This document shows positions 1-64,000 of a stretch of 64,000 nucleotides of DNA, one piece after another. How positions within the stretch are numbered: position 1 is the first letter of the stretch; each line of letters begins with the position of its first letter. The DNA is from a virus: positions 1 to 64,000 of the IMG/VR virus record IMGVR_UViG_3300035670_010691; one strand, given 5' to 3'. Both the position numbers and the translations under genes were made by a program. A model generated the notes under the pieces. That model worked only from the letters and a program-made list of their open reading frames with translations. It did no database searches and was not told the origin of the DNA.

Positions 1-2
1 AA

Positions 3-833
3 ATTAACGAGATGGTTGAGAATGGATTTTGGACTCCACTTGTTTACCAATCATATAATTTTAACACAGGTGAGTTGGTTTTTAATTCAAGTGGGGCTGA
101 ATATACAAACAAATCTATTGAAAAGGCATACGAAAATCAAAATATTGAAAACAAGATTGTTAAGAAGTGTGCTGAATTACAAGACAGAAAATCTATATTA
201 ATTGCTGTTCCAACAATAGAACAAGCAACTAAATTAGCTCAAAGAATACCCAATGCCGCAGTAGTAACGGGAGACACACCAAAACCAGAACGAGACCGAA
301 TAATTACTGAGTTTAAGAACCGACAGTTAAGAGTAGTAGTTCAGGTAAATGTCTTAACAGTCGGGTTTGACTACCCTGAATTGGATTGTTTAATTACAGG
401 CCGCCCCACCGCGAGTATCTCATGGTGGTATCAGTTTGTCGGTAGAGGAACTCGTATCCACCCCGACAAAGAAAACTGTTTAGTAGTTGATTTTGTTGGT
501 TCATTAGACAGGTTCGGTAAAGTAGAAGACCTTTATTACAAAGAAGACGATGACGAAAATTGGGAACTTTATGGTGAGAATAAAAAACAAATTACAGGTA
601 TTCCAATTCACGAAATCGGTTTTCATTTAGAGGGTGGTATTGATATTACCAAGAAAGTTAATGAAGACGGTGATGAGGAAAAAGTATATATGACTTTCGG
701 TAAGTATAAAGGAAAACCAGTCCGTTCAATTCCACCATATTACCGTAAATGGTTGCTTGACAATATCACTTGGAATCCTTATAATATAAAGATAAAAGAA
801 GAAATACTAAGATTAGAAGAAATAAAATTATGA
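3..833 (+). CDS. SF2 (DEAD/DEAH-like, UvsW/RadD-type) helicase, C-terminal part, truncated by window start; ends in an FGKYKG-type small domain
   Basis: Helicase-C motifs VLTVGFDYPELD and QFVGRGTR; MTFGKYKG..IPPYYRKWL at the C-terminus; frame is open back to position 3. Confidence 0.85.
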   Translation: MNEMVENGFWTPLVYQSYNFNTGELVFNSSGAEYTNKSIEKAYENQNIENKIVKKCAELQDRKSILIAVPTIEQATKLAQRIPNAAVVTGDTPKPERDRIITEFKNRQLRVVVQVNVLTVGFDYPELDCLITGRPTASISWWYQFVGRGTRIHPDKENCLVVDFVGSLDRFGKVEDLYYKEDDDENWELYGENKKQITGIPIHEIGFHLEGGIDITKKVNEDGDEEKVYMTFGKYKGKPVRSIPPYYRKWLLDNITWNPYNIKIKEEILRLEEIKL

Positions 834-1816
834 ATAATTTAGATTTACAATATCAAAATCTACTACAAGATATTTTAGATAATGGAGTAGAAAAAGAAAC
901 TAGAAATGGAAAAACACTTTCTATTTTTGGTTACCAAATAAGACATCAGATGGCTGAAGGATTCCCACTTCTTACTACAAAGAAAATGGCCATCGGTTCT
1001 GTGATGGCTGAACTAAAATGGTTTCTGAAAGGAAGAACAGATGTTCGTTATCTCAACGAAAATGGTTGTAATATCTGGAATGGTGATGCCTTTAAGTATT
1101 ATTTGGATGCAACTTCTACTTTAAGAACGTCTTATCAAGATGAATATAAACTCCCCAATACTATGAAAGAGTTTATTGAAAGAATTAAAACAGACGATGC
1201 TTTTAATGATGAGTGGGGATATTTAGGCCCTATCTATGGTAAGCAATGGAGAGATTGGAATGGAATAGACCAAATCAAAAATCTAATAGAACAATTAAAA
1301 ACAAATCCAGATAGTAGAAGATTGGTGGTCAGTGCATGGAATGTAAATGACCTTCCCTATATGACTTTACCACCTTGCCATTACGGCTTTCAAGTATACA
1401 CGAGAGAACTTTCTATACAAGAAAGAATGAGATTAGGTAATTTTGAGTTGGGTGAAGTAGTAAATGATGAAATGTGTGATAAACAAAATATACCTCAAAG
1501 AGCAATATCTCTAATGTTCAATATGAGAAGTAATGATGTTCCTCTTGGACTTCCATTCAATCTTGCATCCTATGGTATGCTTTTGGAACTTTTAGGTAAA
1601 GAAGTGAACATGATTCCTGATGAATTGATTTGTAATTTAGGTGATGTTCATATTTACGTTAATCAAGTTGAAGGAGTTATGGATCAGTTAGGTAGAGTAC
1701 CTTTTGAGTTACCTACCGTAAAAGTATCTAATGTAGATATTTTAAATGGTGAGTTTGATTACCAAATTCAAAACTATCAATCTCACCCGTCAATAAAGAT
1801 ACCATTATCAAATTAA
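830..1816 (+). CDS. thyA: Thymidylate synthase
   Basis: FPLLTTKK, GPIYGKQWR, PDSRR, LPPCH (catalytic Cys), RSNDVPLGLPFN, HIY motifs. Confidence 0.97.
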   Translation: MNNLDLQYQNLLQDILDNGVEKETRNGKTLSIFGYQIRHQMAEGFPLLTTKKMAIGSVMAELKWFLKGRTDVRYLNENGCNIWNGDAFKYYLDATSTLRTSYQDEYKLPNTMKEFIERIKTDDAFNDEWGYLGPIYGKQWRDWNGIDQIKNLIEQLKTNPDSRRLVVSAWNVNDLPYMTLPPCHYGFQVYTRELSIQERMRLGNFELGEVVNDEMCDKQNIPQRAISLMFNMRSNDVPLGLPFNLASYGMLLELLGKEVNMIPDELICNLGDVHIYVNQVEGVMDQLGRVPFELPTVKVSNVDILNGEFDYQIQNYQSHPSIKIPLSN

Positions 1817-1843
1817 AACTTATTATAGGAGAAAGGCTATGAA

Positions 1844-2188
1844 TTGGAAACAATTTCACATCATTTTTTGTTAGAGTTAAATGGAGTAAATTCTAAAATT
1901 TTGGATAATTTAGAATATATTCAAGAAGGAATGGTAAGTTGTGTTAGAGAAAGTGGGGCAACTTATATTAATGATAACTTTCATAAATTTTCACCACAAG
2001 GAGTTTCGGGTATTATTTTAATTGCAGAATCTCATGTTAGCATCCACACTTGGCCAGAAAGTGAGTATGCCGCACTTGATGTTTTTACTTGTGGTGATTT
2101 TAAAATAGGTCAAAATATTACAAGAAATTTAATTGATTTGTTTTCACCGACAAAATATACAAATCAATATATTAAAAGAGGTATTTAA
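1844..2188 (+). CDS. speD: S-adenosylmethionine decarboxylase proenzyme (TTG start)
   Basis: HKFSPQGVSG, IAESHVSIHTWPE (E-S self-cleavage site), DVFTCG. Confidence 0.95.
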   Translation: METISHHFLLELNGVNSKILDNLEYIQEGMVSCVRESGATYINDNFHKFSPQGVSGIILIAESHVSIHTWPESEYAALDVFTCGDFKIGQNITRNLIDLFSPTKYTNQYIKRGI

Positions 2189-2388
2189 TGGAAAATTTAT
2201 ATAAAGAAATATTATACATTAAAATGAAGGAACATCAAACACAAGAAGATAAAGAAAAAATACAAAAATTGCAACAAGAAATAGATTTCTTACAAAAAAA
2301 AAGTGAGAAAAAAATTATGGATTTACCCGACATGGGTTATATGGAATGGTTAGAATATAAGGAAAAGGAAAATGAAAAAAAAATATAA
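2188..2388 (+). CDS. Hypothetical protein
   Basis: ORF coupled to speD (TAATG overlap) and overlapping the next gene. Confidence 0.6.
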   Translation: MENLYKEILYIKMKEHQTQEDKEKIQKLQQEIDFLQKKSEKKIMDLPDMGYMEWLEYKEKENEKKI

Positions 2389-2845
2389 AGTTATGTTGAT
2401 AAGTGGGGGATTTGATCCTGTTCATAAAGGACATATTGAAGCCCTTAATCGTGGAAAAGAATTGGCAGATGAATTATGGGTCGGGTTAAACTCAGATTTC
2501 TGGCTAAAAAACAAAAAAGGTAAATTTTTTATGGATAGTGAAGAACGGAAATTTATCATAGAAAATTTAAAATGTGTTGACCATGTTTATGTAATGAATC
2601 CAAGAATACCTGATGACACTACGGCAATTGATTTTATAGACCATTCAATAAACAGATATAAAAGATTATATGGTGAATATAAAATCGGTGATCTGGCCTT
2701 TGGAAACGGAGGAGACAGATTACCAACTGATAATGTTGAAACTGAAACTTGTAGGTCATTGGGTATTGATCTTGTTTGGGGACTTGGTGATAAGATTCAA
2801 TCATCATCTTGGTTGTTGGAAAAATATTCCAATTCAGCAACTTGA
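2372..2845 (+). CDS. Cytidylyltransferase-like nucleotidyltransferase (TagD/RfaE domain II family)
   Basis: SGGFDPVHKGH (HIGH-type motif), VGLNSD, FGNGGDR, KIQSSS. Confidence 0.88.
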   Translation: MKKKYKVMLISGGFDPVHKGHIEALNRGKELADELWVGLNSDFWLKNKKGKFFMDSEERKFIIENLKCVDHVYVMNPRIPDDTTAIDFIDHSINRYKRLYGEYKIGDLAFGNGGDRLPTDNVETETCRSLGIDLVWGLGDKIQSSSWLLEKYSNSAT

Positions 2846-2870
2846 CATTTAAAAAATAAATGTTTATATT
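2842..2870 (+). promoter_or_regulatory. Sigma70-type early promoter TTGACA-N17-TATATT
   Basis: TTGACA 2842-2847, 17 nt spacer, TATATT 2865-2870, upstream of def; same layout as 28107-28135. Confidence 0.75.
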
Positions 2871-2905
2871 ATAATATACTTAACTAAAATATCAAAAATT
2901 ATTTT

Positions 2906-3526
2906 ATGAAATTAAACAAAAACAAAGAATCTCTCCGAAGAGAAGTAAATCAATCTCAATTTACACAAGAACAAATTGACAACATTTCAAATACATTAGA
3001 AAAGAGTTTGAGGCGATTTGGTGGAATTGGAATGTCTGCAAATCAACTTGGATTGCCATACCGTGCTTGTATTATAAATGTTAAAGAACCTCTGGTTTTA
3101 ATCAATCCAAGGATAGTTGAAACGAGTCAGGAAAGTGTTGTATATAGAGAATCTTGTCTTTCTATCCCAAGAACAATGAGAAGTCCTGTTAATACTATCA
3201 GATATAAAACATTTACAGTAGAATGTGACAATTTGGGAACTGTATTATTTTCACCTGATAAAGAAAATTGGGAAACACCTGAAGATTTTTGGAATGATGA
3301 GGGAATGTTAGAGTGTGTGGTTGCTCAACACGAATTAGACCACTTAAATGGTATTCTAATTACAGATATTGAAAGAAGATATAACAGAACATACAAATCA
3401 ACCACTCCCAAAAGAAATGAACGAGTTATGGTTAGATTAGAAGACGGGTCAACCGAGTTCGTTAAATATAAATTTGTTCGTAATAGCAAGGGTGAATTTA
3501 ACTCACCATTTGTTGAAATCCTTTAA
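2906..3526 (+). CDS. def: Peptide deformylase
   Basis: GIGMSANQ (motif 1), ESCLS (motif 2 variant), QHELDHLNG (HEXXH motif 3). Confidence 0.93.
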   Translation: MKLNKNKESLRREVNQSQFTQEQIDNISNTLEKSLRRFGGIGMSANQLGLPYRACIINVKEPLVLINPRIVETSQESVVYRESCLSIPRTMRSPVNTIRYKTFTVECDNLGTVLFSPDKENWETPEDFWNDEGMLECVVAQHELDHLNGILITDIERRYNRTYKSTTPKRNERVMVRLEDGSTEFVKYKFVRNSKGEFNSPFVEIL

Positions 3527-3538
3527 AAAGTATTAAAT

Positions 3539-3796
3539 ATGGCAAAACTTATATTTATTTTAAATGAAGAACACAATCGTGAAGCTTCAAAAATAGAATT
3601 CACAGTTCCTGATGATATGAATATTCAGGAATATAAAGTTATGTGTGTGAGATTGGCATCATCTTTGGGGTATACAAACAATTCAATCAAAAAAGCCTTT
3701 GGTGATTTAATTTATGGAGATGATGAGCCGGAGACAATTAGACAATTACTAAATGAACTCAATATCAACCCAAATAATAGAAAAACTCTTAAATAG
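3539..3796 (+). CDS. Hypothetical protein
   Basis: ORF in a tightly packed operon. Confidence 0.65.
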   Translation: MAKLIFILNEEHNREASKIEFTVPDDMNIQEYKVMCVRLASSLGYTNNSIKKAFGDLIYGDDEPETIRQLLNELNINPNNRKTLK

Positions 3797-3998
3797 GATT
3801 CTTGAACAAGAAATAATCAATCAAACTTTATGTGAAGTTATAGTTGATTATGGTATTATTTCAAAAGAAGACCTTCAAGAAAGAGTTAAAGTTAATGTAA
3901 ATTTTATGCGTGAAAAAGTTGATGTTATGATAAAAAATGTAGAAACCGCGGAAAAAATACCATTTATTCCGTATTTTGGAAAGCCAGGCGAGGCCTGA
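3753..3998 (+). CDS. Hypothetical protein
   Basis: ORF overlapping the upstream gene by 44 nt. Confidence 0.55.
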   Translation: MNSISTQIIEKLLNRILEQEIINQTLCEVIVDYGIISKEDLQERVKVNVNFMREKVDVMIKNVETAEKIPFIPYFGKPGEA

Positions 3999-4043
3999 TT
4001 CTATATTTTTTATTTTTTTAATTTATTCAAACGGAGAAATTCT

Positions 4044-4553
4044 ATGAATAATAAAAAACTTATATATAGTATTATTTTTTTATTTATTGCAGTATTTACC
4101 ACCTCAAGATTAATTTTAAGTTATGATATAAAAATTGATGAAGATTTAGAAAATTTTGAAATTTTAGATGAATCACAAACTGATGAATATTATAAAGACT
4201 TGTTAAACGCATTAATTGAAGTTGAATCAAATGGAAATCCAAGAGCAGTTGGTGATACTCATTTAAAAGGAGGGCCATCTATTGGGATTTTACAGATTAG
4301 ACCAGTAATGGTTGACGATGTAAATAGAATTTTGAGACTTCAAGGTAAACCAAAACGATATACGTATTCAGACAGATATGATGAAGAAAAATCGGTTGAA
4401 ATGTTTTTAATATTTGTTGATTACTATCATGGTGGGTTTGATGACTATGAAGCAATTGCAAGAACATGGAATGGTGGTCCTAATGGACTTCAAAAAAAAT
4501 CAACTGATAAATATTGGAATAAAGTAAATAATCACTTAGAAATAGCACCATAA
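4044..4553 (+). CDS. Lysozyme-like/lytic transglycosylase with N-terminal transmembrane anchor
   Basis: Hydrophobic residues 6-25; ALIEVESNGNPRAVGD (catalytic Glu), GILQI, ARTWNGGP; GGAG ribosome binding site upstream. Confidence 0.75.
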   Translation: MNNKKLIYSIIFLFIAVFTTSRLILSYDIKIDEDLENFEILDESQTDEYYKDLLNALIEVESNGNPRAVGDTHLKGGPSIGILQIRPVMVDDVNRILRLQGKPKRYTYSDRYDEEKSVEMFLIFVDYYHGGFDDYEAIARTWNGGPNGLQKKSTDKYWNKVNNHLEIAP

Positions 4554-4813
4554 TGATACTTGAAATAATTACAGTAATACTAACTCTCTCTACCCTTACT
4601 CTTTTATTTATTGTTCGAAATTTACTTTTGCAGAACGAACAATTAGAGGATACTCTTATAGAAACACTTGAAGACATTCAAATTAAAATTGAAAAGGCCT
4701 ACGAAGATATGCAGAATGCAGACTTACGTGGTTCTTTTGAATCCGATGATGAAGTTGGATCATCTTTTAAAGAAATTAAAGATATTATAGAAAATCTTAA
4801 AAATATTATATGA
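4553..4813 (+). CDS. Single-TM membrane protein with acidic coiled coil
   Basis: Hydrophobic N-terminal ~21 aa; coupled to the lysozyme gene. Confidence 0.65.
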   Translation: MILEIITVILTLSTLTLLFIVRNLLLQNEQLEDTLIETLEDIQIKIEKAYEDMQNADLRGSFESDDEVGSSFKEIKDIIENLKNII

Positions 4814-5583
4814 TAAAACAAAGAAAGAAAAAATCAAAAGTTTATTTTGGAAGTGAAGCACAACAAGCGATTATAGAGTATAATAAAACAAAAGACCCAT
4901 ACAAACGTTCAAAAATATATCAAGAAAGGATTAAATATCCTTTTGAAAAACTTGCAGAAAACGTAATTAATACGTTTAAGTTTCAATATTTTGATGTTTC
5001 AAAGGAAGATATACAAGTTGAAGTTGTTTCAACAATGGTTGAAAAACTCCATATGTATAAAGAAGGAAAAGGTCGAGCTTTTTCATATTTTACTATTGTT
5101 GCAAAAAATCACTTGATTCTTAAAAACAATGGAAATTATAAAAGGTGGAAGAAAAACGCTCTTATCTCTGAAATGCCCTCAACTTGGAATCCTGAAAATG
5201 ATTTTTATGAAGAAGAGGAGGCAACAGAGTTTAAGGAATTCAAAGATTTAATGTTAGAATATTGGGATAGAAATTTGACCCATGTTTTTTCAAAAAAAAG
5301 GGATATTCAAATAGCGGACGCAGTATTAGAGTTATTCAGAAGGTCTGATTATATTGAAAACTTTAATAAAAAACATTTATATCTTTTAATCAGAGAAATG
5401 ACTGATTGTAAAACTCATTATATTACCAAAGTTGTAAATGTAATGAAAGAACATCAAAAAATACTATTAAATCAATATTTAGAGTATGGTGATATAAAAA
5501 ATGGTAAAAACATTTTTTGGAGTGGAAGTAATTCTTTTGATGATGATTATTTTGACAGTGAAGATTATTTAGGTTATGATTGA
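4810..5583 (+). CDS. Phage RNA polymerase sigma factor, T4 gp55-like (late transcription)
   Basis: Sigma region-2-like segment KLAENVI...EDIQVEVV...KGRAFSYFTIVAKNHLI resembles the gp55 AFAYFT motif; acidic tail. Confidence 0.65.
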   Translation: MIKQRKKKSKVYFGSEAQQAIIEYNKTKDPYKRSKIYQERIKYPFEKLAENVINTFKFQYFDVSKEDIQVEVVSTMVEKLHMYKEGKGRAFSYFTIVAKNHLILKNNGNYKRWKKNALISEMPSTWNPENDFYEEEEATEFKEFKDLMLEYWDRNLTHVFSKKRDIQIADAVLELFRRSDYIENFNKKHLYLLIREMTDCKTHYITKVVNVMKEHQKILLNQYLEYGDIKNGKNIFWSGSNSFDDDYFDSEDYLGYD

Positions 5584-7288
5584 TAAATATATACTTGGAA
5601 TTTCTGCTGGTTATCATGATTCAGCAGCAGCATTAATTAAAAATGGAATAGTTTTAGGAGCAGTAGAAGAAGAACGATTTACAGGAATAAAACATGACTC
5701 TTCATTTCCTTCTAATTCAATTAATTGGTTATTAAATAATAATTCAATAACTGGTTCTGATATCTATGCCATTTGTTTCTATGAAAATCCATTTGAAAAA
5801 CTTGATAGAATCGAAAAGTCATTACAAAGGGGTGGGTTTAAAAATTTATTTAAAAGAAATTCAATATATTCAAGAAATAAAAATCAAATATCAGAACATC
5901 AAAAATTGATGACTGATATAACACGCGATGATGTTAAAATTGTTTATGGAAGTCATCATCACTCTCACGCTGCATATGCATATTACACATCACCTTTTGA
6001 AAAGTCAGCAATTCTTTCAGTAGATGGTGTGGGTGAATGGGATACCACTGCTTTATTTTATGCAGAATCGAATGTAATAAGTAAAATTGAATCAATTAAA
6101 TTTCCCCATTCGTTGGGTATGTTATATTCAACAATTACCGCATTTTTGGGTTTTAAACCAAATGAAGGTGAATATAAAGTTATGGGACTTGCACCTTATG
6201 GTGATTATAAAAAATATCTTTCTAAATTTTCAAAGTTAATTACACCAACAGATGACGGTGGTTTTAAAATTAATATGAAGTATTTTACGTATGATTGGTC
6301 TGATGAGAATATGTTTAATCAAAAATTAATTGATGTTTTAGGAATTTCAAATAGATTACCAGAAGACCCGATTACACAAGATCACAAAGATTTAGCTGCA
6401 ACTCTTCAACATGAATATGAGCACTACTTTTTTAGACTACTAAATAAATTATATGTTAATAATCCAACACATAATCTTTGCCTTAGCGGGGGATGTGTTT
6501 ATAATGGAACTGCAAATGGTAAAATTTTAGAAAAAACAAATTATAAAAATATATGGATTCCACCTGCACCATCTGACGCTGGTTCGGCAATTGGAGCTGC
6601 TCTTTTTTATTATTACACAGAGTCGGGTATTAAAGATAGACCTGAAAACGTCAATCCTTTTTTAGGACCGTATTGGTCTAATGAAACGGTATTACCTATA
6701 TTAGAAAAGTATAAAGATTACATCTATTATGAGTTTAAAAATAATAGTGAAATAATTCCAATTATAAGTAAAGAAATAACAGATGGAAATGTTGTTGGTT
6801 GGTTCGAAGGTAGAATGGAATTTGGTTCTCGTGCTCTTGGTAATCGTTCAATTTTAGCAAATCCACGTGACCCGCAAATGAAACAACGATTGAATAGAGT
6901 TGTAAAAAAACGTGAAGGATTCCGTCCATTTGCACCTATTGTTAAAGAAGAAGAATTAACAAAATATTTTGATTATAAGTTTCCAGTTCCTTACATGAAT
7001 CAAGTTGTAAAGGTTAAAGAAGAACATAGAAGTTATTTACCTGCAATAACTCACGTAGATGGTAGTGCACGAATACAAACTGTAAATATGAAACAACATA
7101 GAAGAATGTATGCACTTCTTAAACAATTAAATGTTGATAATGGATATCCAATAGTTTTAAACACTTCATTTAATTTAAAAGACCAAACGATGGTTTTAGA
7201 TCCAGAAACGGCAATTAAAACTTTTTTAAATTGTGAAATGGATATACTTGTAGTTCATAATTACATAATAAAAAAGAACGTAGTTTGA
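5576..7288 (+). CDS. O-carbamoyltransferase, NodU/CmcH/TobZ family
   Basis: LGISAGYHDSAAAL, EEERF, HHHSHAA, DGVGE, EYKVMGLAPYG, SGGCVYN, DAGSAIG, EFGSRALGNRS, RPFAP, HVDGSAR, NTSFN. Confidence 0.95.
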   Translation: MIDKYILGISAGYHDSAAALIKNGIVLGAVEEERFTGIKHDSSFPSNSINWLLNNNSITGSDIYAICFYENPFEKLDRIEKSLQRGGFKNLFKRNSIYSRNKNQISEHQKLMTDITRDDVKIVYGSHHHSHAAYAYYTSPFEKSAILSVDGVGEWDTTALFYAESNVISKIESIKFPHSLGMLYSTITAFLGFKPNEGEYKVMGLAPYGDYKKYLSKFSKLITPTDDGGFKINMKYFTYDWSDENMFNQKLIDVLGISNRLPEDPITQDHKDLAATLQHEYEHYFFRLLNKLYVNNPTHNLCLSGGCVYNGTANGKILEKTNYKNIWIPPAPSDAGSAIGAALFYYYTESGIKDRPENVNPFLGPYWSNETVLPILEKYKDYIYYEFKNNSEIIPIISKEITDGNVVGWFEGRMEFGSRALGNRSILANPRDPQMKQRLNRVVKKREGFRPFAPIVKEEELTKYFDYKFPVPYMNQVVKVKEEHRSYLPAITHVDGSARIQTVNMKQHRRMYALLKQLNVDNGYPIVLNTSFNLKDQTMVLDPETAIKTFLNCEMDILVVHNYIIKKNVV

Positions 7289-7292
7289 TTTT

Positions 7293-7320
7293 AAAAACCT
7301 CCAATCGGAGGTTTTTTTGT
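7293..7320 (+). terminator. Rho-independent terminator
   Basis: AAAAACCTCC-AATC-GGAGGTTTTT hairpin with U-tract just after the carbamoyltransferase stop. Confidence 0.85.
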
Positions 7321-7325
7321 TTTGG

Positions 7326-7334
7326 ATATTTATA
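7326..7334 (+). promoter_or_regulatory. Putative late promoter motif ATATTTATA
   Basis: Directly after the terminator and 19 nt before ATG 7354; recurs before other structural genes. Confidence 0.6.
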
Positions 7335-7353
7335 TAATAAAAACAATAATTTT

Positions 7354-7764
7354 ATGAGTGTAAATTTTGAATTATTTCCAGGAAAAGATTTAAGTGGTCT
7401 TTTTAAGGATATTTACGACAATCAACAAAATAAAAAACAAAGAATATCTGAACTTATTGCGGAGATGAAAAAGGTTATCCGTCATGCAGGAGATATGGCA
7501 GTCATCGGGCCAATTATAAAAGATTTGGTAGATACATCAGTTAAAAATGATGAGTCGTTGATTAAAATGGCTGCAATTGCTCAAAGATTAATTTCGTCAC
7601 AAGCCAAATCAGAAGGAGATGAGGGGTTTTTGTCTGAAAAAGAAAAAGAACAATTATTGAATGAACTCCAAATTACCATGTCTGAAGTAAAAGAGGAAAA
7701 CGAAGAAAGAGTTGATGAATTAACAAACGAGGTTGAGGAAATAAAACAAAAGTTGGGAAAATAA
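7354..7764 (+). CDS. Helical/coiled-coil hypothetical protein (start revised from 7285 to 7354)
   Basis: The longer ORF start would run through the terminator; ATG 7354 follows the late motif. Confidence 0.7.
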   Translation: MSVNFELFPGKDLSGLFKDIYDNQQNKKQRISELIAEMKKVIRHAGDMAVIGPIIKDLVDTSVKNDESLIKMAAIAQRLISSQAKSEGDEGFLSEKEKEQLLNELQITMSEVKEENEERVDELTNEVEEIKQKLGK

Positions 7765-7765
7765 A

Positions 7766-9007
7766 ATGTCAATAAGATTACAACAATCTGATAGAAGTGC
7801 TAGCTTTAAAACAAAAAAAGAAAATAATTTTTCTGCAAAAGTTTGGGATGTTATCTTAGATGAAAATAATGAAAATGTCGATGATTTAGAAGGAAGTGAA
7901 ACTGAGTCTAAAAATACGGCAATAGTTGGTTATGTTATAGTAAGAAAGGCAGATGATTCATTTACCGCTGACACAAGTTTAATTAGTTACCCCCCTCTAT
8001 TCCCCGATGAGGGTATTCCCTTGAGAGGTGAAACTGTTGATTTAGTAGAAATTGGAAATAGAAAATATTATAAAAGAAAAACAAATTCCAATTTAAATTT
8101 AGGTAACACTAATTCAACAAATTTTTTTAATAAAAAAGAAGATACCACTTCAAGTTCAACTTATAGCCAAAGTTCTTCAACAAAGTCACCACAGGGTGGT
8201 TCATCGGCGAATGAACCAAAAATTCCCGGTGAATATTTTAGTGAGCAACAAGTTAATCCTCTTAAATTATATGAGGGTGATAAATTATTACAATCACGAT
8301 TTGGTCAATCTATAAGATTTAGTGGATATAATAATGCAGATAATTCCTTTTCTCCAACAATACTAATTAGAAACAGACAAAATTCAGAAATAGAACAAGG
8401 AAGTTCTAAATCAAAATTAATTGAAGAAGACGTAAATAAAGATGGTTCAATTATAGCAATTACATCAGGTGACTATGAAATTAAACTTTCTCCTGGAACA
8501 TTAGATGATAATGGTTCTCAAAAAATGGAAACAACTCCAAAAGTTTTTGAATCATTTCCAAGTGAATTTAAAGGTTTAGACCAAATTTTAATTAACACGG
8601 GTAGATTAATTCTTTCTTCCAAAACAGATGAAATGATTTTCTTTTCAAAGGGAAATTATGGTTTTATTTCTGACGGTAAGTTTTCAATAGATAATGGAAA
8701 AGCTGGAGCGGAGTTAGATTTTAACGGTGAGTTTCGTATGACGATGAATGATAATCCAACTTATTTGTTGGGTCAGGGAACTTCGGGTAAAATATTTTTA
8801 AATATTGAGGCAGAAGATGAGCCATTAGTAAGAGGTGAAACTTTAAAAAAATTACTAACACAGTTGATAGATGAAATTTTAAAAATGGTTTGGGCCACAC
8901 CCGCTGGGCCGACTTCACCTGGTCCCCTTCCACCTCACGTTCAAAAACTTAATCAAATTAAAAAAGATTTACAAACTATGTTGTCTACTACAAACTTCAC
9001 GGAGTAG
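7766..9007 (+). CDS. Putative baseplate hub/central spike protein (gp5/gpV-like)
   Basis: YEGDKLLQSRFGQSIRF, beta-rich C-terminal half, EPLVRGE...TPAGPT end; lies upstream of gp25/gp6 homologues. Confidence 0.5.
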   Translation: MSIRLQQSDRSASFKTKKENNFSAKVWDVILDENNENVDDLEGSETESKNTAIVGYVIVRKADDSFTADTSLISYPPLFPDEGIPLRGETVDLVEIGNRKYYKRKTNSNLNLGNTNSTNFFNKKEDTTSSSTYSQSSSTKSPQGGSSANEPKIPGEYFSEQQVNPLKLYEGDKLLQSRFGQSIRFSGYNNADNSFSPTILIRNRQNSEIEQGSSKSKLIEEDVNKDGSIIAITSGDYEIKLSPGTLDDNGSQKMETTPKVFESFPSEFKGLDQILINTGRLILSSKTDEMIFFSKGNYGFISDGKFSIDNGKAGAELDFNGEFRMTMNDNPTYLLGQGTSGKIFLNIEAEDEPLVRGETLKKLLTQLIDEILKMVWATPAGPTSPGPLPPHVQKLNQIKKDLQTMLSTTNFTE

Positions 9008-9009
9008 AT

Positions 9010-9573
9010 ATGTCTATATCAGCATTTAAAGCAAATTTAACAAATTATTTGAATAAACCTGAAAATGTAAAAGATTCGGATGATTTTGCAACTTTTTTAA
9101 CACGAGAATACGATACACTAATTAAGTCAGGATTTCAAACAATTAACTCTATACCAATAATGACTTCTAATGTTAGTGGTATGGAAAGTAATATAAAATC
9201 TGTATTAAAAGCAACACTTAATGTAACAGTTTCACCAACGCCAATAATTCAGAATTTGGGTCCTGGATTTATTACTTATTGGACCGGAGCTCAACTTTTA
9301 GCAGGACCTCCACCAATAATTCCCGCAATTGGTGCTGTTTCAAATGTTAGTAGTGTTTCAAATCCTGTTTTAAATCCTGGTACATGGGTAGTTCCGTCAC
9401 CTCAGGCTCCATCCGATAGTGTAAATCCATTTGTTTCTGTTTTAATTTCTACTATTCAAACTCATTTAACAACAATAAGTGGATTATACAATACACTTTC
9501 TATTTATCCCGCTCCTCCTGGGGCTCCACCGGCTCCAGGTGTTTTACCTTGGGTGGGTTACACCGTTCCTTAA
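9010..9573 (+). CDS. Pro-rich putative virion/baseplate protein
   Basis: Context next to the spike-like gene; Pro-rich C-terminus ending LPWVGYTVP. Confidence 0.55.
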   Translation: MSISAFKANLTNYLNKPENVKDSDDFATFLTREYDTLIKSGFQTINSIPIMTSNVSGMESNIKSVLKATLNVTVSPTPIIQNLGPGFITYWTGAQLLAGPPPIIPAIGAVSNVSSVSNPVLNPGTWVVPSPQAPSDSVNPFVSVLISTIQTHLTTISGLYNTLSIYPAPPGAPPAPGVLPWVGYTVP

Positions 9574-9593
9574 TTTAATAAAACAAATCTTAT

Positions 9594-9602
9594 ATATTTA
9601 TA
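9594..9602 (+). promoter_or_regulatory. Putative late promoter motif ATATTTATA
   Basis: Intergenic, 19 nt before ATG 9622. Confidence 0.55.
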
Positions 9603-9621
9603 GTAAATTAAATGATTTATT

Positions 9622-10233
9622 ATGGATAATAAGAAATTAGTAGAAGTAATTAAACTAATTGTTGAAAAAGAAGTAAAAAGACAATTACCGAACTTAATTA
9701 AAGAAGAAGTTTCTAAACAGGTCAAACTTCTAAAAGAAATTAAACCGAGTAAATTAAAGAAAAACTTGGTAGAAGAAGAAGTATATGATCCATTTGAAAT
9801 GGCTAATATGGTTTTAGAAGAAGATAGAGTAGAACAAAAAACAACTTCACCATCATTCTTAAAAGGAAGACAACTTACCAAAAATCCCGTTTTAAACGAG
9901 GTTCTTGCTCAAACCCAACCCTTTACTCACCAACAAAGAAGTAATGGATTGGCGGGTAATTCTTCTGTGTTAGATCAGTTTTCACAATCTAATATGTTAA
10001 ATGAAGAAACTGGTTACGAAGAATGGCCAACTATGAATACCGCTTTTCAACCACAATTTCAAGAAGACCCAAATCAAGTTCGTGTAAATATGAGAGCACA
10101 AATGGAACAACAAATGGGATTGAGTGGTGGTAGTTCAAGAAAAAATGGTCTTGGTGTAACAACAGGCTTGGCTGGTTTAGATAGAATTTTAAATAGAGAT
10201 AATTCGGAGTTAGTAAAAAGGTTTAAAAAATAA
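9622..10233 (+). CDS. Hypothetical protein
   Basis: ORF after the late motif, coupled to the gp25-like gene. Confidence 0.7.
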   Translation: MDNKKLVEVIKLIVEKEVKRQLPNLIKEEVSKQVKLLKEIKPSKLKKNLVEEEVYDPFEMANMVLEEDRVEQKTTSPSFLKGRQLTKNPVLNEVLAQTQPFTHQQRSNGLAGNSSVLDQFSQSNMLNEETGYEEWPTMNTAFQPQFQEDPNQVRVNMRAQMEQQMGLSGGSSRKNGLGVTTGLAGLDRILNRDNSELVKRFKK

Positions 10234-10667
10234 TGGCTTATGTAATTGGTAAAAAAGTTGTTAAAGATACAGAAGATTTTGATTCTTTTGCATATGGATT
10301 GAAACTTCCTTTACAAAGAGGTCAGAATGGGTATTTTGAGCAGAATTTTACCTCATTTGATCAGGCCAAATCAAATCTTTTAAATTTACTTCAAACTCAA
10401 CAAGGTGAAAGAGTCATGCAACCTTTGTATGGTTCTGGTTTACAAAATCTTCTTTTTGAACAAATGGAAGATGGTATATTTGAAACAAGACTCCAACAGG
10501 TTATAACAGATAGTGTAAATTTTTGGTTACCTTATATAACAATCGAATCAATTGAAGTTGAATTAACGGATCAAATGAAAGATGAAAATAAAGCAAATTT
10601 AAAAATTCAATTTACAGTTGGAAACGAAATAGATTTACAAGAAATAACATTTACGGTAAGTGGATAA
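10233..10667 (+). CDS. Baseplate wedge subunit, gp25/GPW-like
   Basis: AKSNLLNLLQTQQGERVMQPLYGSGLQNLLFEQ and WLPYITI match the gp25 family pattern. Confidence 0.85.
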   Translation: MAYVIGKKVVKDTEDFDSFAYGLKLPLQRGQNGYFEQNFTSFDQAKSNLLNLLQTQQGERVMQPLYGSGLQNLLFEQMEDGIFETRLQQVITDSVNFWLPYITIESIEVELTDQMKDENKANLKIQFTVGNEIDLQEITFTVSG

Positions 10668-10671
10668 ATAA

Positions 10672-12705
10672 ATGGCAGAATTAAATTCAATAACGAAAAA
10701 AAGTAATAAAAATAGAGATATAAATTATCTTGCAAAAGATTTTGCATCATTTAGGCAAAATTTAATTGAGTATTCAAAAATTTATTTTCCTAAAACATAT
10801 TCTGATTTTAATGAATCATCACCCGGCATGCTTTTTATTGAAATGGCAGCATATGTTGGTGACGTTCTTTCATATTACATAGATGATACTCTTAAAGAGT
10901 CTTTAATGTTATATGCGGAGGATAGAGATAATGTTATAGCCCTTTCTCAGTATTTAGGATATAAACCAAAAATTACATCACCTGCAATTTGTAAAGTTGC
11001 AGTTTATCAATTAGTTCCAAGTATTGGTTTAGGAAAAGATAACAGACCCGATTCGAAATATTATTTTAGAATTAAGGAAGGGATGGTATTAGAAGGTTCA
11101 GATACGGGTGTAAGATTTAGAACAACTGAACCTGTTGATTTTAATGACCCCGATGAACGAGAAATTACTATTTTTCAAAAAGACGGAAATGAACCCCAAA
11201 CATACCTTATTAAAAAATATGTAAATGCAATTTCAGCAACACAGAAAACAATTAGAAAAATTTTCTCTGATATAGAAAGTTTTGCAAGAATTGATTTACC
11301 TGAAAAAAATGTTATTGATATAACCGATGTTAGAGATTCCGATGGTAACAAGTGGTATGAAGTTCCATACTTGGCTCAGGAAATGGTGTATGTAGATTAT
11401 CCAAATTCTGAACAAAATGATAAAGAACTTTATCAATTTAAAGACTCAGTTCCGAGTATTTTAAAATTAATTAAAACACAAAAAAGATTTGTAAAACAAA
11501 TTAATTCAGACAATACAACTTCAGTAGTATTTGGTGGAGGTAGTGAAGTTACTTCTGATGAGACTTTAATACCAAATTTTAAAAATGTTGGTTTAGGCTT
11601 ACCAAACTCAATAGATAGATTAAATTCTTCTTTTGACCCTGCAAATTTTCTTAAACAAAAAACCTACGGTCAAGCTCCTCCTATAAACAAAGAATTTACA
11701 GTAACTTATTTAGTTGGTGGTGGTGTTCAAAGTAATGTTTCTAAGGGTGAATTAACAAGAATAATTTCAATAGAATATGATGAAGATACCTCAATTTTTT
11801 CTGAAACCGAGTTATCTTTATATAGACGATATAAGAGTTCAATTGCAATTGAAAATGAGACACCTGCCACAGGTGGTAAGGGAGCAGAAACAATCGAAGA
11901 AATTAGAGAAAATGCACTTGCTACATTTGGGTCACAGAACAGAGCAGTAACACGAAAAGATTATCAAGTACGTGCTCTTTCCTTACCTCCAAAATATGGT
12001 GGCGTTGCAAAAGCATATTGTGCTCCTGATGGTGAATTGGATAATAATTCCCCATCTTCTATTTTAACAAATCCAGATCACTTACAAGAATTTACTGATT
12101 TAGTAAAATCATTTGTAGATAAACCTGATAATCAGGAACCGTCTGAGCAAGAAATTAAAGACCAAATTAGAAAATTTTTAATTGGTAAAAAACAAAACAT
12201 AGATGAAAAAAATAATCCTTTTGCAATAAATCTTTATTTACTCGGATATGATAGTGAAAAAAAACTTACAACTTTAAACAGAGCTGTTAAAGAAAATGTA
12301 AAGACCTACCTCAACGAATTTAGAATGCTTACCGATGGTGTAAATCTTTTAGATGGTTTTATTATTAATATTGGAGTTGATTTCGAAATTAGAGTTTATG
12401 GTGGTTATAATAAAAGAGAAGTTCTTATAAGATGTATTAATGAACTAAAGGAATATTTTAATATTGATAATTGGACGTTTAACATGACAATTAATATTTC
12501 AGAAATTGAATTATTAATTGCAGGTGTTGAGGGAGTTCAATCTGTTCCAAAATGTGAAATAGTTAATAAATGTAGTGGAGTTTATTCAGAACATTCGTAT
12601 AATATTTTAGCAGCAACAAGAAACAAACTTGTATATCCATCATTAGATCCATCGGTATTTGAAGTTAAATACCCCGACAAAGACATAGTAGGGAGAGTCG
12701 TATAA
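10672..12705 (+). CDS. Baseplate wedge protein, T4 gp6/baseplate J-like
   Basis: DFASFRQNL, DFNESSPG, LSYYID, LGYKP, GGKGAETIEEIR, QNRAVTRKDY. Confidence 0.85.
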   Translation: MAELNSITKKSNKNRDINYLAKDFASFRQNLIEYSKIYFPKTYSDFNESSPGMLFIEMAAYVGDVLSYYIDDTLKESLMLYAEDRDNVIALSQYLGYKPKITSPAICKVAVYQLVPSIGLGKDNRPDSKYYFRIKEGMVLEGSDTGVRFRTTEPVDFNDPDEREITIFQKDGNEPQTYLIKKYVNAISATQKTIRKIFSDIESFARIDLPEKNVIDITDVRDSDGNKWYEVPYLAQEMVYVDYPNSEQNDKELYQFKDSVPSILKLIKTQKRFVKQINSDNTTSVVFGGGSEVTSDETLIPNFKNVGLGLPNSIDRLNSSFDPANFLKQKTYGQAPPINKEFTVTYLVGGGVQSNVSKGELTRIISIEYDEDTSIFSETELSLYRRYKSSIAIENETPATGGKGAETIEEIRENALATFGSQNRAVTRKDYQVRALSLPPKYGGVAKAYCAPDGELDNNSPSSILTNPDHLQEFTDLVKSFVDKPDNQEPSEQEIKDQIRKFLIGKKQNIDEKNNPFAINLYLLGYDSEKKLTTLNRAVKENVKTYLNEFRMLTDGVNLLDGFIINIGVDFEIRVYGGYNKREVLIRCINELKEYFNIDNWTFNMTINISEIELLIAGVEGVQSVPKCEIVNKCSGVYSEHSYNILAATRNKLVYPSLDPSVFEVKYPDKDIVGRVV

Positions 12706-13763
12706 TGTATTATTTTGTTACTTCATCAAAAGATGCAACCATTTATTTACAGCAACCATCACAGAATACAGGTAGAGATGAAATACTTGAAATTTCTAAA
12801 ACTTATTATGGAAATTTAAAAGATGTTGCTCATTCACTAATTAAGTTTGATACCGACACTCTTTCTACACTTATTTCGAATGGCGAAGTAACGATGTCTG
12901 AAGCAACTCTTATTTTAAGAGAAGCAGAAAGTGATGAAATTCCACTTGATTATACTATTTACGCAAATCCAATTTCTGGTAGTTGGGAAATGGGTATTGG
13001 TACTCGTTTTGATGAAATATCATCACAGGGTGTTACCTGGTCTAATCGTTCAACCAATGTTAGTTGGTTGATTGGTAGTTATGATACGGGTGTAACTGGT
13101 TCATTTGATGGTAAAGGTGGAACTTGGTATACGGGTTCAGAATCTACACAATCATTTTCTTATGAGTCAGTAGATATTTTTATGGATGTTCTTAATCCGA
13201 TGAAAGAATGGTTAAGTGGTTCTCTTCCAAATGAGGGTTTCATCTTAAGACATTCATCTGCTTTTGAAAATGATACAAATGACTACGGTCAATTAAAGTT
13301 TTTCTCAAAAGAAACAAATACAATATACCAACCAAAAATTAGAATTGGTTGGGATGATTCATCATTTAGTACAGGCTCACTTACTGAATTAACTGCAGAT
13401 GATATTCAAGTTACTTTCAAACGACTTAAAACAAAATACAAAGTTAACTCAAAACCTGTTATAAATGTTTTTGGTAGAGAATTGTATCCTCTTAAAACAT
13501 ACCAAAATCAATTTGCGTACAACGATATAAAGTACTTACCATCTACAACTTATTACCAAATTAAAGATGTAATAACAGATGAAGTTCTTATACCATTTTC
13601 TGATTACTCAAAAGTTTCGTGTGACTCTAATGGAAATTATTTTAAATTAAATCTTACAAATTGGGAAACAAATAGAGAATATTATATTGAAATTAAAGTA
13701 GAAAGAGATGGAGTTATAGAATACTTCTCGGATAAAGACTTAACTTTCTTGGTTGAAAAATAA
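12705..13763 (+). CDS. Putative virion structural protein
   Basis: KDATIY...NTGRDEILEI, FFSKETNTIYQPK; five [ST]GS motifs; baseplate operon context. Confidence 0.6.
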   Translation: MYYFVTSSKDATIYLQQPSQNTGRDEILEISKTYYGNLKDVAHSLIKFDTDTLSTLISNGEVTMSEATLILREAESDEIPLDYTIYANPISGSWEMGIGTRFDEISSQGVTWSNRSTNVSWLIGSYDTGVTGSFDGKGGTWYTGSESTQSFSYESVDIFMDVLNPMKEWLSGSLPNEGFILRHSSAFENDTNDYGQLKFFSKETNTIYQPKIRIGWDDSSFSTGSLTELTADDIQVTFKRLKTKYKVNSKPVINVFGRELYPLKTYQNQFAYNDIKYLPSTTYYQIKDVITDEVLIPFSDYSKVSCDSNGNYFKLNLTNWETNREYYIEIKVERDGVIEYFSDKDLTFLVEK

Positions 13764-15172
13764 TGGGTTTAGATAAAGAATTTAGAATCGAGGAATTACT
13801 TAAAAGTGGTTCTACTGCAATTACTTCTCTTGATGAAGATAAGAGACACACGTTTTTTGTACCTTCTCCAAGAGGTGACCGTGATGGTGAAACATCGGGT
13901 TATATTGAAAAACCAAAATATAACGAACGTGAGCTTACAAAGGTTGTTGATACAGTTATAGATGAATTAGTACCACCACCACCGCCACCGCCAAGGCAAC
14001 AATTTGTTTTAAAAAGTTTATACGATCAATTAAGTAATGATTATAATCTTTTGTTAGAACAAATTGCTAATTTGCAAACTCAGGTTAGAAATTTAGAATC
14101 ACAGGTAAATTTACTTCAAAGTGAAAATACAGCTTTACAATCACAAATTCTTTCACAACAAGAAACAATAACATCTTTACAGGCTGTAATTGAATCATTA
14201 ACAGTACAGTTACAACAATCTATTAATGATAAAAATAATTTACAATCAGAAATAAATAACCTCAATATAAAAATTGCGGAATTGAATGCTCAAATAGAAG
14301 CATTAAAAGGAAATATTCAAAATAATCAGATAACTATTTCTTCTAATGAATCAACAATTAGTGATTTAAGAGCAGAAATACGAGAATTAAATAATCAACT
14401 TCAAGCAGCTACTCAACAAAATATTAATTTAGCTGGTTCTTTATCAGAATCAAAATCACAAAACGAGCAATTAAATAGTGGTATAAATCAGTTAAATGTG
14501 GAAAATTCCCAATTAAAAAGTGAAATTGAATCATTAAGAAGGGAAATAACACAATTATTAGAAAGAATTAGACAATTAGAATCTTCACAAGGTTCTCCGT
14601 CTTCTACCCCGACGCCTACAAGAGGTGGTGGTGGTGCAATTAGACCAACCCCAACTCCAACCCCGACAAGAAGAACAGGTGGCGGTAGTCCTGTACAGAC
14701 TCCAACCCCAACTCCAACGAGAACCCCAACCCCAACCCCAACGAGAACAGCAACTCCAACTCCAACAAGAACACCAACTCAAACTCCAGTTGCAACACCA
14801 ACTCCAACGGCAACATATGTTTCCGTAGATTGTATTGAATATAATGTAACTCCTTTACAAGCAATTGGTGGTGCAGTAGAAATTGAATATGTAGATTGTG
14901 GTAATCAACAAAGAAGACAAAGTGTAACTTCTATTATTACATTAAAGGCAAAAAGAAATAGTATTGAGTTTGTAAGTGGATATGGAATAGTAAGTGAAAA
15001 ATTTAATAATTTTTCAACTCCAACTCCAACACCTACACCAACATCTACACCCACACCAACTCCAACTTCGAATTTTGGAACTGGTGGTCAAACAGGGGAA
15101 CAAGGAGGTGGAACTGATACACAGGATGGACTTCCATCTATAAATGATGGTAACACGGGAAGAATAAGATAA
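13763..15172 (+). CDS. Putative virion protein: poly-Pro, long coiled coil, (PT)n tracts and small Cys domain
   Basis: PPPPPPP, ~190 aa of heptads, PTPTPTPT tracts, DCIEY...EYVDCG domain. Confidence 0.7.
   Translation: MGLDKEFRIEELLKSGSTAITSLDEDKRHTFFVPSPRGDRDGETSGYIEKPKYNERELTKVVDTVIDELVPPPPPPPRQQFVLKSLYDQLSNDYNLLLEQIANLQTQVRNLESQVNLLQSENTALQSQILSQQETITSLQAVIESLTVQLQQSINDKNNLQSEINNLNIKIAELNAQIEALKGNIQNNQITISSNESTISDLRAEIRELNNQLQAATQQNINLAGSLSESKSQNEQLNSGINQLNVENSQLKSEIESLRREITQLLERIRQLESSQGSPSSTPTPTRGGGGAIRPTPTPTPTRRTGGGSPVQTPTPTPTRTPTPTPTRTATPTPTRTPTQTPVATPTPTATYVSVDCIEYNVTPLQAIGGAVEIEYVDCGNQQRRQSVTSIITLKAKRNSIEFVSGYGIVSEKFNNFSTPTPTPTPTSTPTPTPTSNFGTGGQTGEQGGGTDTQDGLPSINDGNTGRIR
14596..14812 (+). 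repeat. Coding Pro-Thr low-complexity repeat (approximate bounds)
   Basis: ACN-CCN codon alternation with synonymous variation. Confidence 0.85.
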
Positions 15173-15176
15173 CAAA

Positions 15177-15185
15177 ATATTTATA
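15177..15185 (+). promoter_or_regulatory. Putative late promoter motif ATATTTATA
   Basis: Fills a 16 nt intergenic gap, 3 nt before ATG 15189. Confidence 0.5.
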
Positions 15186-15188
15186 TAA

Positions 15189-17165
15189 ATGGCACTAACT
15201 AACTATAAAACAATAAAGGATAGAAAAGGATTTTATGTTTCCGATGAAGATAGACAGATATTTGAATCGGAAATTATAAAAACCAACTATGGTCTAAATT
15301 TAGATGACCATCTTGAATTTATTTTGTATGATAGTGCAAACAATCAATTACCACAAACAGATGAAGGTTTTTTAGTACGTTATATTCCATTAACAGATGA
15401 GAATATACGAAAATATTTTATTACAACAAAAACAAATTTTACTAAAAAAGCAAATGATTCATTTGAATTTATAGTTGATATTGAAAAATTAGTAAAAGAA
15501 GCTGGATATTCAAATGGTATTTTTAAAACTTCTGTTACAATAGTAAATAGAAGAGTTGGAAATGAAAGCCCTGTACAGCAAGAATCAAAAGATTCATTTA
15601 CAAATAAGTTGTGGATACAGCAAATTTCACCATCAAGGACGGAAATAAGACTTTTACCATTAAAACCAAAAGGAACAGTCCTTCCTGATTTGGAAAAAAG
15701 ATTTTCAATTTTTACAAGAGAATCTCAATTTAGAGACGATACTATTTACTATATTGATGAATATATTGAAAATGTAAAATTAGAAAATATATTAAGAAAT
15801 TTTATTACCAAAAATGGAAAAGTTGAAACAGGTCAAAATTATATAAATTTAATTAGAGAAGAATTTAAAATATATGATTTTGAAGATTTTGTTAGAAAAA
15901 TAAAAGATGCATGGAAATCAACCGTTAGATACTATGTTGAAAATAGAGAGTGGAGAATAAATAGAACGAATTTCGGACAACCTTTAAATACTCCAATAGA
16001 CGTTGAGCTATCAGAAAAAAATTTAATTGAAGTAAGTAAAACATCGTTAATTTTAATAATAGAAAAATTTTTACCGAAAAGAAAACTTACTTCGGAAAAT
16101 ATTCTTACACCTGATGAACAGAAAACTTTTGATGAAGTACAACAGCTATTATTAACATTAATTGATAAAAATAAAGAAGTAGTTTCTTCTGAAATAAAAT
16201 ATACTACTGCAATAGTAAGGGGATGTACTGATCCAAATGCTCTTAACTTTAATGTAGAGGCAAACGAAGACGATGGTAGTTGTAGATATGCATATGATAA
16301 TGTATATGTGACTCCAATTCCTACACCGACGCCTTTACCAACCCCAACGCCATTGCCGACTCCAACACCAACACCTACGCCGTTGCCGTCACCAACTCCA
16401 ATTTTTTCACCAATACCGACTTCTACACCAACACCTACACCAACAAGAACCCCAACACCTACGCCAACGCCGATTACTAAAGTATTCTATGTATGGTCTG
16501 ATGAGGGTGCCGTTGAATATAATGATGCTAATGGAAGAAGACGAAGAGAAAGTGGATTGGAATATGAAAGTTTCTTAGTAACATATACGGAAATAGTAAG
16601 TAAAGATGGTGATGTTAGAGAAGTTCCAAAAGAAAGACCAAGTGCAACTCCAACACCGACACCAATAAATCCAGTAAATGGATTTAGGTTACCTACCCCT
16701 ACACCTACATTTGTAAGTCAGCCTCCAAGAGAAGAACCTACACCTACACCTACGCCTACACCACTTCCAACGAGAACACCGACACCAACACCTACTCCGT
16801 TTCCAACACCAACACCTACTCCGTTGCCAACACCAACACCTGTATTTTACGAATACAGAATTAAGAATTTTTCAGATGTAAAAGATAGAGATGAATTAGT
16901 ATTTTCATTTACTGATTTTAGTGGTAGAAGACAAGAATTGAGTGTGTCACCACAAAGAACTGTGACAGTTTGTGCAAGACAAAATAGCGTTGTAAGAGTT
17001 TCTGGTACGAATGATTTTAATATATCAAAGTTTTCAGAATGTACGGTTATACCATCAACACCAACCCCAACACCAACCCCAACACAAGTTTCAAGTGGAG
17101 GTGGAGGAGACAGTAGTGAGTTTGATAATGTTTTTGATGGAATACCTGTTGAAAACATAAGATAA
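15189..17165 (+). CDS. Putative virion protein with GCTDPNA motif and mucin-like (PT)n tracts
   Basis: LWIQQISPSRTEIRL, GCTDPNALNFNVEANEDDGSC, several PTPTPLPTPTP tracts. Confidence 0.7.
   Translation: MALTNYKTIKDRKGFYVSDEDRQIFESEIIKTNYGLNLDDHLEFILYDSANNQLPQTDEGFLVRYIPLTDENIRKYFITTKTNFTKKANDSFEFIVDIEKLVKEAGYSNGIFKTSVTIVNRRVGNESPVQQESKDSFTNKLWIQQISPSRTEIRLLPLKPKGTVLPDLEKRFSIFTRESQFRDDTIYYIDEYIENVKLENILRNFITKNGKVETGQNYINLIREEFKIYDFEDFVRKIKDAWKSTVRYYVENREWRINRTNFGQPLNTPIDVELSEKNLIEVSKTSLILIIEKFLPKRKLTSENILTPDEQKTFDEVQQLLLTLIDKNKEVVSSEIKYTTAIVRGCTDPNALNFNVEANEDDGSCRYAYDNVYVTPIPTPTPLPTPTPLPTPTPTPTPLPSPTPIFSPIPTSTPTPTPTRTPTPTPTPITKVFYVWSDEGAVEYNDANGRRRRESGLEYESFLVTYTEIVSKDGDVREVPKERPSATPTPTPINPVNGFRLPTPTPTFVSQPPREEPTPTPTPTPLPTRTPTPTPTPFPTPTPTPLPTPTPVFYEYRIKNFSDVKDRDELVFSFTDFSGRRQELSVSPQRTVTVCARQNSVVRVSGTNDFNISKFSECTVIPSTPTPTPTPTQVSSGGGGDSSEFDNVFDGIPVENIR
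16311..16842 (+). repeat. Coding Pro-Thr repeats, two tracts flanking a small domain (approximate bounds)
   Basis: PTPTPLPTPTP arrays seen in translation. Confidence 0.85.
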
Positions 17166-17180
17166 GAAAAATAAAAAAAA

Positions 17181-17189
17181 ATATTTATA
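17181..17189 (+). promoter_or_regulatory. Putative late promoter motif ATATTTATA
   Basis: Intergenic, 4 nt before ATG 17194. Confidence 0.55.
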
Positions 17190-17193
17190 GATA

Positions 17194-20100
17194 ATGTCAC
17201 TAATAGAAGAACCAAATAATCCAGGGGACTTAACAAATACGGATCCCGAAGGAAAAGTACCACAACCTGGTGATGGTAGTGGTAATGACACTATTGTATT
17301 CGAAGGGGATTCAGGTGGAGGTGGTGTACCAAGTCCTACCCCTACCCCAACACCAACAGAGGCTACTGTCGATGCAGGTGATAAAAATGTAATAATTGGT
17401 TTTTTTACAAATATATTAGGTGCAGAAGTATTACAAGATAACCAATCACTTGGTGTTAGTTTTACGCCTGTTGAAGTAAAATATACAACAAAAGAATTAT
17501 TAACACCAAAATTCTTTTCTGTTAGGAAAGAAAATTCAGAATCAACTGATATATTTAAAATTTATACAGTTAAAAAAAGAACTGATTTTAAAAAGAATTT
17601 TGATTTAAATACAACAGTTTTTTTCTATTTTGACATAATTGTAGAGAAATTTATTGAGGGGTCTTTCAAACAGGTTAGAGTTATTTCCCCGTACAGAGAT
17701 GGTGAGTTAATAAACGAAAATAGGGATGAATATTTACGATTAGATTTTAAACTTACACAAGCTCCACCTCCACCGCAAAAGACGGTAAATATTAATTTTA
17801 TTACTAATTTTCCAACATCCAACTTTCCTCTGTCATACAGATTGCCTGATGGAACAACAGGAAAAGTTTCTTCTAAAACAATTAAATATACTTTTAGAGA
17901 TGTTGATTTTGGTGAAGGATTATTGCAACCACAAATTGAAATATATCCAACAGATATATTAACTAATTACGAATTTCCATTATATAGACTTGAATTTTCA
18001 AATGGATTTACTTTAAATTTTCCAGGCCCATCTGCACTTTCAACTCTTACACCCGAGTTGGATATAACATTTAGAATTGAAGCAAAACAAATTCCCCCTG
18101 CTCCTAAAAAAATTAATATTGTTTTTCAAAATGATTTATTTGATGATGAACAATTAACATACAAATTATCAACTGATGGTATAAGACAGTTACCCAATGG
18201 TTCTTCAACTGTAACTTATACTTTAAAAGATAAAGATAATTTTATAACATTTGGTTCATTAGACGGTCCGGGTACTCTTCCTAATGATGTTGCAGTTAGA
18301 TATGAAATTCAAGAAGCTAATGGAAACATAAAGGAATTTAGTACTCCTTATTTTAGTTATAATTTTGGTGATACGGATATAAGGGTAAAGACATTATTTA
18401 CAAAAAATCCACCACCACCACCTATACCAACAAAATTACCACCTTTACCAAAAATTTGTAATGATATAAACGCATCAAACTATGGTCAAGAGGGAGATTG
18501 TGTTTATCCACCACCTCCGAAAAAAATCAAAATTATTTTTGAAAATGATTTGGCAATTGATGATTTGTTATATTTTAAATTGTCAGATTCTGTTAGAACT
18601 CCATTGATAAATGGTAGAACAGAATTAGAATATACTTTAAAATCAACAGACAACAATATTGTCTTTTCAACAAAGACTGGTGGTTCTTTACCTGAATTGA
18701 CTTCTGTAAATTATCAAATTGAAAGTTATTATGATAATGTTACAGAAACAAGACCTGATTTTCGTTTAGACTTAAATGACTCTGATGTAATCGTAAGAAC
18801 TGTTTTAGTTAAAAAAGATCCACCACCTCCACCCCCTACACCGACAAAGGTGGTGACAAGTGTATTAATTAATGTAGATTCGTCTTTAAATCAACCGTTA
18901 GAAATTAGTTTTTCTAATGGACAGACAAATGTATTGAGTAATGGTCAAAATAATTTTGATTACATTTTAAAAGATGGTGGGCCAAACTATTTTAGTATAT
19001 CTAATATCAAAGATTTAAGTGGATATAATTACACACTTCAAATTACAAATGGTAATAAACAAAAGTTTTATGAAAATGAATTAAATATTCTCGAAGAAAT
19101 TGAAGTATCAAAAGTATTTGCGAATATTGAAATTGTTAAAAAACCCGAAACGGTTATTGTATTACCAACTCCAACCCCAACTCCAACTCCAACCCCTGTT
19201 GAAGAAAAGCCAATTAAAATTACAATTACGTCTGATGTAGTTTTGGATGACGCATTGGCGGTAAGATTATCAAATGGGGTGGTTGAGAATATTAGAAATG
19301 GAAGTAAAACTCTTTTATACAAACCAAATATTAATGGTGCTAATTATTTAGAGTTTTTTCCTGTTTCCAACGTTAATTATTCAGAATACTCTATTAGTTA
19401 TTCCATACAAAATGGAAATAAATTAAGAGAAATTAATACATTTGATTTTAAAGAAGAAATAAATAATTCTGATATTGGAATTTTTATAGTTCTAAATAAA
19501 ATTACACAACAACCAAGAGCAGATGAACCAACGTTATCGTTACCTGATGAAATTATAACGTATAATTTGTTTGGTAGTTCAAAATTAGAAATTCCGTTTT
19601 ATTCATTAAATGCAGAATCAATAAGATATTCTATTGGCAATATTCAAAGAGAAATATCACCGGTTTCTCCTATTGTATTAGAAAATTCAGTTTTTAATAA
19701 TGGTGTTGGACAATATAAATTAACAGCACAACCATATTCAAGATTTGGAGGTTCGGGTAAAAATAAAAGTTTAGTCATAAATGTAATACAATCAACTTTT
19801 ATACCTGGTCCTGACATTCAAACAATTAATTATCCATCAAGAATACAAGGTGAAGATTTTGTTGGATTTAATGTTAATTTTGATATTGATTATTCTTCAA
19901 TCAATACAAATTATATTAAGATTTATGTTTCAAAAGTTGATGAATCATTTTTACTTTTAGGTAATGCAAAACCGAATGGTAAGATAACTTTTAATGTTGG
20001 TGAAATACTTTCAAAATCAAGATTATCTTATAATAGAGGAACTGATCAAATTTCATTTGATTTAATTTTAGTTCCTTATAACAATCAAGCGGATGAATTA

Positions 20101-23100
20101 GCACTTGGAAGACAAGAAAAAATATCAATATTTTTTGACCAAGGTTTAAGAATTAGAAGAGAAGATTTAGTTTCAGATTTAAGAGATGCATTCCAAAGAG
20201 AATTTAATGCATCGATTATTAAAAAAGATACGTCAAAAATATTAACGCACCAATTACATTTGGGTGATGGTAATAACAAATTAATTGCTACTTGGGCAAT
20301 AGATAGACAAACTCTTGACGATGATAGTTTAGTTCTTAAATTATATGAACCTCTTCCAAATGATGTAGAAACAGAACAACAGGTTTGGATTTCAAAAATA
20401 CAATCTATACCTATTGTTGATGAAATTCGTTTAGTAGATAGAGAAGTTTCAAAATGTACCCCACTACAACCTAATTTTAATGTTGATGTAAGTGACCCTA
20501 TTGGATATGAAATTATTGATAGTTTAGTTTCAAGTGGTTCTATAACATCAGTTGATTTAATAGCACAATATGTAAGTTCAAGTGAATTTACTCTTGAAGA
20601 ATTAGATTTACAATTTATAACAGGTTCGGGTAGTAATATTGATTATTATTGGAAAGATTTTGTCAAGTATTCATCAGCAGAAGAAAGAGTAGAGAATTTC
20701 TTTTATAAAGTAAGATTATTAGAATCTTATCAAAATGATATAAATATTTTATCATCAGGATCAGCATGGACAGGTTCTGTTGAAGTGGTAAAAGAAAGAC
20801 AAAGAACAGAACAAAAAATAAAACAATTAAAGGGTGGGTTTGATTCTTTTGAAAAATATCTTTATGATACAACTGGTTCACTTTCATATCCAAAGGTTGG
20901 AATATCACCGGTTTCCTCTTCTACCCAAGATGCCCTTGATTGGTTATATGTTGCTCGTGCTTCTGCAAGGGAATATGACACTTATAATGTTGATTTACTT
21001 GTAAATAATATACCAAGACATATTAGAGATGATGAACGGGGTGAGGAATTTATCCTCTTTTTTAATATGATTGGTCAACATTTCGATATTCTTTGGGCAT
21101 ATTCAAAGGGTATTGCAAAATCAAGAAGATTAGAACATAAATTAAATGTTGGTATTTCAAATGATTTAATTTATCATATGTTGGAATCTCTTGGTTGGGA
21201 CGCGGACATGGGAGTTGCATCTCAACTTCTTTGGGAGTATGCTCTTGGTAAAAATACAGATGGAACATCAGCGAGCTCGCTACCAGGAAAACAAAGACAG
21301 TATGAAATATGGAGACGATTATTAAATAACTTACCTTATCTTTTAAAACATAAGGGAACAAGAAGAGCAATGTACGCTGCTATGGCGTGTTATGGAATAC
21401 CGACTTCTATGTTAAGTATCATGGAATTCGGTGGACCTAATGAACCGACAAGAGGTTCAACCACAAAGGTTACTTTTGATGACCGCACTGCTGCAATTAA
21501 TATTGATAATAATTCATCTATCATTATTCCATGGAAGGAATATGTAAGTGGTTCTTATTCAGATTATCCAAATTCGGTAGAAGCTCGTATTCTAACTACT
21601 CAAAGACAAACACAAACTATTTTTGAAAATGAAGGAAATTGGTCTTTAAAAATAACAAGTGATACTGGTTCACTTGCAAGATTACAATTTGAAATTACTT
21701 CAAGTGGTGTCCATAGAATACTTTCATCATCTACATTTCCTTTTTATAACGATGAATATACTCAAATTGTTTTAAATAGAAACATAACAGGAAGTAGTGA
21801 AGAATTTCAAGTTTGGGCAAAAGAAGGTTTCCAAGGTAGAATAAGAAACGAAGAATCGGCAAGTTTTAGTTGGCCAACTGGTTCTACGAGTTGGGAAAGT
21901 GGTTCTCAAATAATTGTTGGTTCTGATTTTACAGGTTCTATTGATGAGTTTCGTTTATGGAGAGTTGATTTACTTGAAACTTCTATTGAAAATCACGCAC
22001 TTATACCTGATGCTATTGATGGTAATTCTTATTCATCATCTACCGAAGACCTTTTATTTAGATTGGACTTCGAATATCCAAGAAACTTAGCAGTATCATC
22101 TTCAAGTGGAATACCATCGGGTTCAATTAAAAACGTTTCTATAAATCAGGGGTATGGTGAAAGTTATGCAACAGCTTCTAACTTCCCGTCAGCATCATCA
22201 TATCCTTTCAACTATACACCATATGATAGAACAGTAGTTGCAAATGTTCCTTCAATCGGATTGACATTCGGTGAAAAGTTCCGTTTTGAAGAACAAGAAA
22301 AAATAACAGATTTAAGTCATAAAGCAAGAGCAACTAAAAAATCATTTGACCAGGCTCCCATTGACACGGATAGATTAGGTTTATTTTTCTCTCCCGTTCA
22401 AGAAATAAACATGGATATTCTTAAATCACTTGGTAATTTCAATATAGATGATTATATTGGAAATCCAGCTGATTTATATGAGGACAAATATAGTGATTTG
22501 GAACAATTAAGAGAATATTATTTCCAAAGATATAATCTTAACTTTAATGAATACATTCAATTAGTAAGATATATTGATAAAACTATTTATACCACACTTG
22601 AATCACTTGCACCTGCAAGAGCAAAGGTTTCAAAGGGATTATTAATAGAACCACACTTTTTAGAAAGAAGTAAAACTAAATGGGAAAGACCGACAGGGTT
22701 AGTTGAAGGTGAGGAAACAAATTTACCAATTGTAGTTCCTGTTACATCATCTTATATTAACAATGAAGTAACTTTAAATTTAGAAAATGAAGTTTCTATA
22801 AATGGTGAAAATTTTGTTTATGATTCTAATCCTATAGATACAATAAATGAAAACCTAGCCTCAGAAAATATATCATTCGAATCTGATTTAGATGCAACAC
22901 AAATTACAAATTTGTCATCTGACAATATTACTTATGAATCAGATTTAGATATTAATGATGATATTGTTATTGAAGCAACAAAAGATAACTTTATTTCATT
23001 AATTGAATTAAATGAAAATATTTTATTGGAAACATCTAAAATTGATTACCAAACTAATTTAAATCTAAAAGAAGATTTTCCGATAGATAGTGAAATATTA

Positions 23101-23715
23101 GTAAATTCCGGATCAGATATGGGTGGTATTTCAATTTCTGTAAATGCACAAATTGTGGGTACAATTCAAGGTGAATACGAATCTGATGTTTTTAAAGAAA
23201 TTGGTTTAGATAAAAACTCCCCTTTTGTAGCCGGTTTTGGATTATATGCAGAAGATGGAAATTCAATAAGAAGTTATTATGATGACTATGGAAACTTAAA
23301 ACAAGAAAGAGTTAAAGTATTTAAAATAAAAGAGTCATATACAGTAAAAACTCCTGAAAATATTAATACATCCGATTCGAGTTTGGGTAGTGAAAAAATT
23401 TCAAGAACATATTTTAGAAATAAAATATCAATACTACCATTTACAGGTAGTAATGGATTGGAGATAAATGACCCACAAGTTTCTGGTAATATAACAGAAG
23501 TATCTCCTTTGAATGGATATTTACCTTCACATTATCGTTATGTTGGAGACTTAACTTCTGGATTGATTAATAGTTATCATAAGGGTGCAAAACAAACATC
23601 TTTGACAACATTAGATGGTTCATCACCCGTTCAAATCTTTACTACAAATCCAAATACTTTACGAGTTACAGATACAGGTAGAGGAAGTGGCGAGCCAATT
23701 CTTGAGGTTGAATGA
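17194..23715 (+). CDS. Large virion/baseplate protein (2173 aa): N-terminal tandem beta domains with Pro-rich linkers; C-terminal half with tail-protein-like and LamG-like segments
   Basis: Five PPP-K..I-led repeats; LLKHKGTRRAM (tail/baseplate-type KGT motif); FTGSIDEFRLW (LamG-like). Confidence 0.65.
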   Translation: MSLIEEPNNPGDLTNTDPEGKVPQPGDGSGNDTIVFEGDSGGGGVPSPTPTPTPTEATVDAGDKNVIIGFFTNILGAEVLQDNQSLGVSFTPVEVKYTTKELLTPKFFSVRKENSESTDIFKIYTVKKRTDFKKNFDLNTTVFFYFDIIVEKFIEGSFKQVRVISPYRDGELINENRDEYLRLDFKLTQAPPPPQKTVNINFITNFPTSNFPLSYRLPDGTTGKVSSKTIKYTFRDVDFGEGLLQPQIEIYPTDILTNYEFPLYRLEFSNGFTLNFPGPSALSTLTPELDITFRIEAKQIPPAPKKINIVFQNDLFDDEQLTYKLSTDGIRQLPNGSSTVTYTLKDKDNFITFGSLDGPGTLPNDVAVRYEIQEANGNIKEFSTPYFSYNFGDTDIRVKTLFTKNPPPPPIPTKLPPLPKICNDINASNYGQEGDCVYPPPPKKIKIIFENDLAIDDLLYFKLSDSVRTPLINGRTELEYTLKSTDNNIVFSTKTGGSLPELTSVNYQIESYYDNVTETRPDFRLDLNDSDVIVRTVLVKKDPPPPPPTPTKVVTSVLINVDSSLNQPLEISFSNGQTNVLSNGQNNFDYILKDGGPNYFSISNIKDLSGYNYTLQITNGNKQKFYENELNILEEIEVSKVFANIEIVKKPETVIVLPTPTPTPTPTPVEEKPIKITITSDVVLDDALAVRLSNGVVENIRNGSKTLLYKPNINGANYLEFFPVSNVNYSEYSISYSIQNGNKLREINTFDFKEEINNSDIGIFIVLNKITQQPRADEPTLSLPDEIITYNLFGSSKLEIPFYSLNAESIRYSIGNIQREISPVSPIVLENSVFNNGVGQYKLTAQPYSRFGGSGKNKSLVINVIQSTFIPGPDIQTINYPSRIQGEDFVGFNVNFDIDYSSINTNYIKIYVSKVDESFLLLGNAKPNGKITFNVGEILSKSRLSYNRGTDQISFDLILVPYNNQADELALGRQEKISIFFDQGLRIRREDLVSDLRDAFQREFNASIIKKDTSKILTHQLHLGDGNNKLIATWAIDRQTLDDDSLVLKLYEPLPNDVETEQQVWISKIQSIPIVDEIRLVDREVSKCTPLQPNFNVDVSDPIGYEIIDSLVSSGSITSVDLIAQYVSSSEFTLEELDLQFITGSGSNIDYYWKDFVKYSSAEERVENFFYKVRLLESYQNDINILSSGSAWTGSVEVVKERQRTEQKIKQLKGGFDSFEKYLYDTTGSLSYPKVGISPVSSSTQDALDWLYVARASAREYDTYNVDLLVNNIPRHIRDDERGEEFILFFNMIGQHFDILWAYSKGIAKSRRLEHKLNVGISNDLIYHMLESLGWDADMGVASQLLWEYALGKNTDGTSASSLPGKQRQYEIWRRLLNNLPYLLKHKGTRRAMYAAMACYGIPTSMLSIMEFGGPNEPTRGSTTKVTFDDRTAAINIDNNSSIIIPWKEYVSGSYSDYPNSVEARILTTQRQTQTIFENEGNWSLKITSDTGSLARLQFEITSSGVHRILSSSTFPFYNDEYTQIVLNRNITGSSEEFQVWAKEGFQGRIRNEESASFSWPTGSTSWESGSQIIVGSDFTGSIDEFRLWRVDLLETSIENHALIPDAIDGNSYSSSTEDLLFRLDFEYPRNLAVSSSSGIPSGSIKNVSINQGYGESYATASNFPSASSYPFNYTPYDRTVVANVPSIGLTFGEKFRFEEQEKITDLSHKARATKKSFDQAPIDTDRLGLFFSPVQEINMDILKSLGNFNIDDYIGNPADLYEDKYSDLEQLREYYFQRYNLNFNEYIQLVRYIDKTIYTTLESLAPARAKVSKGLLIEPHFLERSKTKWERPTGLVEGEETNLPIVVPVTSSYINNEVTLNLENEVSINGENFVYDSNPIDTINENLASENISFESDLDATQITNLSSDNITYESDLDINDDIVIEATKDNFISLIELNENILLETSKIDYQTNLNLKEDFPIDSEILVNSGSDMGGISISVNAQIVGTIQGEYESDVFKEIGLDKNSPFVAGFGLYAEDGNSIRSYYDDYGNLKQERVKVFKIKESYTVKTPENINTSDSSLGSEKISRTYFRNKISILPFTGSNGLEINDPQVSGNITEVSPLNGYLPSHYRYVGDLTSGLINSYHKGAKQTSLTTLDGSSPVQIFTTNPNTLRVTDTGRGSGEPILEVE

Positions 23716-23765
23716 TTAAAATAAGATGTAAATTTTCATAATTTTTTTAAAATAAAAAAATAGTT

Positions 23766-23774
23766 ATATTTATT
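23766..23774 (+). promoter_or_regulatory. Putative late promoter motif ATATTTATT
   Basis: Intergenic, upstream of AAGGA ribosome binding site and ATG 23801. Confidence 0.5.
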
Positions 23775-23800
23775 AGAGTAAAATAAGGAATTTTAAAAAC

Positions 23801-24424
23801 ATGGCATATTTAGATAATTCAGAAATTGTAGTAGATGCAATTCTTACCAAAAAGGGTAGAGAAAAATTAGCAACAGGAGAAGGTCTTAACATTACAAAGT
23901 TTGCTCTTGGTGATGATGAGATTGACTATACTCTTTATGAACCAGCCCACCCACGTGGAAGTGCATATTATGATTCAGCTATTCGTGCAATACCTATTAC
24001 AGAAGCATCACCTGATGAAACACAAGTATTAAGATGGAAACTCGTAACTCTTCCAAAAGGAACAACAAAAATTCCTGTTGTTGAGTTCGGTATTCCAAAC
24101 ATTACTGTAACACAAAATTCAGGTCAAGTTGCACTTACACCGACAACCTCACCAAGTGGAAACTCACAATCAGGATATACAGTTGTTCTCGCAAACAAAA
24201 ACGCAGGAACTCTTGTTGGTTCGGGTACAGTATCTGGAACTGGAACAATTCCTTTAACAAACGAAGTAACTTCAACAGCAGCGGTAGAAAGAGGATTATC
24301 ATTTACTTTCTTACCAAATCCAAGTATTACACAAACAATCAGAACAACGATTACCGTTTATGGTAATGAAACTGGTGGTTCTCAAACAATACCAGTAACA
24401 GTAAATTACGTAAGACCAACATAA
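23801..24424 (+). CDS. Putative virion structural protein
   Basis: MAYLDNSEIVVDAILTKKGRE..ITKFALGDDEIDY resembles the N-terminus of tail-collar-type proteins; Thr-rich Ig-like end. Confidence 0.6.
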   Translation: MAYLDNSEIVVDAILTKKGREKLATGEGLNITKFALGDDEIDYTLYEPAHPRGSAYYDSAIRAIPITEASPDETQVLRWKLVTLPKGTTKIPVVEFGIPNITVTQNSGQVALTPTTSPSGNSQSGYTVVLANKNAGTLVGSGTVSGTGTIPLTNEVTSTAAVERGLSFTFLPNPSITQTIRTTITVYGNETGGSQTIPVTVNYVRPT

Positions 24425-24442
24425 TAGGGAGATATAAAACAA

Positions 24443-25681
24443 ATGGCAGAAATTATAGGACAAGCCGGAACCAATTTAACAACTGAATTAGCTAATTACC
24501 TAAATAGATCAAATGGTAATATTAATTCACAAGAACTTGCTGGTATTATAAACCAATATCTCGTTGGTGGTGATAAACTTGGAGCACAAGGTTCCCAAGT
24601 ATCAACCGGAATTTATAGAAGATTTTTAGAAACAGATGTTGTTGCAGGAAAAGTTGAAGTAGTAACAACAGGGTTGTGGAGTGGTGATACAGGTAGTTTA
24701 AATTTATTCTTTACTTCATCAACTGAACTTGCAAACGCATCGATTTCAAATTATTACACAAATGTTTATAATGAAAACCCAAGTTCATCAGCATCAACTG
24801 TTCAATTTGCAGTTGCTTATGGTCACAGACTCGCAAGTGGTTCTGTTTCATTAAGTTCAAACGATAGTGCAACTTTACCGACAAAAGCAACATATGCACA
24901 ATATCGTTCAATCTTATTAGACCAAGACCAAACACAATTTGAATATTATTCTCCAACAGGTTCTGGTGTATATGCATCTGATGAAATTTATGTAGTAAAT
25001 GTATCTCGTAGTAGATATAAAGAAAAATTAGACGCAGGAAACTGGTCATTAACTCTTTCGGGTTCTAATGGAACATTTACTTTTATTGATGATAGTGGTA
25101 AGAAATTCGATGATAGAGTTGGTAAGGCTGGTAGAATATTTTACGTTGGTTCGGGTTCATTAAATTTAGGAACTGAAAACGCAGCAACAGTTAATACATT
25201 AACCGCTTCTAATGGTGAGGGGTATGGTCTTTTCTATCCTGACCAAGGTATTTTTGTATTAAATCCAGTTGCTATCCATGACACAGTTGGTTCATCATTT
25301 TCTGTATCAGGTTCGGCACAAGTATCACTTTCAGAACCATATAGAGGATCAGCTTACGAAGCTAAAAATCAATTCCTTTTATATAACATGATATCTGGTG
25401 GTAGTGATTTTGAAGCACGTAGAACTGAAAATGTTTCAACTACCCATTATTTCGTAAGAGCAACTAACAGAGAGTTTAATTATTCAAATAACCCAACCTT
25501 TGTTACTGGTTCTGATGGAACATTTGCAGAATCATCTTTCGAAAGAGACCCAAGAACATTTATAACAACCGTGGGTCTATACAATGATGCGAACGAGTTG
25601 TTGGCAGTTGCAAAAACATCACAACCGATTCCAAAATCATTCGATAAAGAAGTTCTAATAAAAGTTAAATTAGACTTCTAA
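24443..25681 (+). CDS. Putative virion structural protein with tail-collar-like C-terminus
   Basis: EFNYSNNP...ITTVGLYNDANELLAVAK; seven [ST]GS motifs; followed by a terminator. Confidence 0.6.
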   Translation: MAEIIGQAGTNLTTELANYLNRSNGNINSQELAGIINQYLVGGDKLGAQGSQVSTGIYRRFLETDVVAGKVEVVTTGLWSGDTGSLNLFFTSSTELANASISNYYTNVYNENPSSSASTVQFAVAYGHRLASGSVSLSSNDSATLPTKATYAQYRSILLDQDQTQFEYYSPTGSGVYASDEIYVVNVSRSRYKEKLDAGNWSLTLSGSNGTFTFIDDSGKKFDDRVGKAGRIFYVGSGSLNLGTENAATVNTLTASNGEGYGLFYPDQGIFVLNPVAIHDTVGSSFSVSGSAQVSLSEPYRGSAYEAKNQFLLYNMISGGSDFEARRTENVSTTHYFVRATNREFNYSNNPTFVTGSDGTFAESSFERDPRTFITTVGLYNDANELLAVAKTSQPIPKSFDKEVLIKVKLDF

Positions 25682-25714
25682 ATTTTTTAAGGGAGACAAA
25701 TCATAGAGAGATAG

Positions 25715-25748
25715 GAAACCCGATTGGATAAGTCGGGTTTCTTTTTTT
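25715..25748 (+). terminator. Rho-independent terminator
   Basis: GAAACCCGA...TCGGGTTTC stem followed by TTTTTTT. Confidence 0.85.
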
Positions 25749-25782
25749 AATATACTTATTATTAGTATATGAGAGATTAAAA

Positions 25783-26934
25783 ATGTTTAAGTCGATTCCC
25801 AAATCATCAGTATCAAAACGAAATTTTAAAACATTTAAAAGATGGAATGTTGGTAATTCATCTTATCCCGTAATCTCTGCAAGTTTTGATTCGAGTTCCA
25901 ATTTTGATTCATCTACTGAATTAAGTTTTGATGTAAATGGAACAACTATTTATAACAGACCTTATTATAATTCCCTCAAAGCAAAATATTATCAAAGTAA
26001 TGGAAATGTCATAACTCAGTTTGGGGTTATGGAAAATCCTGCAAATTTTCAAATAGAAAGAAGATTACCAAATACTTTTTATGTCATTTCAATCGATAGA
26101 GATAAATTTGGTGAACAGATAAAACAAAATTCTTTAATTTTAGAAGATTTAGATAATAATACAACATATAATGATGATGGTTATGGCTCTCTTATAAAAG
26201 AAACATATGATTATTATTTATTAAATTTAGATTTAGGTCAGGGAACTGTAACTGTTTATGATGGATTTAATACATTTACATTAGATGTTATTACAATTGA
26301 TATGCTTAACAATGAAGCAACATTACTTTATAGTGGACAAACAATTGAAACATTTCCTGTTGAGTTTGATTTTGGAGAAGGTATTGTTAGATTTTCAGAA
26401 CAAATACCTGCTGTCGGTGATTTATTTTTAGAAAACGTTAGATACGGAAATGTTTTTTATGATGATGGTTTAGTTGTTTTAACCAATGAAGTTCAATTTG
26501 AAAATTACAATTTAATTTTCAATTCCACTCATACAATTTATGAAACGGAAGTATTGATTAATGTAGATGAAGGTGAATTTAATTATTCACAAAATCCATC
26601 TGCTGTAATCGTAGAATTAAGCGGTTCATATCAATTTGAAACAACACCAATAACGAATGTAAGTCCTGCTCAAAATGTAACTATAAAACATATAAATCAA
26701 ATAAAATTAAAACAATCATTTTCTGGTTCATATAATCCAAATATTACAGGTTCTTGGGATGATTATTCTTTAAATAGATGGTCTGACCCAACAGGTTCTT
26801 ATTTAACACCATACATAACAACAATTGGTTTATATGATGATGATGGTGATTTGGTTGTTGTAGCGAAATTACCTCAACCAATTAAATCATATCCTGATTT
26901 ACCTGTCAACTTTTTAGTTCGTTTTGATAGTTAA
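25783..26934 (+). CDS. Putative virion structural protein, paralogue of 24443-25681
   Basis: EFNYSQNP...ITTIGLYDDDGDLVVVAK; preceded by ATACTTATT motif variant at 25752. Confidence 0.6.
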   Translation: MFKSIPKSSVSKRNFKTFKRWNVGNSSYPVISASFDSSSNFDSSTELSFDVNGTTIYNRPYYNSLKAKYYQSNGNVITQFGVMENPANFQIERRLPNTFYVISIDRDKFGEQIKQNSLILEDLDNNTTYNDDGYGSLIKETYDYYLLNLDLGQGTVTVYDGFNTFTLDVITIDMLNNEATLLYSGQTIETFPVEFDFGEGIVRFSEQIPAVGDLFLENVRYGNVFYDDGLVVLTNEVQFENYNLIFNSTHTIYETEVLINVDEGEFNYSQNPSAVIVELSGSYQFETTPITNVSPAQNVTIKHINQIKLKQSFSGSYNPNITGSWDDYSLNRWSDPTGSYLTPYITTIGLYDDDGDLVVVAKLPQPIKSYPDLPVNFLVRFDS

Positions 26935-26937
26935 CAT

Positions 26938-26946
26938 ATATTTATA
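26938..26946 (+). promoter_or_regulatory. Putative late promoter motif ATATTTATA
   Basis: Intergenic, followed by AAGGAG ribosome binding site and ATG 26965. Confidence 0.55.
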
Positions 26947-26964
26947 TTATACAAAGGAGATACT

Positions 26965-27147
26965 ATGTCTAAAATTTTAGAATTATACGGAAAATCAGAT
27001 TTTTCAAAATTACCAAATAAATCATTTGATAAAACACCAATTGAGCCTGATGGTGGTTCAGACCTTGCAAAAAACGAATCAGCTCTTGAAAAAGCACGTG
27101 GTGGTAAGTTGAATGAAAAAAAATATTCTGACTCAGTTGAAAAATAA
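26965..27147 (+). CDS. Small hypothetical protein
   Basis: Strong ribosome binding site AAAGGAG and late motif upstream. Confidence 0.7.
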   Translation: MSKILELYGKSDFSKLPNKSFDKTPIEPDGGSDLAKNESALEKARGGKLNEKKYSDSVEK

Positions 27148-27723
27148 GTGAGTTCTTGTGTAAATCATGATCAAAAATGGGGATATATTCATATCCCCAA
27201 AACAGCCGGAACCACAATATCAAATATTTTAAGTTACACAGGAAATGTAGAAGGACTTGAGCATAGTCATTCCGCAATTAATAAGTTTCCCTCAAATTAT
27301 TTTATTTTTACTTTTGTAAGAAATCCTTTTACTAGATATCTTTCTATGTTTTTTCATGAAACTAAATTAGGAAGATTTAATGGTAATATGTATGAATTTA
27401 CCAAACACACGAACAAAAACATAGTATTTAATCCCCAAATTTATTTTATAAAAACTGGTGAAACCGAAAATAAAAAGGTAAATTTTATTGGAAGATATGA
27501 AAATCTTTTCAATGATATAAATTTTGTATTAGAAAAAACAGGTAATAAAAAAGTTTCTCAAATACCTCATTTAAATAAAAATTCAATTTATGAAAAACAT
27601 CCAAATTTAAATCAACAAAAATATTATGAGATTTATTTGAGGGATAATTACATAAGAGAATATATAAAAGAAAAGTATATAGAAGATTTTCAATATTTTA
27701 AATATGACATGGTTATACAATAA
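27148..27723 (+). CDS. Sulfotransferase family 2 (carbohydrate sulfotransferase-like)
   Basis: HIPKTAGT (5'-PSB) and FTFVRNPFTRYLS (3'-PB) PAPS-binding motifs; FIGRYENL; EDFQYFKY. Confidence 0.85.
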   Translation: MSSCVNHDQKWGYIHIPKTAGTTISNILSYTGNVEGLEHSHSAINKFPSNYFIFTFVRNPFTRYLSMFFHETKLGRFNGNMYEFTKHTNKNIVFNPQIYFIKTGETENKKVNFIGRYENLFNDINFVLEKTGNKKVSQIPHLNKNSIYEKHPNLNQQKYYEIYLRDNYIREYIKEKYIEDFQYFKYDMVIQ

Positions 27724-28102
27724 TATTCAAATTAACTCAATAGAACAAATGCCTGAAAAAACTATTGGGTTTATCTACAAAATTACTAATCAAAAAACAG
27801 GTGAGTATTATATTGGAAAAAAACAAATTTTATCTCAAAAAACTCTACCTCCTTTAAAGGGATTTAAAAGAAAAAGAAAAGTAATTAAAGAAAGTAATTG
27901 GCAGTCATATCGTTCTTCCAACGATGTAGTTAAAGAATGGGTCGATGATGATATAAAATTAGAAATACTTCGCTTTTGTAAATCTAAAAAATCACTCACT
28001 TATTATGAATTACAAGAACAGTTCGCACATGATGTTTTATCAGACCCACTTGCAAAAAATGATAATCTTTTAGGTAAGTTTTATAAAAAAGATTTGGAAT
28101 AA
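27704..28102 (+). CDS. GIY-YIG family nuclease-like protein
   Basis: GFIYKITNQKTGEYYIGKK, ESNWQSY, conserved Glu (YYE) and Asn (NDN). Confidence 0.7.
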   Translation: MTWLYNNIQINSIEQMPEKTIGFIYKITNQKTGEYYIGKKQILSQKTLPPLKGFKRKRKVIKESNWQSYRSSNDVVKEWVDDDIKLEILRFCKSKKSLTYYELQEQFAHDVLSDPLAKNDNLLGKFYKKDLE

Positions 28103-28106
28103 TTAA

Positions 28107-28135
28107 TTGACTTTAAACTATTTTATTAGTATATT
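28107..28135 (+). promoter_or_regulatory. Sigma70-type early promoter TTGACT-N17-TATATT
   Basis: TTGACT 28107-28112, TATATT 28130-28135, upstream of the primase. Confidence 0.75.
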
Positions 28136-28153
28136 ATATACAAAATAAAATGT

Positions 28154-29092
28154 ATGCTCTCTCAACGAGATAAATTTACAGTCATATCTACACTTGACGA
28201 AGTTCTCGGGGTCGGTAGTTCTCTTAAAGGAAACGAACAGGCACACCTATGTCCTTTCTGTCACCACCACAAAAAGAAACTTCAAGTCAATTTAGAAACT
28301 CAAAAGTGGCACTGTTGGGTATGTGATGCCAAGGGAAGTCGTATATCTTCTTTACTGCGTAAATTAAATGTAGATGTAAAGAAACTCAAGAGAATAAAGG
28401 AAATATATGATGACGAATACTCCACTCCTTATGTAGAAACTGAAGAAGTAGTTCAGTTATTTCTTCCACAACAATACAGACCTTTATGGGAAACTCCAAG
28501 GGGGGTGAATCCTCATTATAGAAACGCACTTTCATACATGAGACAACGGGGGTTTACACAAGACCTCCTAATGAGATATCAAGTTGGATATTGTGAAGAT
28601 GGTCTTTATGGTGGTAGAGTGATAATTCCTTCGTATGACGAAAACTACAAACTCAATTACTTCATCGCTCGTTCTTTTTATGATGGTGAAAAAATGAAGT
28701 ATAAGAACCCACCCGTATCCAAAAATGTGATTATATTTGAAAACCAAATCAATTGGAAAGAACCAATAACTTTGGTAGAAGGCATATTTGACGCAATGAC
28801 AATACGAAGAAACTCTATTCCTCTACTCGGTAAGTTTGTTCCTAAAAAACTAATGAACAAGATATTTAAAGAAGGAGTGAAAAAAATTAACATTCTCCTT
28901 GATGATGACGCTCAGGAACAAGCAATTTACTATACCAACTATTTCCAAAAACAAGGTATTCAAACTACCAACATTCTCCCACAACTTAAAGACGCAAACG
29001 AAATGGGGTTTGAAACCGTAAATCATTTAATCAAAACAACCAAAGAAACCACATTCGAAGATTTGGTATTTCAAAAGTTAGATACTTTATAA
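28154..29092 (+). CDS. DNA primase (zinc finger + TOPRIM)
   Basis: CPFC...CWVC zinc finger, GRVIIP, KYKNP, LVEGIFDA, LDDDA. Confidence 0.9.
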   Translation: MLSQRDKFTVISTLDEVLGVGSSLKGNEQAHLCPFCHHHKKKLQVNLETQKWHCWVCDAKGSRISSLLRKLNVDVKKLKRIKEIYDDEYSTPYVETEEVVQLFLPQQYRPLWETPRGVNPHYRNALSYMRQRGFTQDLLMRYQVGYCEDGLYGGRVIIPSYDENYKLNYFIARSFYDGEKMKYKNPPVSKNVIIFENQINWKEPITLVEGIFDAMTIRRNSIPLLGKFVPKKLMNKIFKEGVKKINILLDDDAQEQAIYYTNYFQKQGIQTTNILPQLKDANEMGFETVNHLIKTTKETTFEDLVFQKLDTL

Positions 29093-29093
29093 A

Positions 29094-29633
29094 ATGAAAA
29101 TTATAGAAAATTTTTTTAGTGATGAAGATTTTAATTTTTTAAATGAAAAAAGTTTAGAAATTTATAATAATAAAAATACTTCAAAAAACACATGGAATTA
29201 CAATGTAAAACAATTTTCAAAAGAAATAGAAGTTTATGACTTAAAAGAAGAGAATACTATATACTCTGTTATAAATAAGACACTTATTTACTATAATATT
29301 TTCAATTATTCTCCCCAAATGAGATTTTTTTATTGTCCTCCTGGTTCTTACATACCATGGCATACCGATGAGGGTTGGTATTCTGCATTGACAATTTATT
29401 TAAATGATAATTGGAATTTTGAATTTGGTGGGTTATATCAATACTATGATGATAATGAAATAAAAACAATAATTCCACGTAAAAATTTAGCATTATTTCA
29501 AAAGGGAGGTATATCCCATAGTACAACAATACAATCAGTTTATTCACCAATTAGAAGAAGTGTACAAATACATTTCATAGACTCGTATAATTCGGATATT
29601 TACGAAAAAAAAACAAATAAATCTCTTATTTAA
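29094..29633 (+). CDS. 2OG-Fe(II) oxygenase, prolyl-hydroxylase-like
   Basis: PGSYIPWHTD (HxD), TIYLNDNW..FGG, distal His (HSTT) and RRS. Confidence 0.85.
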   Translation: MKIIENFFSDEDFNFLNEKSLEIYNNKNTSKNTWNYNVKQFSKEIEVYDLKEENTIYSVINKTLIYYNIFNYSPQMRFFYCPPGSYIPWHTDEGWYSALTIYLNDNWNFEFGGLYQYYDDNEIKTIIPRKNLALFQKGGISHSTTIQSVYSPIRRSVQIHFIDSYNSDIYEKKTNKSLI

Positions 29634-29641
29634 AAATCTCT

Positions 29642-32600
29642 ATGATAATAGATAAAATATATCACTTAGCAGATATACACATACGAAACTTACAACGACA
29701 CAAAGAATACAGGTTAGTATTCCAAAAGTTTTTAGACCAAGTTAAACAAGATAATTTAGAAAATTCTGTTATTTATATTGCAGGTGATATTGCTCATGCT
29801 AAAACAGAAATGTCACCCGAATTGGTACAAGAAATTAGTACATTTTTATCACAATGTGCTGATTTAAGAGAAACCATAGTTATAACAGGAAATCACGATT
29901 GTAACTTAAATAATTCACATAGATTAGATGTACTCACACCGATTATCAAAAACCTCAATCATCCTAAACTACATTATTTTAGGGATACTGGTGTTTATCC
30001 TTTCCACAATCTTACTTTTGTTGTATATTCCATATTGGATCATAAGGATAATTGGCCTAAAGCAGACACCATTGCCGGAGAAAACAAAATCTGTTTATTT
30101 CATGGACCGGTAAATAAAGCCGAAACTGACATCGGATATACAGTATCATCAAATTCATTTACAGTAGATATGTTTGATGGATTTGATATGGTGTTGATGG
30201 GAGATATTCACCGAAGACAAAACTTGGGACAGGGGTATGAGCATATTGTTTATGCAGGTTCTCTTATCCAACAAAATCACGGTGAGTTATTAGAAAATCA
30301 TGGTTACCTTCTATGGGATGTTTTAAGTCGTACATATACCGAACATCATATCCACAATGACTATGGGTTTTTAACTATTGACGTTGTAGATGGAAAAATT
30401 CCGCAATGGGTATATGATGAAATCAATACTAAACTTCCAAAATATCCAAGACTCAGACTTCGTTTTACAAACACAGAAGCAAGTAGAATGAAACTGTGTA
30501 TTACTGAATTAAAAAAACTTTTTAATGTTGATGAAATTACAGTAACAAGGACGGATACAATTGGGCAACTTAAACAAAATAATAAAGTTAATAAAAATAT
30601 TGTTGGTAATGTAAAGGATGAGACTTTCCAAAATCAACTTATTAAAGATTATTTAGAAAGACAGTTTTTTCTTGATACGGAAGAAATAGACAAAATAACA
30701 AAAATAAATAAGGAATTAAATGGTAAAATATCCACCCAAGATATGGCTGAAAATATCTTGTGGATTCCGAAAAAGTTAGAATTTTCAAATATGTTTTCTT
30801 ATGGTGAGGGAAACAAAGTTGATTTTACCAAATCAAAAGGTATTGTTGGTATTTTTGCACCCAATGCATCTGGTAAGTCTTCTCTTTTTGACGCACTTGC
30901 ATTTTGTTTGTTTGATAAAACTTCCCGTACCTTTGTTGCTAAAAATATTTTAAATAATCAAAGTGATTGGTTTAGTTGTCGTTTTCAGTTTGAAGTAGAT
31001 GGTGTGGATTATTTTATTGAACGTAAAGCAAAATACGTAAGAAAAGGACAAGCAGTTAAAGTAGATGTTGATTTTTGGAAGGAAGATGGCGGTATAATTA
31101 CATCATTAAATGGAGAACAAAGAAGAGATACAAATAAAAACATAGAAAATTATATTGGGAACTTTGAAGACTTTGTTCTAACCTCACTTTCCTTACAGGG
31201 AAATAACGCACTTTTTATAGACAAGTCACAAACAGAACGAAAAGAAATACTTTCACAATTTATTGGGGTGGATATTTTTGATAAATTATATACCGAGGCT
31301 GCAGAAGAAAACAGAGAAAATGCAACCCTTATCAAAAAATTCAAATCTGACGATTTTACGACGCGACTTGCAAAAATTCAAAAAGACCTTCAAGAAAAAC
31401 AAAATGAGTATAAATTAGTTCAAATCCAAATGGATAGTTTGGGTGATAAAGAAGATGAACTAAATAAATCTTTGGTAAGATTAAACTCTAAAATAGTTCC
31501 TTTAAAATCTGATACGTTTGGAATTGATGTATTGGAATCTGATAAAGAAAGGTTAGAAATTAAACTTTCAAATCTTACAGATGAGATAGATAAATTGCAA
31601 AATAAAATAACTCATTTAGAGGAAACACAACTTGAATTAGAGGAAACACTTGATTCATTTGATGAAGATGAATTAGAGACAAAATATAAGTCTTTAATAC
31701 AAATCAAAGAAAGTAAAAAAGAGTTACAAAACCAAATTGAAAAAGTAGAAATAAGAAAAGAAGGTTTATTGGAAAAGAAAGACCATCTTGATTCTCATAA
31801 GTATAATCCAGAATGTCAAATTTGTGTTGAAAACTCTCAATCTATACTTGAAGGTAAAAAGACCCTAATCGAACAATTGAACTCGTTAGAATTAGAATTA
31901 AGTGGGTTAAATGAAAAGTTAAACGTAGTTAGTCAAGAAGTTAATTTATTTGAAGATGTAGAGCAACAATTTAAGGATTTACAAATTCTAAAAGAAAAAG
32001 AAATTAGATTAGACAAGGAATTATCGTCTATAATAAACAAAGTATTTCAATTGGAAGTACAACAAGATAAGTTAAAAACAGAAATTCAAAAAACTGATGA
32101 ATTAATACAAGATTACCATCAGAATGAAATACAAATTGAAAAAAATAATTCAATCCGTCAAGAAATAAAAGTTGTAAGGGATGAACTTGAATCAGTAAAA
32201 TCTAATTCTAAAAAAACAAATTCAAAATTATTGTCTTTGAATGGTGAAGTTAGCACTCTTAAGTCAAACAAACAACAGATTGAAGAAAGAATACAAGAAG
32301 TAAGGGATTTAGAAGAACAAAATAGACTATACGATTATTACTTAAATGCACTTGGTAAAGATGGAATACCATATGAGTTGATTGAGAAAGCACTTCCTAT
32401 GATTGAGGGTGAGGTCAATAATATCTTGGGACAAATCGTAGAATTTGGTATGATGTTGGAGATGGACGGCAAGAACATTAATGCATATCTCGTATACGGA
32501 GACCAACGGTGGTCTTTGGAAATGTGTAGTGGTATGGAAAGATTTATATCAGGTCTTGCAATCCGAGTAGCCCTTATAAACGTATGTAATTTACCACGAC

Positions 32601-32797
32601 CAAACTTCTTGGTAATTGATGAAGGTTTCGGTACATTGGATAGTGAAAACTTACAATCACTATTTATGTTATTTACTTACCTTAAAACTCAATTTGATTT
32701 TGTAATGATTATCTCACACATAGACAGCATGAGAGATGTGGTTGATGAGTTAATTGAAATTAAAAAGATAAATGGAAGGTCATTTGTAAAAAATTAG
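29642..32797 (+). CDS. Fused Mre11/SbcD nuclease - Rad50/SbcC ATPase (gp47-gp46 fusion)
   Basis: HLADIH, AGD, GNHD, GDIH phosphoesterase motifs; Walker A NASGKSS, CQIC zinc hook in the coiled coil, CSGMERF signature, IDEGFGTLD Walker B/D-loop, IISH. Confidence 0.92.
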   Translation: MIIDKIYHLADIHIRNLQRHKEYRLVFQKFLDQVKQDNLENSVIYIAGDIAHAKTEMSPELVQEISTFLSQCADLRETIVITGNHDCNLNNSHRLDVLTPIIKNLNHPKLHYFRDTGVYPFHNLTFVVYSILDHKDNWPKADTIAGENKICLFHGPVNKAETDIGYTVSSNSFTVDMFDGFDMVLMGDIHRRQNLGQGYEHIVYAGSLIQQNHGELLENHGYLLWDVLSRTYTEHHIHNDYGFLTIDVVDGKIPQWVYDEINTKLPKYPRLRLRFTNTEASRMKLCITELKKLFNVDEITVTRTDTIGQLKQNNKVNKNIVGNVKDETFQNQLIKDYLERQFFLDTEEIDKITKINKELNGKISTQDMAENILWIPKKLEFSNMFSYGEGNKVDFTKSKGIVGIFAPNASGKSSLFDALAFCLFDKTSRTFVAKNILNNQSDWFSCRFQFEVDGVDYFIERKAKYVRKGQAVKVDVDFWKEDGGIITSLNGEQRRDTNKNIENYIGNFEDFVLTSLSLQGNNALFIDKSQTERKEILSQFIGVDIFDKLYTEAAEENRENATLIKKFKSDDFTTRLAKIQKDLQEKQNEYKLVQIQMDSLGDKEDELNKSLVRLNSKIVPLKSDTFGIDVLESDKERLEIKLSNLTDEIDKLQNKITHLEETQLELEETLDSFDEDELETKYKSLIQIKESKKELQNQIEKVEIRKEGLLEKKDHLDSHKYNPECQICVENSQSILEGKKTLIEQLNSLELELSGLNEKLNVVSQEVNLFEDVEQQFKDLQILKEKEIRLDKELSSIINKVFQLEVQQDKLKTEIQKTDELIQDYHQNEIQIEKNNSIRQEIKVVRDELESVKSNSKKTNSKLLSLNGEVSTLKSNKQQIEERIQEVRDLEEQNRLYDYYLNALGKDGIPYELIEKALPMIEGEVNNILGQIVEFGMMLEMDGKNINAYLVYGDQRWSLEMCSGMERFISGLAIRVALINVCNLPRPNFLVIDEGFGTLDSENLQSLFMLFTYLKTQFDFVMIISHIDSMRDVVDELIEIKKINGRSFVKN

Positions 32798-32871
32798 TAC
32801 GAAGACTATAAACCAAAAAAAAATAATAGAACTCCAAATTATGTTTGAAAGTAAATGATGTTTGTTGTATT

Positions 32872-33057
32872 TCATTTAGTTTTTAAAACATTAAACGTTT
32901 TATTTACTTCAAGTTTTCGGACACTTGCGTATTGATCAATAAGTCTTTCAATTACCTTACTCATTTTTTTATCATTTTCAGTACAAAATTCTTTTAATTT
33001 TAAATGATGTTGTTCTGAAATTTGTATCATTTTATATCGTTTCATACCTTTATCCAT
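32872..33057 (-). CDS. Small ribbon-helix-helix-like DNA-binding protein
   Basis: KMIQISEQHHLKLKEFC...MSKVIERLI pattern; overlaps the upstream minus-strand gene. Confidence 0.55.
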   Translation of the reverse strand: MDKGMKRYKMIQISEQHHLKLKEFCTENDKKMSKVIERLIDQYASVRKLEVNKTFNVLKTK

Positions 33058-33440
33058 TTTCTTTCACTATTAAGGGTAAATGAACCAATATGTTCTCTTT
33101 TTTTCCAATATTCAGGTTCTATAAGAGATAAAAACATTTCACCATCGTCACCAACAAAAAGGTGGTATGTATCTCCGATGACTGGTTCAAAATTAAATTT
33201 AGATTTATAAACTAATTCATTCCACTTAAACTCTTCAACAAGTTTTAAATATTCATCTTTTAATTCATTAAATTTTGTTTTTAATTGGTGATTGACTTTA
33301 ATAACACTTTGTTGTTTCCAAGTAACAACATCATCCATTTTGATGGCGGGAGCTCCAACATTTGTCCCATATGGAAGGACATTAGCTATGTATCCCCGTT
33401 CATCATCAAAAACAATTAAATCCGATTTCTTTTTATTCAC
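33042..33440 (-). CDS. DUF2452-like protein (GTG start)
   Basis: LPYGTNVGAPAI and FEPVIGDTYHLF...FLSLIEP motifs as recalled for this family. Confidence 0.6.
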   Translation of the reverse strand: MNKKKSDLIVFDDERGYIANVLPYGTNVGAPAIKMDDVVTWKQQSVIKVNHQLKTKFNELKDEYLKLVEEFKWNELVYKSKFNFEPVIGDTYHLFVGDDGEMFLSLIEPEYWKKREHIGSFTLNSERKWIKV

Positions 33441-33463
33441 TTTATTTTTCTATAGATTTCTAA

Positions 33464-33471
33464 TATAAATA
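33464..33471 (-). promoter_or_regulatory. Late motif on the minus strand (reads TATTTATA)
   Basis: TATAAATA on +, 23 nt upstream of the minus-strand start at 33440. Confidence 0.5.
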
Positions 33472-33493
33472 CAGGAATATCCTTAATTTTTTA

Positions 33494-33502
33494 ATATTTA
33501 TA
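33494..33502 (+). promoter_or_regulatory. Putative late promoter motif ATATTTATA
   Basis: 20 nt before tail fibre ATG 33523, back-to-back with the minus-strand copy. Confidence 0.55.
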
Positions 33503-33522
33503 GAAAAATATTTTATTGAATA

Positions 33523-36500
33523 ATGCCCATAATCAAATCATTTGCACCAAAATTAAATTTAACAAATTATCAAACTTTTTTAGTTGATGATGATCCTAAT
33601 TCTACATATTTTAGAATTACAGAATTTCAGGAGACATTTACGGGTGGTAAAAATGGTTTTCTAATTGAAGGTTCATCGTTTTTAAAACCGACTACAGAAA
33701 TTAAAATTGAATTGTTAGATGTAGCCGGTAATCCAATATATTTTGAACCAGGGGACGGTATTCCTGAATATTATGAAGGTTTATCAAAATTAATATCAGT
33801 TCATGTTTATGATGATACACCAATTGGACTCGGTAAAATTACAATTTTAGGAGAACTTTCACAATATATTGATAATACTGGTATAATTCGTGATGTTCCA
33901 AGTGAATGGAAGGGTGTTTATAATGTAAAATGGGAAAGAGTTTTTCAAGTAAATAAAAATCTTTCAAACGAAACGATAGTCCGATTTGTTAAAAGACCAG
34001 TAATACAAATTGATGAAATTGTTAAACCTATCTTTACAAAGGATATACCACAAATTACACAAACGGGTACTGCATCAGGTGTTGGTGAAAATCCAGGTGA
34101 GGGAACGAGTTTAACGGGCTACAGAGCAGGTACTCTTTATCGTATTGCAATTACGGATACTTCAAACTTTACTTCTTCTATTGACGAAAATGTAATTAGT
34201 TTTCCAAGTTTAGGATATTCAGCAACAGTAAAAGAAGTCCTTAATAACAAAGAAGTTTTAGTAGATACTCCCTACACAGTTAATAGCATTGTTACCAATT
34301 TTCAAAATCAATCTTACACTTCAACTTACGAATACCCAGCCGGTGCAATAACCGAGGAAAGTGCTCTTACAGGTTCATTTGCAAAAGTAAATATTTCAAA
34401 TTTAAAAACTTTCGTTGGTGACGTAGCAAGAGTAAAAGTTTATAGAAAAAGTAGAAATGAGGTGGGTGATTTTCAATTGGTTCAAGACTCTCGTTTAGAA
34501 TCGGTTGAGTTATTAAGAGATATAACAATTACAAGTGATACCGAACTTAATTATGGAGTTTTACAACCCTCTACTTTCCAAGATTATTGGATAACAAGTT
34601 CAAACCACCCAACAGAGTTTGATGATACTTATTTATTTGCTTCCTTAAAATCAGATTATGATACAGGTACGGGTGGAACCTTTACCCTTCTTACTTCACA
34701 ATCTTTTAATATAAGTGATAATGTAGAATATAATTTATCATTTAAAACAAGATTAAGTGGGTCTGTTTCTCCTACCAAAACCATAAGTGCTTTCCTTACG
34801 GGTTCGTATTCATCATCGGTAAATGGAAATCCTGTTTTGGTACAATACCGACAAAACTTTATCAGCAGAAGTGTTGATAACACATATCTTCAAAGAAAGA
34901 ATATAAGTGAAAATATCATTTCAAATTTTAGTGGAAGTGCAAGACTTGGGTTTGAATTTGTTGGTGATGATTGGTATGTAGCAAATATAAGTTTAAAGAA
35001 TGCTCAGGAAACTTCATTTTCACCTGATGAGTTTACCTTAATACAAGAAGTACCGAGAAAATTACCAAAAGAAACTTTTGATTTTCGTTTTGAATTTTAT
35101 GATATAAATAACAACTTCATACCCGTTGAAGTAACAGCTACAAAAGAATTTACGGGTGGTAATACAAGTGACACTTCTACCCTTACCAAGTTTTTAAATT
35201 TTGAAAGTGATAGAACTGCTTTTCGTTTTACAACGGGGTCACTTGGTAATCCTGAATTTCAACAAATTGCTTTTAAAGTATCAAGTAATTTATTAACAGG
35301 TTCAGTCACTTATACTTCACAGGCATTCGACTTTACTGGTTCTTTACTAACAAGTGAGTCTTATGATGGAGGACAATATCCTGGATTTCTTACAAACGCA
35401 TCAACAGCTGGTGCTACTCTTACAATAGCAAACTTTACGGGTTCAAGAAATGATGTTATTGTTGGTTCTATTGTTTATACTGCATCTCGTGAAGATTTCC
35501 AAGAGTTTGAAACTGTTTATCGTTTTGAAGATGGTGAAAACGCACCAAACCTTTTTGCAACTTCAAATGCAAATCAATTTATTTATGAACCAACTACGAT
35601 TTCTCCAAAACCTTCGGGACAAGAAATACGAATTCAGGTAAAAAGAAAAAACTTAGCATCATTAATAACTCCAATTACTGCAAATTCATCTTCTGATGCC
35701 CCATTGACGGTAGTTGATGATGTAAATGGCATTAAAACATTTTCTATTTCAGCAACACAGTTTTCACAAAGTTTATTTGTCGGACAGAACGGCCCGTACC
35801 AAGATGTAACCTATTCATTTACCGCGAGTGATGAATTTAATAATCCATTTAGTGATGAGATTACTATTTCTCCGGTAATTAACTTTGATGGTATTTCTGT
35901 TGTTTTATCAAATGAAAATACATCATTTAGGGCAAATTCACTTGGAACAGTAACTTCAACAGAATTTGATGAAGGAGACGGGTTTGTCACAGTTAATATA
36001 GGTAATGAGTCTATATCACATAATAATGGATTATCACAAAGAAACACATTTGATATAACATCTGTAACACCTACTGCAAATATAACACCAAATTCATTTA
36101 CACCGAGCACAAATTCTTATGGAATTTCTGCTATGTCAGTTGATAGTGGTTCTATTGATATAAACATAAGTTATAAAGCGGGTGACAACTTTACAACACA
36201 ATCATTTGTTAAAAAAGTTAATTATACCAAAAATAGAATAGCAGCTCCTGTAATTTCAATACAAACAACAAATAAAAATCAAACGGTATCGGCATATTCA
36301 ACGGGAGTTCAAACAGGTACGTTTTCTAATGCGTTTGTTACTGTAAATGAAACTTATTTAGGTAATACTAATTCTAAAACTATTACCTCACTTACCGCGG
36401 TTAGACAAGATACATTAGCAAATCTTACAACGAACCCATCAACGGGAGAAATTACATTATCTGGTCAAACTCTTGCAACAGGGGTAGATAGTACAACTGT

Positions 36501-39500
36501 TTTAGTAACTGCAACAGTAACAGATACGGAAGGTTCATCGAGAACAGTTATTGATAATATAAGTTTATCAAAAGCTAAAAATGCTCCACCAAATGTGGAA
36601 ATAGCGGTAAGACCTTCATCACAAACAATAGAAGCTAATTCAAGGGGAAGTGGATCTGCTGTACCACAATCATTAACTATTACTGCAACGGAAGGTGGGG
36701 TTGATAAGTTTGTTAGTTTAGGAACTCCTTCTTTTACTAATGGCCTTGCAGGTTCAGCATCAACAAATACAATTACTTTTACAAACACCGCATCAGATAT
36801 GACTTCTGATACGGGAACTGTTTCTATTCCTGTAAATTATACCGATAGTGAAGGTACATCTGGTCAAAAAATAACAATAGCTACTGTTTCAAGAGTAAGA
36901 AGAGCACAACCAAGTGTAACTGTAACTGCTACTCCACAGGCACAAAGTGTTAATAGTAAATCAACAGGTGAGGTTATATCAACTCCACAGGACGTTGTTA
37001 TAAAGGCCTATCAAGGTAACACAGAATTGACATATGATGTTACTTTATCTTCTAATTCAACATATAATGTTACGGGTCAGACGTTAGGAAGTAGAATAAA
37101 TAATACAATTAGTATTTCTTCTGCACAAGTTACAAGTGACACGGTGACGGGAACCGTTACCGTTGGTTATAAAGACGAAGAGGGTACTATTGGTAGCAGA
37201 ACGATAGAATATACAGTTTCAAAATCCAAAGCTGCGGTTCCAACTATTCTAATTACTGCTACTCCTCAGGCACAATCAGTATTAGCAGACCAATTTGGAG
37301 TTCAAACTGGAACCTTAAGTAACGTTACAGTTGATGCAATAGAAGGTTCAACATCACAGTTTGACAGTATGTCAATTACAAGTACGTCTGGATTTTCAAC
37401 AGCTCCAACTGTAAGTTCTAATACATTAGTTATGACTTCTGCTGTAATGAATTCGGATGAGGGGTCTGTTACATTAACTGTAAATTATACGGATAGTGAG
37501 GGAACTTCTTCATCAGGAAGTATTACAATAAGAACCACAAAAGTTTCAGTTGGTTTAGATGGTTCAAATGGTGGTGATGGTAATGATGCAAAAGTTGTAA
37601 GTTTAACTGCAAACAGATATGTAATTCCTTACGATGGTGACGGTAATGAAAGTGGTTCAAATAGTATTACACTTACCGCCACCGAACAAAATCACGAAGG
37701 AACGGTTTATTACGAATTTTTACAGGGTGTTACGCAAAAACAGAATACAACGGCGAATACATATGCAGTTGATGAGGCAGAAGAACCTGCACCAGGAACT
37801 TCTGATTTATGGACTGTAAAAACAAGAGAAGGTTCTTCGGGTGGAACTGTTATAGCATTTGATACCATAGACTTATTTGGTGTTAAAGATGGTACAAACG
37901 CAAGGTCAATTAGACTTTCATCCGATTATCAATCTTTCGTTGAAGCAAAAGACGGTACAATAACACCTTCAACCATAACATTTACAGCTTCAAGACAAAA
38001 TATTTCAACAGCAACTACATTTACTCCAACTCCATCAGTAACACTTGGGGGTTCAGGAGATGTAAGAACTCTTTCTTCTACTAATTTCGGAAGTAATACA
38101 TCTGTGACTATAAATGCATCATCCGAGGGATTTGAAGACGAAATAACTATTGTAAGATTAGTAGAAGGTTCAGATGCGGTAAATGTTATAAGTACAAATC
38201 AATCTCATACTGCTCCTTCTGATTTTGATGGAACAAATACAGACCTAACAAATAGTGGAACAACTATAAAGGTATTTGAAGGAACAACAGAACTATCTTA
38301 TGATGGAGTTGGTACAAGTGCGGGTAAATGGACTGTTGCTACCACAGTTTCTCCGGCAGGAAAAATTACAGTTGGTTCAATTACAGATAATGGTGATAAT
38401 ATAACAGTTGGTGACCATTCAAATATGGCTAATGACACCGATGTTGTATTGGTAATTTATGAAATTACAGGTCAAAAACTTAATGGTGACAGTTTTAGTA
38501 TTAACTCTAATCAAACCATAACAAAATCCAAAGCTGGTAAAAATGCAATTACTGCTTTCTTAACAAATGAAGCTCATGTTTTACCAACAACAAATACTGG
38601 TGAAACAAATTATGCAGGTTCGGGAACATCAATTATTGTGTATAAGGGAGCAACTCAACTTGAAGGTATTTTAACTCAGACTCCTACAACAAACCAATTT
38701 AGTGCTTCCGCTGAAGTAACATTAGGTGAAATAACAATTGGTAATGCAACAACTTCAAGTAATGAAATTATATTTGCAACCCACAGTTTAATGAATACTG
38801 ATTTAGCAATTATAAAATATACAATCAATATAGAAAATGAAATTTTCCTTGAAAAATTTCAAACACTTACCAAAGTTAGAGAAGGTTCGGACTCAAAAGT
38901 AGTAACTTTAAGTGCTAACAGATACACAATCCCATATGACGGAGATGGTAATGAAGATGGTGAATTAACGATTGTTTTAACAGCTACACAACAAAATCAC
39001 GTTGGTACGGTTTATTATGAATTTAGAAGAAGTACAGACGGTGGTTCTACTTTTACTCAAGTTCAAAATACAACAACAAACACATACACAATACCCGACG
39101 CATCAGAACCTGGTCCTGGTGAAAACCATGTCTATCAAGTAAGAACACGTGAGGGAAGTGATACTGGAACAGTCGTTACATTTGATAATATAGATGTTTT
39201 TGGTATAAAAGAAGGTTCTGATGCCTTTACCGTATTTTTAACAAATGACTCACATACATTTCCAGGTAATAACGATGGTTCTGTAAATTCAGGTGACTTA
39301 GCTGCAGGAGCTACACAAATTAGAGTATTTAGAGGAACAACTCAATATACGTTTGATGATGGTGGTACTCCAGCGGACAATACATATACAATTGGAACTG
39401 TTTCTCAAAGTGGAATTACGGTGTCTGCATCTACTGTTTTAAACCAAAGACAATTTACACCAACCGCAGTTTCTGCTACAAAAGGTTCGGTGGCATATGA

Positions 39501-42500
39501 AATTATTGATAATGAAACAAGTACTACTTTCAATAAAATTTATACATTTGGAGTTTCAGTAAAAGGAGATACAGGTGAGGACTCACAAACGATAACCTTA
39601 TCAGCAGATGCACAAGCGTTTAGAGTTGCACAAAATGGAAGTATTACACCTGACTCAATTAAATTATCAGTCAATAAACAAAATTTAACTGATACAACAA
39701 ACTGGACAACAAGTCCTTCCGTAACATTATATACTGCTCCAACAGGTGGAAGTACAACAACAACGGGTGACACCGTTTATTTAAGAAAAGGTGATTTTGG
39801 TTCAAATACTTCTGTTTTAGTAACCGCAACTGCTGGAACATTTAGTGACTCTACTACAATTGTTAGATTAGAGGAAGGTTCGGATGCTATAAATGTTATC
39901 AATACAAATCAAGCTCACACACTTCCTGCTGCATCTGATGGTACTGTTTCCTCTTATGATAATAGTGGAACTACTATTAAGGTATTTGAAGGTGATACTG
40001 AATTGGCGTATGATGGTGTTGGTACAAGTAATGGTACATGGACGGTGAGTATATCACAAAACCCAACATCAACAATAACAGTTGGTAGTATTACTGATAA
40101 TGGAAATAACATCACGATTGGTAATCATTCAAATATGGCGATTGGTACTAGTTCTGTTTTAATTACTTATTCAATAAGTGGTAAAAGACAAAATGGTACA
40201 TCATTTTCTATTGATACTACTCAAACTATTACAAAATCAATAGCAGGTACTGATGGTGTTAATGGGTCTAATGGAACCGATGCTAAAACCGTTGCTCTAT
40301 CCGCTTCACCACAATATACAGTTCTTTACGATGGTGATGGTACAAAAACTGCGGTTGCAATTACCCTGACAGCAACTCCTCAAAATTTTACAAATCCTTA
40401 TTATCAATTTACACAAGATGGTACTGAAAGACAAGCTTATTCTACAACAGCTACATACTTAATACCCGATGCACAAGAACCTGCTGCAAATACTTCTGAT
40501 TTATGGCAAGTAAATGTTAAAGAAGGAAACGTTGGGTCTGTTGTTGCTTTTGATAATACTGATATTTTTGGTGTAAAAGCAGGAACCAATGCAATTACGG
40601 CATTTCTTACAAACGAAGCTCATACTTTACCAACAACAAACGCGGGTGTTGTAACTTATACAGGGTCAGGTACATCTGTTGTTGTACTGAAAGGAGCAAC
40701 TGAATTAAATGGTATAACAAGTGGAACTCCAACATTAGGTCAATTTACTGTAACAACTGCTGTTACAACTGGAACCATTACTGTTGGTGCAAAATCGTCA
40801 CCTGGTAATCCTATGGTTTTTGGTGATCACACCAATATGACTACTGATTTGGCGATTATTGAATATACAATAAATGTAGAAAACCTTGTTACTCTTAAAA
40901 AATATCAAACTCTCGCAAAATCAATAGAAGGTGATAAAGGTGATCCAGGAGATACAGGACCCTCTGGTTTAAGAACCACATCTGGTATGGTTCATTATCA
41001 GTTAGTATCAACATCTGCTCCATCAAGTCCAACTGCAACATCATTTAATTTTTCAACAGGAGGATTTACAGGACTTACCGCTAATTGGGGAACAGGTGCC
41101 CCTACTTATGCAAGTGGTAATACAAACAAATATTGGTATGCAACTTATACGGTAGTTGAGTCAAGTGCAGGAAGTGGAGTTGGTACTCCAACATTTGGAA
41201 CAGTTACTCAGGCAATAGGATTTAGTGGTTTAGTTTCATTTACAGCTGCTGAAAATATAACAGATGGTACAAATACTCTTTCATTTGGTGTTTCGGGTGC
41301 AACCCTGATAAATGGTGATAATATTTCTACAGGTAGGATTATTTCTACGAATTACGTAACAGGAAGTGGTAATGGATTTACAAATACAGGCACTGAATTC
41401 AATTTAGATGAAGGTTTAATTGCTTCTAAAAATTTTACAATTAAACCAAATGGTGATGCTGTATTTAATGGTAGTGGTACATTTAGTGGTACTGTAAACG
41501 CATCAGGTGGTTCATTTACCAATACTGTAAGTATAGGATCTGGTGCTACCTCGGGTACACTTACAGTTGGAACAGACACCAATAAAATTACTATAATTGG
41601 AACAAATAGTGAAGATACTACAAAAATATATTCTGGTACGGGTACTTATGGTAATAGTAATACCGGTTTTTATTTAGGTGCTGATGGTCTATTTTCATTA
41701 GGAAATAAACTAACATTTGATGCTAGTAGTAATTTAACCATAAGTGGAAATATAACTGCAACTACCTTGACTGCAACAACCAGTGGTAATATTGGTGGGT
41801 GGAGTATTAATAATGGTTATTTAGAAAAAGATGGTGTAAGATTAAATGCAGGATCAAATAACGGGTATCTTGGAATAGGTCTTACCTCTTATAATTCGGG
41901 TTCGGGTATATGGATAGGTGAAACTTCATCTGCTCTTTACCAAATGAGTATTAAAAACACGACTACTAATAAATATATTTTATGGGATGGTAGTAATTTA
42001 CAAATAAATGCTGGTAATTTTTCATTAAATTCCGATGGTGATATAACAGCATCCAACGTTCAGTTTAATGATGGTACTTTTAGTGGTACAGTTTATGCAA
42101 CAGATGGTATTTTTAGTGGATCAATTACTGCTACTGGCGGCACTATTGGTGGATATACTATTGGAGATAATATTTTAACTTCAACAACTGGTAAAATTGA
42201 AATTGGTAAAAATGAAATACAAATTTATGATAATAATAACTTATTAAAGTTTGACGTAAATACAGAGACATCTCTACCAAATCCAAATCTTAATGATAGT
42301 GGTACAACAAGTGGTAATTCATCAAATGCACTTAGTATACAAAGAACAACTAATGGGGTTACAAGTACGACAGCGACATCAAACATGGGTATATTTACCG
42401 CTGGTGTCACATCAACTTATATAGTATCGTATAGTTTTCCTGGTGGTACTGTGGGCACCAATCATTATGTTAGAGCTGCAGGTAGTGAAACTGTATCAAC

Positions 42501-43536
42501 TCTCGAATTTAGACTAAGAGTAGTAGTTGGTGCATCTACATACACTACGCCATATCATAGTGTCTTTGTTGCGGGTTCATCAACAAAAAGTCCAAGTGAT
42601 CCAAATTTGAGAAGAGCAGTCGAAAACCAAGCTGCTCTGACTGCAAAGGTATTTTCATTGTCTGTTCCTATGACTTCAGGTAATATCGCAACCGTTTATC
42701 TTGATAAAGTTGGAACGATAGAAATTAATAATTATGAAAATTATGAAATTCCTTACACACCAACCGGAAATGTTGATTCAACACTTGATGCTGCTGCATC
42801 TTACACGGGTGGAGCAACATCAACGATTATAAATGGTGGAGGATTTTTAGCAAAAACCGGTGTAAGCAACTGGTTTAGAGTCCGATCTAAACCCACAACA
42901 GGACAGACTGTTGATGTTATTGGTGGTTTAGGAATTGGTGGTGAAAACGTCACGGGTAACATTGGTGAAGACGGTATATTTCTTAAATTTTATGAAAAAA
43001 CAGCAGGTGCAAACCAATGGATTATGCATAATTCGGGTTCATCTAACTGGCTGTTTGGTAATTCAGATTTATTATTTTTTAGTACGGGGACAAAGCCTTC
43101 TACTTCATCCCCACAAGCAGCAATAGATACTGGTGGTAATTTTAGAATTTCAGGAAACACTGCATATAAAAATACAGGAACAACGTGGTCTAACCCTTCT
43201 GATGAAAGAATTAAATCAAATATAATTGAAATAACAGGATCATTAGATAAAATTAATGAACTTCACCCAATTGAATTTACTTGGAAAGAAGATTATGCTC
43301 ATTCACATTCTTTGGATATTAATGAAAAACAATATGGATTTACCGCACAAAATATGGAACAGGTTTTTCCAAATGAAGTGATAACAACAAGTTATAAAAT
43401 TGACGATACTGATGTTGGTATGAAAACAATTAGTTATCATACTTTAAATGTATATTTGGTAAAAGCAGTCCAAGAATTATCAAATGAAATTAACAACCTT
43501 AAAGATGAAATAAATACATTAAAAAATAAAACTTAA
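33523..43536 (+). CDS. Giant modular tail fibre/receptor-binding protein (3337 aa) with C-terminal peptidase S74 intramolecular chaperone
   Basis: Thr/Ser-rich tandem Ig-like repeats, Gly-rich beta segments (GNIGGW, GTIGGY), SDERIKSNI...GFTAQ...LVKAVQEL plus terminal coiled coil. Confidence 0.88.
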   Translation: MPIIKSFAPKLNLTNYQTFLVDDDPNSTYFRITEFQETFTGGKNGFLIEGSSFLKPTTEIKIELLDVAGNPIYFEPGDGIPEYYEGLSKLISVHVYDDTPIGLGKITILGELSQYIDNTGIIRDVPSEWKGVYNVKWERVFQVNKNLSNETIVRFVKRPVIQIDEIVKPIFTKDIPQITQTGTASGVGENPGEGTSLTGYRAGTLYRIAITDTSNFTSSIDENVISFPSLGYSATVKEVLNNKEVLVDTPYTVNSIVTNFQNQSYTSTYEYPAGAITEESALTGSFAKVNISNLKTFVGDVARVKVYRKSRNEVGDFQLVQDSRLESVELLRDITITSDTELNYGVLQPSTFQDYWITSSNHPTEFDDTYLFASLKSDYDTGTGGTFTLLTSQSFNISDNVEYNLSFKTRLSGSVSPTKTISAFLTGSYSSSVNGNPVLVQYRQNFISRSVDNTYLQRKNISENIISNFSGSARLGFEFVGDDWYVANISLKNAQETSFSPDEFTLIQEVPRKLPKETFDFRFEFYDINNNFIPVEVTATKEFTGGNTSDTSTLTKFLNFESDRTAFRFTTGSLGNPEFQQIAFKVSSNLLTGSVTYTSQAFDFTGSLLTSESYDGGQYPGFLTNASTAGATLTIANFTGSRNDVIVGSIVYTASREDFQEFETVYRFEDGENAPNLFATSNANQFIYEPTTISPKPSGQEIRIQVKRKNLASLITPITANSSSDAPLTVVDDVNGIKTFSISATQFSQSLFVGQNGPYQDVTYSFTASDEFNNPFSDEITISPVINFDGISVVLSNENTSFRANSLGTVTSTEFDEGDGFVTVNIGNESISHNNGLSQRNTFDITSVTPTANITPNSFTPSTNSYGISAMSVDSGSIDINISYKAGDNFTTQSFVKKVNYTKNRIAAPVISIQTTNKNQTVSAYSTGVQTGTFSNAFVTVNETYLGNTNSKTITSLTAVRQDTLANLTTNPSTGEITLSGQTLATGVDSTTVLVTATVTDTEGSSRTVIDNISLSKAKNAPPNVEIAVRPSSQTIEANSRGSGSAVPQSLTITATEGGVDKFVSLGTPSFTNGLAGSASTNTITFTNTASDMTSDTGTVSIPVNYTDSEGTSGQKITIATVSRVRRAQPSVTVTATPQAQSVNSKSTGEVISTPQDVVIKAYQGNTELTYDVTLSSNSTYNVTGQTLGSRINNTISISSAQVTSDTVTGTVTVGYKDEEGTIGSRTIEYTVSKSKAAVPTILITATPQAQSVLADQFGVQTGTLSNVTVDAIEGSTSQFDSMSITSTSGFSTAPTVSSNTLVMTSAVMNSDEGSVTLTVNYTDSEGTSSSGSITIRTTKVSVGLDGSNGGDGNDAKVVSLTANRYVIPYDGDGNESGSNSITLTATEQNHEGTVYYEFLQGVTQKQNTTANTYAVDEAEEPAPGTSDLWTVKTREGSSGGTVIAFDTIDLFGVKDGTNARSIRLSSDYQSFVEAKDGTITPSTITFTASRQNISTATTFTPTPSVTLGGSGDVRTLSSTNFGSNTSVTINASSEGFEDEITIVRLVEGSDAVNVISTNQSHTAPSDFDGTNTDLTNSGTTIKVFEGTTELSYDGVGTSAGKWTVATTVSPAGKITVGSITDNGDNITVGDHSNMANDTDVVLVIYEITGQKLNGDSFSINSNQTITKSKAGKNAITAFLTNEAHVLPTTNTGETNYAGSGTSIIVYKGATQLEGILTQTPTTNQFSASAEVTLGEITIGNATTSSNEIIFATHSLMNTDLAIIKYTINIENEIFLEKFQTLTKVREGSDSKVVTLSANRYTIPYDGDGNEDGELTIVLTATQQNHVGTVYYEFRRSTDGGSTFTQVQNTTTNTYTIPDASEPGPGENHVYQVRTREGSDTGTVVTFDNIDVFGIKEGSDAFTVFLTNDSHTFPGNNDGSVNSGDLAAGATQIRVFRGTTQYTFDDGGTPADNTYTIGTVSQSGITVSASTVLNQRQFTPTAVSATKGSVAYEIIDNETSTTFNKIYTFGVSVKGDTGEDSQTITLSADAQAFRVAQNGSITPDSIKLSVNKQNLTDTTNWTTSPSVTLYTAPTGGSTTTTGDTVYLRKGDFGSNTSVLVTATAGTFSDSTTIVRLEEGSDAINVINTNQAHTLPAASDGTVSSYDNSGTTIKVFEGDTELAYDGVGTSNGTWTVSISQNPTSTITVGSITDNGNNITIGNHSNMAIGTSSVLITYSISGKRQNGTSFSIDTTQTITKSIAGTDGVNGSNGTDAKTVALSASPQYTVLYDGDGTKTAVAITLTATPQNFTNPYYQFTQDGTERQAYSTTATYLIPDAQEPAANTSDLWQVNVKEGNVGSVVAFDNTDIFGVKAGTNAITAFLTNEAHTLPTTNAGVVTYTGSGTSVVVLKGATELNGITSGTPTLGQFTVTTAVTTGTITVGAKSSPGNPMVFGDHTNMTTDLAIIEYTINVENLVTLKKYQTLAKSIEGDKGDPGDTGPSGLRTTSGMVHYQLVSTSAPSSPTATSFNFSTGGFTGLTANWGTGAPTYASGNTNKYWYATYTVVESSAGSGVGTPTFGTVTQAIGFSGLVSFTAAENITDGTNTLSFGVSGATLINGDNISTGRIISTNYVTGSGNGFTNTGTEFNLDEGLIASKNFTIKPNGDAVFNGSGTFSGTVNASGGSFTNTVSIGSGATSGTLTVGTDTNKITIIGTNSEDTTKIYSGTGTYGNSNTGFYLGADGLFSLGNKLTFDASSNLTISGNITATTLTATTSGNIGGWSINNGYLEKDGVRLNAGSNNGYLGIGLTSYNSGSGIWIGETSSALYQMSIKNTTTNKYILWDGSNLQINAGNFSLNSDGDITASNVQFNDGTFSGTVYATDGIFSGSITATGGTIGGYTIGDNILTSTTGKIEIGKNEIQIYDNNNLLKFDVNTETSLPNPNLNDSGTTSGNSSNALSIQRTTNGVTSTTATSNMGIFTAGVTSTYIVSYSFPGGTVGTNHYVRAAGSETVSTLEFRLRVVVGASTYTTPYHSVFVAGSSTKSPSDPNLRRAVENQAALTAKVFSLSVPMTSGNIATVYLDKVGTIEINNYENYEIPYTPTGNVDSTLDAAASYTGGATSTIINGGGFLAKTGVSNWFRVRSKPTTGQTVDVIGGLGIGGENVTGNIGEDGIFLKFYEKTAGANQWIMHNSGSSNWLFGNSDLLFFSTGTKPSTSSPQAAIDTGGNFRISGNTAYKNTGTTWSNPSDERIKSNIIEITGSLDKINELHPIEFTWKEDYAHSHSLDINEKQYGFTAQNMEQVFPNEVITTSYKIDDTDVGMKTISYHTLNVYLVKAVQELSNEINNLKDEINTLKNKT
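37588..40930 (+). repeat. Ten diverged ~90-125 aa modules within the tail fibre
   Basis: Recurrent KVVSLTANRY/YDGDG, TNQSHT/TNQAHT and NAITAFLTNEAH units. Confidence 0.8.
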
Positions 43537-43559
43537 TATATTTAAAATTAATAAAGGTT

Positions 43560-44501
43560 ATGAATAATTTTATTTTACTCTCTCATTGGAACGGAAGATT
43601 TGGAAATAGAATGCATCAATATGCTTATGGTGCTACTTATTCTAAATTAAATGATGTTGATTTTATATTAACATCTGATTGGGAAGGAACGTTTTTATTT
43701 AAACATCAATTTCACCGAGTTTGTGATAATGATGAAGTTCGTTTATACCGAAATCAAAGTGATAATCAATTTCATACTCTTGATATGCAAGAGATGATTT
43801 TAAAGAAAAATTATCCCGATATAAAATTTATTAATCCCGAAAACCCCGAAACAAATTACAAAAAAGTTGATAATCCTGTTTGGTTTGATTCAGTTTGTGC
43901 ATATAACAAATCTATTTTTGAAAAAATGTCAAAAGATTATTTATTGAGAGTTTTTAAATTTTCAGATTTGGTAAAAGAAACTGATGCTTATAAATATTGG
44001 TCTGAAAGACAGGGTACATATGATATTGCTCATTTAAGAAGAGACGATATTTCAAATCCCCAATATAACCAACAAAACGTTCAGGGATATTCCGTAGTTT
44101 CTCAACAATCATATTTTAATGCATTTAAAAAATATGGATATGACCCACAAAATATAATTTGGATTTCAGATGATCATATCAATAAATGGCATAAAGATAG
44201 AAAACCAACTCAATTTTTTGGATGGAGATACCCCGAGGGTTCTGTCTATAAAGATGGGTTTGTGTTTGATTGGTTGGAAGACTTTTTAAAACTTTATTTT
44301 GCACGAACTATTTTTAGAGCAAATTCATCGTTTAGTTGGTGGGCTTCATTTCTTTCTCCTACCGCAAAGGTTTTTTCTCCTGTATTGGATAAACAACTCA
44401 TTTATGGTAGAGATGGTATAGAAGAAGAAATTGAAGTTCAATTTGTAGAAGGAAACCATCCACATTGGTTATATGGAGTTGATGATATTGTTATAAAATG
44501 A
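43560..44501 (+). CDS. GT11-like (alpha-1,2-fucosyltransferase-type) glycosyltransferase
   Basis: GRFGNRMHQYA, HLRRDD (HxRxxD), ANSSFSWWA. Confidence 0.75.
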   Translation: MNNFILLSHWNGRFGNRMHQYAYGATYSKLNDVDFILTSDWEGTFLFKHQFHRVCDNDEVRLYRNQSDNQFHTLDMQEMILKKNYPDIKFINPENPETNYKKVDNPVWFDSVCAYNKSIFEKMSKDYLLRVFKFSDLVKETDAYKYWSERQGTYDIAHLRRDDISNPQYNQQNVQGYSVVSQQSYFNAFKKYGYDPQNIIWISDDHINKWHKDRKPTQFFGWRYPEGSVYKDGFVFDWLEDFLKLYFARTIFRANSSFSWWASFLSPTAKVFSPVLDKQLIYGRDGIEEEIEVQFVEGNHPHWLYGVDDIVIK

Positions 44502-45214
44502 AAATACATTTAGTTTGTTTTAATACAAAATCATGTTATGGTATAGTTGATTATTATCAAGAATCATTTCAAAAATTATCTTCTTCTTTTTTAAAAAACG
44601 GAGGAGATGAGATACATCATTTTGTTGAGGAAACTTTACCTTATAAAAGTGATTATGAAAAGTATTTTTTTGAAGATAATAAGGAATCTGCATTTGGATT
44701 TTATGCATTTAAACCTTTGATTATTTCTCATGTAATGGAAGAAATACCTTTTGGTGATGTTATACTTTATCACGATGTTGGTAGACCAGAATACAATTAC
44801 GAAATAAAAAAAGACATAAAAAAGACTGTTGATTTAGTAAAAAAAACTTATATGGGTATAGGGTTGGGTAGAGGCCCTTTTTCACATAACGAATACACAC
44901 GAAATGATTGTTTTGAACTTATGAATTGTGATTTTGAAGAATTAAGACATTCTAAGCAACTTGCTGCAAATTGGGGATTTTATGAAAAAAATCACATGGT
45001 TTTAGAATTTATTTCCAAATGGAAAGAGTGGTGTTTAAATTATGAAGTTGTTAGAAGTCATTATGAGTATGAAATTAATCACCAAGAATTTTCAGCTCAT
45101 AGATGGGATCAATCTATTTTAACCAATTTACATTTTTTATATAATTTGGAAACATTACCAAACTTAAAAGAATATAGTTGGGAAAAAGACATAAATAATT
45201 TTTTACATGAATGA
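44498..45214 (+). CDS. Putative glycosyltransferase-like protein
   Basis: FKPLII, LYHDVG, HRWDQSILT motifs; cluster context. Confidence 0.5.
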   Translation: MKIHLVCFNTKSCYGIVDYYQESFQKLSSSFLKNGGDEIHHFVEETLPYKSDYEKYFFEDNKESAFGFYAFKPLIISHVMEEIPFGDVILYHDVGRPEYNYEIKKDIKKTVDLVKKTYMGIGLGRGPFSHNEYTRNDCFELMNCDFEELRHSKQLAANWGFYEKNHMVLEFISKWKEWCLNYEVVRSHYEYEINHQEFSAHRWDQSILTNLHFLYNLETLPNLKEYSWEKDINNFLHE

Positions 45215-45870
45215 TAGTCGTTGCAAGTCATAATAATTTAGATACATTAGGTTGGATTGTAGAAGACTTATATAGAATAGATTTAAATAATCATGAAGTT
45301 TGTATTATTGATACAAATTCAAATAATTTGGAATTTAAAGAAAAATTTCATATATTAAGAAATGAGTATCCTTATTTTAAATTTATTAATTTAAATTATA
45401 CTTGTTGGGATAGTGGAGCTTATATTTGGGCATATAATAATCTAAAATCTGAACGGTATATATTTTTACAAGATTCGTTACGAATATTGGATAAAAATTA
45501 TATCAAGTTAATAGACCAAAATTTAGATTTATACGATGTTGTTGCTCATATAAATTTCAAATATCATTACGAAAATGAGGAACAAAAAAATTGGGTAGAA
45601 GACGGTATATTATTTAATGAATTACCCGAAGATGCAATATTCGGTCCTATTTTTGGTGTAAAAAAAACAACATTAGATAAGATACCTTCTTATTGGTTAA
45701 AACATCCGACAAATAAAAATGAAGGTTGTGGTATGGAAAGACGATGGAGTTTAATGTTTAATCAAATTGGAGCATCAAAGAAATATTTGGAAATTGAAGA
45801 TATTCCAAATGAGGTTACTATATATAATACAAGGAAGTATATACATAAATTATTTTATCACAGATTATGA
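45211..45870 (+). CDS. Putative GT-A fold glycosyltransferase
   Basis: IIDTNS, WDSGAY, YIFLQDS, GMERRW. Confidence 0.5.
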   Translation: MIVVASHNNLDTLGWIVEDLYRIDLNNHEVCIIDTNSNNLEFKEKFHILRNEYPYFKFINLNYTCWDSGAYIWAYNNLKSERYIFLQDSLRILDKNYIKLIDQNLDLYDVVAHINFKYHYENEEQKNWVEDGILFNELPEDAIFGPIFGVKKTTLDKIPSYWLKHPTNKNEGCGMERRWSLMFNQIGASKKYLEIEDIPNEVTIYNTRKYIHKLFYHRL

Positions 45871-46883
45871 AAATAGAAAATAAAAAATTGGCATTAGTTT
45901 TAGGTGGAGGTGGTTTCATAGGAGGTCATCTGGCAAAACGATTAAAAGAACAAGGATATTGGGTAAGGGTAGTTGATATTAAACCTAAGCACGAATATTA
46001 TGAATTAGATGAGTTTTGTCATGAATATATTGAAGGTGATTTGAGAGATTCAAGTTTAGTTTCCCGAATTATGTATTCACCAAATCAAAGAGCAGAGAAT
46101 GATAAAGAAAATTCATTTGATGAAGTTTATCAACTTGCTGCGGACATGGGAGGAGCTGGTTATATCTTTACAGGTGATAATGATGCAAATGTAATGCATA
46201 ATTCAGGTCTAATTAACTTTAATGTTGCATACGAAGCAAGTAAAAAAAGTGTAAAGAAAATTTTATACACTTCATCAGCTTGTATATACCCCGAACATAA
46301 TCAGTTAGACCCTGATAACCCGAAATGTGAAGAGTCATCTGCATATCCCGCAAACCCCGACTCCGAGTATGGTTGGGAAAAATTATTGAGTGAAAGATTG
46401 TATTTATCTTTTCACCGAAATTATGGATTAGATGTAAAGATTGCAAGACTACACAATATATTCGGTCCGTATGGAACGTGGGATGGTGGTAGAGAAAAAG
46501 CACCTGCGGCAATTTGTAGAAAAGTTATTCAAGCACCCGAAGGTGGTGAATTAGAAATTTGGGGTGATGGAAAACAAACCCGGTCTTTTCTTTATATAGA
46601 TGAGTGTTTAGACGGATTAAGAATTTTAATGGACTCAAATGAAAATCAACCTTTTAATATTGGTAGTGAAGAAATGATTTCCATAAACGAATTTACCAAA
46701 ATGATTATCGGTATAAGTGGAAAAAATTTAAGTATAAAAAATATACCAGGTCCAGAAGGAGTCAGGGGTAGAAATTCAGATAATAATTTAGTTTATTCCC
46801 TTTTAGGTTGGAAACCAACAATACCACTTAAAGATGGTATTACAAAAACATACCGATGGATTGAGACACAAGTAAATGAATAA
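45867..46883 (+). CDS. GDP-mannose 3,5-epimerase-like SDR
   Basis: GGGGFIG, QLAADMGGAGYI, SSACIYP, YGWEK, WDGGREKAPAAICRK, GVRGRNSDN are all GME signatures. Confidence 0.88.
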   Translation: MKIENKKLALVLGGGGFIGGHLAKRLKEQGYWVRVVDIKPKHEYYELDEFCHEYIEGDLRDSSLVSRIMYSPNQRAENDKENSFDEVYQLAADMGGAGYIFTGDNDANVMHNSGLINFNVAYEASKKSVKKILYTSSACIYPEHNQLDPDNPKCEESSAYPANPDSEYGWEKLLSERLYLSFHRNYGLDVKIARLHNIFGPYGTWDGGREKAPAAICRKVIQAPEGGELEIWGDGKQTRSFLYIDECLDGLRILMDSNENQPFNIGSEEMISINEFTKMIIGISGKNLSIKNIPGPEGVRGRNSDNNLVYSLLGWKPTIPLKDGITKTYRWIETQVNE

Positions 46884-47925
46884 AGAGTATTCACCAAAAA
46901 TATTAGTTACAACTGGTGCTGGAAACACAATTAAAGGTGGGGCCGATATTTGGACTAACCATTTTCTAAAATGGGTGTGGCCTACTTTACCTGATAAAAA
47001 AGAGTGGTTTTTACTTATAGACTCAAAAAGACCTGCTCAATTTGAAGAAAGATATTTACCAAAAGGACTTCGATACCACTTTCATGGTGATGATCCAGAA
47101 GTAACAAAAGATTGGTTGAATAGAGCTTCTGTTATACATTTTTTACATTCTCATTATCATAAAAGACCACACATTTGGCATTTTGAAGATAAGTTTGGAA
47201 CTATTTTTGTTCATGCATATCCAAGAGATATGATTTCGGTTATAGATAAAATACCAGAATTAAAATTATTACAATTTAATACAAAAGTAGATGCCGAGTG
47301 GTATGATGATTTTCTTCTTACATTTAATAGAAGAATTTGGATTGGATGTAATCCAAGTCAAATGTTTGATAATTTTCCAAATTATAGCTATAATGTTCCA
47401 AACTTTTATGAATTTCAACTTAATGCACCCCTAACAAATCATGTAAATAATGGAAAAGTTGGATACGCAGCAAGAATAGAAACTCGTAAGGCATTTCACT
47501 GGATGCACGGTGTTGAGGGATTGGCTTTGGTAGAACAAATGGATTTAGAAAATTTAAGAGCAACCACAACTTATACATTTCCTAAATTGGATGTTTATCA
47601 GTATCACCCCGATATTCATCAACATTTTATGAATAAAAATTGGGGTATATTTCATGGAGCTCATTTCCAAGAACCATTTGGATATAACATATTTCAAGCA
47701 GTAGATTATGGTAAATTACCAATAATAAATCATGATTGGTGCCCCGAAGTGGAATACAAATATAGAGCTTCAACTATGAATGATTTTCAAAGGATGATTA
47801 AACAAATTCTAAAAGATTCCCACCAAGAGAGAGAAGAAAATTGGTTGAGATTAAAACAATATATGAAACGATTTGATAATAGGGAAGAGTGGGTTGATAA
47901 AGTCAGAACTGCAATATTAGCATAA
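46876..47925 (+). CDS. Putative GT-B (GT4-like) glycosyltransferase
   Basis: GGADIW near the N-terminus, ARIETRK, EPFGYNIFQAVDYG resembling the ExF-x-E motif. Confidence 0.6.
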   Translation: MNKEYSPKILVTTGAGNTIKGGADIWTNHFLKWVWPTLPDKKEWFLLIDSKRPAQFEERYLPKGLRYHFHGDDPEVTKDWLNRASVIHFLHSHYHKRPHIWHFEDKFGTIFVHAYPRDMISVIDKIPELKLLQFNTKVDAEWYDDFLLTFNRRIWIGCNPSQMFDNFPNYSYNVPNFYEFQLNAPLTNHVNNGKVGYAARIETRKAFHWMHGVEGLALVEQMDLENLRATTTYTFPKLDVYQYHPDIHQHFMNKNWGIFHGAHFQEPFGYNIFQAVDYGKLPIINHDWCPEVEYKYRASTMNDFQRMIKQILKDSHQEREENWLRLKQYMKRFDNREEWVDKVRTAILA

Positions 47926-47937
47926 TTTTGACTATGT

Positions 47938-47946
47938 ATATTTATA
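47938..47946 (+). promoter_or_regulatory. Putative late promoter motif ATATTTATA inside the glycan cluster
   Basis: In the largest intergenic gap within the cluster, 14 nt before ATG 47961. Confidence 0.55.
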
Positions 47947-47960
47947 TATAAACCTCTTGG

Positions 47961-48740
47961 ATGCCACTTTTAAATTTACAAAGAATATACGAGTTTATTA
48001 CTCATAATCATTCTTTTAAAAAGGATGTAAAGGGTAAAGAGTATAAAGAATTCCAACCTGTAAAGTATCGTTGGACTCATGGTGCAACGGATTATAATAT
48101 GGGTGACGGTCTTTTAGTATATTCCCTTATTCATCATTTACGGGCAAAAACTTGTGTCTGTCTTGGAAGTGGCGGTGGGTTCATTCCAAGAATAATGACC
48201 GAAGCTCGTTTGGATTTATACGATAGTAAAATATTTGAAGGAGAACGTCTAATAGAATGGGGGGATACTGGAACTACAATTCTTGTTGATGCAAATAATG
48301 GAGTTGGTGGTAATCCTGATTATCTTGATAAATCTTCTTTTTTTAGAGAATATTATCCAATTCGTTTAATAGTAGATACTACTGAAAACGCGTACTACAA
48401 CTTTTTTGTCAAAGAGGATATAAAGATAGATTATTTACATATAGATGCAGGTCACTCTTACGAAGATGTGAAACGAGATTTTGATTTATACACAAAACTC
48501 TTACAACCACACGGAATTGTTTCCATACACGATACAGATTCTTCATATGAAAACGAATATATTGTTACCGAAGATATAAAATCACAAGATTATCATCATG
48601 AATTTAACGGCCCTCAACAGTTGATAAGAGAATTAAAAGACAATCCCGAGTGGGAGATGTTTAATCTTTTCAATCACGGTATCAAAAGAGATAAACCATC
48701 AACAACAGGACTAACAATATTACAGAGATGCAAAAACTAA
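47961..48740 (+). CDS. Class I SAM-dependent methyltransferase (Methyltransf_24-like)
   Basis: CLGSGGG, LHIDAGHSYEDV, SIHDT. Confidence 0.8.
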   Translation: MPLLNLQRIYEFITHNHSFKKDVKGKEYKEFQPVKYRWTHGATDYNMGDGLLVYSLIHHLRAKTCVCLGSGGGFIPRIMTEARLDLYDSKIFEGERLIEWGDTGTTILVDANNGVGGNPDYLDKSSFFREYYPIRLIVDTTENAYYNFFVKEDIKIDYLHIDAGHSYEDVKRDFDLYTKLLQPHGIVSIHDTDSSYENEYIVTEDIKSQDYHHEFNGPQQLIRELKDNPEWEMFNLFNHGIKRDKPSTTGLTILQRCKN

Positions 48741-49570
48741 ATTTAGTTACAGTTGTGGGTCATAACATTACTATGTTACCTCATATGATAAACCATTATA
48801 AAGATACGGTTGATGAGATATATGTTGTTGTTTATAAACAACACAATAATGATGGAATTGAAGAACAAGTCAGAGAATTGGGAATAAATCCTTATTTAGT
48901 AGTTACCGAACCAAAATTTAATTGGGAAAAGGTAACAGAATTATATAATCAAGTAAAACAAACCAAACCTGATGAATGGTGGATAGTGAGTGATGACGAT
49001 GAATTTCATGTTTATCCAAAACCAATCAGAGAAATGATAGAAGAATGTGAGGAAAATGGGTGGGATTTTATTACAGGTGGTTTTTTAGATAGAATAGGAC
49101 CTGATGGAACTTTTCCAGTTATTACTAATGAAAGTAATATATGGGAAGAATTTACAAACTGCGGATTTTTTAGAAATCCAATGAGTGGGGCTTGTCCAAA
49201 TAAAGTATGTGTAATGAAGGGTTCAGTTGATGTAACAGGGGGTCAGCACTATGTGTCTGTAGGTGATAGCGATACTTGGAGAGAAAGAGGATGGAACCAT
49301 CCAAAACGATATCCACCTAAAAAAGGATTTGTTCAAGTTCATCATTTTAAATGGGATAGTTCGGTTTTAAAAAGATTACAAGATGTCGCAAATACCAAAA
49401 CTGACTATTCATATTGGAAAGAATATAAAAAAATGTATAGAAATATTCAATTAAATAATTTTCGTATTGACATTAATAATAAAAATTATTATATTGTACC
49501 TATGTCTAAAAATACATATGATGAGTATCCATATTGGAAAATTATAACTCAAAAAATAATTGAAATATGA
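48728..49570 (+). CDS. GT2-like glycosyltransferase
   Basis: LPHMINHY, WWIVSDDDEF (DxD), GGQHYV, HHFKW. Confidence 0.7.
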   Translation: MQKLNLVTVVGHNITMLPHMINHYKDTVDEIYVVVYKQHNNDGIEEQVRELGINPYLVVTEPKFNWEKVTELYNQVKQTKPDEWWIVSDDDEFHVYPKPIREMIEECEENGWDFITGGFLDRIGPDGTFPVITNESNIWEEFTNCGFFRNPMSGACPNKVCVMKGSVDVTGGQHYVSVGDSDTWRERGWNHPKRYPPKKGFVQVHHFKWDSSVLKRLQDVANTKTDYSYWKEYKKMYRNIQLNNFRIDINNKNYYIVPMSKNTYDEYPYWKIITQKIIEI

Positions 49571-51030
49571 AAGATAAGTTAGCTATTATAGTTCCTTATC
49601 GAGATAGAGAAAAACACTTAAATGTGTTTGTACCTCATATTCACAATTTTCTAAAAGACAAGGGAATTGACTATGATATTTTTATCGTTGAGCAAGCAGA
49701 CGATAGGCCATTTAATTATGGTAAGTTGTGTAATGCTGCAGTAAAAGAAGTGGGTGAAGAATATACTTACTTTGCATTTCACGATATTGATATGTTACCT
49801 ATAAGTGATGAATGTGATTATGGTTATCCTGATGTTCCAACTCACTTGGCAACAAACGTAGAAGCACATGATAACAAACTTCCATATCCACAATATTTTG
49901 GTGGAGTGGTTTTAATTAATCGTGAAGATTTTGAAAGAGCAAATGGATATTCAAATGAGTATTGGGGATATGGATTCCAGGATATAGATTTACTTTATAG
50001 ATTACAAAGAAGTGGTGCTTATCTTGAAAAATTTTATGATAAAAATAAAACTTATTCAAACTATGATGAACTTGATATTTTACCGTATAGAATAGAAAAA
50101 GTTGAAATATCAAGAAATAAATTATCACAGAAATTTAAAACAAATATTTTTAATAAAGAAAGTTTTTTATATGGAACACTTAACCCATTAACAAAAAAAC
50201 TTGTAGATGAATCTTTCACAATTTCATTTTGGTTTAATGACAGATTTGAAAGAAGTATTAATAAAAATTTATTTTGTTTTGAAGGATATGACACTGGATT
50301 GTTTTTAAATAATGGTAATCAAATAATAGGACAAATTTGGAACAATAATAACCAACATAATCAAGTTATTTTAAATTATTCAAGAAATGTATGGAATTAT
50401 GTTTTGTTTGAATATGATAAAGAAAATAATGAAATTAATTTAACCCTAAACAATAAAACAGCAAAAGAAAAATTATCTGATAATTTCAAACTTTTTGATT
50501 ATAAAGACAAACATATAAAAATATCTGATAAAAATTCTGATATAGAATTATCTGAAATATTTGTTTTTGATACTATTTTGACTGATGATGCTAAAAAACA
50601 ATTTTATTTTGAAGGTAATTCTTGTCTTAATAAATTAAAAACTCAGCATGGGGTAAGTCCAGTTTTACATTTTAATTATACTAAAACCTATTCAAAAAAT
50701 ATTCTTTTAGATAATGGGTTATTTTTAAATCATATTACTATACAAGGAAATACCGAAACTAATGAAAAAAATATAGAACTTACAGATATTGTATATCTTC
50801 CATTTAGAATTCATGGAAAATATAAATCACTTTCACATGGTAATGATAGAAATATTATTAATAATTATTATACCTATAATCCTGATATAAGTGAAAATGC
50901 CGATATTTTTTTTCATGAAGTATTACAAAATAAATTAGATTTAAAAAGTATTGGGTTATTGAATATAAAATACAAATTGTTAGACAAAATTAAAAGAAAT
51001 GAGTATGAACTTATTAGAATTGTTACATAA
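49567..51030 (+). CDS. GT7 (beta-1,4-galactosyltransferase-like) with LamG-like insert, paralogue 1 (degenerate acceptor motif)
   Basis: IIVPYRDR, PFNYGKLCN, FHDID, YFGGV, NGYSNEYWGYGFQDID; insert with FTISFW...WNYV. Confidence 0.85.
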   Translation: MKDKLAIIVPYRDREKHLNVFVPHIHNFLKDKGIDYDIFIVEQADDRPFNYGKLCNAAVKEVGEEYTYFAFHDIDMLPISDECDYGYPDVPTHLATNVEAHDNKLPYPQYFGGVVLINREDFERANGYSNEYWGYGFQDIDLLYRLQRSGAYLEKFYDKNKTYSNYDELDILPYRIEKVEISRNKLSQKFKTNIFNKESFLYGTLNPLTKKLVDESFTISFWFNDRFERSINKNLFCFEGYDTGLFLNNGNQIIGQIWNNNNQHNQVILNYSRNVWNYVLFEYDKENNEINLTLNNKTAKEKLSDNFKLFDYKDKHIKISDKNSDIELSEIFVFDTILTDDAKKQFYFEGNSCLNKLKTQHGVSPVLHFNYTKTYSKNILLDNGLFLNHITIQGNTETNEKNIELTDIVYLPFRIHGKYKSLSHGNDRNIINNYYTYNPDISENADIFFHEVLQNKLDLKSIGLLNIKYKLLDKIKRNEYELIRIVT

Positions 51031-51508
51031 TGAAAAAGTGGTAAAATCACTTGAAATAATAGACAATCAATTGAAAGATTTAACAGAAAAATCTGAAAAG
51101 GATAATGCTATATTTTTAAAAATTATTTTAATTGTGGAAACTTTGTTACAAAATTTAAATCATAAAAATTCACATATAGGTAAATATTTTAATAGATGGT
51201 ATGAAAAACAGCCATTAATAGATAATATTTCCGAAGAATTAAAAATGAAAGAAGTCAGAAAAAAAGATATTGAATATGAAATAGAAGAACTTCAATCAAG
51301 AATTGAAATTTTAAAATGGGAACCTGACAAAATTCAAAAAGAAATTGATGAAAAAAAATGGGAACCAATAAAATTGAAAGATTGGATTTCTGAAGCATCA
51401 TATCCAATAGATAAAAATAATATTGAAGGTTATATATTTGAAAAATTAAAAGAAGAACTTATTAACAATAAAAAACTAAACTACAACTATGGCAGAGAAG
51501 AAAACTGA
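50999..51508 (+). CDS. Hypothetical coiled-coil protein
   Basis: 169 aa ORF overlapping both neighbours. Confidence 0.55.
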   Translation: MSMNLLELLHNEKVVKSLEIIDNQLKDLTEKSEKDNAIFLKIILIVETLLQNLNHKNSHIGKYFNRWYEKQPLIDNISEELKMKEVRKKDIEYEIEELQSRIEILKWEPDKIQKEIDEKKWEPIKLKDWISEASYPIDKNNIEGYIFEKLKEELINNKKLNYNYGREEN

Positions 51509-51734
51509 TAATTTGGAAGAACGTGGAGTCAAGGCACTTGAGTCCATTGCAAAATCGTTACAAGATATAAACGATTGGGTATATGATTTAGATGCAGATA
51601 TGTGGCAAGAAAGATTGGAATGGTATCTAAATGAGTTTTACCAAATAGCAAAAGCAAAAACAGTAGGTTCAACAAACAGACCACCTCGAGATGCCGAGAG
51701 AACATCGGAACAAACGGACTCAAACGAAGAGTAA
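51489..51734 (+). CDS. Small hypothetical protein
   Basis: Protein-like helical sequence overlapping both neighbours. Confidence 0.65.
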   Translation: MAEKKTDNLEERGVKALESIAKSLQDINDWVYDLDADMWQERLEWYLNEFYQIAKAKTVGSTNRPPRDAERTSEQTDSNEE

Positions 51735-53139
51735 TCATAAACTCGGTATAATTGTTCCATATAGAGACAGACCCCAACAATTAAAAAGGTTTGTCAGTCA
51801 CATGGAAGATTATTTAAAAGAGTATGATTATCAGATTTTTGTCATCGAACAAGGTGATGATAAATCGTTTAATCGTGGAAAACTACTAAACGTGGGTTAT
51901 GAAATTGCATCCAAAAATGGGTGTGATTATTTCGTATTCCATGATGTGGATATGTTACCAGAAGATGTAGATTATTCTTATTCTGATAAACCACTTCATC
52001 TTGCAACTCACTTGCAAGAACACGATTATGAAACCACTTATTTTGATTATTTTGGTGGGGTTACTCTTTTTAATAGGGAAGATTTTGAAGCAATAAATGG
52101 GTACTCAAATGAGTATTGGGGGTGGGGTTTTGAAGATGATGACCTTTTAGTCAGATGTTATCAAACAAATTTACCACTTGATTCTGAAATACAAGAAATG
52201 GGAAATGTAAATGAAATTGAGATATTTAACTTTTCAGGAGACAATTCATTTATTAGAGTAACATCAAATGAAAATTCAACCTTAATGGAAGGTGATTTTA
52301 CTATTTCAGCATTAGTAAAGCCAACTAATATACAAATAAATCCTAATTCAGATTATGATGAATATCCAATTGTATCTATTCCTGGATATAATACAGGTTT
52401 ATTTTACAATTCGTTTCGTAGATTTTTTTGTCAGGTATATGATCAAGATAAAAAACCTTATTCTATAACAACTGATATTCTTGGTGAAAGATGGTCTTTA
52501 TTGACAATGGTGTATGAAAATCAAACTTTATCTTTATATCTAAATGCTGAGTTAGTCAATAGTGTTGAATTGGATAGCCCAATAATGAAACTTGATACTC
52601 GTAAGGTCTATGTTGGTACTTCAAGTGAAAGTGAATTTAAAAAATCATTTTTTAATGGAGTAATATCGGGTATTGAAATATACGATATTGCACTTATAAA
52701 AAGTGAAATAAAGTCTATTTATAATAACCCACTTAAAGTTAAAATTAGGAACTTTGAAGATTTTAGGTCAAGTGAATTTTTATACTCGCAGATTTTACCA
52801 AATTTGTGTAATAATGAGTTTGGAGTTGATGTTTCGGGTTTAAATAAAATAGAATTAGAAAATGTAAATATACAAAAAATAAATCAATCATTTTCAACTT
52901 ATTTACCAAAGCCATATAGACGAAATAGTAGATTTAAATCTTTAAAACATAAATCAAATTCATCAGAAGGAAACAGGTGGATACATAAAGAAACAAGACA
53001 AAATCAAATTAAGTATTATAACGAAGTCAGAAGAAATTTTATAGATTTTCATATCGATGGTATTAATACTTTACACTATGATTTATTAGAACAAGAAAAT
53101 ATAACAGACAAAACAACCAAAGTTACAGTAAATTTATGA
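51691..53139 (+). CDS. GT7 with LamG-like insert, paralogue 2
   Basis: IIVPYRDR, FNRGKLLN, FHDVD, YFGGV, YWGWGFEDDD; insert FTISALVKP...FNGVISGIEIYD. Confidence 0.88.
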   Translation: MPREHRNKRTQTKSNHKLGIIVPYRDRPQQLKRFVSHMEDYLKEYDYQIFVIEQGDDKSFNRGKLLNVGYEIASKNGCDYFVFHDVDMLPEDVDYSYSDKPLHLATHLQEHDYETTYFDYFGGVTLFNREDFEAINGYSNEYWGWGFEDDDLLVRCYQTNLPLDSEIQEMGNVNEIEIFNFSGDNSFIRVTSNENSTLMEGDFTISALVKPTNIQINPNSDYDEYPIVSIPGYNTGLFYNSFRRFFCQVYDQDKKPYSITTDILGERWSLLTMVYENQTLSLYLNAELVNSVELDSPIMKLDTRKVYVGTSSESEFKKSFFNGVISGIEIYDIALIKSEIKSIYNNPLKVKIRNFEDFRSSEFLYSQILPNLCNNEFGVDVSGLNKIELENVNIQKINQSFSTYLPKPYRRNSRFKSLKHKSNSSEGNRWIHKETRQNQIKYYNEVRRNFIDFHIDGINTLHYDLLEQENITDKTTKVTVNL

Positions 53140-54575
53140 AATTAGGAGTTTGTGTTCCATACAGAAATAGAGAAGCCCACTTAAAGGAATTCGTACCAAC
53201 AGTTGGTAAGTATTTAGAAAGTCAAGGAATTGATTACCAAATATATTTTGGCCATCAAGTTGATGATAAGTTGTTTAATCGTGGTGCAATGAAAAATGTT
53301 GCAGCAGAATGGGCGTTTAAAGAAGGATGTGATTACATTGTATGGCACGACATAGATATGATACCCGAAGAAGGGTGTGATTATTCTTTTCCTGAAAAAT
53401 ACCCCGTTCATATTGCCACTAACATTTCACAAATGAATTACCAATTGAAGTATGAAGAGTACTTTGGTGGTGCGGTCTTATTCTCAAAAGAACAAGTTGA
53501 GAAAACCAACGGGTATTCAAATGACTATTGGGATTGGGGTATGGAAGATGATGACCTTTTTTGGAGGTGTGTGTTAGAGGGATATGTTGATCAAAAATAT
53601 ATGAATTTTACCGATTTACCAAAAGATTATTTATCATTTGACGGGAAGGGTTCATTTGTCAGAATACCATGTACTCGTTCTATTCGTAATTTAACTTCAA
53701 GGTCTCACACAGTTTCCGTACTCGTTCGTGCTCATCAACAAGAGGAAAAAGTACCAATTTGGTTAGTTGGTGATACAGAAAGAAGATTTTGTGAATATCC
53801 TATTTTAAGGAGACCTGGATATGATTATGGTTTGAGTTATAATAATTCCCGTACCTATACATCTCAATTGTGGAATAATCAAAAAGACCATATCTATTCT
53901 TGGATGAAACGATATGAAAACCAATGGTCTTGGGTAACACTTGTTGTTGATGATAACAAAGTTCATTTTTATATGAATGGTAAAGAAAGTGATGCTCGTT
54001 GGGGAACAGGAACTCATTCACCCCAAGAGTTTGAAGGAATGTTAAAACGATATGGCAATGTTGATTACTATTTAGGAACAACAACTTCCGTTGCTGATAA
54101 TGATGTTTCAAAATGGTTTAAAGGTGATATAGCAGATGTTAAATTATATGACAGAGCACTTACCAAATCAGAAGTAGAAGATTTAGCATTATCACCAACA
54201 TCAGATGGGTTAGTTCTTCATTACAATTTTCAAAATGGAGAGGCGTATGATTTATCAGGTAACGAAAATGATGGTGAAGTTTTTGACTGTGAACATCACA
54301 GAGAAACTATACAAGTTCCATATACAACTCTTCCTCACCGAAGACCTGGTAGGTTAAGATGTCTTCCACATAAAGACGAAGGTTTAGTAGAAGAGGGCGG
54401 TGTTAAAAAATGGGCAAAAGGAGAAACCACCGCTCGTAATGAAAGAAGGTTCGTTCATCAAATGCAACAAGGTGAGTGGGATTACAAATCCGATGGAATT
54501 GCTCAATTAAAATATGAATTAGTGGATACCACTATAATTAATGATAGAGTAAAATTAATAAATGTAAAATTATGA
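53136..54575 (+). CDS. GT7 with LamG-like insert, paralogue 3
   Basis: VCVPYRNR, FNRGAMKN, WHDID, YFGGA, YWDWGMEDDD; insert FKGDIADVKLYDRALT...DLSGNEN. Confidence 0.88.
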   Translation: MKLGVCVPYRNREAHLKEFVPTVGKYLESQGIDYQIYFGHQVDDKLFNRGAMKNVAAEWAFKEGCDYIVWHDIDMIPEEGCDYSFPEKYPVHIATNISQMNYQLKYEEYFGGAVLFSKEQVEKTNGYSNDYWDWGMEDDDLFWRCVLEGYVDQKYMNFTDLPKDYLSFDGKGSFVRIPCTRSIRNLTSRSHTVSVLVRAHQQEEKVPIWLVGDTERRFCEYPILRRPGYDYGLSYNNSRTYTSQLWNNQKDHIYSWMKRYENQWSWVTLVVDDNKVHFYMNGKESDARWGTGTHSPQEFEGMLKRYGNVDYYLGTTTSVADNDVSKWFKGDIADVKLYDRALTKSEVEDLALSPTSDGLVLHYNFQNGEAYDLSGNENDGEVFDCEHHRETIQVPYTTLPHRRPGRLRCLPHKDEGLVEEGGVKKWAKGETTARNERRFVHQMQQGEWDYKSDGIAQLKYELVDTTIINDRVKLINVKL

Positions 54576-55993
54576 GTGAAGTAATTGGAAATAATTTCCA
54601 TAAAACAAAACAACAATTAGACTCAGTAGGATGTGGATTTTGTCTTGCAAAATGGACACAAGTTACGATGCATCTTCATAATGGAACTACCCATTCATGT
54701 CACCATCCTGCACCACATAAAATTGGACTTAAAGAAATTGAAAAAAATCACACAGCATTACATAATTCTAAACATAAGAAAAAAGTTAGAAAAGAAATGT
54801 TGGAGGGTGGTAGACCAGAAGAATGTAATTATTGTTGGAGAGTAGAAGATAGCTCAGAAGCTTATTCAGACCGAGTATTTAAATCAGAAGAACAATGGTC
54901 TAAACCTCACTTTGAAGAAATTAAAAATATTGATTGGAAAGAAGATTATTTACCAAAATATGTTGAGGTAAGTTTTGCAAACACTTGTAATTTTAAGTGT
55001 GCGTATTGTGGACCTGAATATTCATCAACTTGGGTAGAAGAAGTTAGAAATCATGGTGGATATCCAACGTCTCAAAATTTTAATTCATTAGACCCAATTG
55101 TAGAAAGAAATACACTTTCTATACCACAACGAGAACATAATCCATATATTGAGGCATTTTGGAAATGGTGGCCTCAGTTATACAAAAATATGGATACTTT
55201 TAGAATTACAGGTGGTGAGCCATTATTGTCAAAAGATACTTGGAAAGTATTAGATAATATTATTGAAACTGATGAACCAAATAAAAACTTAAAGTTTTCC
55301 ATTAATTCAAATTTAGGTGTGGATGATAAGTTGATTGAAAAACTTATTGAAAAACTTAAAATTATTGAAACCGAAGGTAGAGTAAAAGAAATGATTATTT
55401 ACACATCGGTTGATGCATATGGACAACAAGCTGACTATGTTAGATATGGTTTGGATTTTGAAAAACTTTTTAAAAATATTGATAGAATTTTATCGGAACT
55501 TCAAAAAGTAACAGTTGTTGTTATGTCAACATTTAATATTTTTAGTATTTTTTCTTATGAGAAATTGTTAAAAAAGGTATATGAATTTAAACTAAAACAT
55601 TTTAATACAGAGAGATATTGGAATTCTGCTTTAATTATAGATACTTCTTATTTAAGACATCCAGAATTTTTAAGTTTTAGATTATTAAAAGACTATTTAG
55701 ACGAAGAATACTTTGAAAGATGTATAAAATTCATGAAATTTCATTCTACTTATAGGTCTTTAAATTCGTTTCAACCTAAGCATATTTCAGATGTTGGATT
55801 TACTTTAAAAGAAATAGAAAAAGTATCAAGAATTAGAGATATTTTTGTTAAAGATAGTTTAATAGATGATACAAATTTTGATTTACAAAAGAAAGATTTT
55901 TTAAAATTTATAGAAGAGTATGAAGTAAGAAGACACTTAAAATGTCAAGATTATTTCCCTGAATTAACTAATTTCATAAATAATATAAAATGA
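54572..55993 (+). CDS. Radical SAM protein with N-terminal twitch-like Cys domain
   Basis: FCLAKW...SCHH...ECNYCW; CNFKCAYC (CxxxCxxC); ITGGEP. Confidence 0.88.
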   Translation: MSEVIGNNFHKTKQQLDSVGCGFCLAKWTQVTMHLHNGTTHSCHHPAPHKIGLKEIEKNHTALHNSKHKKKVRKEMLEGGRPEECNYCWRVEDSSEAYSDRVFKSEEQWSKPHFEEIKNIDWKEDYLPKYVEVSFANTCNFKCAYCGPEYSSTWVEEVRNHGGYPTSQNFNSLDPIVERNTLSIPQREHNPYIEAFWKWWPQLYKNMDTFRITGGEPLLSKDTWKVLDNIIETDEPNKNLKFSINSNLGVDDKLIEKLIEKLKIIETEGRVKEMIIYTSVDAYGQQADYVRYGLDFEKLFKNIDRILSELQKVTVVVMSTFNIFSIFSYEKLLKKVYEFKLKHFNTERYWNSALIIDTSYLRHPEFLSFRLLKDYLDEEYFERCIKFMKFHSTYRSLNSFQPKHISDVGFTLKEIEKVSRIRDIFVKDSLIDDTNFDLQKKDFLKFIEEYEVRRHLKCQDYFPELTNFINNIK

Positions 55994-56736
55994 ATATATT
56001 ATATAAACAACCGTATTGGATAAAATATAAATGGGATTTGTCATATCACGATGATAATCAATATGTTACTCCATTCAATAAAGAACAAAACTTGGAATTA
56101 AATAATTGTTTTCATCAAAAAAAATGGACATTGAATGTATTTTTTAAATTAATACCAAATTCATTTACTGATAAAATATTTTGTATCATAGGAAAGCCGG
56201 GCAAAAATATGGGAATCACATTTAATACTGAAAGTGAATCTCTTGCTTTTGAATTTTGGACGAAGGTTCCAAAAAAAGATGACCAATTTAATTGGGTTGG
56301 ATTTTATGGAATTACTAAAAGTGATTTAGAAAATTTGGATTTAGTCCTTTCAGTTGTTAGAGAAAATAATAAAATATTACTTTATAAAAATTATGATTTA
56401 ATAAACGAACAGGAATTTGAAGGTGAATTAATAGACGATTATAAGGAAGAAGGTATTATAATCGGGGCAGGTAATCCTGGTACATTTGTTGAAGAACACA
56501 GATATTTTGGTCAATTTGATATTAAGCACTTATCGTTTATTAAAAACAAAACAGATATTAATTTTGCACTTGAGACATTTACAACACCAGTTGAAAAACT
56601 GTTGAACAAATCTCATTATAACGATATTCTTTTCTTATTTGATTTTAAACATAAAAATAATTTTAACATCATTTTAGATGAATCAAAAAACAATAACTTT
56701 ATGGAAAAACTTCCACTTGAATTTTTAACTAATTAA
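55990..56736 (+). CDS. Stand-alone LamG/concanavalin-like domain protein
   Basis: WTLNVFFK, IIGKPGKNMGI (compare ILRRPGYDYGL and IVSIPGYNTGL in the GT7 inserts), ILDESKNNN. Confidence 0.55.
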   Translation: MNILYKQPYWIKYKWDLSYHDDNQYVTPFNKEQNLELNNCFHQKKWTLNVFFKLIPNSFTDKIFCIIGKPGKNMGITFNTESESLAFEFWTKVPKKDDQFNWVGFYGITKSDLENLDLVLSVVRENNKILLYKNYDLINEQEFEGELIDDYKEEGIIIGAGNPGTFVEEHRYFGQFDIKHLSFIKNKTDINFALETFTTPVEKLLNKSHYNDILFLFDFKHKNNFNIILDESKNNNFMEKLPLEFLTN

Positions 56737-56738
56737 TT

Positions 56739-58187
56739 ATGTCAGATACAAACGAATTACGAGATTGGCGAAACAAAAATCTTAACTCTATATCACCAAG
56801 CTTTTGTGCAGCTAAATGGTATAATGCTTCTTTACATTTGGGTCATGGATTTACCAACTCCTGTCACTTACCACTTCCCCATCCTGTTGATTTAGAGGAA
56901 ATTAAAACTAATCCGGGAGCACTTCATAATACGAAGTTAAAGAAAGAAGCACGTAAAATGATGTTGGATGGTAGAAGACCAGCTGAATGTTCTTATTGTT
57001 GGAAAGTGGAGGATATTGGTAGAGATCACATTGCAGATCGTGTTTATAAGTCACGTATTTACAAAGAAGAAGATATTTCTAAATTAAGAGATTTACCTTG
57101 GGATGTGGATGTGTTATTAAAAACAGTAGAGGTTTCATTCGATAGAACTTGTAATTTTGCTTGCTCATATTGCAATTCAGGTTATTCCACGACATGGGGT
57201 AAAGAAATCAAAAAATTTGGACCTTATCAAAAGTTTAAAACAGTATCCGCGGGCGCTTATTACGCTGACGGAAGTTGGGCTGATAAATTTGGAAAACAAA
57301 ATGATGATAATCCATATGTTCAAGCATTTATTAGATGGTGGCCAGATCTTGTAAAAGAATTAGAAGAAATTAGAATCACAGGTGGAGAACCAACCATGTC
57401 TCATAATTTTTGGAGTTTCTTGGATGTCGTTAAGAGATATCCATCCAACAAATTAAGACTTGCTGTTAATTCTAATTTAGGTGGTACTTTTGATAGAATA
57501 CAAAGACTAATTGACGCTACTCACGAATTACCAATTAAAGAATTTGATTTATATACGTCTAACGAATCTTTTGGTAAGCATGCCGAATATATTAGAGATG
57601 GTTTAATTTATCCCGAGTGGAGATCAAATATGGTTAAGTTTATTGAAAGAGCAGAATTTAGGTCACTAACCGTGATGATGACGATAAATTCTCTTTGTCT
57701 TTTCAGTATTACCGAATTTTTGGACGATATGATTACTCTAAAAGAAAAATATGGTCCAAACAGACCAAATGTCGATTTTAACATTTTAAGATGGCCAGCA
57801 TTCATGTCTCCACTCGTATTACCAAATTCTGTAAAAAATGACTTACACCGTAAGTTTAAAACTTGGTATGACGAAAGAAGAAAAAATGAATGGTTTGATG
57901 AATTGTTTTCAGTAGGTGAAAAGGCACAGATTGAAAGATTAATTGACTATATTGAAGTAGTTGAAACAGGTCACGTAACAACAGAAAGAGAAAATGAATT
58001 ACATTTTCATGACTTTAAATCATTTTATTCTCAATATGATGAAAGACGTGGTAAGAGTTTTGTTGAAACTTTTCCTGAATTAAAAGATTGGTATGAATCA
58101 ATTGAAGTTGATAAAACCATACCTGATGTTGAATTGAGAAGTGGTGAAATTACTCACTTTGAAGACGGTGAATATAATCCAAATTAA
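56739..58187 (+). CDS. Radical SAM protein with N-terminal twitch-like Cys domain, paralogue of 54572
   Basis: FCAAKW...SCHL...ECSYCW; CNFACSYC; ITGGEP. Confidence 0.88.
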   Translation: MSDTNELRDWRNKNLNSISPSFCAAKWYNASLHLGHGFTNSCHLPLPHPVDLEEIKTNPGALHNTKLKKEARKMMLDGRRPAECSYCWKVEDIGRDHIADRVYKSRIYKEEDISKLRDLPWDVDVLLKTVEVSFDRTCNFACSYCNSGYSTTWGKEIKKFGPYQKFKTVSAGAYYADGSWADKFGKQNDDNPYVQAFIRWWPDLVKELEEIRITGGEPTMSHNFWSFLDVVKRYPSNKLRLAVNSNLGGTFDRIQRLIDATHELPIKEFDLYTSNESFGKHAEYIRDGLIYPEWRSNMVKFIERAEFRSLTVMMTINSLCLFSITEFLDDMITLKEKYGPNRPNVDFNILRWPAFMSPLVLPNSVKNDLHRKFKTWYDERRKNEWFDELFSVGEKAQIERLIDYIEVVETGHVTTERENELHFHDFKSFYSQYDERRGKSFVETFPELKDWYESIEVDKTIPDVELRSGEITHFEDGEYNPN

Positions 58188-58190
58188 ATC

Positions 58191-59333
58191 ATGTATGGGT
58201 TAGATTATACATTAAGATGGCAAGAACCATTTGGTGGTTGGGGAAATCATAGTGACTTTTATAAAAGCAAATACCAAAAAATTTTAGATAATAACGATAC
58301 TGGGTTATGTAATAGAATTTTTCATTGGGAAATTGCATACGATTTAAATAAAAGACATGATTTCAAATACACAATTCTTTTACCATATCGGTTTTGGCCA
58401 GAAATAGAATTGATAAACTTACCTTATACAAAACCTGTTTTTTACGGAGAATACGAATTTGGTAGCAATTATATCGTTGAATATGAAAGTCTTAATTTTA
58501 AAACCGTCTTTGATATAGAAAGCGATGATGTATATAAAGCAACTCAAATTGATAGAGATTATATACAACAACTTTATTTAGATGAAACTAAAAAATTGAA
58601 AGATAATCACTATTATTCTGATTTTAGTTATTATAGTTTACGTGAATTGGTTGAACTAAAAAATCCACAATTTTTATACCATTTACCCGATGTTTCACTA
58701 AAATACAGACCCCTTTCGTCTATAAAATTAAAACATAAATTTATGGATGATGTTATAACAAATTTTACAAAAAACGCCATAGGATTTCATATTAGAAGAA
58801 ATAATGGAGTTAGTTTTAATGAAGATTCAATTTACAAAAACAATCCACAGTTAAAAAAAGAATTTTTGTCTATTAGAAAAACATCTCATATTCAAAATCC
58901 ATTATACCAATTCGTTGATGATGAAAAATATTTTAAAATAATTGATAAAATTTTAAAAATACTTCCTGATCATGATATTTTTATAAGCATGGATTTACCA
59001 AAACAATTTTTGGAACCTTATTATAAAAATTTTGGAAATATGATATTTTCAAGTCATGATATATTACCAGAAATAAAAAATTATTTATTAGAATCAAAAA
59101 TAAATGTTGAAAGATTAGAAAATTATGCAAATGCTATTTTAAATGTAACTGATTTATTTTGTTTATCTAATTGTAATTATTTAGTGTGTAGTTATCCATC
59201 AACTTATAGTGAATTTGCATATGAATATAAAAATACACCATATTCGAGTATAAAGTTGGAAGTAGATGATATTGTATCAGATTTTCTAAAACACAAAAAT
59301 GTTAAATTTAACAAAAATAAAAAATTATTTTAA
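58191..59333 (+). CDS. GT11/GT23-like (fucosyltransferase superfamily) protein
   Basis: GLCNRIF, GFHIRR, IFISMD, DLFCLS, STYSEFA. Confidence 0.6.
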   Translation: MYGLDYTLRWQEPFGGWGNHSDFYKSKYQKILDNNDTGLCNRIFHWEIAYDLNKRHDFKYTILLPYRFWPEIELINLPYTKPVFYGEYEFGSNYIVEYESLNFKTVFDIESDDVYKATQIDRDYIQQLYLDETKKLKDNHYYSDFSYYSLRELVELKNPQFLYHLPDVSLKYRPLSSIKLKHKFMDDVITNFTKNAIGFHIRRNNGVSFNEDSIYKNNPQLKKEFLSIRKTSHIQNPLYQFVDDEKYFKIIDKILKILPDHDIFISMDLPKQFLEPYYKNFGNMIFSSHDILPEIKNYLLESKINVERLENYANAILNVTDLFCLSNCNYLVCSYPSTYSEFAYEYKNTPYSSIKLEVDDIVSDFLKHKNVKFNKNKKLF

Positions 59334-60004
59334 TGTTTCAAGAATGGCCAATTGGTAGACCACCAAAAGAATTACAAAGACCTGAATTATCACAATTAGA
59401 TTTTGAATGGTCTAACCCGCAAGAAGTTATAGATTACTTTGAGAAAAAAGTGGCAAAGTTTGCAGGTTCAAAGTACGGAGTTGCGGTTGACTGTTGTACC
59501 AATGCTATTTTTCTCACTCTTAAGTACTTAAACCAACCACAAGAAATTACAATACCCACCCACACTTACATTTCCGTTCCAAACTATATTAAATTAGCGG
59601 GTTACGATGTAAAGTTTGAAGAAAGAGAATGGAGTGGAGTGTATCAACTCAACCCTCTTGATGTATGGGACGGTGCTGGTAGATGGATTGAAGGTATGTT
59701 TCAAGGTGAGTTTATGTGTTTGTCCTTTCAGTTTAAAAAAAGATTACCAATTGGTAGAGGTGGTATGATACTTACCGACAACGAAGATGCGTATAAGTGG
59801 TTGAAGAAAGCACGGTATGATGGTAGAGACCTCACCAAATCACAAGACGAAGATGATATTGATATGGTGGGATATCATATGTATATGACTCCCGAAGACG
59901 CCGCTCGTGGTATTTTACTTATGGATAAAATTTCGAGTGTTAATAATGACACTCATTCAAATAACTCATACAAAAATATTTTAGAAAATAATGTTAAGTT
60001 TTGA
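59333..60004 (+). CDS. DegT/DnrJ/EryC1/StrS family PLP aminotransferase (short form)
   Basis: FEKKVAKFAG..AVDCCTNAIFL, PTHTYISVP, WDGA, LSFQFKKRLPIGRGG. Confidence 0.85.
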   Translation: MFQEWPIGRPPKELQRPELSQLDFEWSNPQEVIDYFEKKVAKFAGSKYGVAVDCCTNAIFLTLKYLNQPQEITIPTHTYISVPNYIKLAGYDVKFEEREWSGVYQLNPLDVWDGAGRWIEGMFQGEFMCLSFQFKKRLPIGRGGMILTDNEDAYKWLKKARYDGRDLTKSQDEDDIDMVGYHMYMTPEDAARGILLMDKISSVNNDTHSNNSYKNILENNVKF

Positions 60005-60812
60005 TAAAAATACAAAATTATTTATAGACAAAAGATATAAAGATAGACATATAAATTTTTATCAAACTGATTTAGAAGATACCTATTTTCAAAATAAAAA
60101 TAAAATGGGGGAATCTTGGTACTATTTTGATAATCCAATAGATTATAAATTTAACAAATTAGGTTTTAGATTTAAAGAAATAGAAGAAGTGGATGATAAT
60201 TTTCTACTATCATTTGGATGTTCTTACACAGAAGGAGTCGGATTGCATTATGAAGATTTGTGGGTTACAAAACTTGCAAATAGTTTAAATTTAGATTTTA
60301 TGAATTTTGCAAAATCAAGTTCTTCTGTTGATAACATTATTTGGCAAACAATATTTATTTCAAATTATTTAAAAAAAAATAATAAAATTCCTAAATTTGT
60401 TATTTATCAAATACCTTTTTACACTAGAACACAGTTTGTTGATATTTGGGGTGACGAAATTGATATTGTTTCCCAAAACTTGGAGATGAATTATAAAAAT
60501 TTAAGTTTTATTGATGAATATTATAAATATTTTTTTATAGAAACTCAAATTCAACCAAAAATTAATATACTTTTTTTAACTAATATGGCAAGTATTATTT
60601 GGGAATCGATGGGTTCGAAAGTTATATATTTTTCATTGGAACCTGATTCTGAATCAAAAGAAATTAACTCATTTTTAAATAATGAAGTAATTAATATATA
60701 TGATTACACAGTACATGAAAAAAATAAATTAGCAAGAGACTTATCCCATAATGGGAGATTTGGTCATGATATAATTGTAGAAGAATTACAAAAAATAATT
60801 AAAAATGGTTAA
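59991..60812 (+). CDS. SGNH/GDSL-like hydrolase or acyltransferase-like protein
   Basis: FGCSYTEG (GDS-like block I), ARDLSHNG (DxxH block V). Confidence 0.55.
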   Translation: MLSFDKNTKLFIDKRYKDRHINFYQTDLEDTYFQNKNKMGESWYYFDNPIDYKFNKLGFRFKEIEEVDDNFLLSFGCSYTEGVGLHYEDLWVTKLANSLNLDFMNFAKSSSSVDNIIWQTIFISNYLKKNNKIPKFVIYQIPFYTRTQFVDIWGDEIDIVSQNLEMNYKNLSFIDEYYKYFFIETQIQPKINILFLTNMASIIWESMGSKVIYFSLEPDSESKEINSFLNNEVINIYDYTVHEKNKLARDLSHNGRFGHDIIVEELQKIIKNG

Positions 60813-61818
60813 TGTTAATAATGAATGGGAACCTCTTAAAGAAGTAATACTTGGTACGGTTACTAACGCAAACATGCCCACACATGGGAAAGATTTACAT
60901 TGTATAAATTACGCAGACCAAGATAGTATTCCAATTGACGAAGACGGATTTTGGAATAGTAAAGTTTATTTTGAAACAAATGAAGATTTAGAAAATTTAA
61001 AAAATACGTTAGAATCAGCTGGTGTAAAAGTTCATAGACCCTCTCCAATTCAAACCAGAAATGTTATTTCAAATGGTTATTGGAAAACAAATCAATACTA
61101 TACATTTTGCCCAAGAGATACTGTAACTGTTATTGGTGATACTATTCTTGAGTCACCGATGTCCCTCCGTTCCCGTCAATATGAAACCGATTGTTTTAAA
61201 GATATTTTTATACAAAAAATGAAAGAAGGTGCAAATTGGGTATCTGCTCCAAAACCACGTTTAACAGATGATAGTTACCAAAGAGAAGACTTATCCCAAC
61301 TCACTTTACGAGATATAGAACCTGTTTTTGATGCCGCTAATATTCTTCGTTGTAATGATGATATTCTGTATCTAAATTCCAACACAGGAAACAAGTTGGG
61401 AGCACAATGGTTACAGAACTTTTTGGGTTCGAAATATCGGGTACACGTCCTTGAAAACATTTATTCATACATTCACATAGACTCAACTATTGCACTCCTT
61501 AGAGAGGGATTATGTCTTCTAAATCCCGAACGAGTAAACGAAGACAATATGCCTGAATTATTAAAAAGTTGGGATAAAATTTGGTGCCCTCCAATGGTTG
61601 ATATTGGATATCATAAAACTAATAGAGCATCGGTATGGATAGGAGTAAATCTACTTTCCATAGATGAAAACACAGTAGTGGTTGATAATAGACAAACTGA
61701 ATTGATAAAAGAACTTAAAAAGTATGGTATTGACACACTTGATGCACAAATTCGTCACTCACGAACTCTTGGTGGTTCTATGCATTGCGTAACAACAGAT
61801 TTATGGAGGGGAAAGTGA
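60805..61818 (+). CDS. L-arginine amidinotransferase (AGAT/StrB1 family)
   Basis: NEWEPLKEVILG, CPRD, FDAAN, HIDST, GGSMHCVT (catalytic Asp/His/Cys). Confidence 0.92.
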   Translation: MVNVNNEWEPLKEVILGTVTNANMPTHGKDLHCINYADQDSIPIDEDGFWNSKVYFETNEDLENLKNTLESAGVKVHRPSPIQTRNVISNGYWKTNQYYTFCPRDTVTVIGDTILESPMSLRSRQYETDCFKDIFIQKMKEGANWVSAPKPRLTDDSYQREDLSQLTLRDIEPVFDAANILRCNDDILYLNSNTGNKLGAQWLQNFLGSKYRVHVLENIYSYIHIDSTIALLREGLCLLNPERVNEDNMPELLKSWDKIWCPPMVDIGYHKTNRASVWIGVNLLSIDENTVVVDNRQTELIKELKKYGIDTLDAQIRHSRTLGGSMHCVTTDLWRGK

Positions 61819-63956
61819 AATTACTTATAATTGGTGGTGCTGGGTATTTAGGAACGGAATTATGTAAAAGAGCTCTCATAGATGAGCGTGATGTTACTGT
61901 TATTGATAATTTTACATATAATCAAACTAAATTAAAAAATGTAAAATATATTAATGATGATGTAAAAAATATTTGGAAGTACAAAAAAATAGTCGAACAG
62001 TTTGACAAAATTTATTATTTAGCATCACCAAGACTTAATGAACTTAACGATAGGAAGTTAATTGACGAACATCTTTTATATTTAGAAAATACAATTAAGA
62101 TGGTTCCTGAAAACTGTGATTTTTATTTTATTAGTAGTTGTAGTGTTTATGGAAAATCAAAAGAAATAGTAAATGAAAATTCACCTGTTCAGATTACTTC
62201 CTTATATTCTGAACTAAAAATTAGAAGTGAAGAATTAATAAAAAATTTACCAAATAATTTTAAAATATTTAGATTGGCAACTTTGTATGGTGTTGGTCAA
62301 AATCAAAGAAATGATATTTTAATTAATGAATTGGTTACAGATGTTATTAATAATAAAACTTTACAGATATATGATCCAGATTCTAATAGACCCCATTTAA
62401 ATGTAAGGGATTGTGCTTTAATATTAAATAACTTGATGTTTTCGGGGTTTGAAGATAAAATTTTAAATATTGGTTTTGATTTTCAAAACATTTCAAAAAG
62501 ACAAATAGTAAATTTAATTGAAGATATATTAGAAAGAAATTTATATGTTACTTTTAATGAAACAAATGACAGTAGAGATTACAAAGTTGATTTTTCTCTT
62601 TTAAAAAAAATAATTGATATTAAAGATGAGGATATATTATCATTTAGAGATGGGATTTATGAGTTATATGTTGGAAAAATTAATTTTGCAGTTGAGGATT
62701 GGGATAGTATAATTGATTATTATAGACCTAATGGTAGTTCAAAAACTTGGTATATGGAAGAGGAAGGAAAGTTAGATTATCCAAAAATGTGGGGATTTTG
62801 GAATATTTTTGATACTCACGATTCTCAACATAAAATGTTTTCTATTGAAAATTTTAATTCACTTTCAATTCCATCATTTAGAGACGAACATCATAATTTG
62901 TTAAAAGTAAATGAGGATTCAAATGAAAATTATGTTTATTTTATAAACATTTTTGATCCATCATATTTTAAAAGAAATGAAAAAATTGGATTTTCTACAA
63001 TTCATAAGAAGTATTTGGATGATTGTAGAAGAGGTAAATGTAAAATTATTTTAGGTCTTACGTTAGAAGGATATTCTGGTATAGAAAGTAACAGAGATTT
63101 AGAAATTTTAAAAAAATGGGTGATTTGGCAAAAATTACCAAAAAGTGGAGTTCTTTACATTTCAGGTAATATTAATATTGATAAACTTCAAGAAATCAGA
63201 AATTTAAATTTTGAAGTAGTTGGATTATCTCATTTTGAAATTTGGTTAAATTTTAAGACAATATCAGATAATCCAATTAAATTTAAAAAAGACACCACTT
63301 CAAAATTATTTTTAATGCATGCCAGAAACACACGTGATCATAGAGTTAAATTTGTTTGTGACCTTATTGAAAAAAATTTATTTGAACGTGGAATGATAAG
63401 TATGGAGGCATTTACCGCAGACGATGTTTTTGTAGAACATAAGTCACTAAATTCTCTTATTGAAAAATTACCTTTGGTTATCAATGATAATTTAAATCAA
63501 AATTTATGTAATGATGTAAATTTTAATGATTATGAAAAAACATTTGTTTCCGTAATATCCGAAACTTTAATTGAAAAGGAAACATTGTTTATAACTGAAA
63601 AGACGTGGAAAGCTTTATTTGTTGGGCATCCTTTTATAATGTTTGGAAATCCATTTACTTTAAAAAAATTAAAAGAATGGGGATTTAAAACTTTTGAAAA
63701 TTGGTGGGATGAATCATATGATGAAGAAATAGATTTAGATTTAAGAATTGAAAAGATACAGAAAATTTTATTAGATTTATCTAAAAAAACAGATGAAGAA
63801 TTGATAAAGATACGGGAAGAAATGATTCCTGTTTTAAAACATAATATGAATCATTATTATTTATTTTGTGAAAAAAAATATTGTTTAGACCACAATTCTA
63901 TATACCCAAATAAACCCCTACTAAAGATAATAAAAGATTTTTTAATAAAAAAATAA
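61815..63956 (+). CDS. NAD-dependent epimerase/dehydratase fused to a C-terminal SET..ITEK (GT10-like) domain; start revised to GTG 61815
   Basis: GGAGYLG, SSCSVYG, YSELK; C-terminal SVISETL..FITEKTWK..GHPFI..GFKTF..WDESYD; GGAGG ribosome binding site and GTGA overlap with the upstream stop. Confidence 0.75.
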   Translation: MKLLIIGGAGYLGTELCKRALIDERDVTVIDNFTYNQTKLKNVKYINDDVKNIWKYKKIVEQFDKIYYLASPRLNELNDRKLIDEHLLYLENTIKMVPENCDFYFISSCSVYGKSKEIVNENSPVQITSLYSELKIRSEELIKNLPNNFKIFRLATLYGVGQNQRNDILINELVTDVINNKTLQIYDPDSNRPHLNVRDCALILNNLMFSGFEDKILNIGFDFQNISKRQIVNLIEDILERNLYVTFNETNDSRDYKVDFSLLKKIIDIKDEDILSFRDGIYELYVGKINFAVEDWDSIIDYYRPNGSSKTWYMEEEGKLDYPKMWGFWNIFDTHDSQHKMFSIENFNSLSIPSFRDEHHNLLKVNEDSNENYVYFINIFDPSYFKRNEKIGFSTIHKKYLDDCRRGKCKIILGLTLEGYSGIESNRDLEILKKWVIWQKLPKSGVLYISGNINIDKLQEIRNLNFEVVGLSHFEIWLNFKTISDNPIKFKKDTTSKLFLMHARNTRDHRVKFVCDLIEKNLFERGMISMEAFTADDVFVEHKSLNSLIEKLPLVINDNLNQNLCNDVNFNDYEKTFVSVISETLIEKETLFITEKTWKALFVGHPFIMFGNPFTLKKLKEWGFKTFENWWDESYDEEIDLDLRIEKIQKILLDLSKKTDEELIKIREEMIPVLKHNMNHYYLFCEKKYCLDHNSIYPNKPLLKIIKDFLIKK

Positions 63957-63960
63957 AAAC

Positions 63961-64000
63961 ATGAAAATAGGTTTTATAGGAGTAGGAAAATTAGGAAAAG
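63961..64000 (+). CDS. Start of a Rossmann-fold dehydrogenase (possibly UDP-glucose/GDP-mannose dehydrogenase), truncated by window end
   Basis: MKIGFIGVGKLGK with GxGxxG. Confidence 0.55.
   Translation, partial: MKIGFIGVGKLGK

What the first reader, a model, noticed from the sequence alone, without database searches (positions are those of the whole stretch)
12705..35500. Recurrent [S/T]-G-S tripeptide in virion proteins: candidate glycosylation sequon
Seen (manual counts): 5 in the 12705 protein, 15 in the C-terminal half of 17194 and none in its PT-rich N-terminal half, 7 in 24443, 4 in 25783, and 8 in the first ~650 aa of the tail fibre. I noticed only two in the non-structural ORFs (4810, 5576). 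The proteins are mostly unrelated, so this is not a domain repeat. Known: animal proteoglycan linkers are built on Ser-Gly sites and extended by the GT7 enzyme B4GALT7. Inference: the motif is a convergently gained acceptor signal for the phage's own modification machinery.
Basis: partly seen in the sequence, partly recalled or inferred. Interest (0 to 1): 0.8.

Follow-up and report, generated by a model that had tools for sequence, protein, structure and literature searches.

The report
Ser/Thr-Gly-Ser tag on phage tails

Summary
Observation confirmed. [ST]GS is 8-10x above composition in those segments (20,000 shuffles each). TGS (22 vs 1.9) and SGS (17 vs 2.5) are the two most over-represented of 8000 tripeptides there, while SGT, NGS, DGS and AGS are not enriched.

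It is a clade trait. Orthologues in 79 related contigs, 150 distant family representatives and the cultured phages immuto, Mel-JY01 and RM378 keep it; T4 does not. Sites lie where conserved strands meet indel-prone loops and are regained at non-conserved positions.

Interpretation only partly supported. The GT7/B4GALT7 link fails:
- Relatives without GT7 have the same excess, 5.9x against 5.1x.
- Proteoglycan-type SGxG or acidic flanks are not enriched.

Those GT7-less relatives instead carry, behind the fibre, a clear homologue of TibC, a serine-specific protein heptosyltransferase (E 2.3e-49). Elsewhere TibC homologues sit next to [ST]GS-rich tail sheath and fibre genes.

Best reading (about 0.45): an exposed Ser-loop acceptor for phage-directed O-glycosylation. 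Main rival (about 0.35): a lineage-specific structural turn.

This scan noted the motif before on other DNA.

The parts
12705..13763 (+). 352-aa outer baseplate protein directly after the gp6-like wedge gene. It has 5 [ST]GS sites (residues 91, 131, 143, 171, 223).
   Evidence: 5 vs 0.49. In 121 family members the sites at 131, 143, 171 and 223 carry the motif in 121, 100, 78 and 118 sequences. No Pfam, PHROG or PDB relative.
20494..23715 (+). C-terminal half (residues 1101-2173) of the 2173-aa structural protein 17194-23715, with 15 [ST]GS sites. The PT-rich N-terminal half has none.
   Evidence: 15 vs 1.51; N-half 0 vs 0.72. Orthologues in 67 of the 80 loci carry 1-16 motifs. Weak LamG_3 match at residues 1467-1598, below Pfam's cut-off.
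24443..25681 (+). 412-aa conserved baseplate or fibre-attachment protein with 7 [ST]GS sites (83, 132, 172, 206, 237, 289, 355).
   Evidence: 7 vs 0.95. More than 7,400 homologues. 150 representatives carry 673 motifs vs 104 expected. Sites lie at strand-to-loop boundaries, and two lie in lineage-specific insertions.
25783..26934 (+). 383-aa protein with 4 [ST]GS sites (280, 314, 322, 337). Its C-terminal ~100 residues are homologous to those of 24443.
   Evidence: 4 vs 0.37; E 7e-7 to 24443 residues 317-411.
33523..35472 (+). First 650 residues of the 3337-aa tail fibre (33523-43536), with 8 [ST]GS sites. The remaining 2687 residues are at background.
   Evidence: 8 vs 1.03; rest 10 vs 8.2, p=0.30.
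43560..64000 (+). Window part of a ~38-kb sugar-enzyme island behind the fibre. It holds GT2-like genes, SDR epimerases, a methyltransferase, three GT7+LamG_3 proteins (49567-51030, 51691-53139, 53136-54575), two twitch radical-SAM proteins and a DegT fragment. This is context only: a link to the motif is inferred, not shown.
   Evidence: None of these proteins carries the motif. Almost no homologues in immuto, Mel-JY01 or RM378.
27148..27723 (+). Sulfotransferase (PF03567) between the motif-bearing genes and the replication genes. Context only.
   Evidence: Present in 28 of the 80 related loci; those without it still have the motif excess.

Best explanation
[ST]-G-S, usually framed by hydrophobic residues, marks short exposed loops at the ends of beta-strands on the outward-facing tail proteins: outer baseplate proteins, the base of the fibre and, in relatives, the sheath's outer domains and fibres. 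The most likely reading is that these loops are acceptor sites for cytoplasmic O-glycosylation of the virion by soluble phage-encoded glycosyltransferases before or during assembly. The invariant third-position Ser is the likely acceptor. This would work the way bacterial autotransporter heptosyltransferases (TibC/Aah) modify loop serines.

The initiating enzyme is not fixed across the clade. Close relatives carry a TibC homologue plus heptose-activation genes behind the fibre. This phage carries a different 38-kb island at the same place, and its initiating transferase is not identified.

Shown: the enrichment, its specificity, its conservation and turnover, its restriction to outer tail proteins, and the gene neighbourhoods. 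Inferred: loop exposure (no structure model could be made), any modification at all, the acceptor residue, and which enzyme acts here.
For: 1. Strict word specificity. TGS 22/1.9 and SGS 17/2.5, while SGT, NGS, DGS, AGS, GGS, SGN and TGN are at or below expectation. 39 of 53 GS dipeptides follow S/T, and 39 of 63 [ST]G are followed by S.

2. The same specificity holds at non-conserved positions of the 24443 family (118 sequences, five conserved columns masked). SGS is 123/31 and TGS 93/26, against SGT 27/26, NGS 15/24, DGS 14/18 and AGS 25/23.

3. Sites sit where conserved hydrophobic strands meet indel-prone segments. Two of the seven in 24443 lie in insertions that 55-85% of homologues lack. 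Positions -1 and +3 are hydrophobic in 23 and 24 of 39 sites, against 31% background.

4. The fold does not need the motif. Family members with 0-1 motifs exist: 12 of 150. T4 has no excess genome-wide (19 vs 27.3) and none in its sheath, gp6, gp7 or fibres.

5. A protein O-glycosyltransferase is present in the clade. The G003 381-aa protein matches only TibC in the PDB (E 2.3e-49, residues 43-375 vs 42-381). TibC's D110, T226, K230, W305 and the Cys-rich C-terminal motif are kept. It lies behind the fibre next to a PfkB kinase and a cytidylyltransferase-like gene. TibC modifies Ser but not Thr (passage read in PMC4358343).

6. Outside the window-clade arrangement, the next ORF downstream of a TibC homologue is motif-enriched (p<0.01) in 10 of 16 evaluable 90% clusters, and one of the next two ORFs in 12 of 16. 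These ORFs are tail sheath (phrog_23, E 1.5e-72) and tail fibre proteins. Their motifs lie only in the N-terminal two thirds of the sheath.

7. All 4 complete relatives with the orthologous motif-rich module encode glycosyltransferases. T4, HTVC008M and S-PM2 have no GT1 match and little or no excess.
Against: - No chemistry: nothing shows an attached sugar.
- No glycosyltransferase family tracks the motif. GT7 is absent in immuto, Mel-JY01, RM378 and LR756508. TibC/GT9 is absent from this contig, the five other GT7-island contigs, immuto, RM378, LR756508 and the complete genome G015. The immuto_89-type GT is absent from this contig and 13 clade contigs. One sequon read by several unrelated initiating enzymes is not parsimonious.
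- In fibres of relatives the word is part of repeating structural units: the SGSxFSGS modules of G003 and the collagen-like GXY repeats of Mel-JY01. That fits a purely structural role.
- 4 of 7 sites in 24443 and 4 of 5 in 12705 are simply inherited.
- TibC's known sites (QNSGG, NTSAA) are not [ST]GS.
- The phage TibC homologue has Val at TibC's sugar-binding Arg-286 (read from the alignment).
- The TibC-adjacent sheaths are one protein family, so the 10 of 16 clusters amount to only about 4-6 independent cases.
- The distal 2687 residues of this phage's own fibre show no excess.
- Sequences in all family counts are related, so the counts overstate independent events.
Confidence: 0.45

Rival explanations
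1. Purely structural motif. [ST]-G-S is this lineage's preferred tight turn or strand cap in beta-rich tail proteins (Gly in a left-handed conformation, Ser/Thr hydroxyls capping backbone NH groups). It is inherited and re-used because it folds well, and it is not modified.
For: - The Gly of the conserved sites is nearly invariant: G133 and G238 at 90% or more.
- Sites lie between hydrophobic strand-like blocks.
- In fibres of relatives the word is part of short repeating units such as SGSxFSGSxxL.
- The excess is kept across phages whose glycosyltransferase sets are unrelated.
- G-S is a common type II' turn pair (recalled textbook knowledge, not tested here).
Against: - Generic turn formers are not enriched: NGS 0/1.6, DGS 1/1.4, SGN 1/1.6, SGT 0/1.9, SGD 1/1.4. 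The same holds at sporadic sites.
- Homologous folds without the motif exist: T4 sheath 0, and 12 of 150 family members of 24443 with 0-1.
- Two of the seven sites in 24443 lie in insertions that most homologues lack.
- The beta-rich distal fibre and the three LamG domains of the GT7 enzymes have no excess.
Confidence: 0.35
2. One reading: a proteoglycan-like Ser-Gly acceptor that is extended by the phage's GT7 (B4GALT7-like) enzymes.
For: - Three GT7 N+C domain proteins lie 24-29 kb downstream, and a PF03567 carbohydrate sulfotransferase lies next to the motif genes.
- GT7 genes are present in 5 of 14 related contigs.
Against: - The fold-excess is equal in 6 clade contigs that lack GT7 at the syntenic site: 5.9x against 5.1x.
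- GT7 is absent from 4 of 4 more distant genomes that keep the motif.
- SGxG is 6 vs 4.8 and acidic-flanked SG 17 vs 18.5. Flanks are hydrophobic. Thr occupies position 1 in 22 of 39 sites.
- No GT14-type xylosyltransferase family appeared among the 30 island ORFs scanned.
- GT7 enzymes act on sugar acceptors, not on protein (recalled).
Confidence: 0.05
3. A tag read by something other than a glycosyltransferase: another modification of serine (phosphorylation, acylation, carbamoylation) or a docking site for an assembly chaperone or a partner protein of the outer baseplate.
For: - The motif is confined to proteins that probably contact each other at the baseplate periphery, and to the fibre's first 650 residues rather than its distal part.
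- No single GT family co-varies with it.
- A carbamoyltransferase gene (5576-7288) sits in the baseplate module.
Against: - No kinase or acyltransferase conserved across window, immuto, Mel-JY01 and RM378 was found by BLASTP.
- The carbamoyltransferase has no homologue in immuto, Mel-JY01 or RM378.
- The neighbourhood of TibC homologues points to sugars.
Confidence: 0.12
4. Chance, composition or a DNA-level repeat.
For: The proteins are rich in Ser, Gly and Thr.
Against: - Composition-preserving shuffles reach the counts in at most 1 of 20,000 for three proteins and 6 of 20,000 for 25783.
- Nine or more different codon strings encode the motif, using both Ser codon boxes.
- The S/T/G-rich proteins 23801, 13763, 7766 and 9010 have 0-1.
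Confidence: 0.02

Closest known systems
Bacterial autotransporter heptosyltransferases (BAHT: TibC/TibA, Aah/AIDA-I; PMC4358343, passages read; PDB 4rap, 4rb4)
   Same: - A soluble cytoplasmic GT-B enzyme puts sugar on many serines, and not threonines, of short loops in a beta-rich surface protein.
- The enzyme gene sits next to the substrate gene.
- Close relatives of this phage (G003, G004, G005, G008; weaker matches in G009 and G012) and Mel-JY01 encode a full-length TibC homologue (E 2.3e-49). It has heptose-activation-type genes beside it.
- Elsewhere such homologues lie directly upstream of [ST]GS-rich sheath or fibre genes.
   Different: - This phage's own 109-kb contig (45% of the genome) has no TibC or GT9 match.
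- TibC's mapped sites are QNSGG and NTSAA, not [ST]GS.
- The substrates would be phage tail proteins, not autotransporters.
- The phage homologue has Val at TibC's Arg-286.
- No activity has been measured.
Virion glycosylation of mycobacteriophages by phage-encoded glycosyltransferases (Freeman et al. 2023; known here only through the citing passage in PMC12619734; the paper itself is not held)
   Same: Phage-encoded glycosyltransferases decorate the phage's own structural proteins.
   Different: There the glycans sit at the C-termini of capsid and tail-tube subunits. Here the candidate sites are internal loops of baseplate, fibre and sheath proteins. The major capsid protein is at background (1 vs 0.6), and a defined tripeptide is involved.
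Host recognition cluster of pelagimyophages and cyanomyophages (Zaragoza-Solas et al. 2020, PMC7029224; passages read)
   Same: A large variable island rich in glycosyltransferases sits beside the tail-fibre genes of marine T4-like phages.
   Different: The paper reads the enzymes as modifying the host O-chain and reports no motif on virion proteins. HTVC008M shows only a weak excess: 55 vs 36 genome-wide, and about 3x in two large proteins.
Animal proteoglycan linker synthesis
   Same: Ser next to Gly; a GT7-fold enzyme and a carbohydrate sulfotransferase are encoded nearby.
   Different: No acidic flanks and no SGxG excess. Thr is allowed at position 1. The motif persists without GT7.
Chlorovirus-encoded glycosylation (GT B736L, PDB 3oy2)
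   Same: A glycosyltransferase family shared by immuto, Mel-JY01, RM378 and LR756508 has B736L as its best solved relative (E 2.5e-15). Both are virus-encoded soluble GT-B enzymes.
   Different: That family was not found in this contig or in 13 clade contigs. B736L's own substrate is not known to me (recalled).

Membership tests
BAHT-type protein O-heptosylation (TibC/Aah) | A GT9-fold BAHT enzyme with the TibC N-terminal domain and the Cys-rich iron-binding C-terminal motif | tested here: not met
   There is no PF01075 match and no hit with an HMM of the phage TibC homologues in this 108,914-base contig, which is 45% of the genome. The feature is met in relatives G003, G004, G005 and G008 and in Mel-JY01. 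It is weaker in G009 and G012. For G003, TibC is the only PDB match at E 2.3e-49.
BAHT-type protein O-heptosylation (TibC/Aah) | Supply of ADP-heptose (HldE-type kinase and adenylyltransferase) | tested here: inconclusive
   A PfkB-family kinase lies at contig 75845-76606. It is 46-50% identical to the kinase beside the TibC homologues. The 133-aa neighbour at 74712-75113 gave no cytidylyltransferase match. The sugar specificity is unknown.
BAHT-type protein O-heptosylation (TibC/Aah) | Acceptors are serines (not threonines) in short loops of a beta-rich surface protein | tested here: inconclusive
   Position 3 is always Ser. SGT and TGT are not enriched. Sites lie at strand-to-loop boundaries.
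BAHT-type protein O-heptosylation (TibC/Aah) | Heptose demonstrably attached | not testable with these tools
   This needs mass spectrometry of virions or of co-expressed proteins.
   SGxG is 6 vs 4.8 and [DE]x0-2SG is 17 vs 18.5 in 300 shuffles. Flanks are hydrophobic.
   The excess is 5.1x in 5 GT7-island contigs and 5.9x in 6 contigs without GT7 at the syntenic site. GT7 is absent in 4 of 4 distant genomes that keep the motif.
   Three proteins have PF13733 and PF02709 above cut-off.
Mycobacteriophage-type virion glycosylation | Glycans on C-terminal tails of capsid and tail-tube subunits | tested here: not met
   Motif sites are internal. The major capsid protein at contig 106866-108485 has 1 vs 0.6. 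The defining feature is taken from the passage in PMC12619734.
Bacteroidota general O-glycosylation sequon D(S/T)(A/I/L/V/M/T) (recalled) | Enrichment of that sequon in the target proteins | tested here: not met
   21 observed vs 31.7 in shuffles of the five proteins.

The most novel reading that the evidence does not exclude
A very abundant group of aquatic myoviruses writes a defined three-residue sequon, [ST]-G-S, onto exposed hairpin loops of its outer tail (baseplate rim, fibre base, sheath surface). It fills these sites in the host cytoplasm with sugars from interchangeable phage cassettes: a TibC-like serine heptosyltransferase module in some lineages, and the 38-kb GT7/LamG island in this one. 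That would be the first sequence-defined glycosylation code for tailed-phage particles.
Probability: 0.35. Interest if true: 0.8.

Novelty: new variant of a known kind. Interest (0 to 1): 0.62.

Why it matters
If the serines are modified, tail-surface glycosylation would be a common trait of abundant marine and freshwater phages. The 24443 family alone has more than 7,400 members in metagenomes. A sequence rule would then let sites be predicted from sequence alone. It would also change how the large glycosyltransferase islands beside marine phage fibre genes are read. They are currently read as host-surface modification (PMC7029224); they would instead be virion decoration, affecting adsorption, stability and grazing or enzyme resistance.

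The idea is directly testable. Three relatives that show the excess are cultured: Flavobacterium phage immuto, Microcystis phage Mel-JY01 and Rhodothermus phage RM378. A TibC homologue can also be co-expressed with its neighbouring sheath protein in E. coli.

If the motif is only structural, it is still a useful marker of outward-facing tail proteins in this clade.

My literature searches found no paper describing this motif or a phage TibC homologue. The scan itself has noted the same motif on other DNA several times.

Tried and rejected
- **Structure mapping.** As a substitute I used conservation and indel profiles.
- **PDB by sequence.** There were no relatives for 24443 (profile A1; only spurious caspase hits at E 0.03), for the fibre, for 17194 or for 12705, or for the two unassigned island ORFs. 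The ESM Atlas gave only unnamed viral clusters.
- **LamG comparison.** BLASTP of the weak LamG-like region of 17194 against a GT7 LamG domain gave nothing usable. The planned 'same fold with and without the motif' control within this genome was therefore dropped.
- **A single conserved enzyme.**
  - GT7 was rejected.
  - The adjacent GT pair of immuto and Mel-JY01 (A2) was found in 0 of 15 further records.
  - The immuto_89 family (A3) is present in immuto, Mel-JY01, RM378 and LR756508. It is in 0 of 14 window-clade contigs, this one included.
  - TibC/GT9 was found in only 8 of 23 records, 5 of them above cut-off.
  - None of these tracks the motif everywhere.
- **GT-free negative control.** None was found: all 4 complete relatives have GT1 and/or GT2 matches. 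Window-clade contigs are 18-67% complete, so absence in them is weak evidence.
- **Larger clade contigs.** A 200,815-base metagenome contig (L230) was located, but its record is not held for the genome search.
- **Other sequons.** D[ST][AILVMT], NxS/T and SGxG are not enriched. [ST]AS is mildly enriched, 17 vs 7.6.
- **DNA-level origin.** Rejected.
- **Rows dropped.**
  - One search kept 79 of 80 loci (one match shorter than 350 aa), and one search used 58 unique sequences of these.
  - Alignment A1 used 113 of the 150 representatives (those of 300-480 aa) plus 4 close homologues and the query.
  - could not evaluate 1 of the 17 clusters outside the window-clade arrangement (no downstream ORF).
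  - One search examined 10 hand-picked adjacent ORFs and left out the low-complexity giants.
  - P-SSM2 was located but not analysed for the motif.

Full report
**What the window is.**
The window is the first 64 kb of a 108,914-base IMG/VR viral contig judged 45% complete. GC is about 30% and all genes lie on one strand. It is a distant T4-like ('far-T4') myovirus.
- Structural and replication genes: gp25-like (10233) and gp6-like (10672) baseplate genes, a primase, a fused SbcD/SbcC, and a SegE-like endonuclease.
- Later on the contig: terminase, portal, prohead protease and gp23-like capsid genes.
- The nearest cultured relatives by protein are Microcystis phage Mel-JY01, Flavobacterium phage vB_FspM_immuto and, more distantly, Rhodothermus phage RM378.

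- With 20,000 composition-preserving shuffles per protein, the excess is 8-10-fold in 12705, 24443, 25783, the C-terminal half of 17194 and the first 650 residues of the fibre. The fibre's remaining 2687 residues are at background.
- TGS and SGS are the two most over-represented of all 8000 tripeptides in these segments. Near-synonyms (SGT, TGT, NGS, DGS, AGS, GGS, SGN, TGN) are not enriched.
- In a scan that does not pre-select proteins, they rank just behind the PT-repeat words.
- The other 45 ORFs of the window hold 3 hits against 6.0 expected. The rest of the contig, capsid protein included, holds almost none.
- Many codon strings and both serine codon boxes encode the motif, so selection acts on the protein.
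- The motif is framed by hydrophobic residues at -1 (23 of 39) and +3 (24 of 39), against 31% background.

**It is a clade trait, partly inherited and partly renewed.**
- Orthologues of 17194, 24443 and 25783 in the 80 related viral loci almost all show the excess. Orthologues of 15189, 23801, the primase and SbcCD show none.
- 150 representatives of the 24443 family (33-61% identical) carry 673 motifs against 104 expected.
- Five columns are conserved. After masking them, the remaining positions still show SGS 123/31 and TGS 93/26, with no excess of any neighbouring word. These sequences are related, so the counts overstate independent events; the contrast between words does not suffer from that.
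- The sites of 24443 sit where conserved strand-like blocks give way to variable, indel-prone segments. Two sit in insertions that most homologues lack.
- In 121 homologues of 12705, four of the five sites are kept.
- The orthologous baseplate and fibre modules of immuto, Mel-JY01 and RM378 show the same excess. In immuto, so does the tail sheath.
- Controls: T4 has none (19 vs 27.3 genome-wide; 0 in gp6, gp7 and the sheath). S-PM2 and HTVC008M have a weak excess of about 1.5x overall.

**The GT7 reading fails.**
The island behind the fibre is real. It holds three GT7+LamG proteins, GT2-like genes, SDR enzymes, radical-SAM proteins and a DegT fragment, and it continues to about 81 kb. However:
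- Its genes have almost no homologues in immuto, Mel-JY01 or RM378, and GT7 is absent from them and from LR756508.
- Within the window's own clade, six contigs that cover the syntenic place lack GT7, the SDR epimerases and GT2. They nevertheless show a 5.9-fold excess in the three orthologues, against 5.1-fold in five GT7-island contigs.
- Proteoglycan-type contexts (SGxG, acidic flanks), the Bacteroidota D[ST][AILVMT] sequon and NxS/T are not enriched.

**What replaces the island in those relatives.**
In G003 and G005 the fibre gene is followed by only four sugar genes:
- a 720-aa GT1 + methyltransferase protein;
- a 381-383-aa GT9 protein with a TibC N-terminal domain;
- a PfkB kinase;
- a cytidylyltransferase-like gene.

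The last two match the two halves of an HldE-type heptose activator.

The GT9 protein matches only TibC among all PDB sequences (E 2.3e-49, nearly full length). Four of the five residues that the TibC paper names as catalytic or sugar-binding are conserved, as is the Cys-rich C-terminal motif. Arg-286 is replaced by Val. TibC is a cytoplasmic enzyme that heptosylates serines, not threonines, of the TibA/AIDA-I passenger (passages in PMC4358343).

GT9 matches occur in exactly the six syntenic GT7-less clade contigs and in Mel-JY01. They do not occur in this contig or the other five GT7-island contigs. So two alternative cassettes occupy the same place.

TibC homologues occur in at least 165 viral contigs. 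In 16 evaluable 90% clusters outside the window-clade arrangement, the next downstream ORF is [ST]GS-enriched in 10, and one of the next two ORFs in 12. These neighbours are tail sheath and tail fibre proteins. SGS (53 vs 8.3) is again their top tripeptide, and their motifs lie only in the N-terminal two thirds of the sheath. By recalled knowledge of T4 gp18, that region holds the exposed domains. Many of these sheaths are homologous to each other, so this amounts to roughly 4-6 independent cases.

**Weighing.**
- For a modification tag: the strict word specificity; renewal at loop positions; restriction to outward tail proteins; folds that exist without the motif; and a bona fide serine-specific protein glycosyltransferase family placed next to motif-rich tail genes.
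- Against: no chemistry; no single transferase family follows the motif; the motif is embedded in repeating fibre units in relatives; most sites here are simply inherited; TibC's known sites differ from [ST]GS; and this phage's own contig has no TibC homologue.
- I put the glycosylation-acceptor reading at about 0.45, a purely structural turn at about 0.35, another kind of tag at about 0.12, the GT7/proteoglycan mechanism at about 0.05, and chance at about 0.02.

**Relation to earlier notes of this scan.**
The same or a wider motif ([ST]-[GAS]-S) has been noted on other genomes of this phage group, with BAHT or mycobacteriophage glycosylation named as the closest known.
- I used two of those notes as leads: a 'pair of sugar-transferase genes' and BAHT.
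- I could reproduce the pair only in immuto and Mel-JY01, not in this clade.
- I found the TibC homologue independently by Pfam and PDB searches.
- Notes that the motif vanishes where the island is lost are not borne out in this clade. The motif persists there, but a TibC cassette stands in the island's place.

**Limits.**
- Freeman et al. 2023 is not held and is cited only through another paper's passage.

Noticed in passing
L306:2958-4103 (-) in G003; L311:16610-17761 (-) in G005; also G004, G008, G009, G012 and Mel-JY01 4747-8430: A full-length homologue of the protein heptosyltransferase TibC lies directly behind the tail fibre in relatives that lack the big island. TibC is its only PDB match (E 2.3e-49). 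Beside it are a GT1+methyltransferase protein, a PfkB kinase and a cytidylyltransferase-like gene. In Mel-JY01 the domain is fused into a 1227-aa multi-GT protein next to collagen-like, motif-rich proteins.
   Followed up: yes
L359:12254-13963, L397:7387-9519, L381:6910-8325 and neighbours (loci L356-L401): In other viral contigs the TibC homologue sits just upstream of a tail sheath or tail fibre gene that is itself [ST]GS-enriched (for example 6 vs 0.7 and 8 vs 1.3). The arrangement recalls tibC-tibA.
   Followed up: partly
window 13763-15172, 15189-17165, 17194-20493: Long Pro-Thr tandem runs (PTP 59 vs 3.7 and TPT 68 vs 6.7 over the window) lie in three neighbouring structural proteins. 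These are linker-like segments and carry no [ST]GS.
   Followed up: no
window 5576-7288: A NodU/CmcH-type carbamoyltransferase (both Pfam domains, E 1e-65 to 1e-70) sits inside the baseplate gene block. It is shared with HTVC008M (31% identity) and G001 but not with immuto, Mel-JY01 or RM378.
   Followed up: no
window 27148-27723: A carbohydrate-type sulfotransferase (PF03567) lies between the baseplate genes and a SegE-like GIY-YIG endonuclease. It is present in only 28 of the 80 related loci.
   Followed up: partly
G003 11503-22260 and 23187-40982 (L303-L305); G005 4272-16256: Giant Ser/Gly-rich proteins of 3585, 5931 and 3994 aa lie beyond the head genes. They carry 178, 37 and 223 [ST]GS motifs and repeated modules of the type ...FSGSG.ELFDIP.SALSED...
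   Followed up: partly
window 24443-25681 (residues 317-411) and 25783-26934 (residues 279-382): The two proteins share a C-terminal ~100-residue module (E 7e-7). The same module occurs as the end of many differently sized proteins in the family search.
   Followed up: no
immuto 49128-51883; Mel-JY01 84024-86302; RM378 9165-10619; LR756508 305447-306742: A GT-B glycosyltransferase family is shared by all four complete relatives. In immuto and Mel-JY01 it is paired with a second GT. Its best solved relative is the chlorovirus glycosyltransferase B736L (E 2.5e-15). It was not found in the window's clade contigs.
   Followed up: partly
window 29642-32797 and 2906-3526: SbcD-like and SbcC-like (gp47/gp46-type) parts are fused in one 1051-aa protein. 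The phage also encodes a peptide deformylase.
   Followed up: no

Follow-up and report, generated by a model that had tools for sequence, protein, structure and literature searches.

A conserved core of sugar-enzyme genes in fixed order behind the giant tail fibre gene of a far-T4-like phage lineage

An uncultured aquatic phage of ~240 kb carries, after the gene for a giant tail fibre, an eight-gene core in fixed order: a GT4-like glycosyltransferase (GT), a methyltransferase (MT), a GT2-type enzyme, GT7a, an 81-aa ORF, GT7b, GT7c and a radical SAM enzyme (rSAM). The core recurs at the same place in at least ~80 related IMG/VR contigs, with variable tailoring genes behind it, and the core-bearing loci form one far-T4-like lineage (MCP 54-69% identical). 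In 39 of the 46 relatives with enough flank to be counted, the core is preceded by a fibre homolog or giant fibre-like ORF, a median of 1.9 kb away. The phage is represented by a record of 108.9 kb, of which the first 64,000 nucleotides are the window analysed here.

Conserved genes behind the tail fibre

33523..43536 (+): giant tail fibre, 3337 aa
46876..47925 (+): core gene 1, GT4-like glycosyltransferase, GT-B fold predicted by a structure model
47961..48740 (+): core gene 2, class I SAM methyltransferase (Methyltransf_24, PF13578, E 2.9e-11)
48728..49570 (+): core gene 3, GT2-type (Glyco_tranf_2_4, PF13704, E 1.4e-7, above cut-off)
49567..51030 (+): core gene 4, GT7a, beta-1,4-GalT family with inserted LamG-like domain (Pfam)
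50999..51508 (+): 169-aa ORF between GT7a and the 81-aa ORF, in only 5 close relatives
51489..51734 (+): core gene 5, conserved 81-aa ORF overlapping the GT7b start
51691..53139 (+): core gene 6, GT7b with inserted LamG domain (Pfam)
53136..54575 (+): core gene 7, GT7c with inserted LamG domain (Pfam)
54572..55993 (+): core gene 8, radical SAM enzyme 1, N-terminal twitch-type 4-Cys domain (NF033640)

The earlier note had placed a sugar-enzyme cluster directly behind a tail fibre, and the ORF immediately upstream indeed has a C-terminal intramolecular chaperone domain of the Peptidase_S74 type (residues 3226-3286, Pfam PF13884, E 1.8e-14). This fibre is 26% Ser+Thr, lacks Cys and has a short collagen-like stretch. 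The first core gene, found in 48 of the ~80 loci, belongs to no Pfam family. Its structure model (pLDDT 91, pTM 0.88) has a GT-B fold with Foldseek matches to PimA (2gej, E 7e-10), BshA and GtfC, in agreement with the GT4-like assignment made previously from the sequence, which also holds an E-x7-E-like EPFGY..EA motif. This enzyme is the candidate initiating transferase. The methyltransferase call is borne out by the Methyltransf_24 match, and the MT and GT2-type genes each occur in 75 loci.

The GT7 trio matches Glyco_transf_7N and 7C at E 1e-16 to 1e-23 (3.9e-23 and 1.6e-17 for GT7a; 3.5e-23 and 1.1e-19 for GT7b), and Laminin_G_3 is present in all three enzymes, weakly in GT7a and above the Pfam cut-off in the other two (1.7e-15 in GT7b), which bears out the earlier listing of three GT7 enzymes and of lectin-like domains. 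The GT7b alignment contains the motifs VPYRDR, FNRGK, FHDxDMLP, YFGG and WGWGFEDDDL; in GT7a the EDDD motif becomes QDID. GT7b homologs fall into 2704 clusters in metagenomes. GT7c occurs in 79 of the ~80 loci at up to 78% identity, and the 81-aa ORF in 50 at up to 81%. The first rSAM scores 317 bits against the NF033640 cut-off of 170 and has invariant Cys residues at 24, 43, 85 and 88 and a CxxxCxxC motif at 139-146; relatives encode from 1 to 6 rSAM paralogs.

Extent, accessory genes and promoter-like motif of the island

43538..43546 (+): ATATTTAAA, one-mismatch variant of ATATTTATA, 22 nt ahead of the first island gene
43560..44501 (+): GT11-like (alpha-1,2-fucosyltransferase family) glycosyltransferase (Atlas)
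44498..45214 (+): 238-aa ORF, no family match
45211..45870 (+): weak GT2-like ORF, 219 aa (PF00535, E 0.008, 16.5 bits, below cut-off)
45867..46883 (+): SDR-type NDP-sugar epimerase/dehydratase (PF01370, E 3e-39)
47938..47946 (+): exact ATATTTATA, 23 nt ahead of the methyltransferase gene
55990..56736 (+): 248-aa ORF between the two rSAM genes
56739..58187 (+): radical SAM enzyme 2, paralog of enzyme 1 (33% identical; NF033640, 295 bits)
58191..59333 (+): possible fucosyltransferase-superfamily glycosyltransferase, faint matches
59333..60004 (+): short DegT/LegC/PseC-type PLP aminotransferase, 223 aa (PF01041, E 6.5e-19)
59991..60812 (+): 273-aa ORF, no family match
60805..61818 (+): StrB1-type inosamine-phosphate amidinotransferase homolog (phmmer to 1BWD)
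61785..63956 (+): 723-aa fusion, SDR sugar-nucleotide enzyme (N-terminal) and GT10-like GT-B domain (C-terminal)
63961..64000 (+): start of a UDP-glucose/GDP-mannose dehydrogenase gene that runs past the window
Outside the window: GDSL and DUF5672 proteins
Outside the window: three SDR enzymes and a GDP-mannose 4,6-dehydratase
Outside the window: four GT10-like paralogs
Outside the window: PfkB kinase (with an adenylyltransferase) and RmlC-like cupin
Outside the window: split TPP (ThDP) E1 alpha-like and beta-like subunits

The island runs from 43560 to ~81.4 kb, a length of ~38 kb that exceeds the window, and comprises 40 co-directional, mostly overlapping ORFs, ~13-15 of them GT-like. The earlier description of ~20 tightly coupled genes holds for positions 43560-63956, where 20 ORFs on the + strand overlap by up to 44 nt or stand at most 4 nt apart, with wider gaps only ahead of 43560 (23 nt) and 47961 (35 nt); the cluster does not end at 64000, as 20 more ORFs, the dehydrogenase gene and 19 after it, continue to genome position 81380. 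Baseplate and fibre genes lie on one side and terminase/portal/capsid genes on the other, the structural block and the island sharing a single strand and the island genes being translationally coupled.

Several assignments in the variable part were sharpened. Two GT11-like enzymes had been proposed: 43560 stands (Atlas feature score 0.97; GT11 in 28 of the 30 nearest clusters; PHROG glycosyltransferase, E 3e-4) and is a variable gene with no homolog in the 80 related loci, while 44498 has no match in Pfam, NCBIfam, PHROGs or PDB. The GT2-like label likewise holds for 48728 and is weak for 45211. The GT10-like reading of 58191 was not confirmed, its faint matches to FUT8_N_cat (E 0.007) and O-FucT (E 0.009) each lying below their own cut-off and the PDB giving none. 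Nucleotide-sugar enzymes were recovered as SDR matches at 45867 and in the N-terminal part of 61785 (PF01370, E 1.1e-21); the C-terminal part of this fusion is paralogous to a 397-aa GT10-like family whose model is GT-B and, among enzymes, best matches H. pylori alpha-1,3-FucT. Both rSAM genes were verified, and the ORF slot between them holds a weakly LamG/sialidase-N-like ORF in 32 relatives. The predicted amino- and amidinotransferases proved sound: 60805 aligns with 1BWD over its full length (E 1.4e-99, 337 bits, ~50% identical), including FDAAN, H[IV]DST and the Cys-bearing GG..HC segment. Since the amidinotransferase occurs in 3 and DegT in 7 of 80 related loci, amination and amidination chemistry is accessory and not part of the core.

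None of the 40 island ORFs has a TM-like segment (Kyte-Doolittle 19-mer of at least 1.6), and Pfam gave no match among them to a flippase, polymerase, ABC transporter/exporter or polyprenyl-P transferase. This agrees with the previously noted lack of TM segments, Wzx/Wzy, ABC exporter and undecaprenyl-P initiating transferase, and with gene content independent of a lipid carrier, a set of soluble enzymes with no membrane steps detected.

ATATTTATA has 12 + strand copies in 108.9 kb. Nine of them sit no more than 60 nt ahead of a start, where ~0.6 would be expected. Its targets are mostly baseplate-module, fibre and portal/prohead-module genes, with one copy before the glycan core; in relatives, an excess of copies likewise precedes fibre and MT genes, and replication/early genes have sigma70-like TTGACA/TATATT sites in its place. 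This positioning suggests late activity. As for the two late motifs claimed earlier, the one at 47938 is exact and the one at 43538 only a one-mismatch variant.

Proposed fibre glycosylation and alternative products

We tentatively favour a reading in which the giant tail fibre, perhaps along with further virion proteins, is glycosylated by virus-encoded enzymes in the cytoplasm late in infection and independently of a lipid carrier; this may well be correct, though we hold it somewhat short of probable. What follows on the acceptor, the sequence of steps and their chemistry is inferred. Variable sugar-nucleotide enzymes (SDR dehydratases/epimerases, UDP-Glc dehydrogenase, GDP-Man dehydratase, RmlC-like cupin, split ThDP E1 alpha/beta pair, PfkB kinase with adenylyltransferase) would turn host UDP-, GDP- and dTDP-sugars into rare donors. 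The GT-B enzyme 46876 would attach the first sugar to fibre Ser/Thr, and the GT2, three GT7-LamG, GT10-like and GT11-like enzymes would lengthen the chain, the LamG domains perhaps gripping the growing glycan or the fibre. The methyltransferase and N-terminal-twitch rSAMs would then modify sugars already in the chain. In this phage, an extra cassette of rSAM2, short DegT and StrB1-type amidinotransferase could replace a hydroxyl by a guanidino group in three steps, oxidation, transamination and amidination.

Fibre glycosylation is favoured by the island's place in the structural block, on one strand and translationally coupled, by the core order downstream of the fibre-like ORF, by the sharing of ATATTTATA between structural genes and core, and by the absence of TM-like segments and of export or lipid-carrier genes. 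Among the enzymes whose fold the model of 46876 resembles are cytoplasmic protein O-glycosyltransferase partners, GtfC for example. A 484-kb relative, LR756508, keeps only the GT4-like gene of the island (32% identity, E 4e-57), located four ORFs (~3.8 kb) ahead of a gene homologous to the fibre C-terminus, and the cultured relative Mel-JY01 lacks both giant fibre and island at the junction. Against it stands that high Ser/Thr is normal in fibres. The proposed [ST]GS glycosylation sites failed a control: the same enrichment was seen in tail proteins of Mel-JY01 and immuto, relatives that lack the island, so it lends no support and probably reflects the structure of these proteins.

Remodelling of the host O-polysaccharide is a serious rival, although we consider it rather unlikely. 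Soluble phage GTs and tailoring enzymes would act on undecaprenyl-PP-linked O-polysaccharide or capsule intermediates at the cytoplasmic face, and the host's initiating transferase and exporter would then display the altered surface glycan, which could block superinfection or prevent loss of progeny on cell debris. ABC-type O-polysaccharide assembly, a pathway that the host could provide, also employs GTs free of TM segments, and an island of soluble enzymes is therefore compatible with remodelling as well. Relatives of the phage rSAMs speak for it and against fibre glycosylation: an ABC-type O-polysaccharide locus on a bacterial chromosome has four tandem N_Twi rSAM paralogs, one fused to Wzt (ABC_tran + Wzt_C), beside a TylF methyltransferase (also Methyltransf_24), a WbsX GT, RmlC and RmlD. 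So does the DegT/amidinotransferase cassette of cyanophage S-SCSM2R, which does not adjoin fibre genes, and remodelling is the published reading of analogous pelagimyophage GT and rSAM islands beside tail fibres (PMC7029224). Yet no Wzm/Wzt, WecA/WbaP-like or ligase gene was found in the island, and in a complete 237-kb relative the two ORFs richest in TM-like segments have no such Pfam match. The core, moreover, travels with the fibre gene, down to the lone GT4-like gene beside the LR756508 fibre homolog. Exclusion functions are normally expected early, whereas the island sits in the structural block behind a motif common to structural genes.

A soluble small molecule or free oligosaccharide made in the infected cell, such as an aminoglycoside-like pseudo-oligosaccharide or glycoside, seems improbable; it might act on competing phages or microbes, or serve as osmolyte or signal. 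The twitch rSAM weakly resembles BtrN, DegT and the amidinotransferase mirror aminocyclitol chemistry, and the authors describing S-SCSM2R called its homologs 'antibiotic synthesis genes' (PMC12801897). However, these two genes are rare among the loci, and neither an exporter nor a cyclitol synthase (2-deoxy-scyllo-inosose or myo-inositol-phosphate synthase) was detected among island ORFs. Known aminoglycoside pathways use far fewer GTs than the ~13-15 GT-like genes of the island. Hypermodification of DNA, in which GTs would build glycans on modified phage bases against restriction as in T-even and other glycan-modified phages, appears highly improbable. Virus GTs that decorate DNA with diverse glycans exist, fold-level matches of the GT-B models include the T4 alpha- and beta-glucosyltransferases, which weighs against fibre glycosylation, and the relative immuto modifies its own DNA with a 7-deazaguanine. 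Nevertheless, TIGR03284 identifies the ThyA-family protein encoded in the window as a genuine thymidylate synthase, with a score of 282 bits (cut-off 108); the complete core-bearing relative G001 has no gene of that family, and TGT/DpdA is found in none of five core-bearing records, so that neither a hydroxymethylase nor a DpdA route emerged from these searches. The island, besides, adjoins the fibre gene and not nucleotide-metabolism genes.

Comparison with known systems

The accessory cassette has a counterpart in the cultured S-SCSM2R, where an equally short DegT (ORF305, 41% identical to 59333) and an amidinotransferase (ORF309, 45% identical to 60805) lie amid GTs. The island had been called eukaryote-like, a description that suits the GT7 trio only: the rSAMs have relatives in a bacterial O-polysaccharide locus, and StrB1 of actinomycetes is the nearest relative of the amidinotransferase. 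For fibre glycosylation, the Mimivirus fibril and the chlorovirus capsid are precedents of virion glycosylation, and mycobacteriophage virions are reportedly glycosylated by phage-encoded GTs, in work attributed to Freeman in 2023.

The glycan-enzyme island and its genomic setting

The island begins at 43560, as the earlier note had it, but does not end at 64000: another 20 ORFs follow, to genome position 81380, for a total of 37.8 kb and 40 ORFs, about 13-15 of them GT-like. Between 43560 and 63956, 20 ORFs are packed so closely that nearly all junctions are either a 1-44-nt overlap or a gap of <=4 nt. Most of the labels that the earlier note had given to these ORFs were borne out by Pfam, NCBIfam, PDB, fold and Atlas searches, as listed below (ORFs are named by start coordinate).

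Assigned genes of the island
43560, +, GT11-like ORF (Atlas score 0.97)
45211, +, weak GT2-like ORF (Pfam)
45867, +, SDR enzyme (Pfam)
46876, +, GT4-like enzyme with a modelled GT-B fold (pLDDT 91; best fold matches PimA, BshA and tll1591)
47961, +, Methyltransf_24 enzyme (Pfam)
48728, +, Glyco_tranf_2_4 enzyme (Pfam)
49567, 51691 and 53136, +, three GT7 enzymes, each with a LamG-type domain (Pfam)
54572 and 56739, +, radical SAM enzymes, members of NF033640 with an N-terminal twitch domain (NCBIfam)
58191, +, ORF with faint fucosyltransferase-superfamily matches only (Pfam)
59333, +, short DegT enzyme (Pfam)
60805, +, full-length StrB1-type amidinotransferase (1BWD, E 1e-99, about 50% identity)
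61785, +, SDR enzyme (Pfam)
63961 and on beyond the window, +, UDP-Glc/GDP-Man dehydrogenase, GDSL protein, DUF5672 protein and three SDR enzymes
beyond the window, +, GDP-mannose 4,6-dehydratase, PfkB kinase, RmlC-like cupin and a split ThDP-dependent E1 alpha-like/beta-like pair

Two labels fared less well. ORF 44498, taken for a second GT11-like enzyme, found no match in any tool (Pfam, NCBIfam, PHROGs or PDB), and the GT10-like label on 58191 comes down to the faint superfamily matches. PHROGs and NCBIfam yielded almost nothing and gave no assignment to 44498, 50999, 51489, 55990 and 59991. A PDB profile search by sequence returned no significant match for the GT4-like, GT2_4 and GT10-like families, so fold prediction was needed; Pfam has no family on 46876 or on its 120 listed relatives. 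The GT10-like family comprises five paralogous domains, at 65105, 68728, 72360 and 73522 and in the C-terminal half of 61785 (723 aa). It was modelled as GT-B, the best enzyme match being a Helicobacter GT10 fucosyltransferase, and with moderate confidence the model places it as GT-B/GT10-like (pLDDT 75, Foldseek probability 1.0, TM about 0.4, Atlas lead 0.80). The E1 pair resembles AviB1/AviB2-type enzymes, which attach two-carbon branches to deoxysugars.

The enzymes appear to be soluble. No hydrophobic 19-mer reaches the TM threshold in the 40 ORFs, and Pfam detects no flippase, polymerase, ABC transporter or polyprenyl-phosphate transferase family among them, which upholds the earlier observation that Wzx/Wzy, an ABC exporter, an initiating transferase and TM segments are missing. 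The combination of initiator, flippase or exporter, and polymerase or ligase that marks a Wzx/Wzy- or ABC-dependent polysaccharide locus is not found in the island. In the complete relative, a core-bearing 237-kb genome, the two ORFs richest in TM-like segments have no Pfam match to initiator, exporter or polymerase families.

The IMG/VR virus record, of which the window forms the first 64 kb, comprises 108,914 b at a GC content of ~30%, and a CheckV completeness of 45% implies a full genome of roughly 240 kb. Its major capsid protein (MCP) is closest to that of the uncultured huge phage LR756508 (484 kb; 56% identity), followed by those of Microcystis phage Mel-JY01 (53%), Flavobacterium phage immuto (52%) and Rhodothermus phage RM378 (39%). 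These values place the phage with the far-T4-like myoviruses; a pelagimyophage assignment was rejected on this ground. Every gene under discussion lies on the + strand.

Gene order in the record
first, +, early-looking block: helicase fragment, thymidylate synthase, SAM decarboxylase, cytidylyltransferase, peptide deformylase
second, +, carbamoyltransferase, then baseplate wedge and tail genes (including a 2173-aa protein), then primase and fused SbcCD
third, +, 3337-aa fibre, then the island, then a 1646-aa multidomain ORF, then terminase, portal and capsid

Several of these neighbours deserve description in their own right. The auxiliary block 830-3526 encodes the thymidylate synthase, the SAM decarboxylase (TIGR03330, E 9e-37), an RfaE-domain-II-like adenylyl/cytidylyltransferase and the peptide deformylase; the RfaE-domain-II-like adenylyltransferase may pair with the island PfkB kinase (genome 75845-76606) for a heptose-type donor. 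A NodU/CmcH-type carbamoyltransferase (5576-7288, PHROG E 7e-116) is located just 5' of the baseplate genes, the place it also occupies in the complete relative. Homologs lie within the glycan island in five related contigs, suggesting O-carbamoylation of the same glycan. A single 1051-aa ORF (29642-32797) unites SbcD with SbcC, and the fusion is kept in the complete relative at 48% identity; Mel-JY01 has a single matching ORF of similar length (38% identity), and the match in LR756508 consists of two ORFs. The 1646-aa ORF (genome 81553-86493), directly 3' of the island, combines cytidylyltransferase-like, HD and Ros/MucR-like domains, segments of which reappear at 101097-104371 in two ORFs of 912 and 179 aa; the arrangement resembles a polyprotein or a cassette.

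Conserved core, fibre linkage and a promoter-like motif

A common gene order is shared by 80 IMG/VR loci: (SbcCD), giant fibre, a few small ORFs, GT4-like enzyme, methyltransferase, GT2, GT7a, an 81-aa ORF, GT7b, GT7c and one to six N-twitch (N_Twi) radical SAM paralogs, followed by variable sugar-nucleotide and GT genes. A more distant subgroup of loci lacks the GT4-like enzyme and GT7a and keeps the remainder. The core-bearing contigs, which include the complete and collinear 237-kb genome, encode capsid proteins 54-69% identical to that of this phage. Accessory genes flank the core: the first four of the island (43560-46883) and those of the cassette 58191-61818. Of the 80 loci, 3 have the amidinotransferase and 7 have DegT. 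At the genomic junction that the island occupies here, the cultured phage Mel-JY01 has neither giant fibre nor island, and all that LR756508 has there is a GT4-like homolog (32% identity, E 4e-57), with a homolog of the fibre C-terminus four ORFs downstream. The 13 metagenomes containing window positions 43000-52999 are all DNA and derive from subsurface, marine and freshwater sites. We found no published description of the core; the nearest are the pelagimyophage islands (PMC7029224) and unrelated moraphage GT orthogroups (PMC12619734).

The fibre gene (33523-43536), which has a baseplate wedge gene farther upstream, encodes a C-terminal Peptidase_S74 chaperone domain (PF13884, E 1.8e-14, residues 3226-3286); the product is a long fibrous protein of the tail module with the intramolecular chaperone of fibres and spikes. 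Of the 46 loci with sufficient flanking sequence, 39 have a fibre-like ORF 5' of the methyltransferase, the median distance being 1.9 kb. Elsewhere in the tail region, two proteins (13763-17165) are very rich in Pro-Thr dipeptides, with 24 and 38 PT where about 5 and 9 would be expected.

The earlier note had proposed [ST]GS as a glycosylation sequon. This tripeptide is enriched 2-8 fold over shuffled expectation in five tail proteins (12705-26934 and 33523-43536), but it is equally enriched in the tail proteins of the island-less relatives Mel-JY01 and immuto. Since the enrichment occurs without the island, it is not evidence for glycosylation sites; it is probably a lineage-wide structural feature.

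The sequence ATATTTATA has 12 + strand copies in the 108.9-kb record, nine of which are found in the 60 nt before a start codon, positions that account for only 5% of the sequence.

Copies of ATATTTATA
window 9594, 15177, 17181, 33494 and 47938, +
genome 87319, 92027, 94649 and 98091, +

Most genes served encode the giant tail proteins or the fibre or belong to the baseplate or portal/prohead module, and the copy at 47938 precedes the methyltransferase, the second core gene. Of the two late motifs that the earlier note placed here, the one at 47938 is exact, and that at 43538 is a one-base variant. Among relatives, 11 of 38 fibre genes and 9 of 75 methyltransferase genes have ATATTTATA in front of them; the background frequency is 0.005 per 80 nt. 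Judged by analogy with TATAAATA of T4, a different sequence, ATATTTATA may serve this phage lineage as a late promoter. Ahead of the genes for peptide deformylase and primase stand sigma70-like TTGACA/TTGACT + TATATT sites (2840-2905 and 28103-28153), which could be early or middle promoters.

GT7-LamG, radical SAM and amidinotransferase enzymes

GT7-LamG trio: Both Pfam halves of GT7 score above the gathering cut-off in all three enzymes (7N, E 1e-16 to 4e-23; 7C, 1e-17 to 2e-19), and the alignment reveals animal beta-4-GalT motifs almost verbatim: VPYRDR, FNRGK, FHDxDMLP, YFGG and NGYSNEYWGWGFEDDDL. The metal motif HD[IV]DM is invariant across the trio. GT7b (51691) and GT7c (53136) have WGWG[FM]EDDDL, and GT7a (49567) has WGYGFQDIDL, in which the second-position Asp is retained; the trio accordingly carries both the D-x-D metal and the WG.EDDD acceptor/catalytic motifs of the family, the latter in altered form in GT7a. 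A LamG insert of ~250 aa splits the catalytic domain after EDDD, with the C-terminal His and DGL..L.Y elements located beyond it. From these scores and motifs, the three are predicted members of the CAZy GT7/beta-1,4-GalT family. They share with the animal beta-1,4-galactosyltransferases (CAZy GT7) the GT7N/7C halves, VPYR.R, FNRG, H/S-D-x-D, YFGG, NG.SN.YWGWG.EDDD and C-terminal DGL..L.Y, and differ in possessing a whole LamG insert, in lacking a signal anchor and in standing as three paralogs in a row.

Metagenomes contain 2704 clusters of GT7b homologs. Among cultured phages, neither GT7b (tblastn) nor the island (megablast) found a match, and in Pelagibacterales genomes GT7N-like ORFs were only rare, short and weak (3 of 301 above cut-off). 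A single scan of bacterial genome contigs with GT7c returned two 'MAG' matches, binned as Pelagibacterales and Anaeromicropila. Both contigs are phage-like, carry the same core and have no evident bacterial genes, so they speak neither for a bacterial origin nor for a host; they are probably mis-binned phage contigs.

Radical SAM enzymes: ORFs 54572 and 56739 score 317 and 295 bits against NF033640, whose curated cut-off is 170, and conserve both the N-terminal four-Cys auxiliary motif (C24, C43, C85, C88) and CxxxCxxC (C139, C143, C146), so that score and motifs agree on family membership. The sole match in cultured phages lies in an unannotated region of Ralstonia phage RsoM2USA. This gene (217327-218748, 39% identity) is located ~10 kb downstream of a 2540-aa ORF, in a wholly unannotated block of the 344-kb jumbo phage. 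Among bacteria, N_Twi radical SAM enzymes are uncommon: a phage-like contig apart, 2 of 400 sampled Pseudomonadota have them. One bacterial case is clearly chromosomal, beside dnaE, and resides within an ABC-type O-polysaccharide locus that encodes a Wzt-rSAM fusion, three more rSAM paralogs, a TylF methyltransferase also matching Methyltransf_24, a WbsX GT, RmlC and RmlD. The 854-aa fusion protein joins a Wzt ABC ATPase, a Wzt_C carbohydrate-binding domain and an N-twitch rSAM (G411:C19:8579-11143). The fusion and its paralogs suggest radical SAM editing of O-polysaccharide coupled to export, and the content of the locus supports the rSAM and methyltransferase proteins as glycan tailoring enzymes.

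Amidino cassette: The product of 60805-61818 aligns with StrB1 of streptomycin biosynthesis (PDB 1BWD) over residues 1-335 (E 1.4e-99), with FDAAN, H[IV]DST and the Cys-bearing GG..HC aligned. These stretches presumably hold the catalytic residues of StrB1, and homology over the full length together with their conservation identifies the phage protein as StrB1-type. Unlike StrB1, it lies in a glycan island without a cyclitol synthase: the 40 ORFs yielded no match to an inositol-phosphate or deoxy-scyllo-inosose synthase family that could supply inosamine phosphate. For want of such a source, the enzyme probably acts not on inosamine phosphate but on an amino sugar, free or in a glycan.

Counterparts of the amidinotransferase (45% identity) and of the short DegT (41%) lie within a GT cluster of the cultured cyanophage S-SCSM2R. 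This ten-gene stretch of the Synechococcus phage (228299-236332) contains GTs, 2OG oxygenases, a short DegT-like enzyme, a small radical SAM enzyme and the StrB1-type amidinotransferase. It was published as 'antibiotic synthesis genes' (PMC12801897); a glycan-tailoring cassette related to that of this phage is the more likely reading. In the complete relative, two prolyl-4-hydroxylase-type 2OG-Fe(II) oxygenases lie inside the glycan island (74784-76240). They are rare in other loci and were set aside as support for the model.

Proposed function of the island and comparison with known systems

The anatomy of the island fits best with carrier-independent cytoplasmic glycosylation of the fibre or virion, a reading whose chances we put slightly short of even. 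It draws on the exclusively soluble enzymes and their position inside the structural module, on a close linkage, stable in evolution, to a giant Ser/Thr-rich fibre, and on the motif held in common with structural genes and the lectin domains on the elongating GTs. Virus-encoded soluble GTs, one trait of virion glycosylation systems, are indicated by Pfam, the 19-mer scan, fold and Atlas. The GT4-like enzyme 46876 would likely act as initiator, and the rSAM and methyltransferase enzymes would likely tailor the glycan in-chain. Somewhat more tentatively, we propose that a large, globally distributed, uncultured aquatic lineage of jumbo type builds a complex, heavily tailored oligosaccharide in the bacterial cytoplasm, directly on the giant fibre and with no lipid carrier. 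The glycan would contain methylated, branched-chain, uronic and, here, guanidino sugars, made with animal-type GT7 enzymes that carry lectin domains and with in-chain rSAM editors. Such a system would be the bacterial viruses' counterpart of giant-virus fibril glycosylation, the fibre glycan being a hypervariable determinant of host range or protection.

The most serious competitor, though an unlikely one, is remodelling of the host O-polysaccharide. Relatives of the rSAM and Methyltransf_24 enzymes do reside together in the bacterial ABC-type locus, and that pathway needs no TM-containing GTs; against this, none of the 40 ORFs belongs to an initiator, exporter or polymerase/ligase family. A soluble small-molecule product seems improbable: the amidinotransferase and DegT are accessory in this lineage and no cyclitol synthase accompanies them, even if the combination of rSAM, DegT and amidinotransferase resembles aminocyclitol chemistry and the S-SCSM2R authors call the homologous genes antibiotic genes. 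That the GTs modify DNA is very improbable. The relative immuto does use a 7-deazaguanine, but TGT/DpdA (PF01702) is absent from 5 of 5 core-bearing records. The ThyA-family gene 830-1816 is by its equivalog-level score a genuine thymidylate synthase, the complete relative has no ThyA-family gene (no PF00303 match), and these searches found no dCMP or dUMP hydroxymethylase or other modified-base pathway of the kind that T-even-type DNA glycosylation, or glycans on hydroxymethyl pyrimidines, would need.

Should the fibre prove to be the acceptor, abundant aquatic phages would owe a major and diversifying part of their host recognition or virion protection to virion glycosylation, which would no longer be a curiosity of actinophages and giant viruses, and the usual 'LPS genes' annotation in marine phage genomes would need revising. 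The system would offer new enzymes: a GT7 with a LamG insert, N-twitch rSAM glycan editors and a sugar-directed StrB1-type amidinotransferase. Its eight-gene core, adjoining a defined fibre, is compact and clonable, and S-SCSM2R provides a living system for the amidino cassette. Were host remodelling the true function, a late-expressed 40-gene module for rewriting host glycans would also be unusual.

Among known systems, the pelagimyophage 'host recognition cluster' and the LPS-like clusters of T4-like cyanophages (PMC7029224) likewise bring together tail fibres, GTs, rfaE-/UGDH-type sugar genes and cassettes of radical SAM enzymes, in marine myoviruses of low GC. Those phages belong to the Cyano-T4 group (132-180 kb), with GT8 as the dominant family and genes read as host O-chain modification; no conserved GT7-LamG/rSAM core is described there (PMC7029224), and the present lineage is far-T4-like (MCP 52-56% to immuto, Mel-JY01 and LR756508). 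The O-glycosylation of serine-rich repeat adhesins (GtfA/B, GtfC) and the heptosylation of autotransporters (TibC/AAH) also employ soluble GT-B/GT-A enzymes, which glycosylate very long, fibrillar, Ser/Thr-rich proteins stepwise and free of a lipid carrier before these are exported or assembled, and GtfC is among the matches to the predicted fold of 46876. These are, in contrast, bacterial adhesins that depend on accessory Sec or autotransport secretion, and the phage enzymes have no sequence-level membership in their families.

The fibril glycans of Mimivirus/Megavirinae and the capsid glycan of chlorovirus PBCV-1 are reportedly made by virus-encoded enzymes (Notaro et al.; Van Etten et al.). 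Giant viruses share with this phage clustered dehydratases, DegT-type aminotransferases and methyltransferases, soluble cytoplasmic GTs without a lipid carrier, and a clade-variable cluster content around a structural fibre or capsid target, the acceptor here being a candidate. They differ in that this is a tailed phage with a bacterial host and a candidate target glycoprotein. The phage core (GT4-like, methyltransferase, GT2, three GT7-LamG and N-twitch rSAM) is not known to have a giant-virus counterpart. Among phages, mycobacteriophage GTs, sometimes with a methyltransferase, are reported to modify virion proteins in the cytoplasm (Freeman et al. 2023, cited in PMC12619734). Phage-encoded GTs and a methyltransferase are common to both systems; those of mycobacteriophages consist of 2-4 genes and target the C-terminal tails of actinophage capsid or tail-tube proteins, whereas this island spans ~40 genes, with its own donor-sugar pathways, rSAM tailoring and linkage to a tail fibre.
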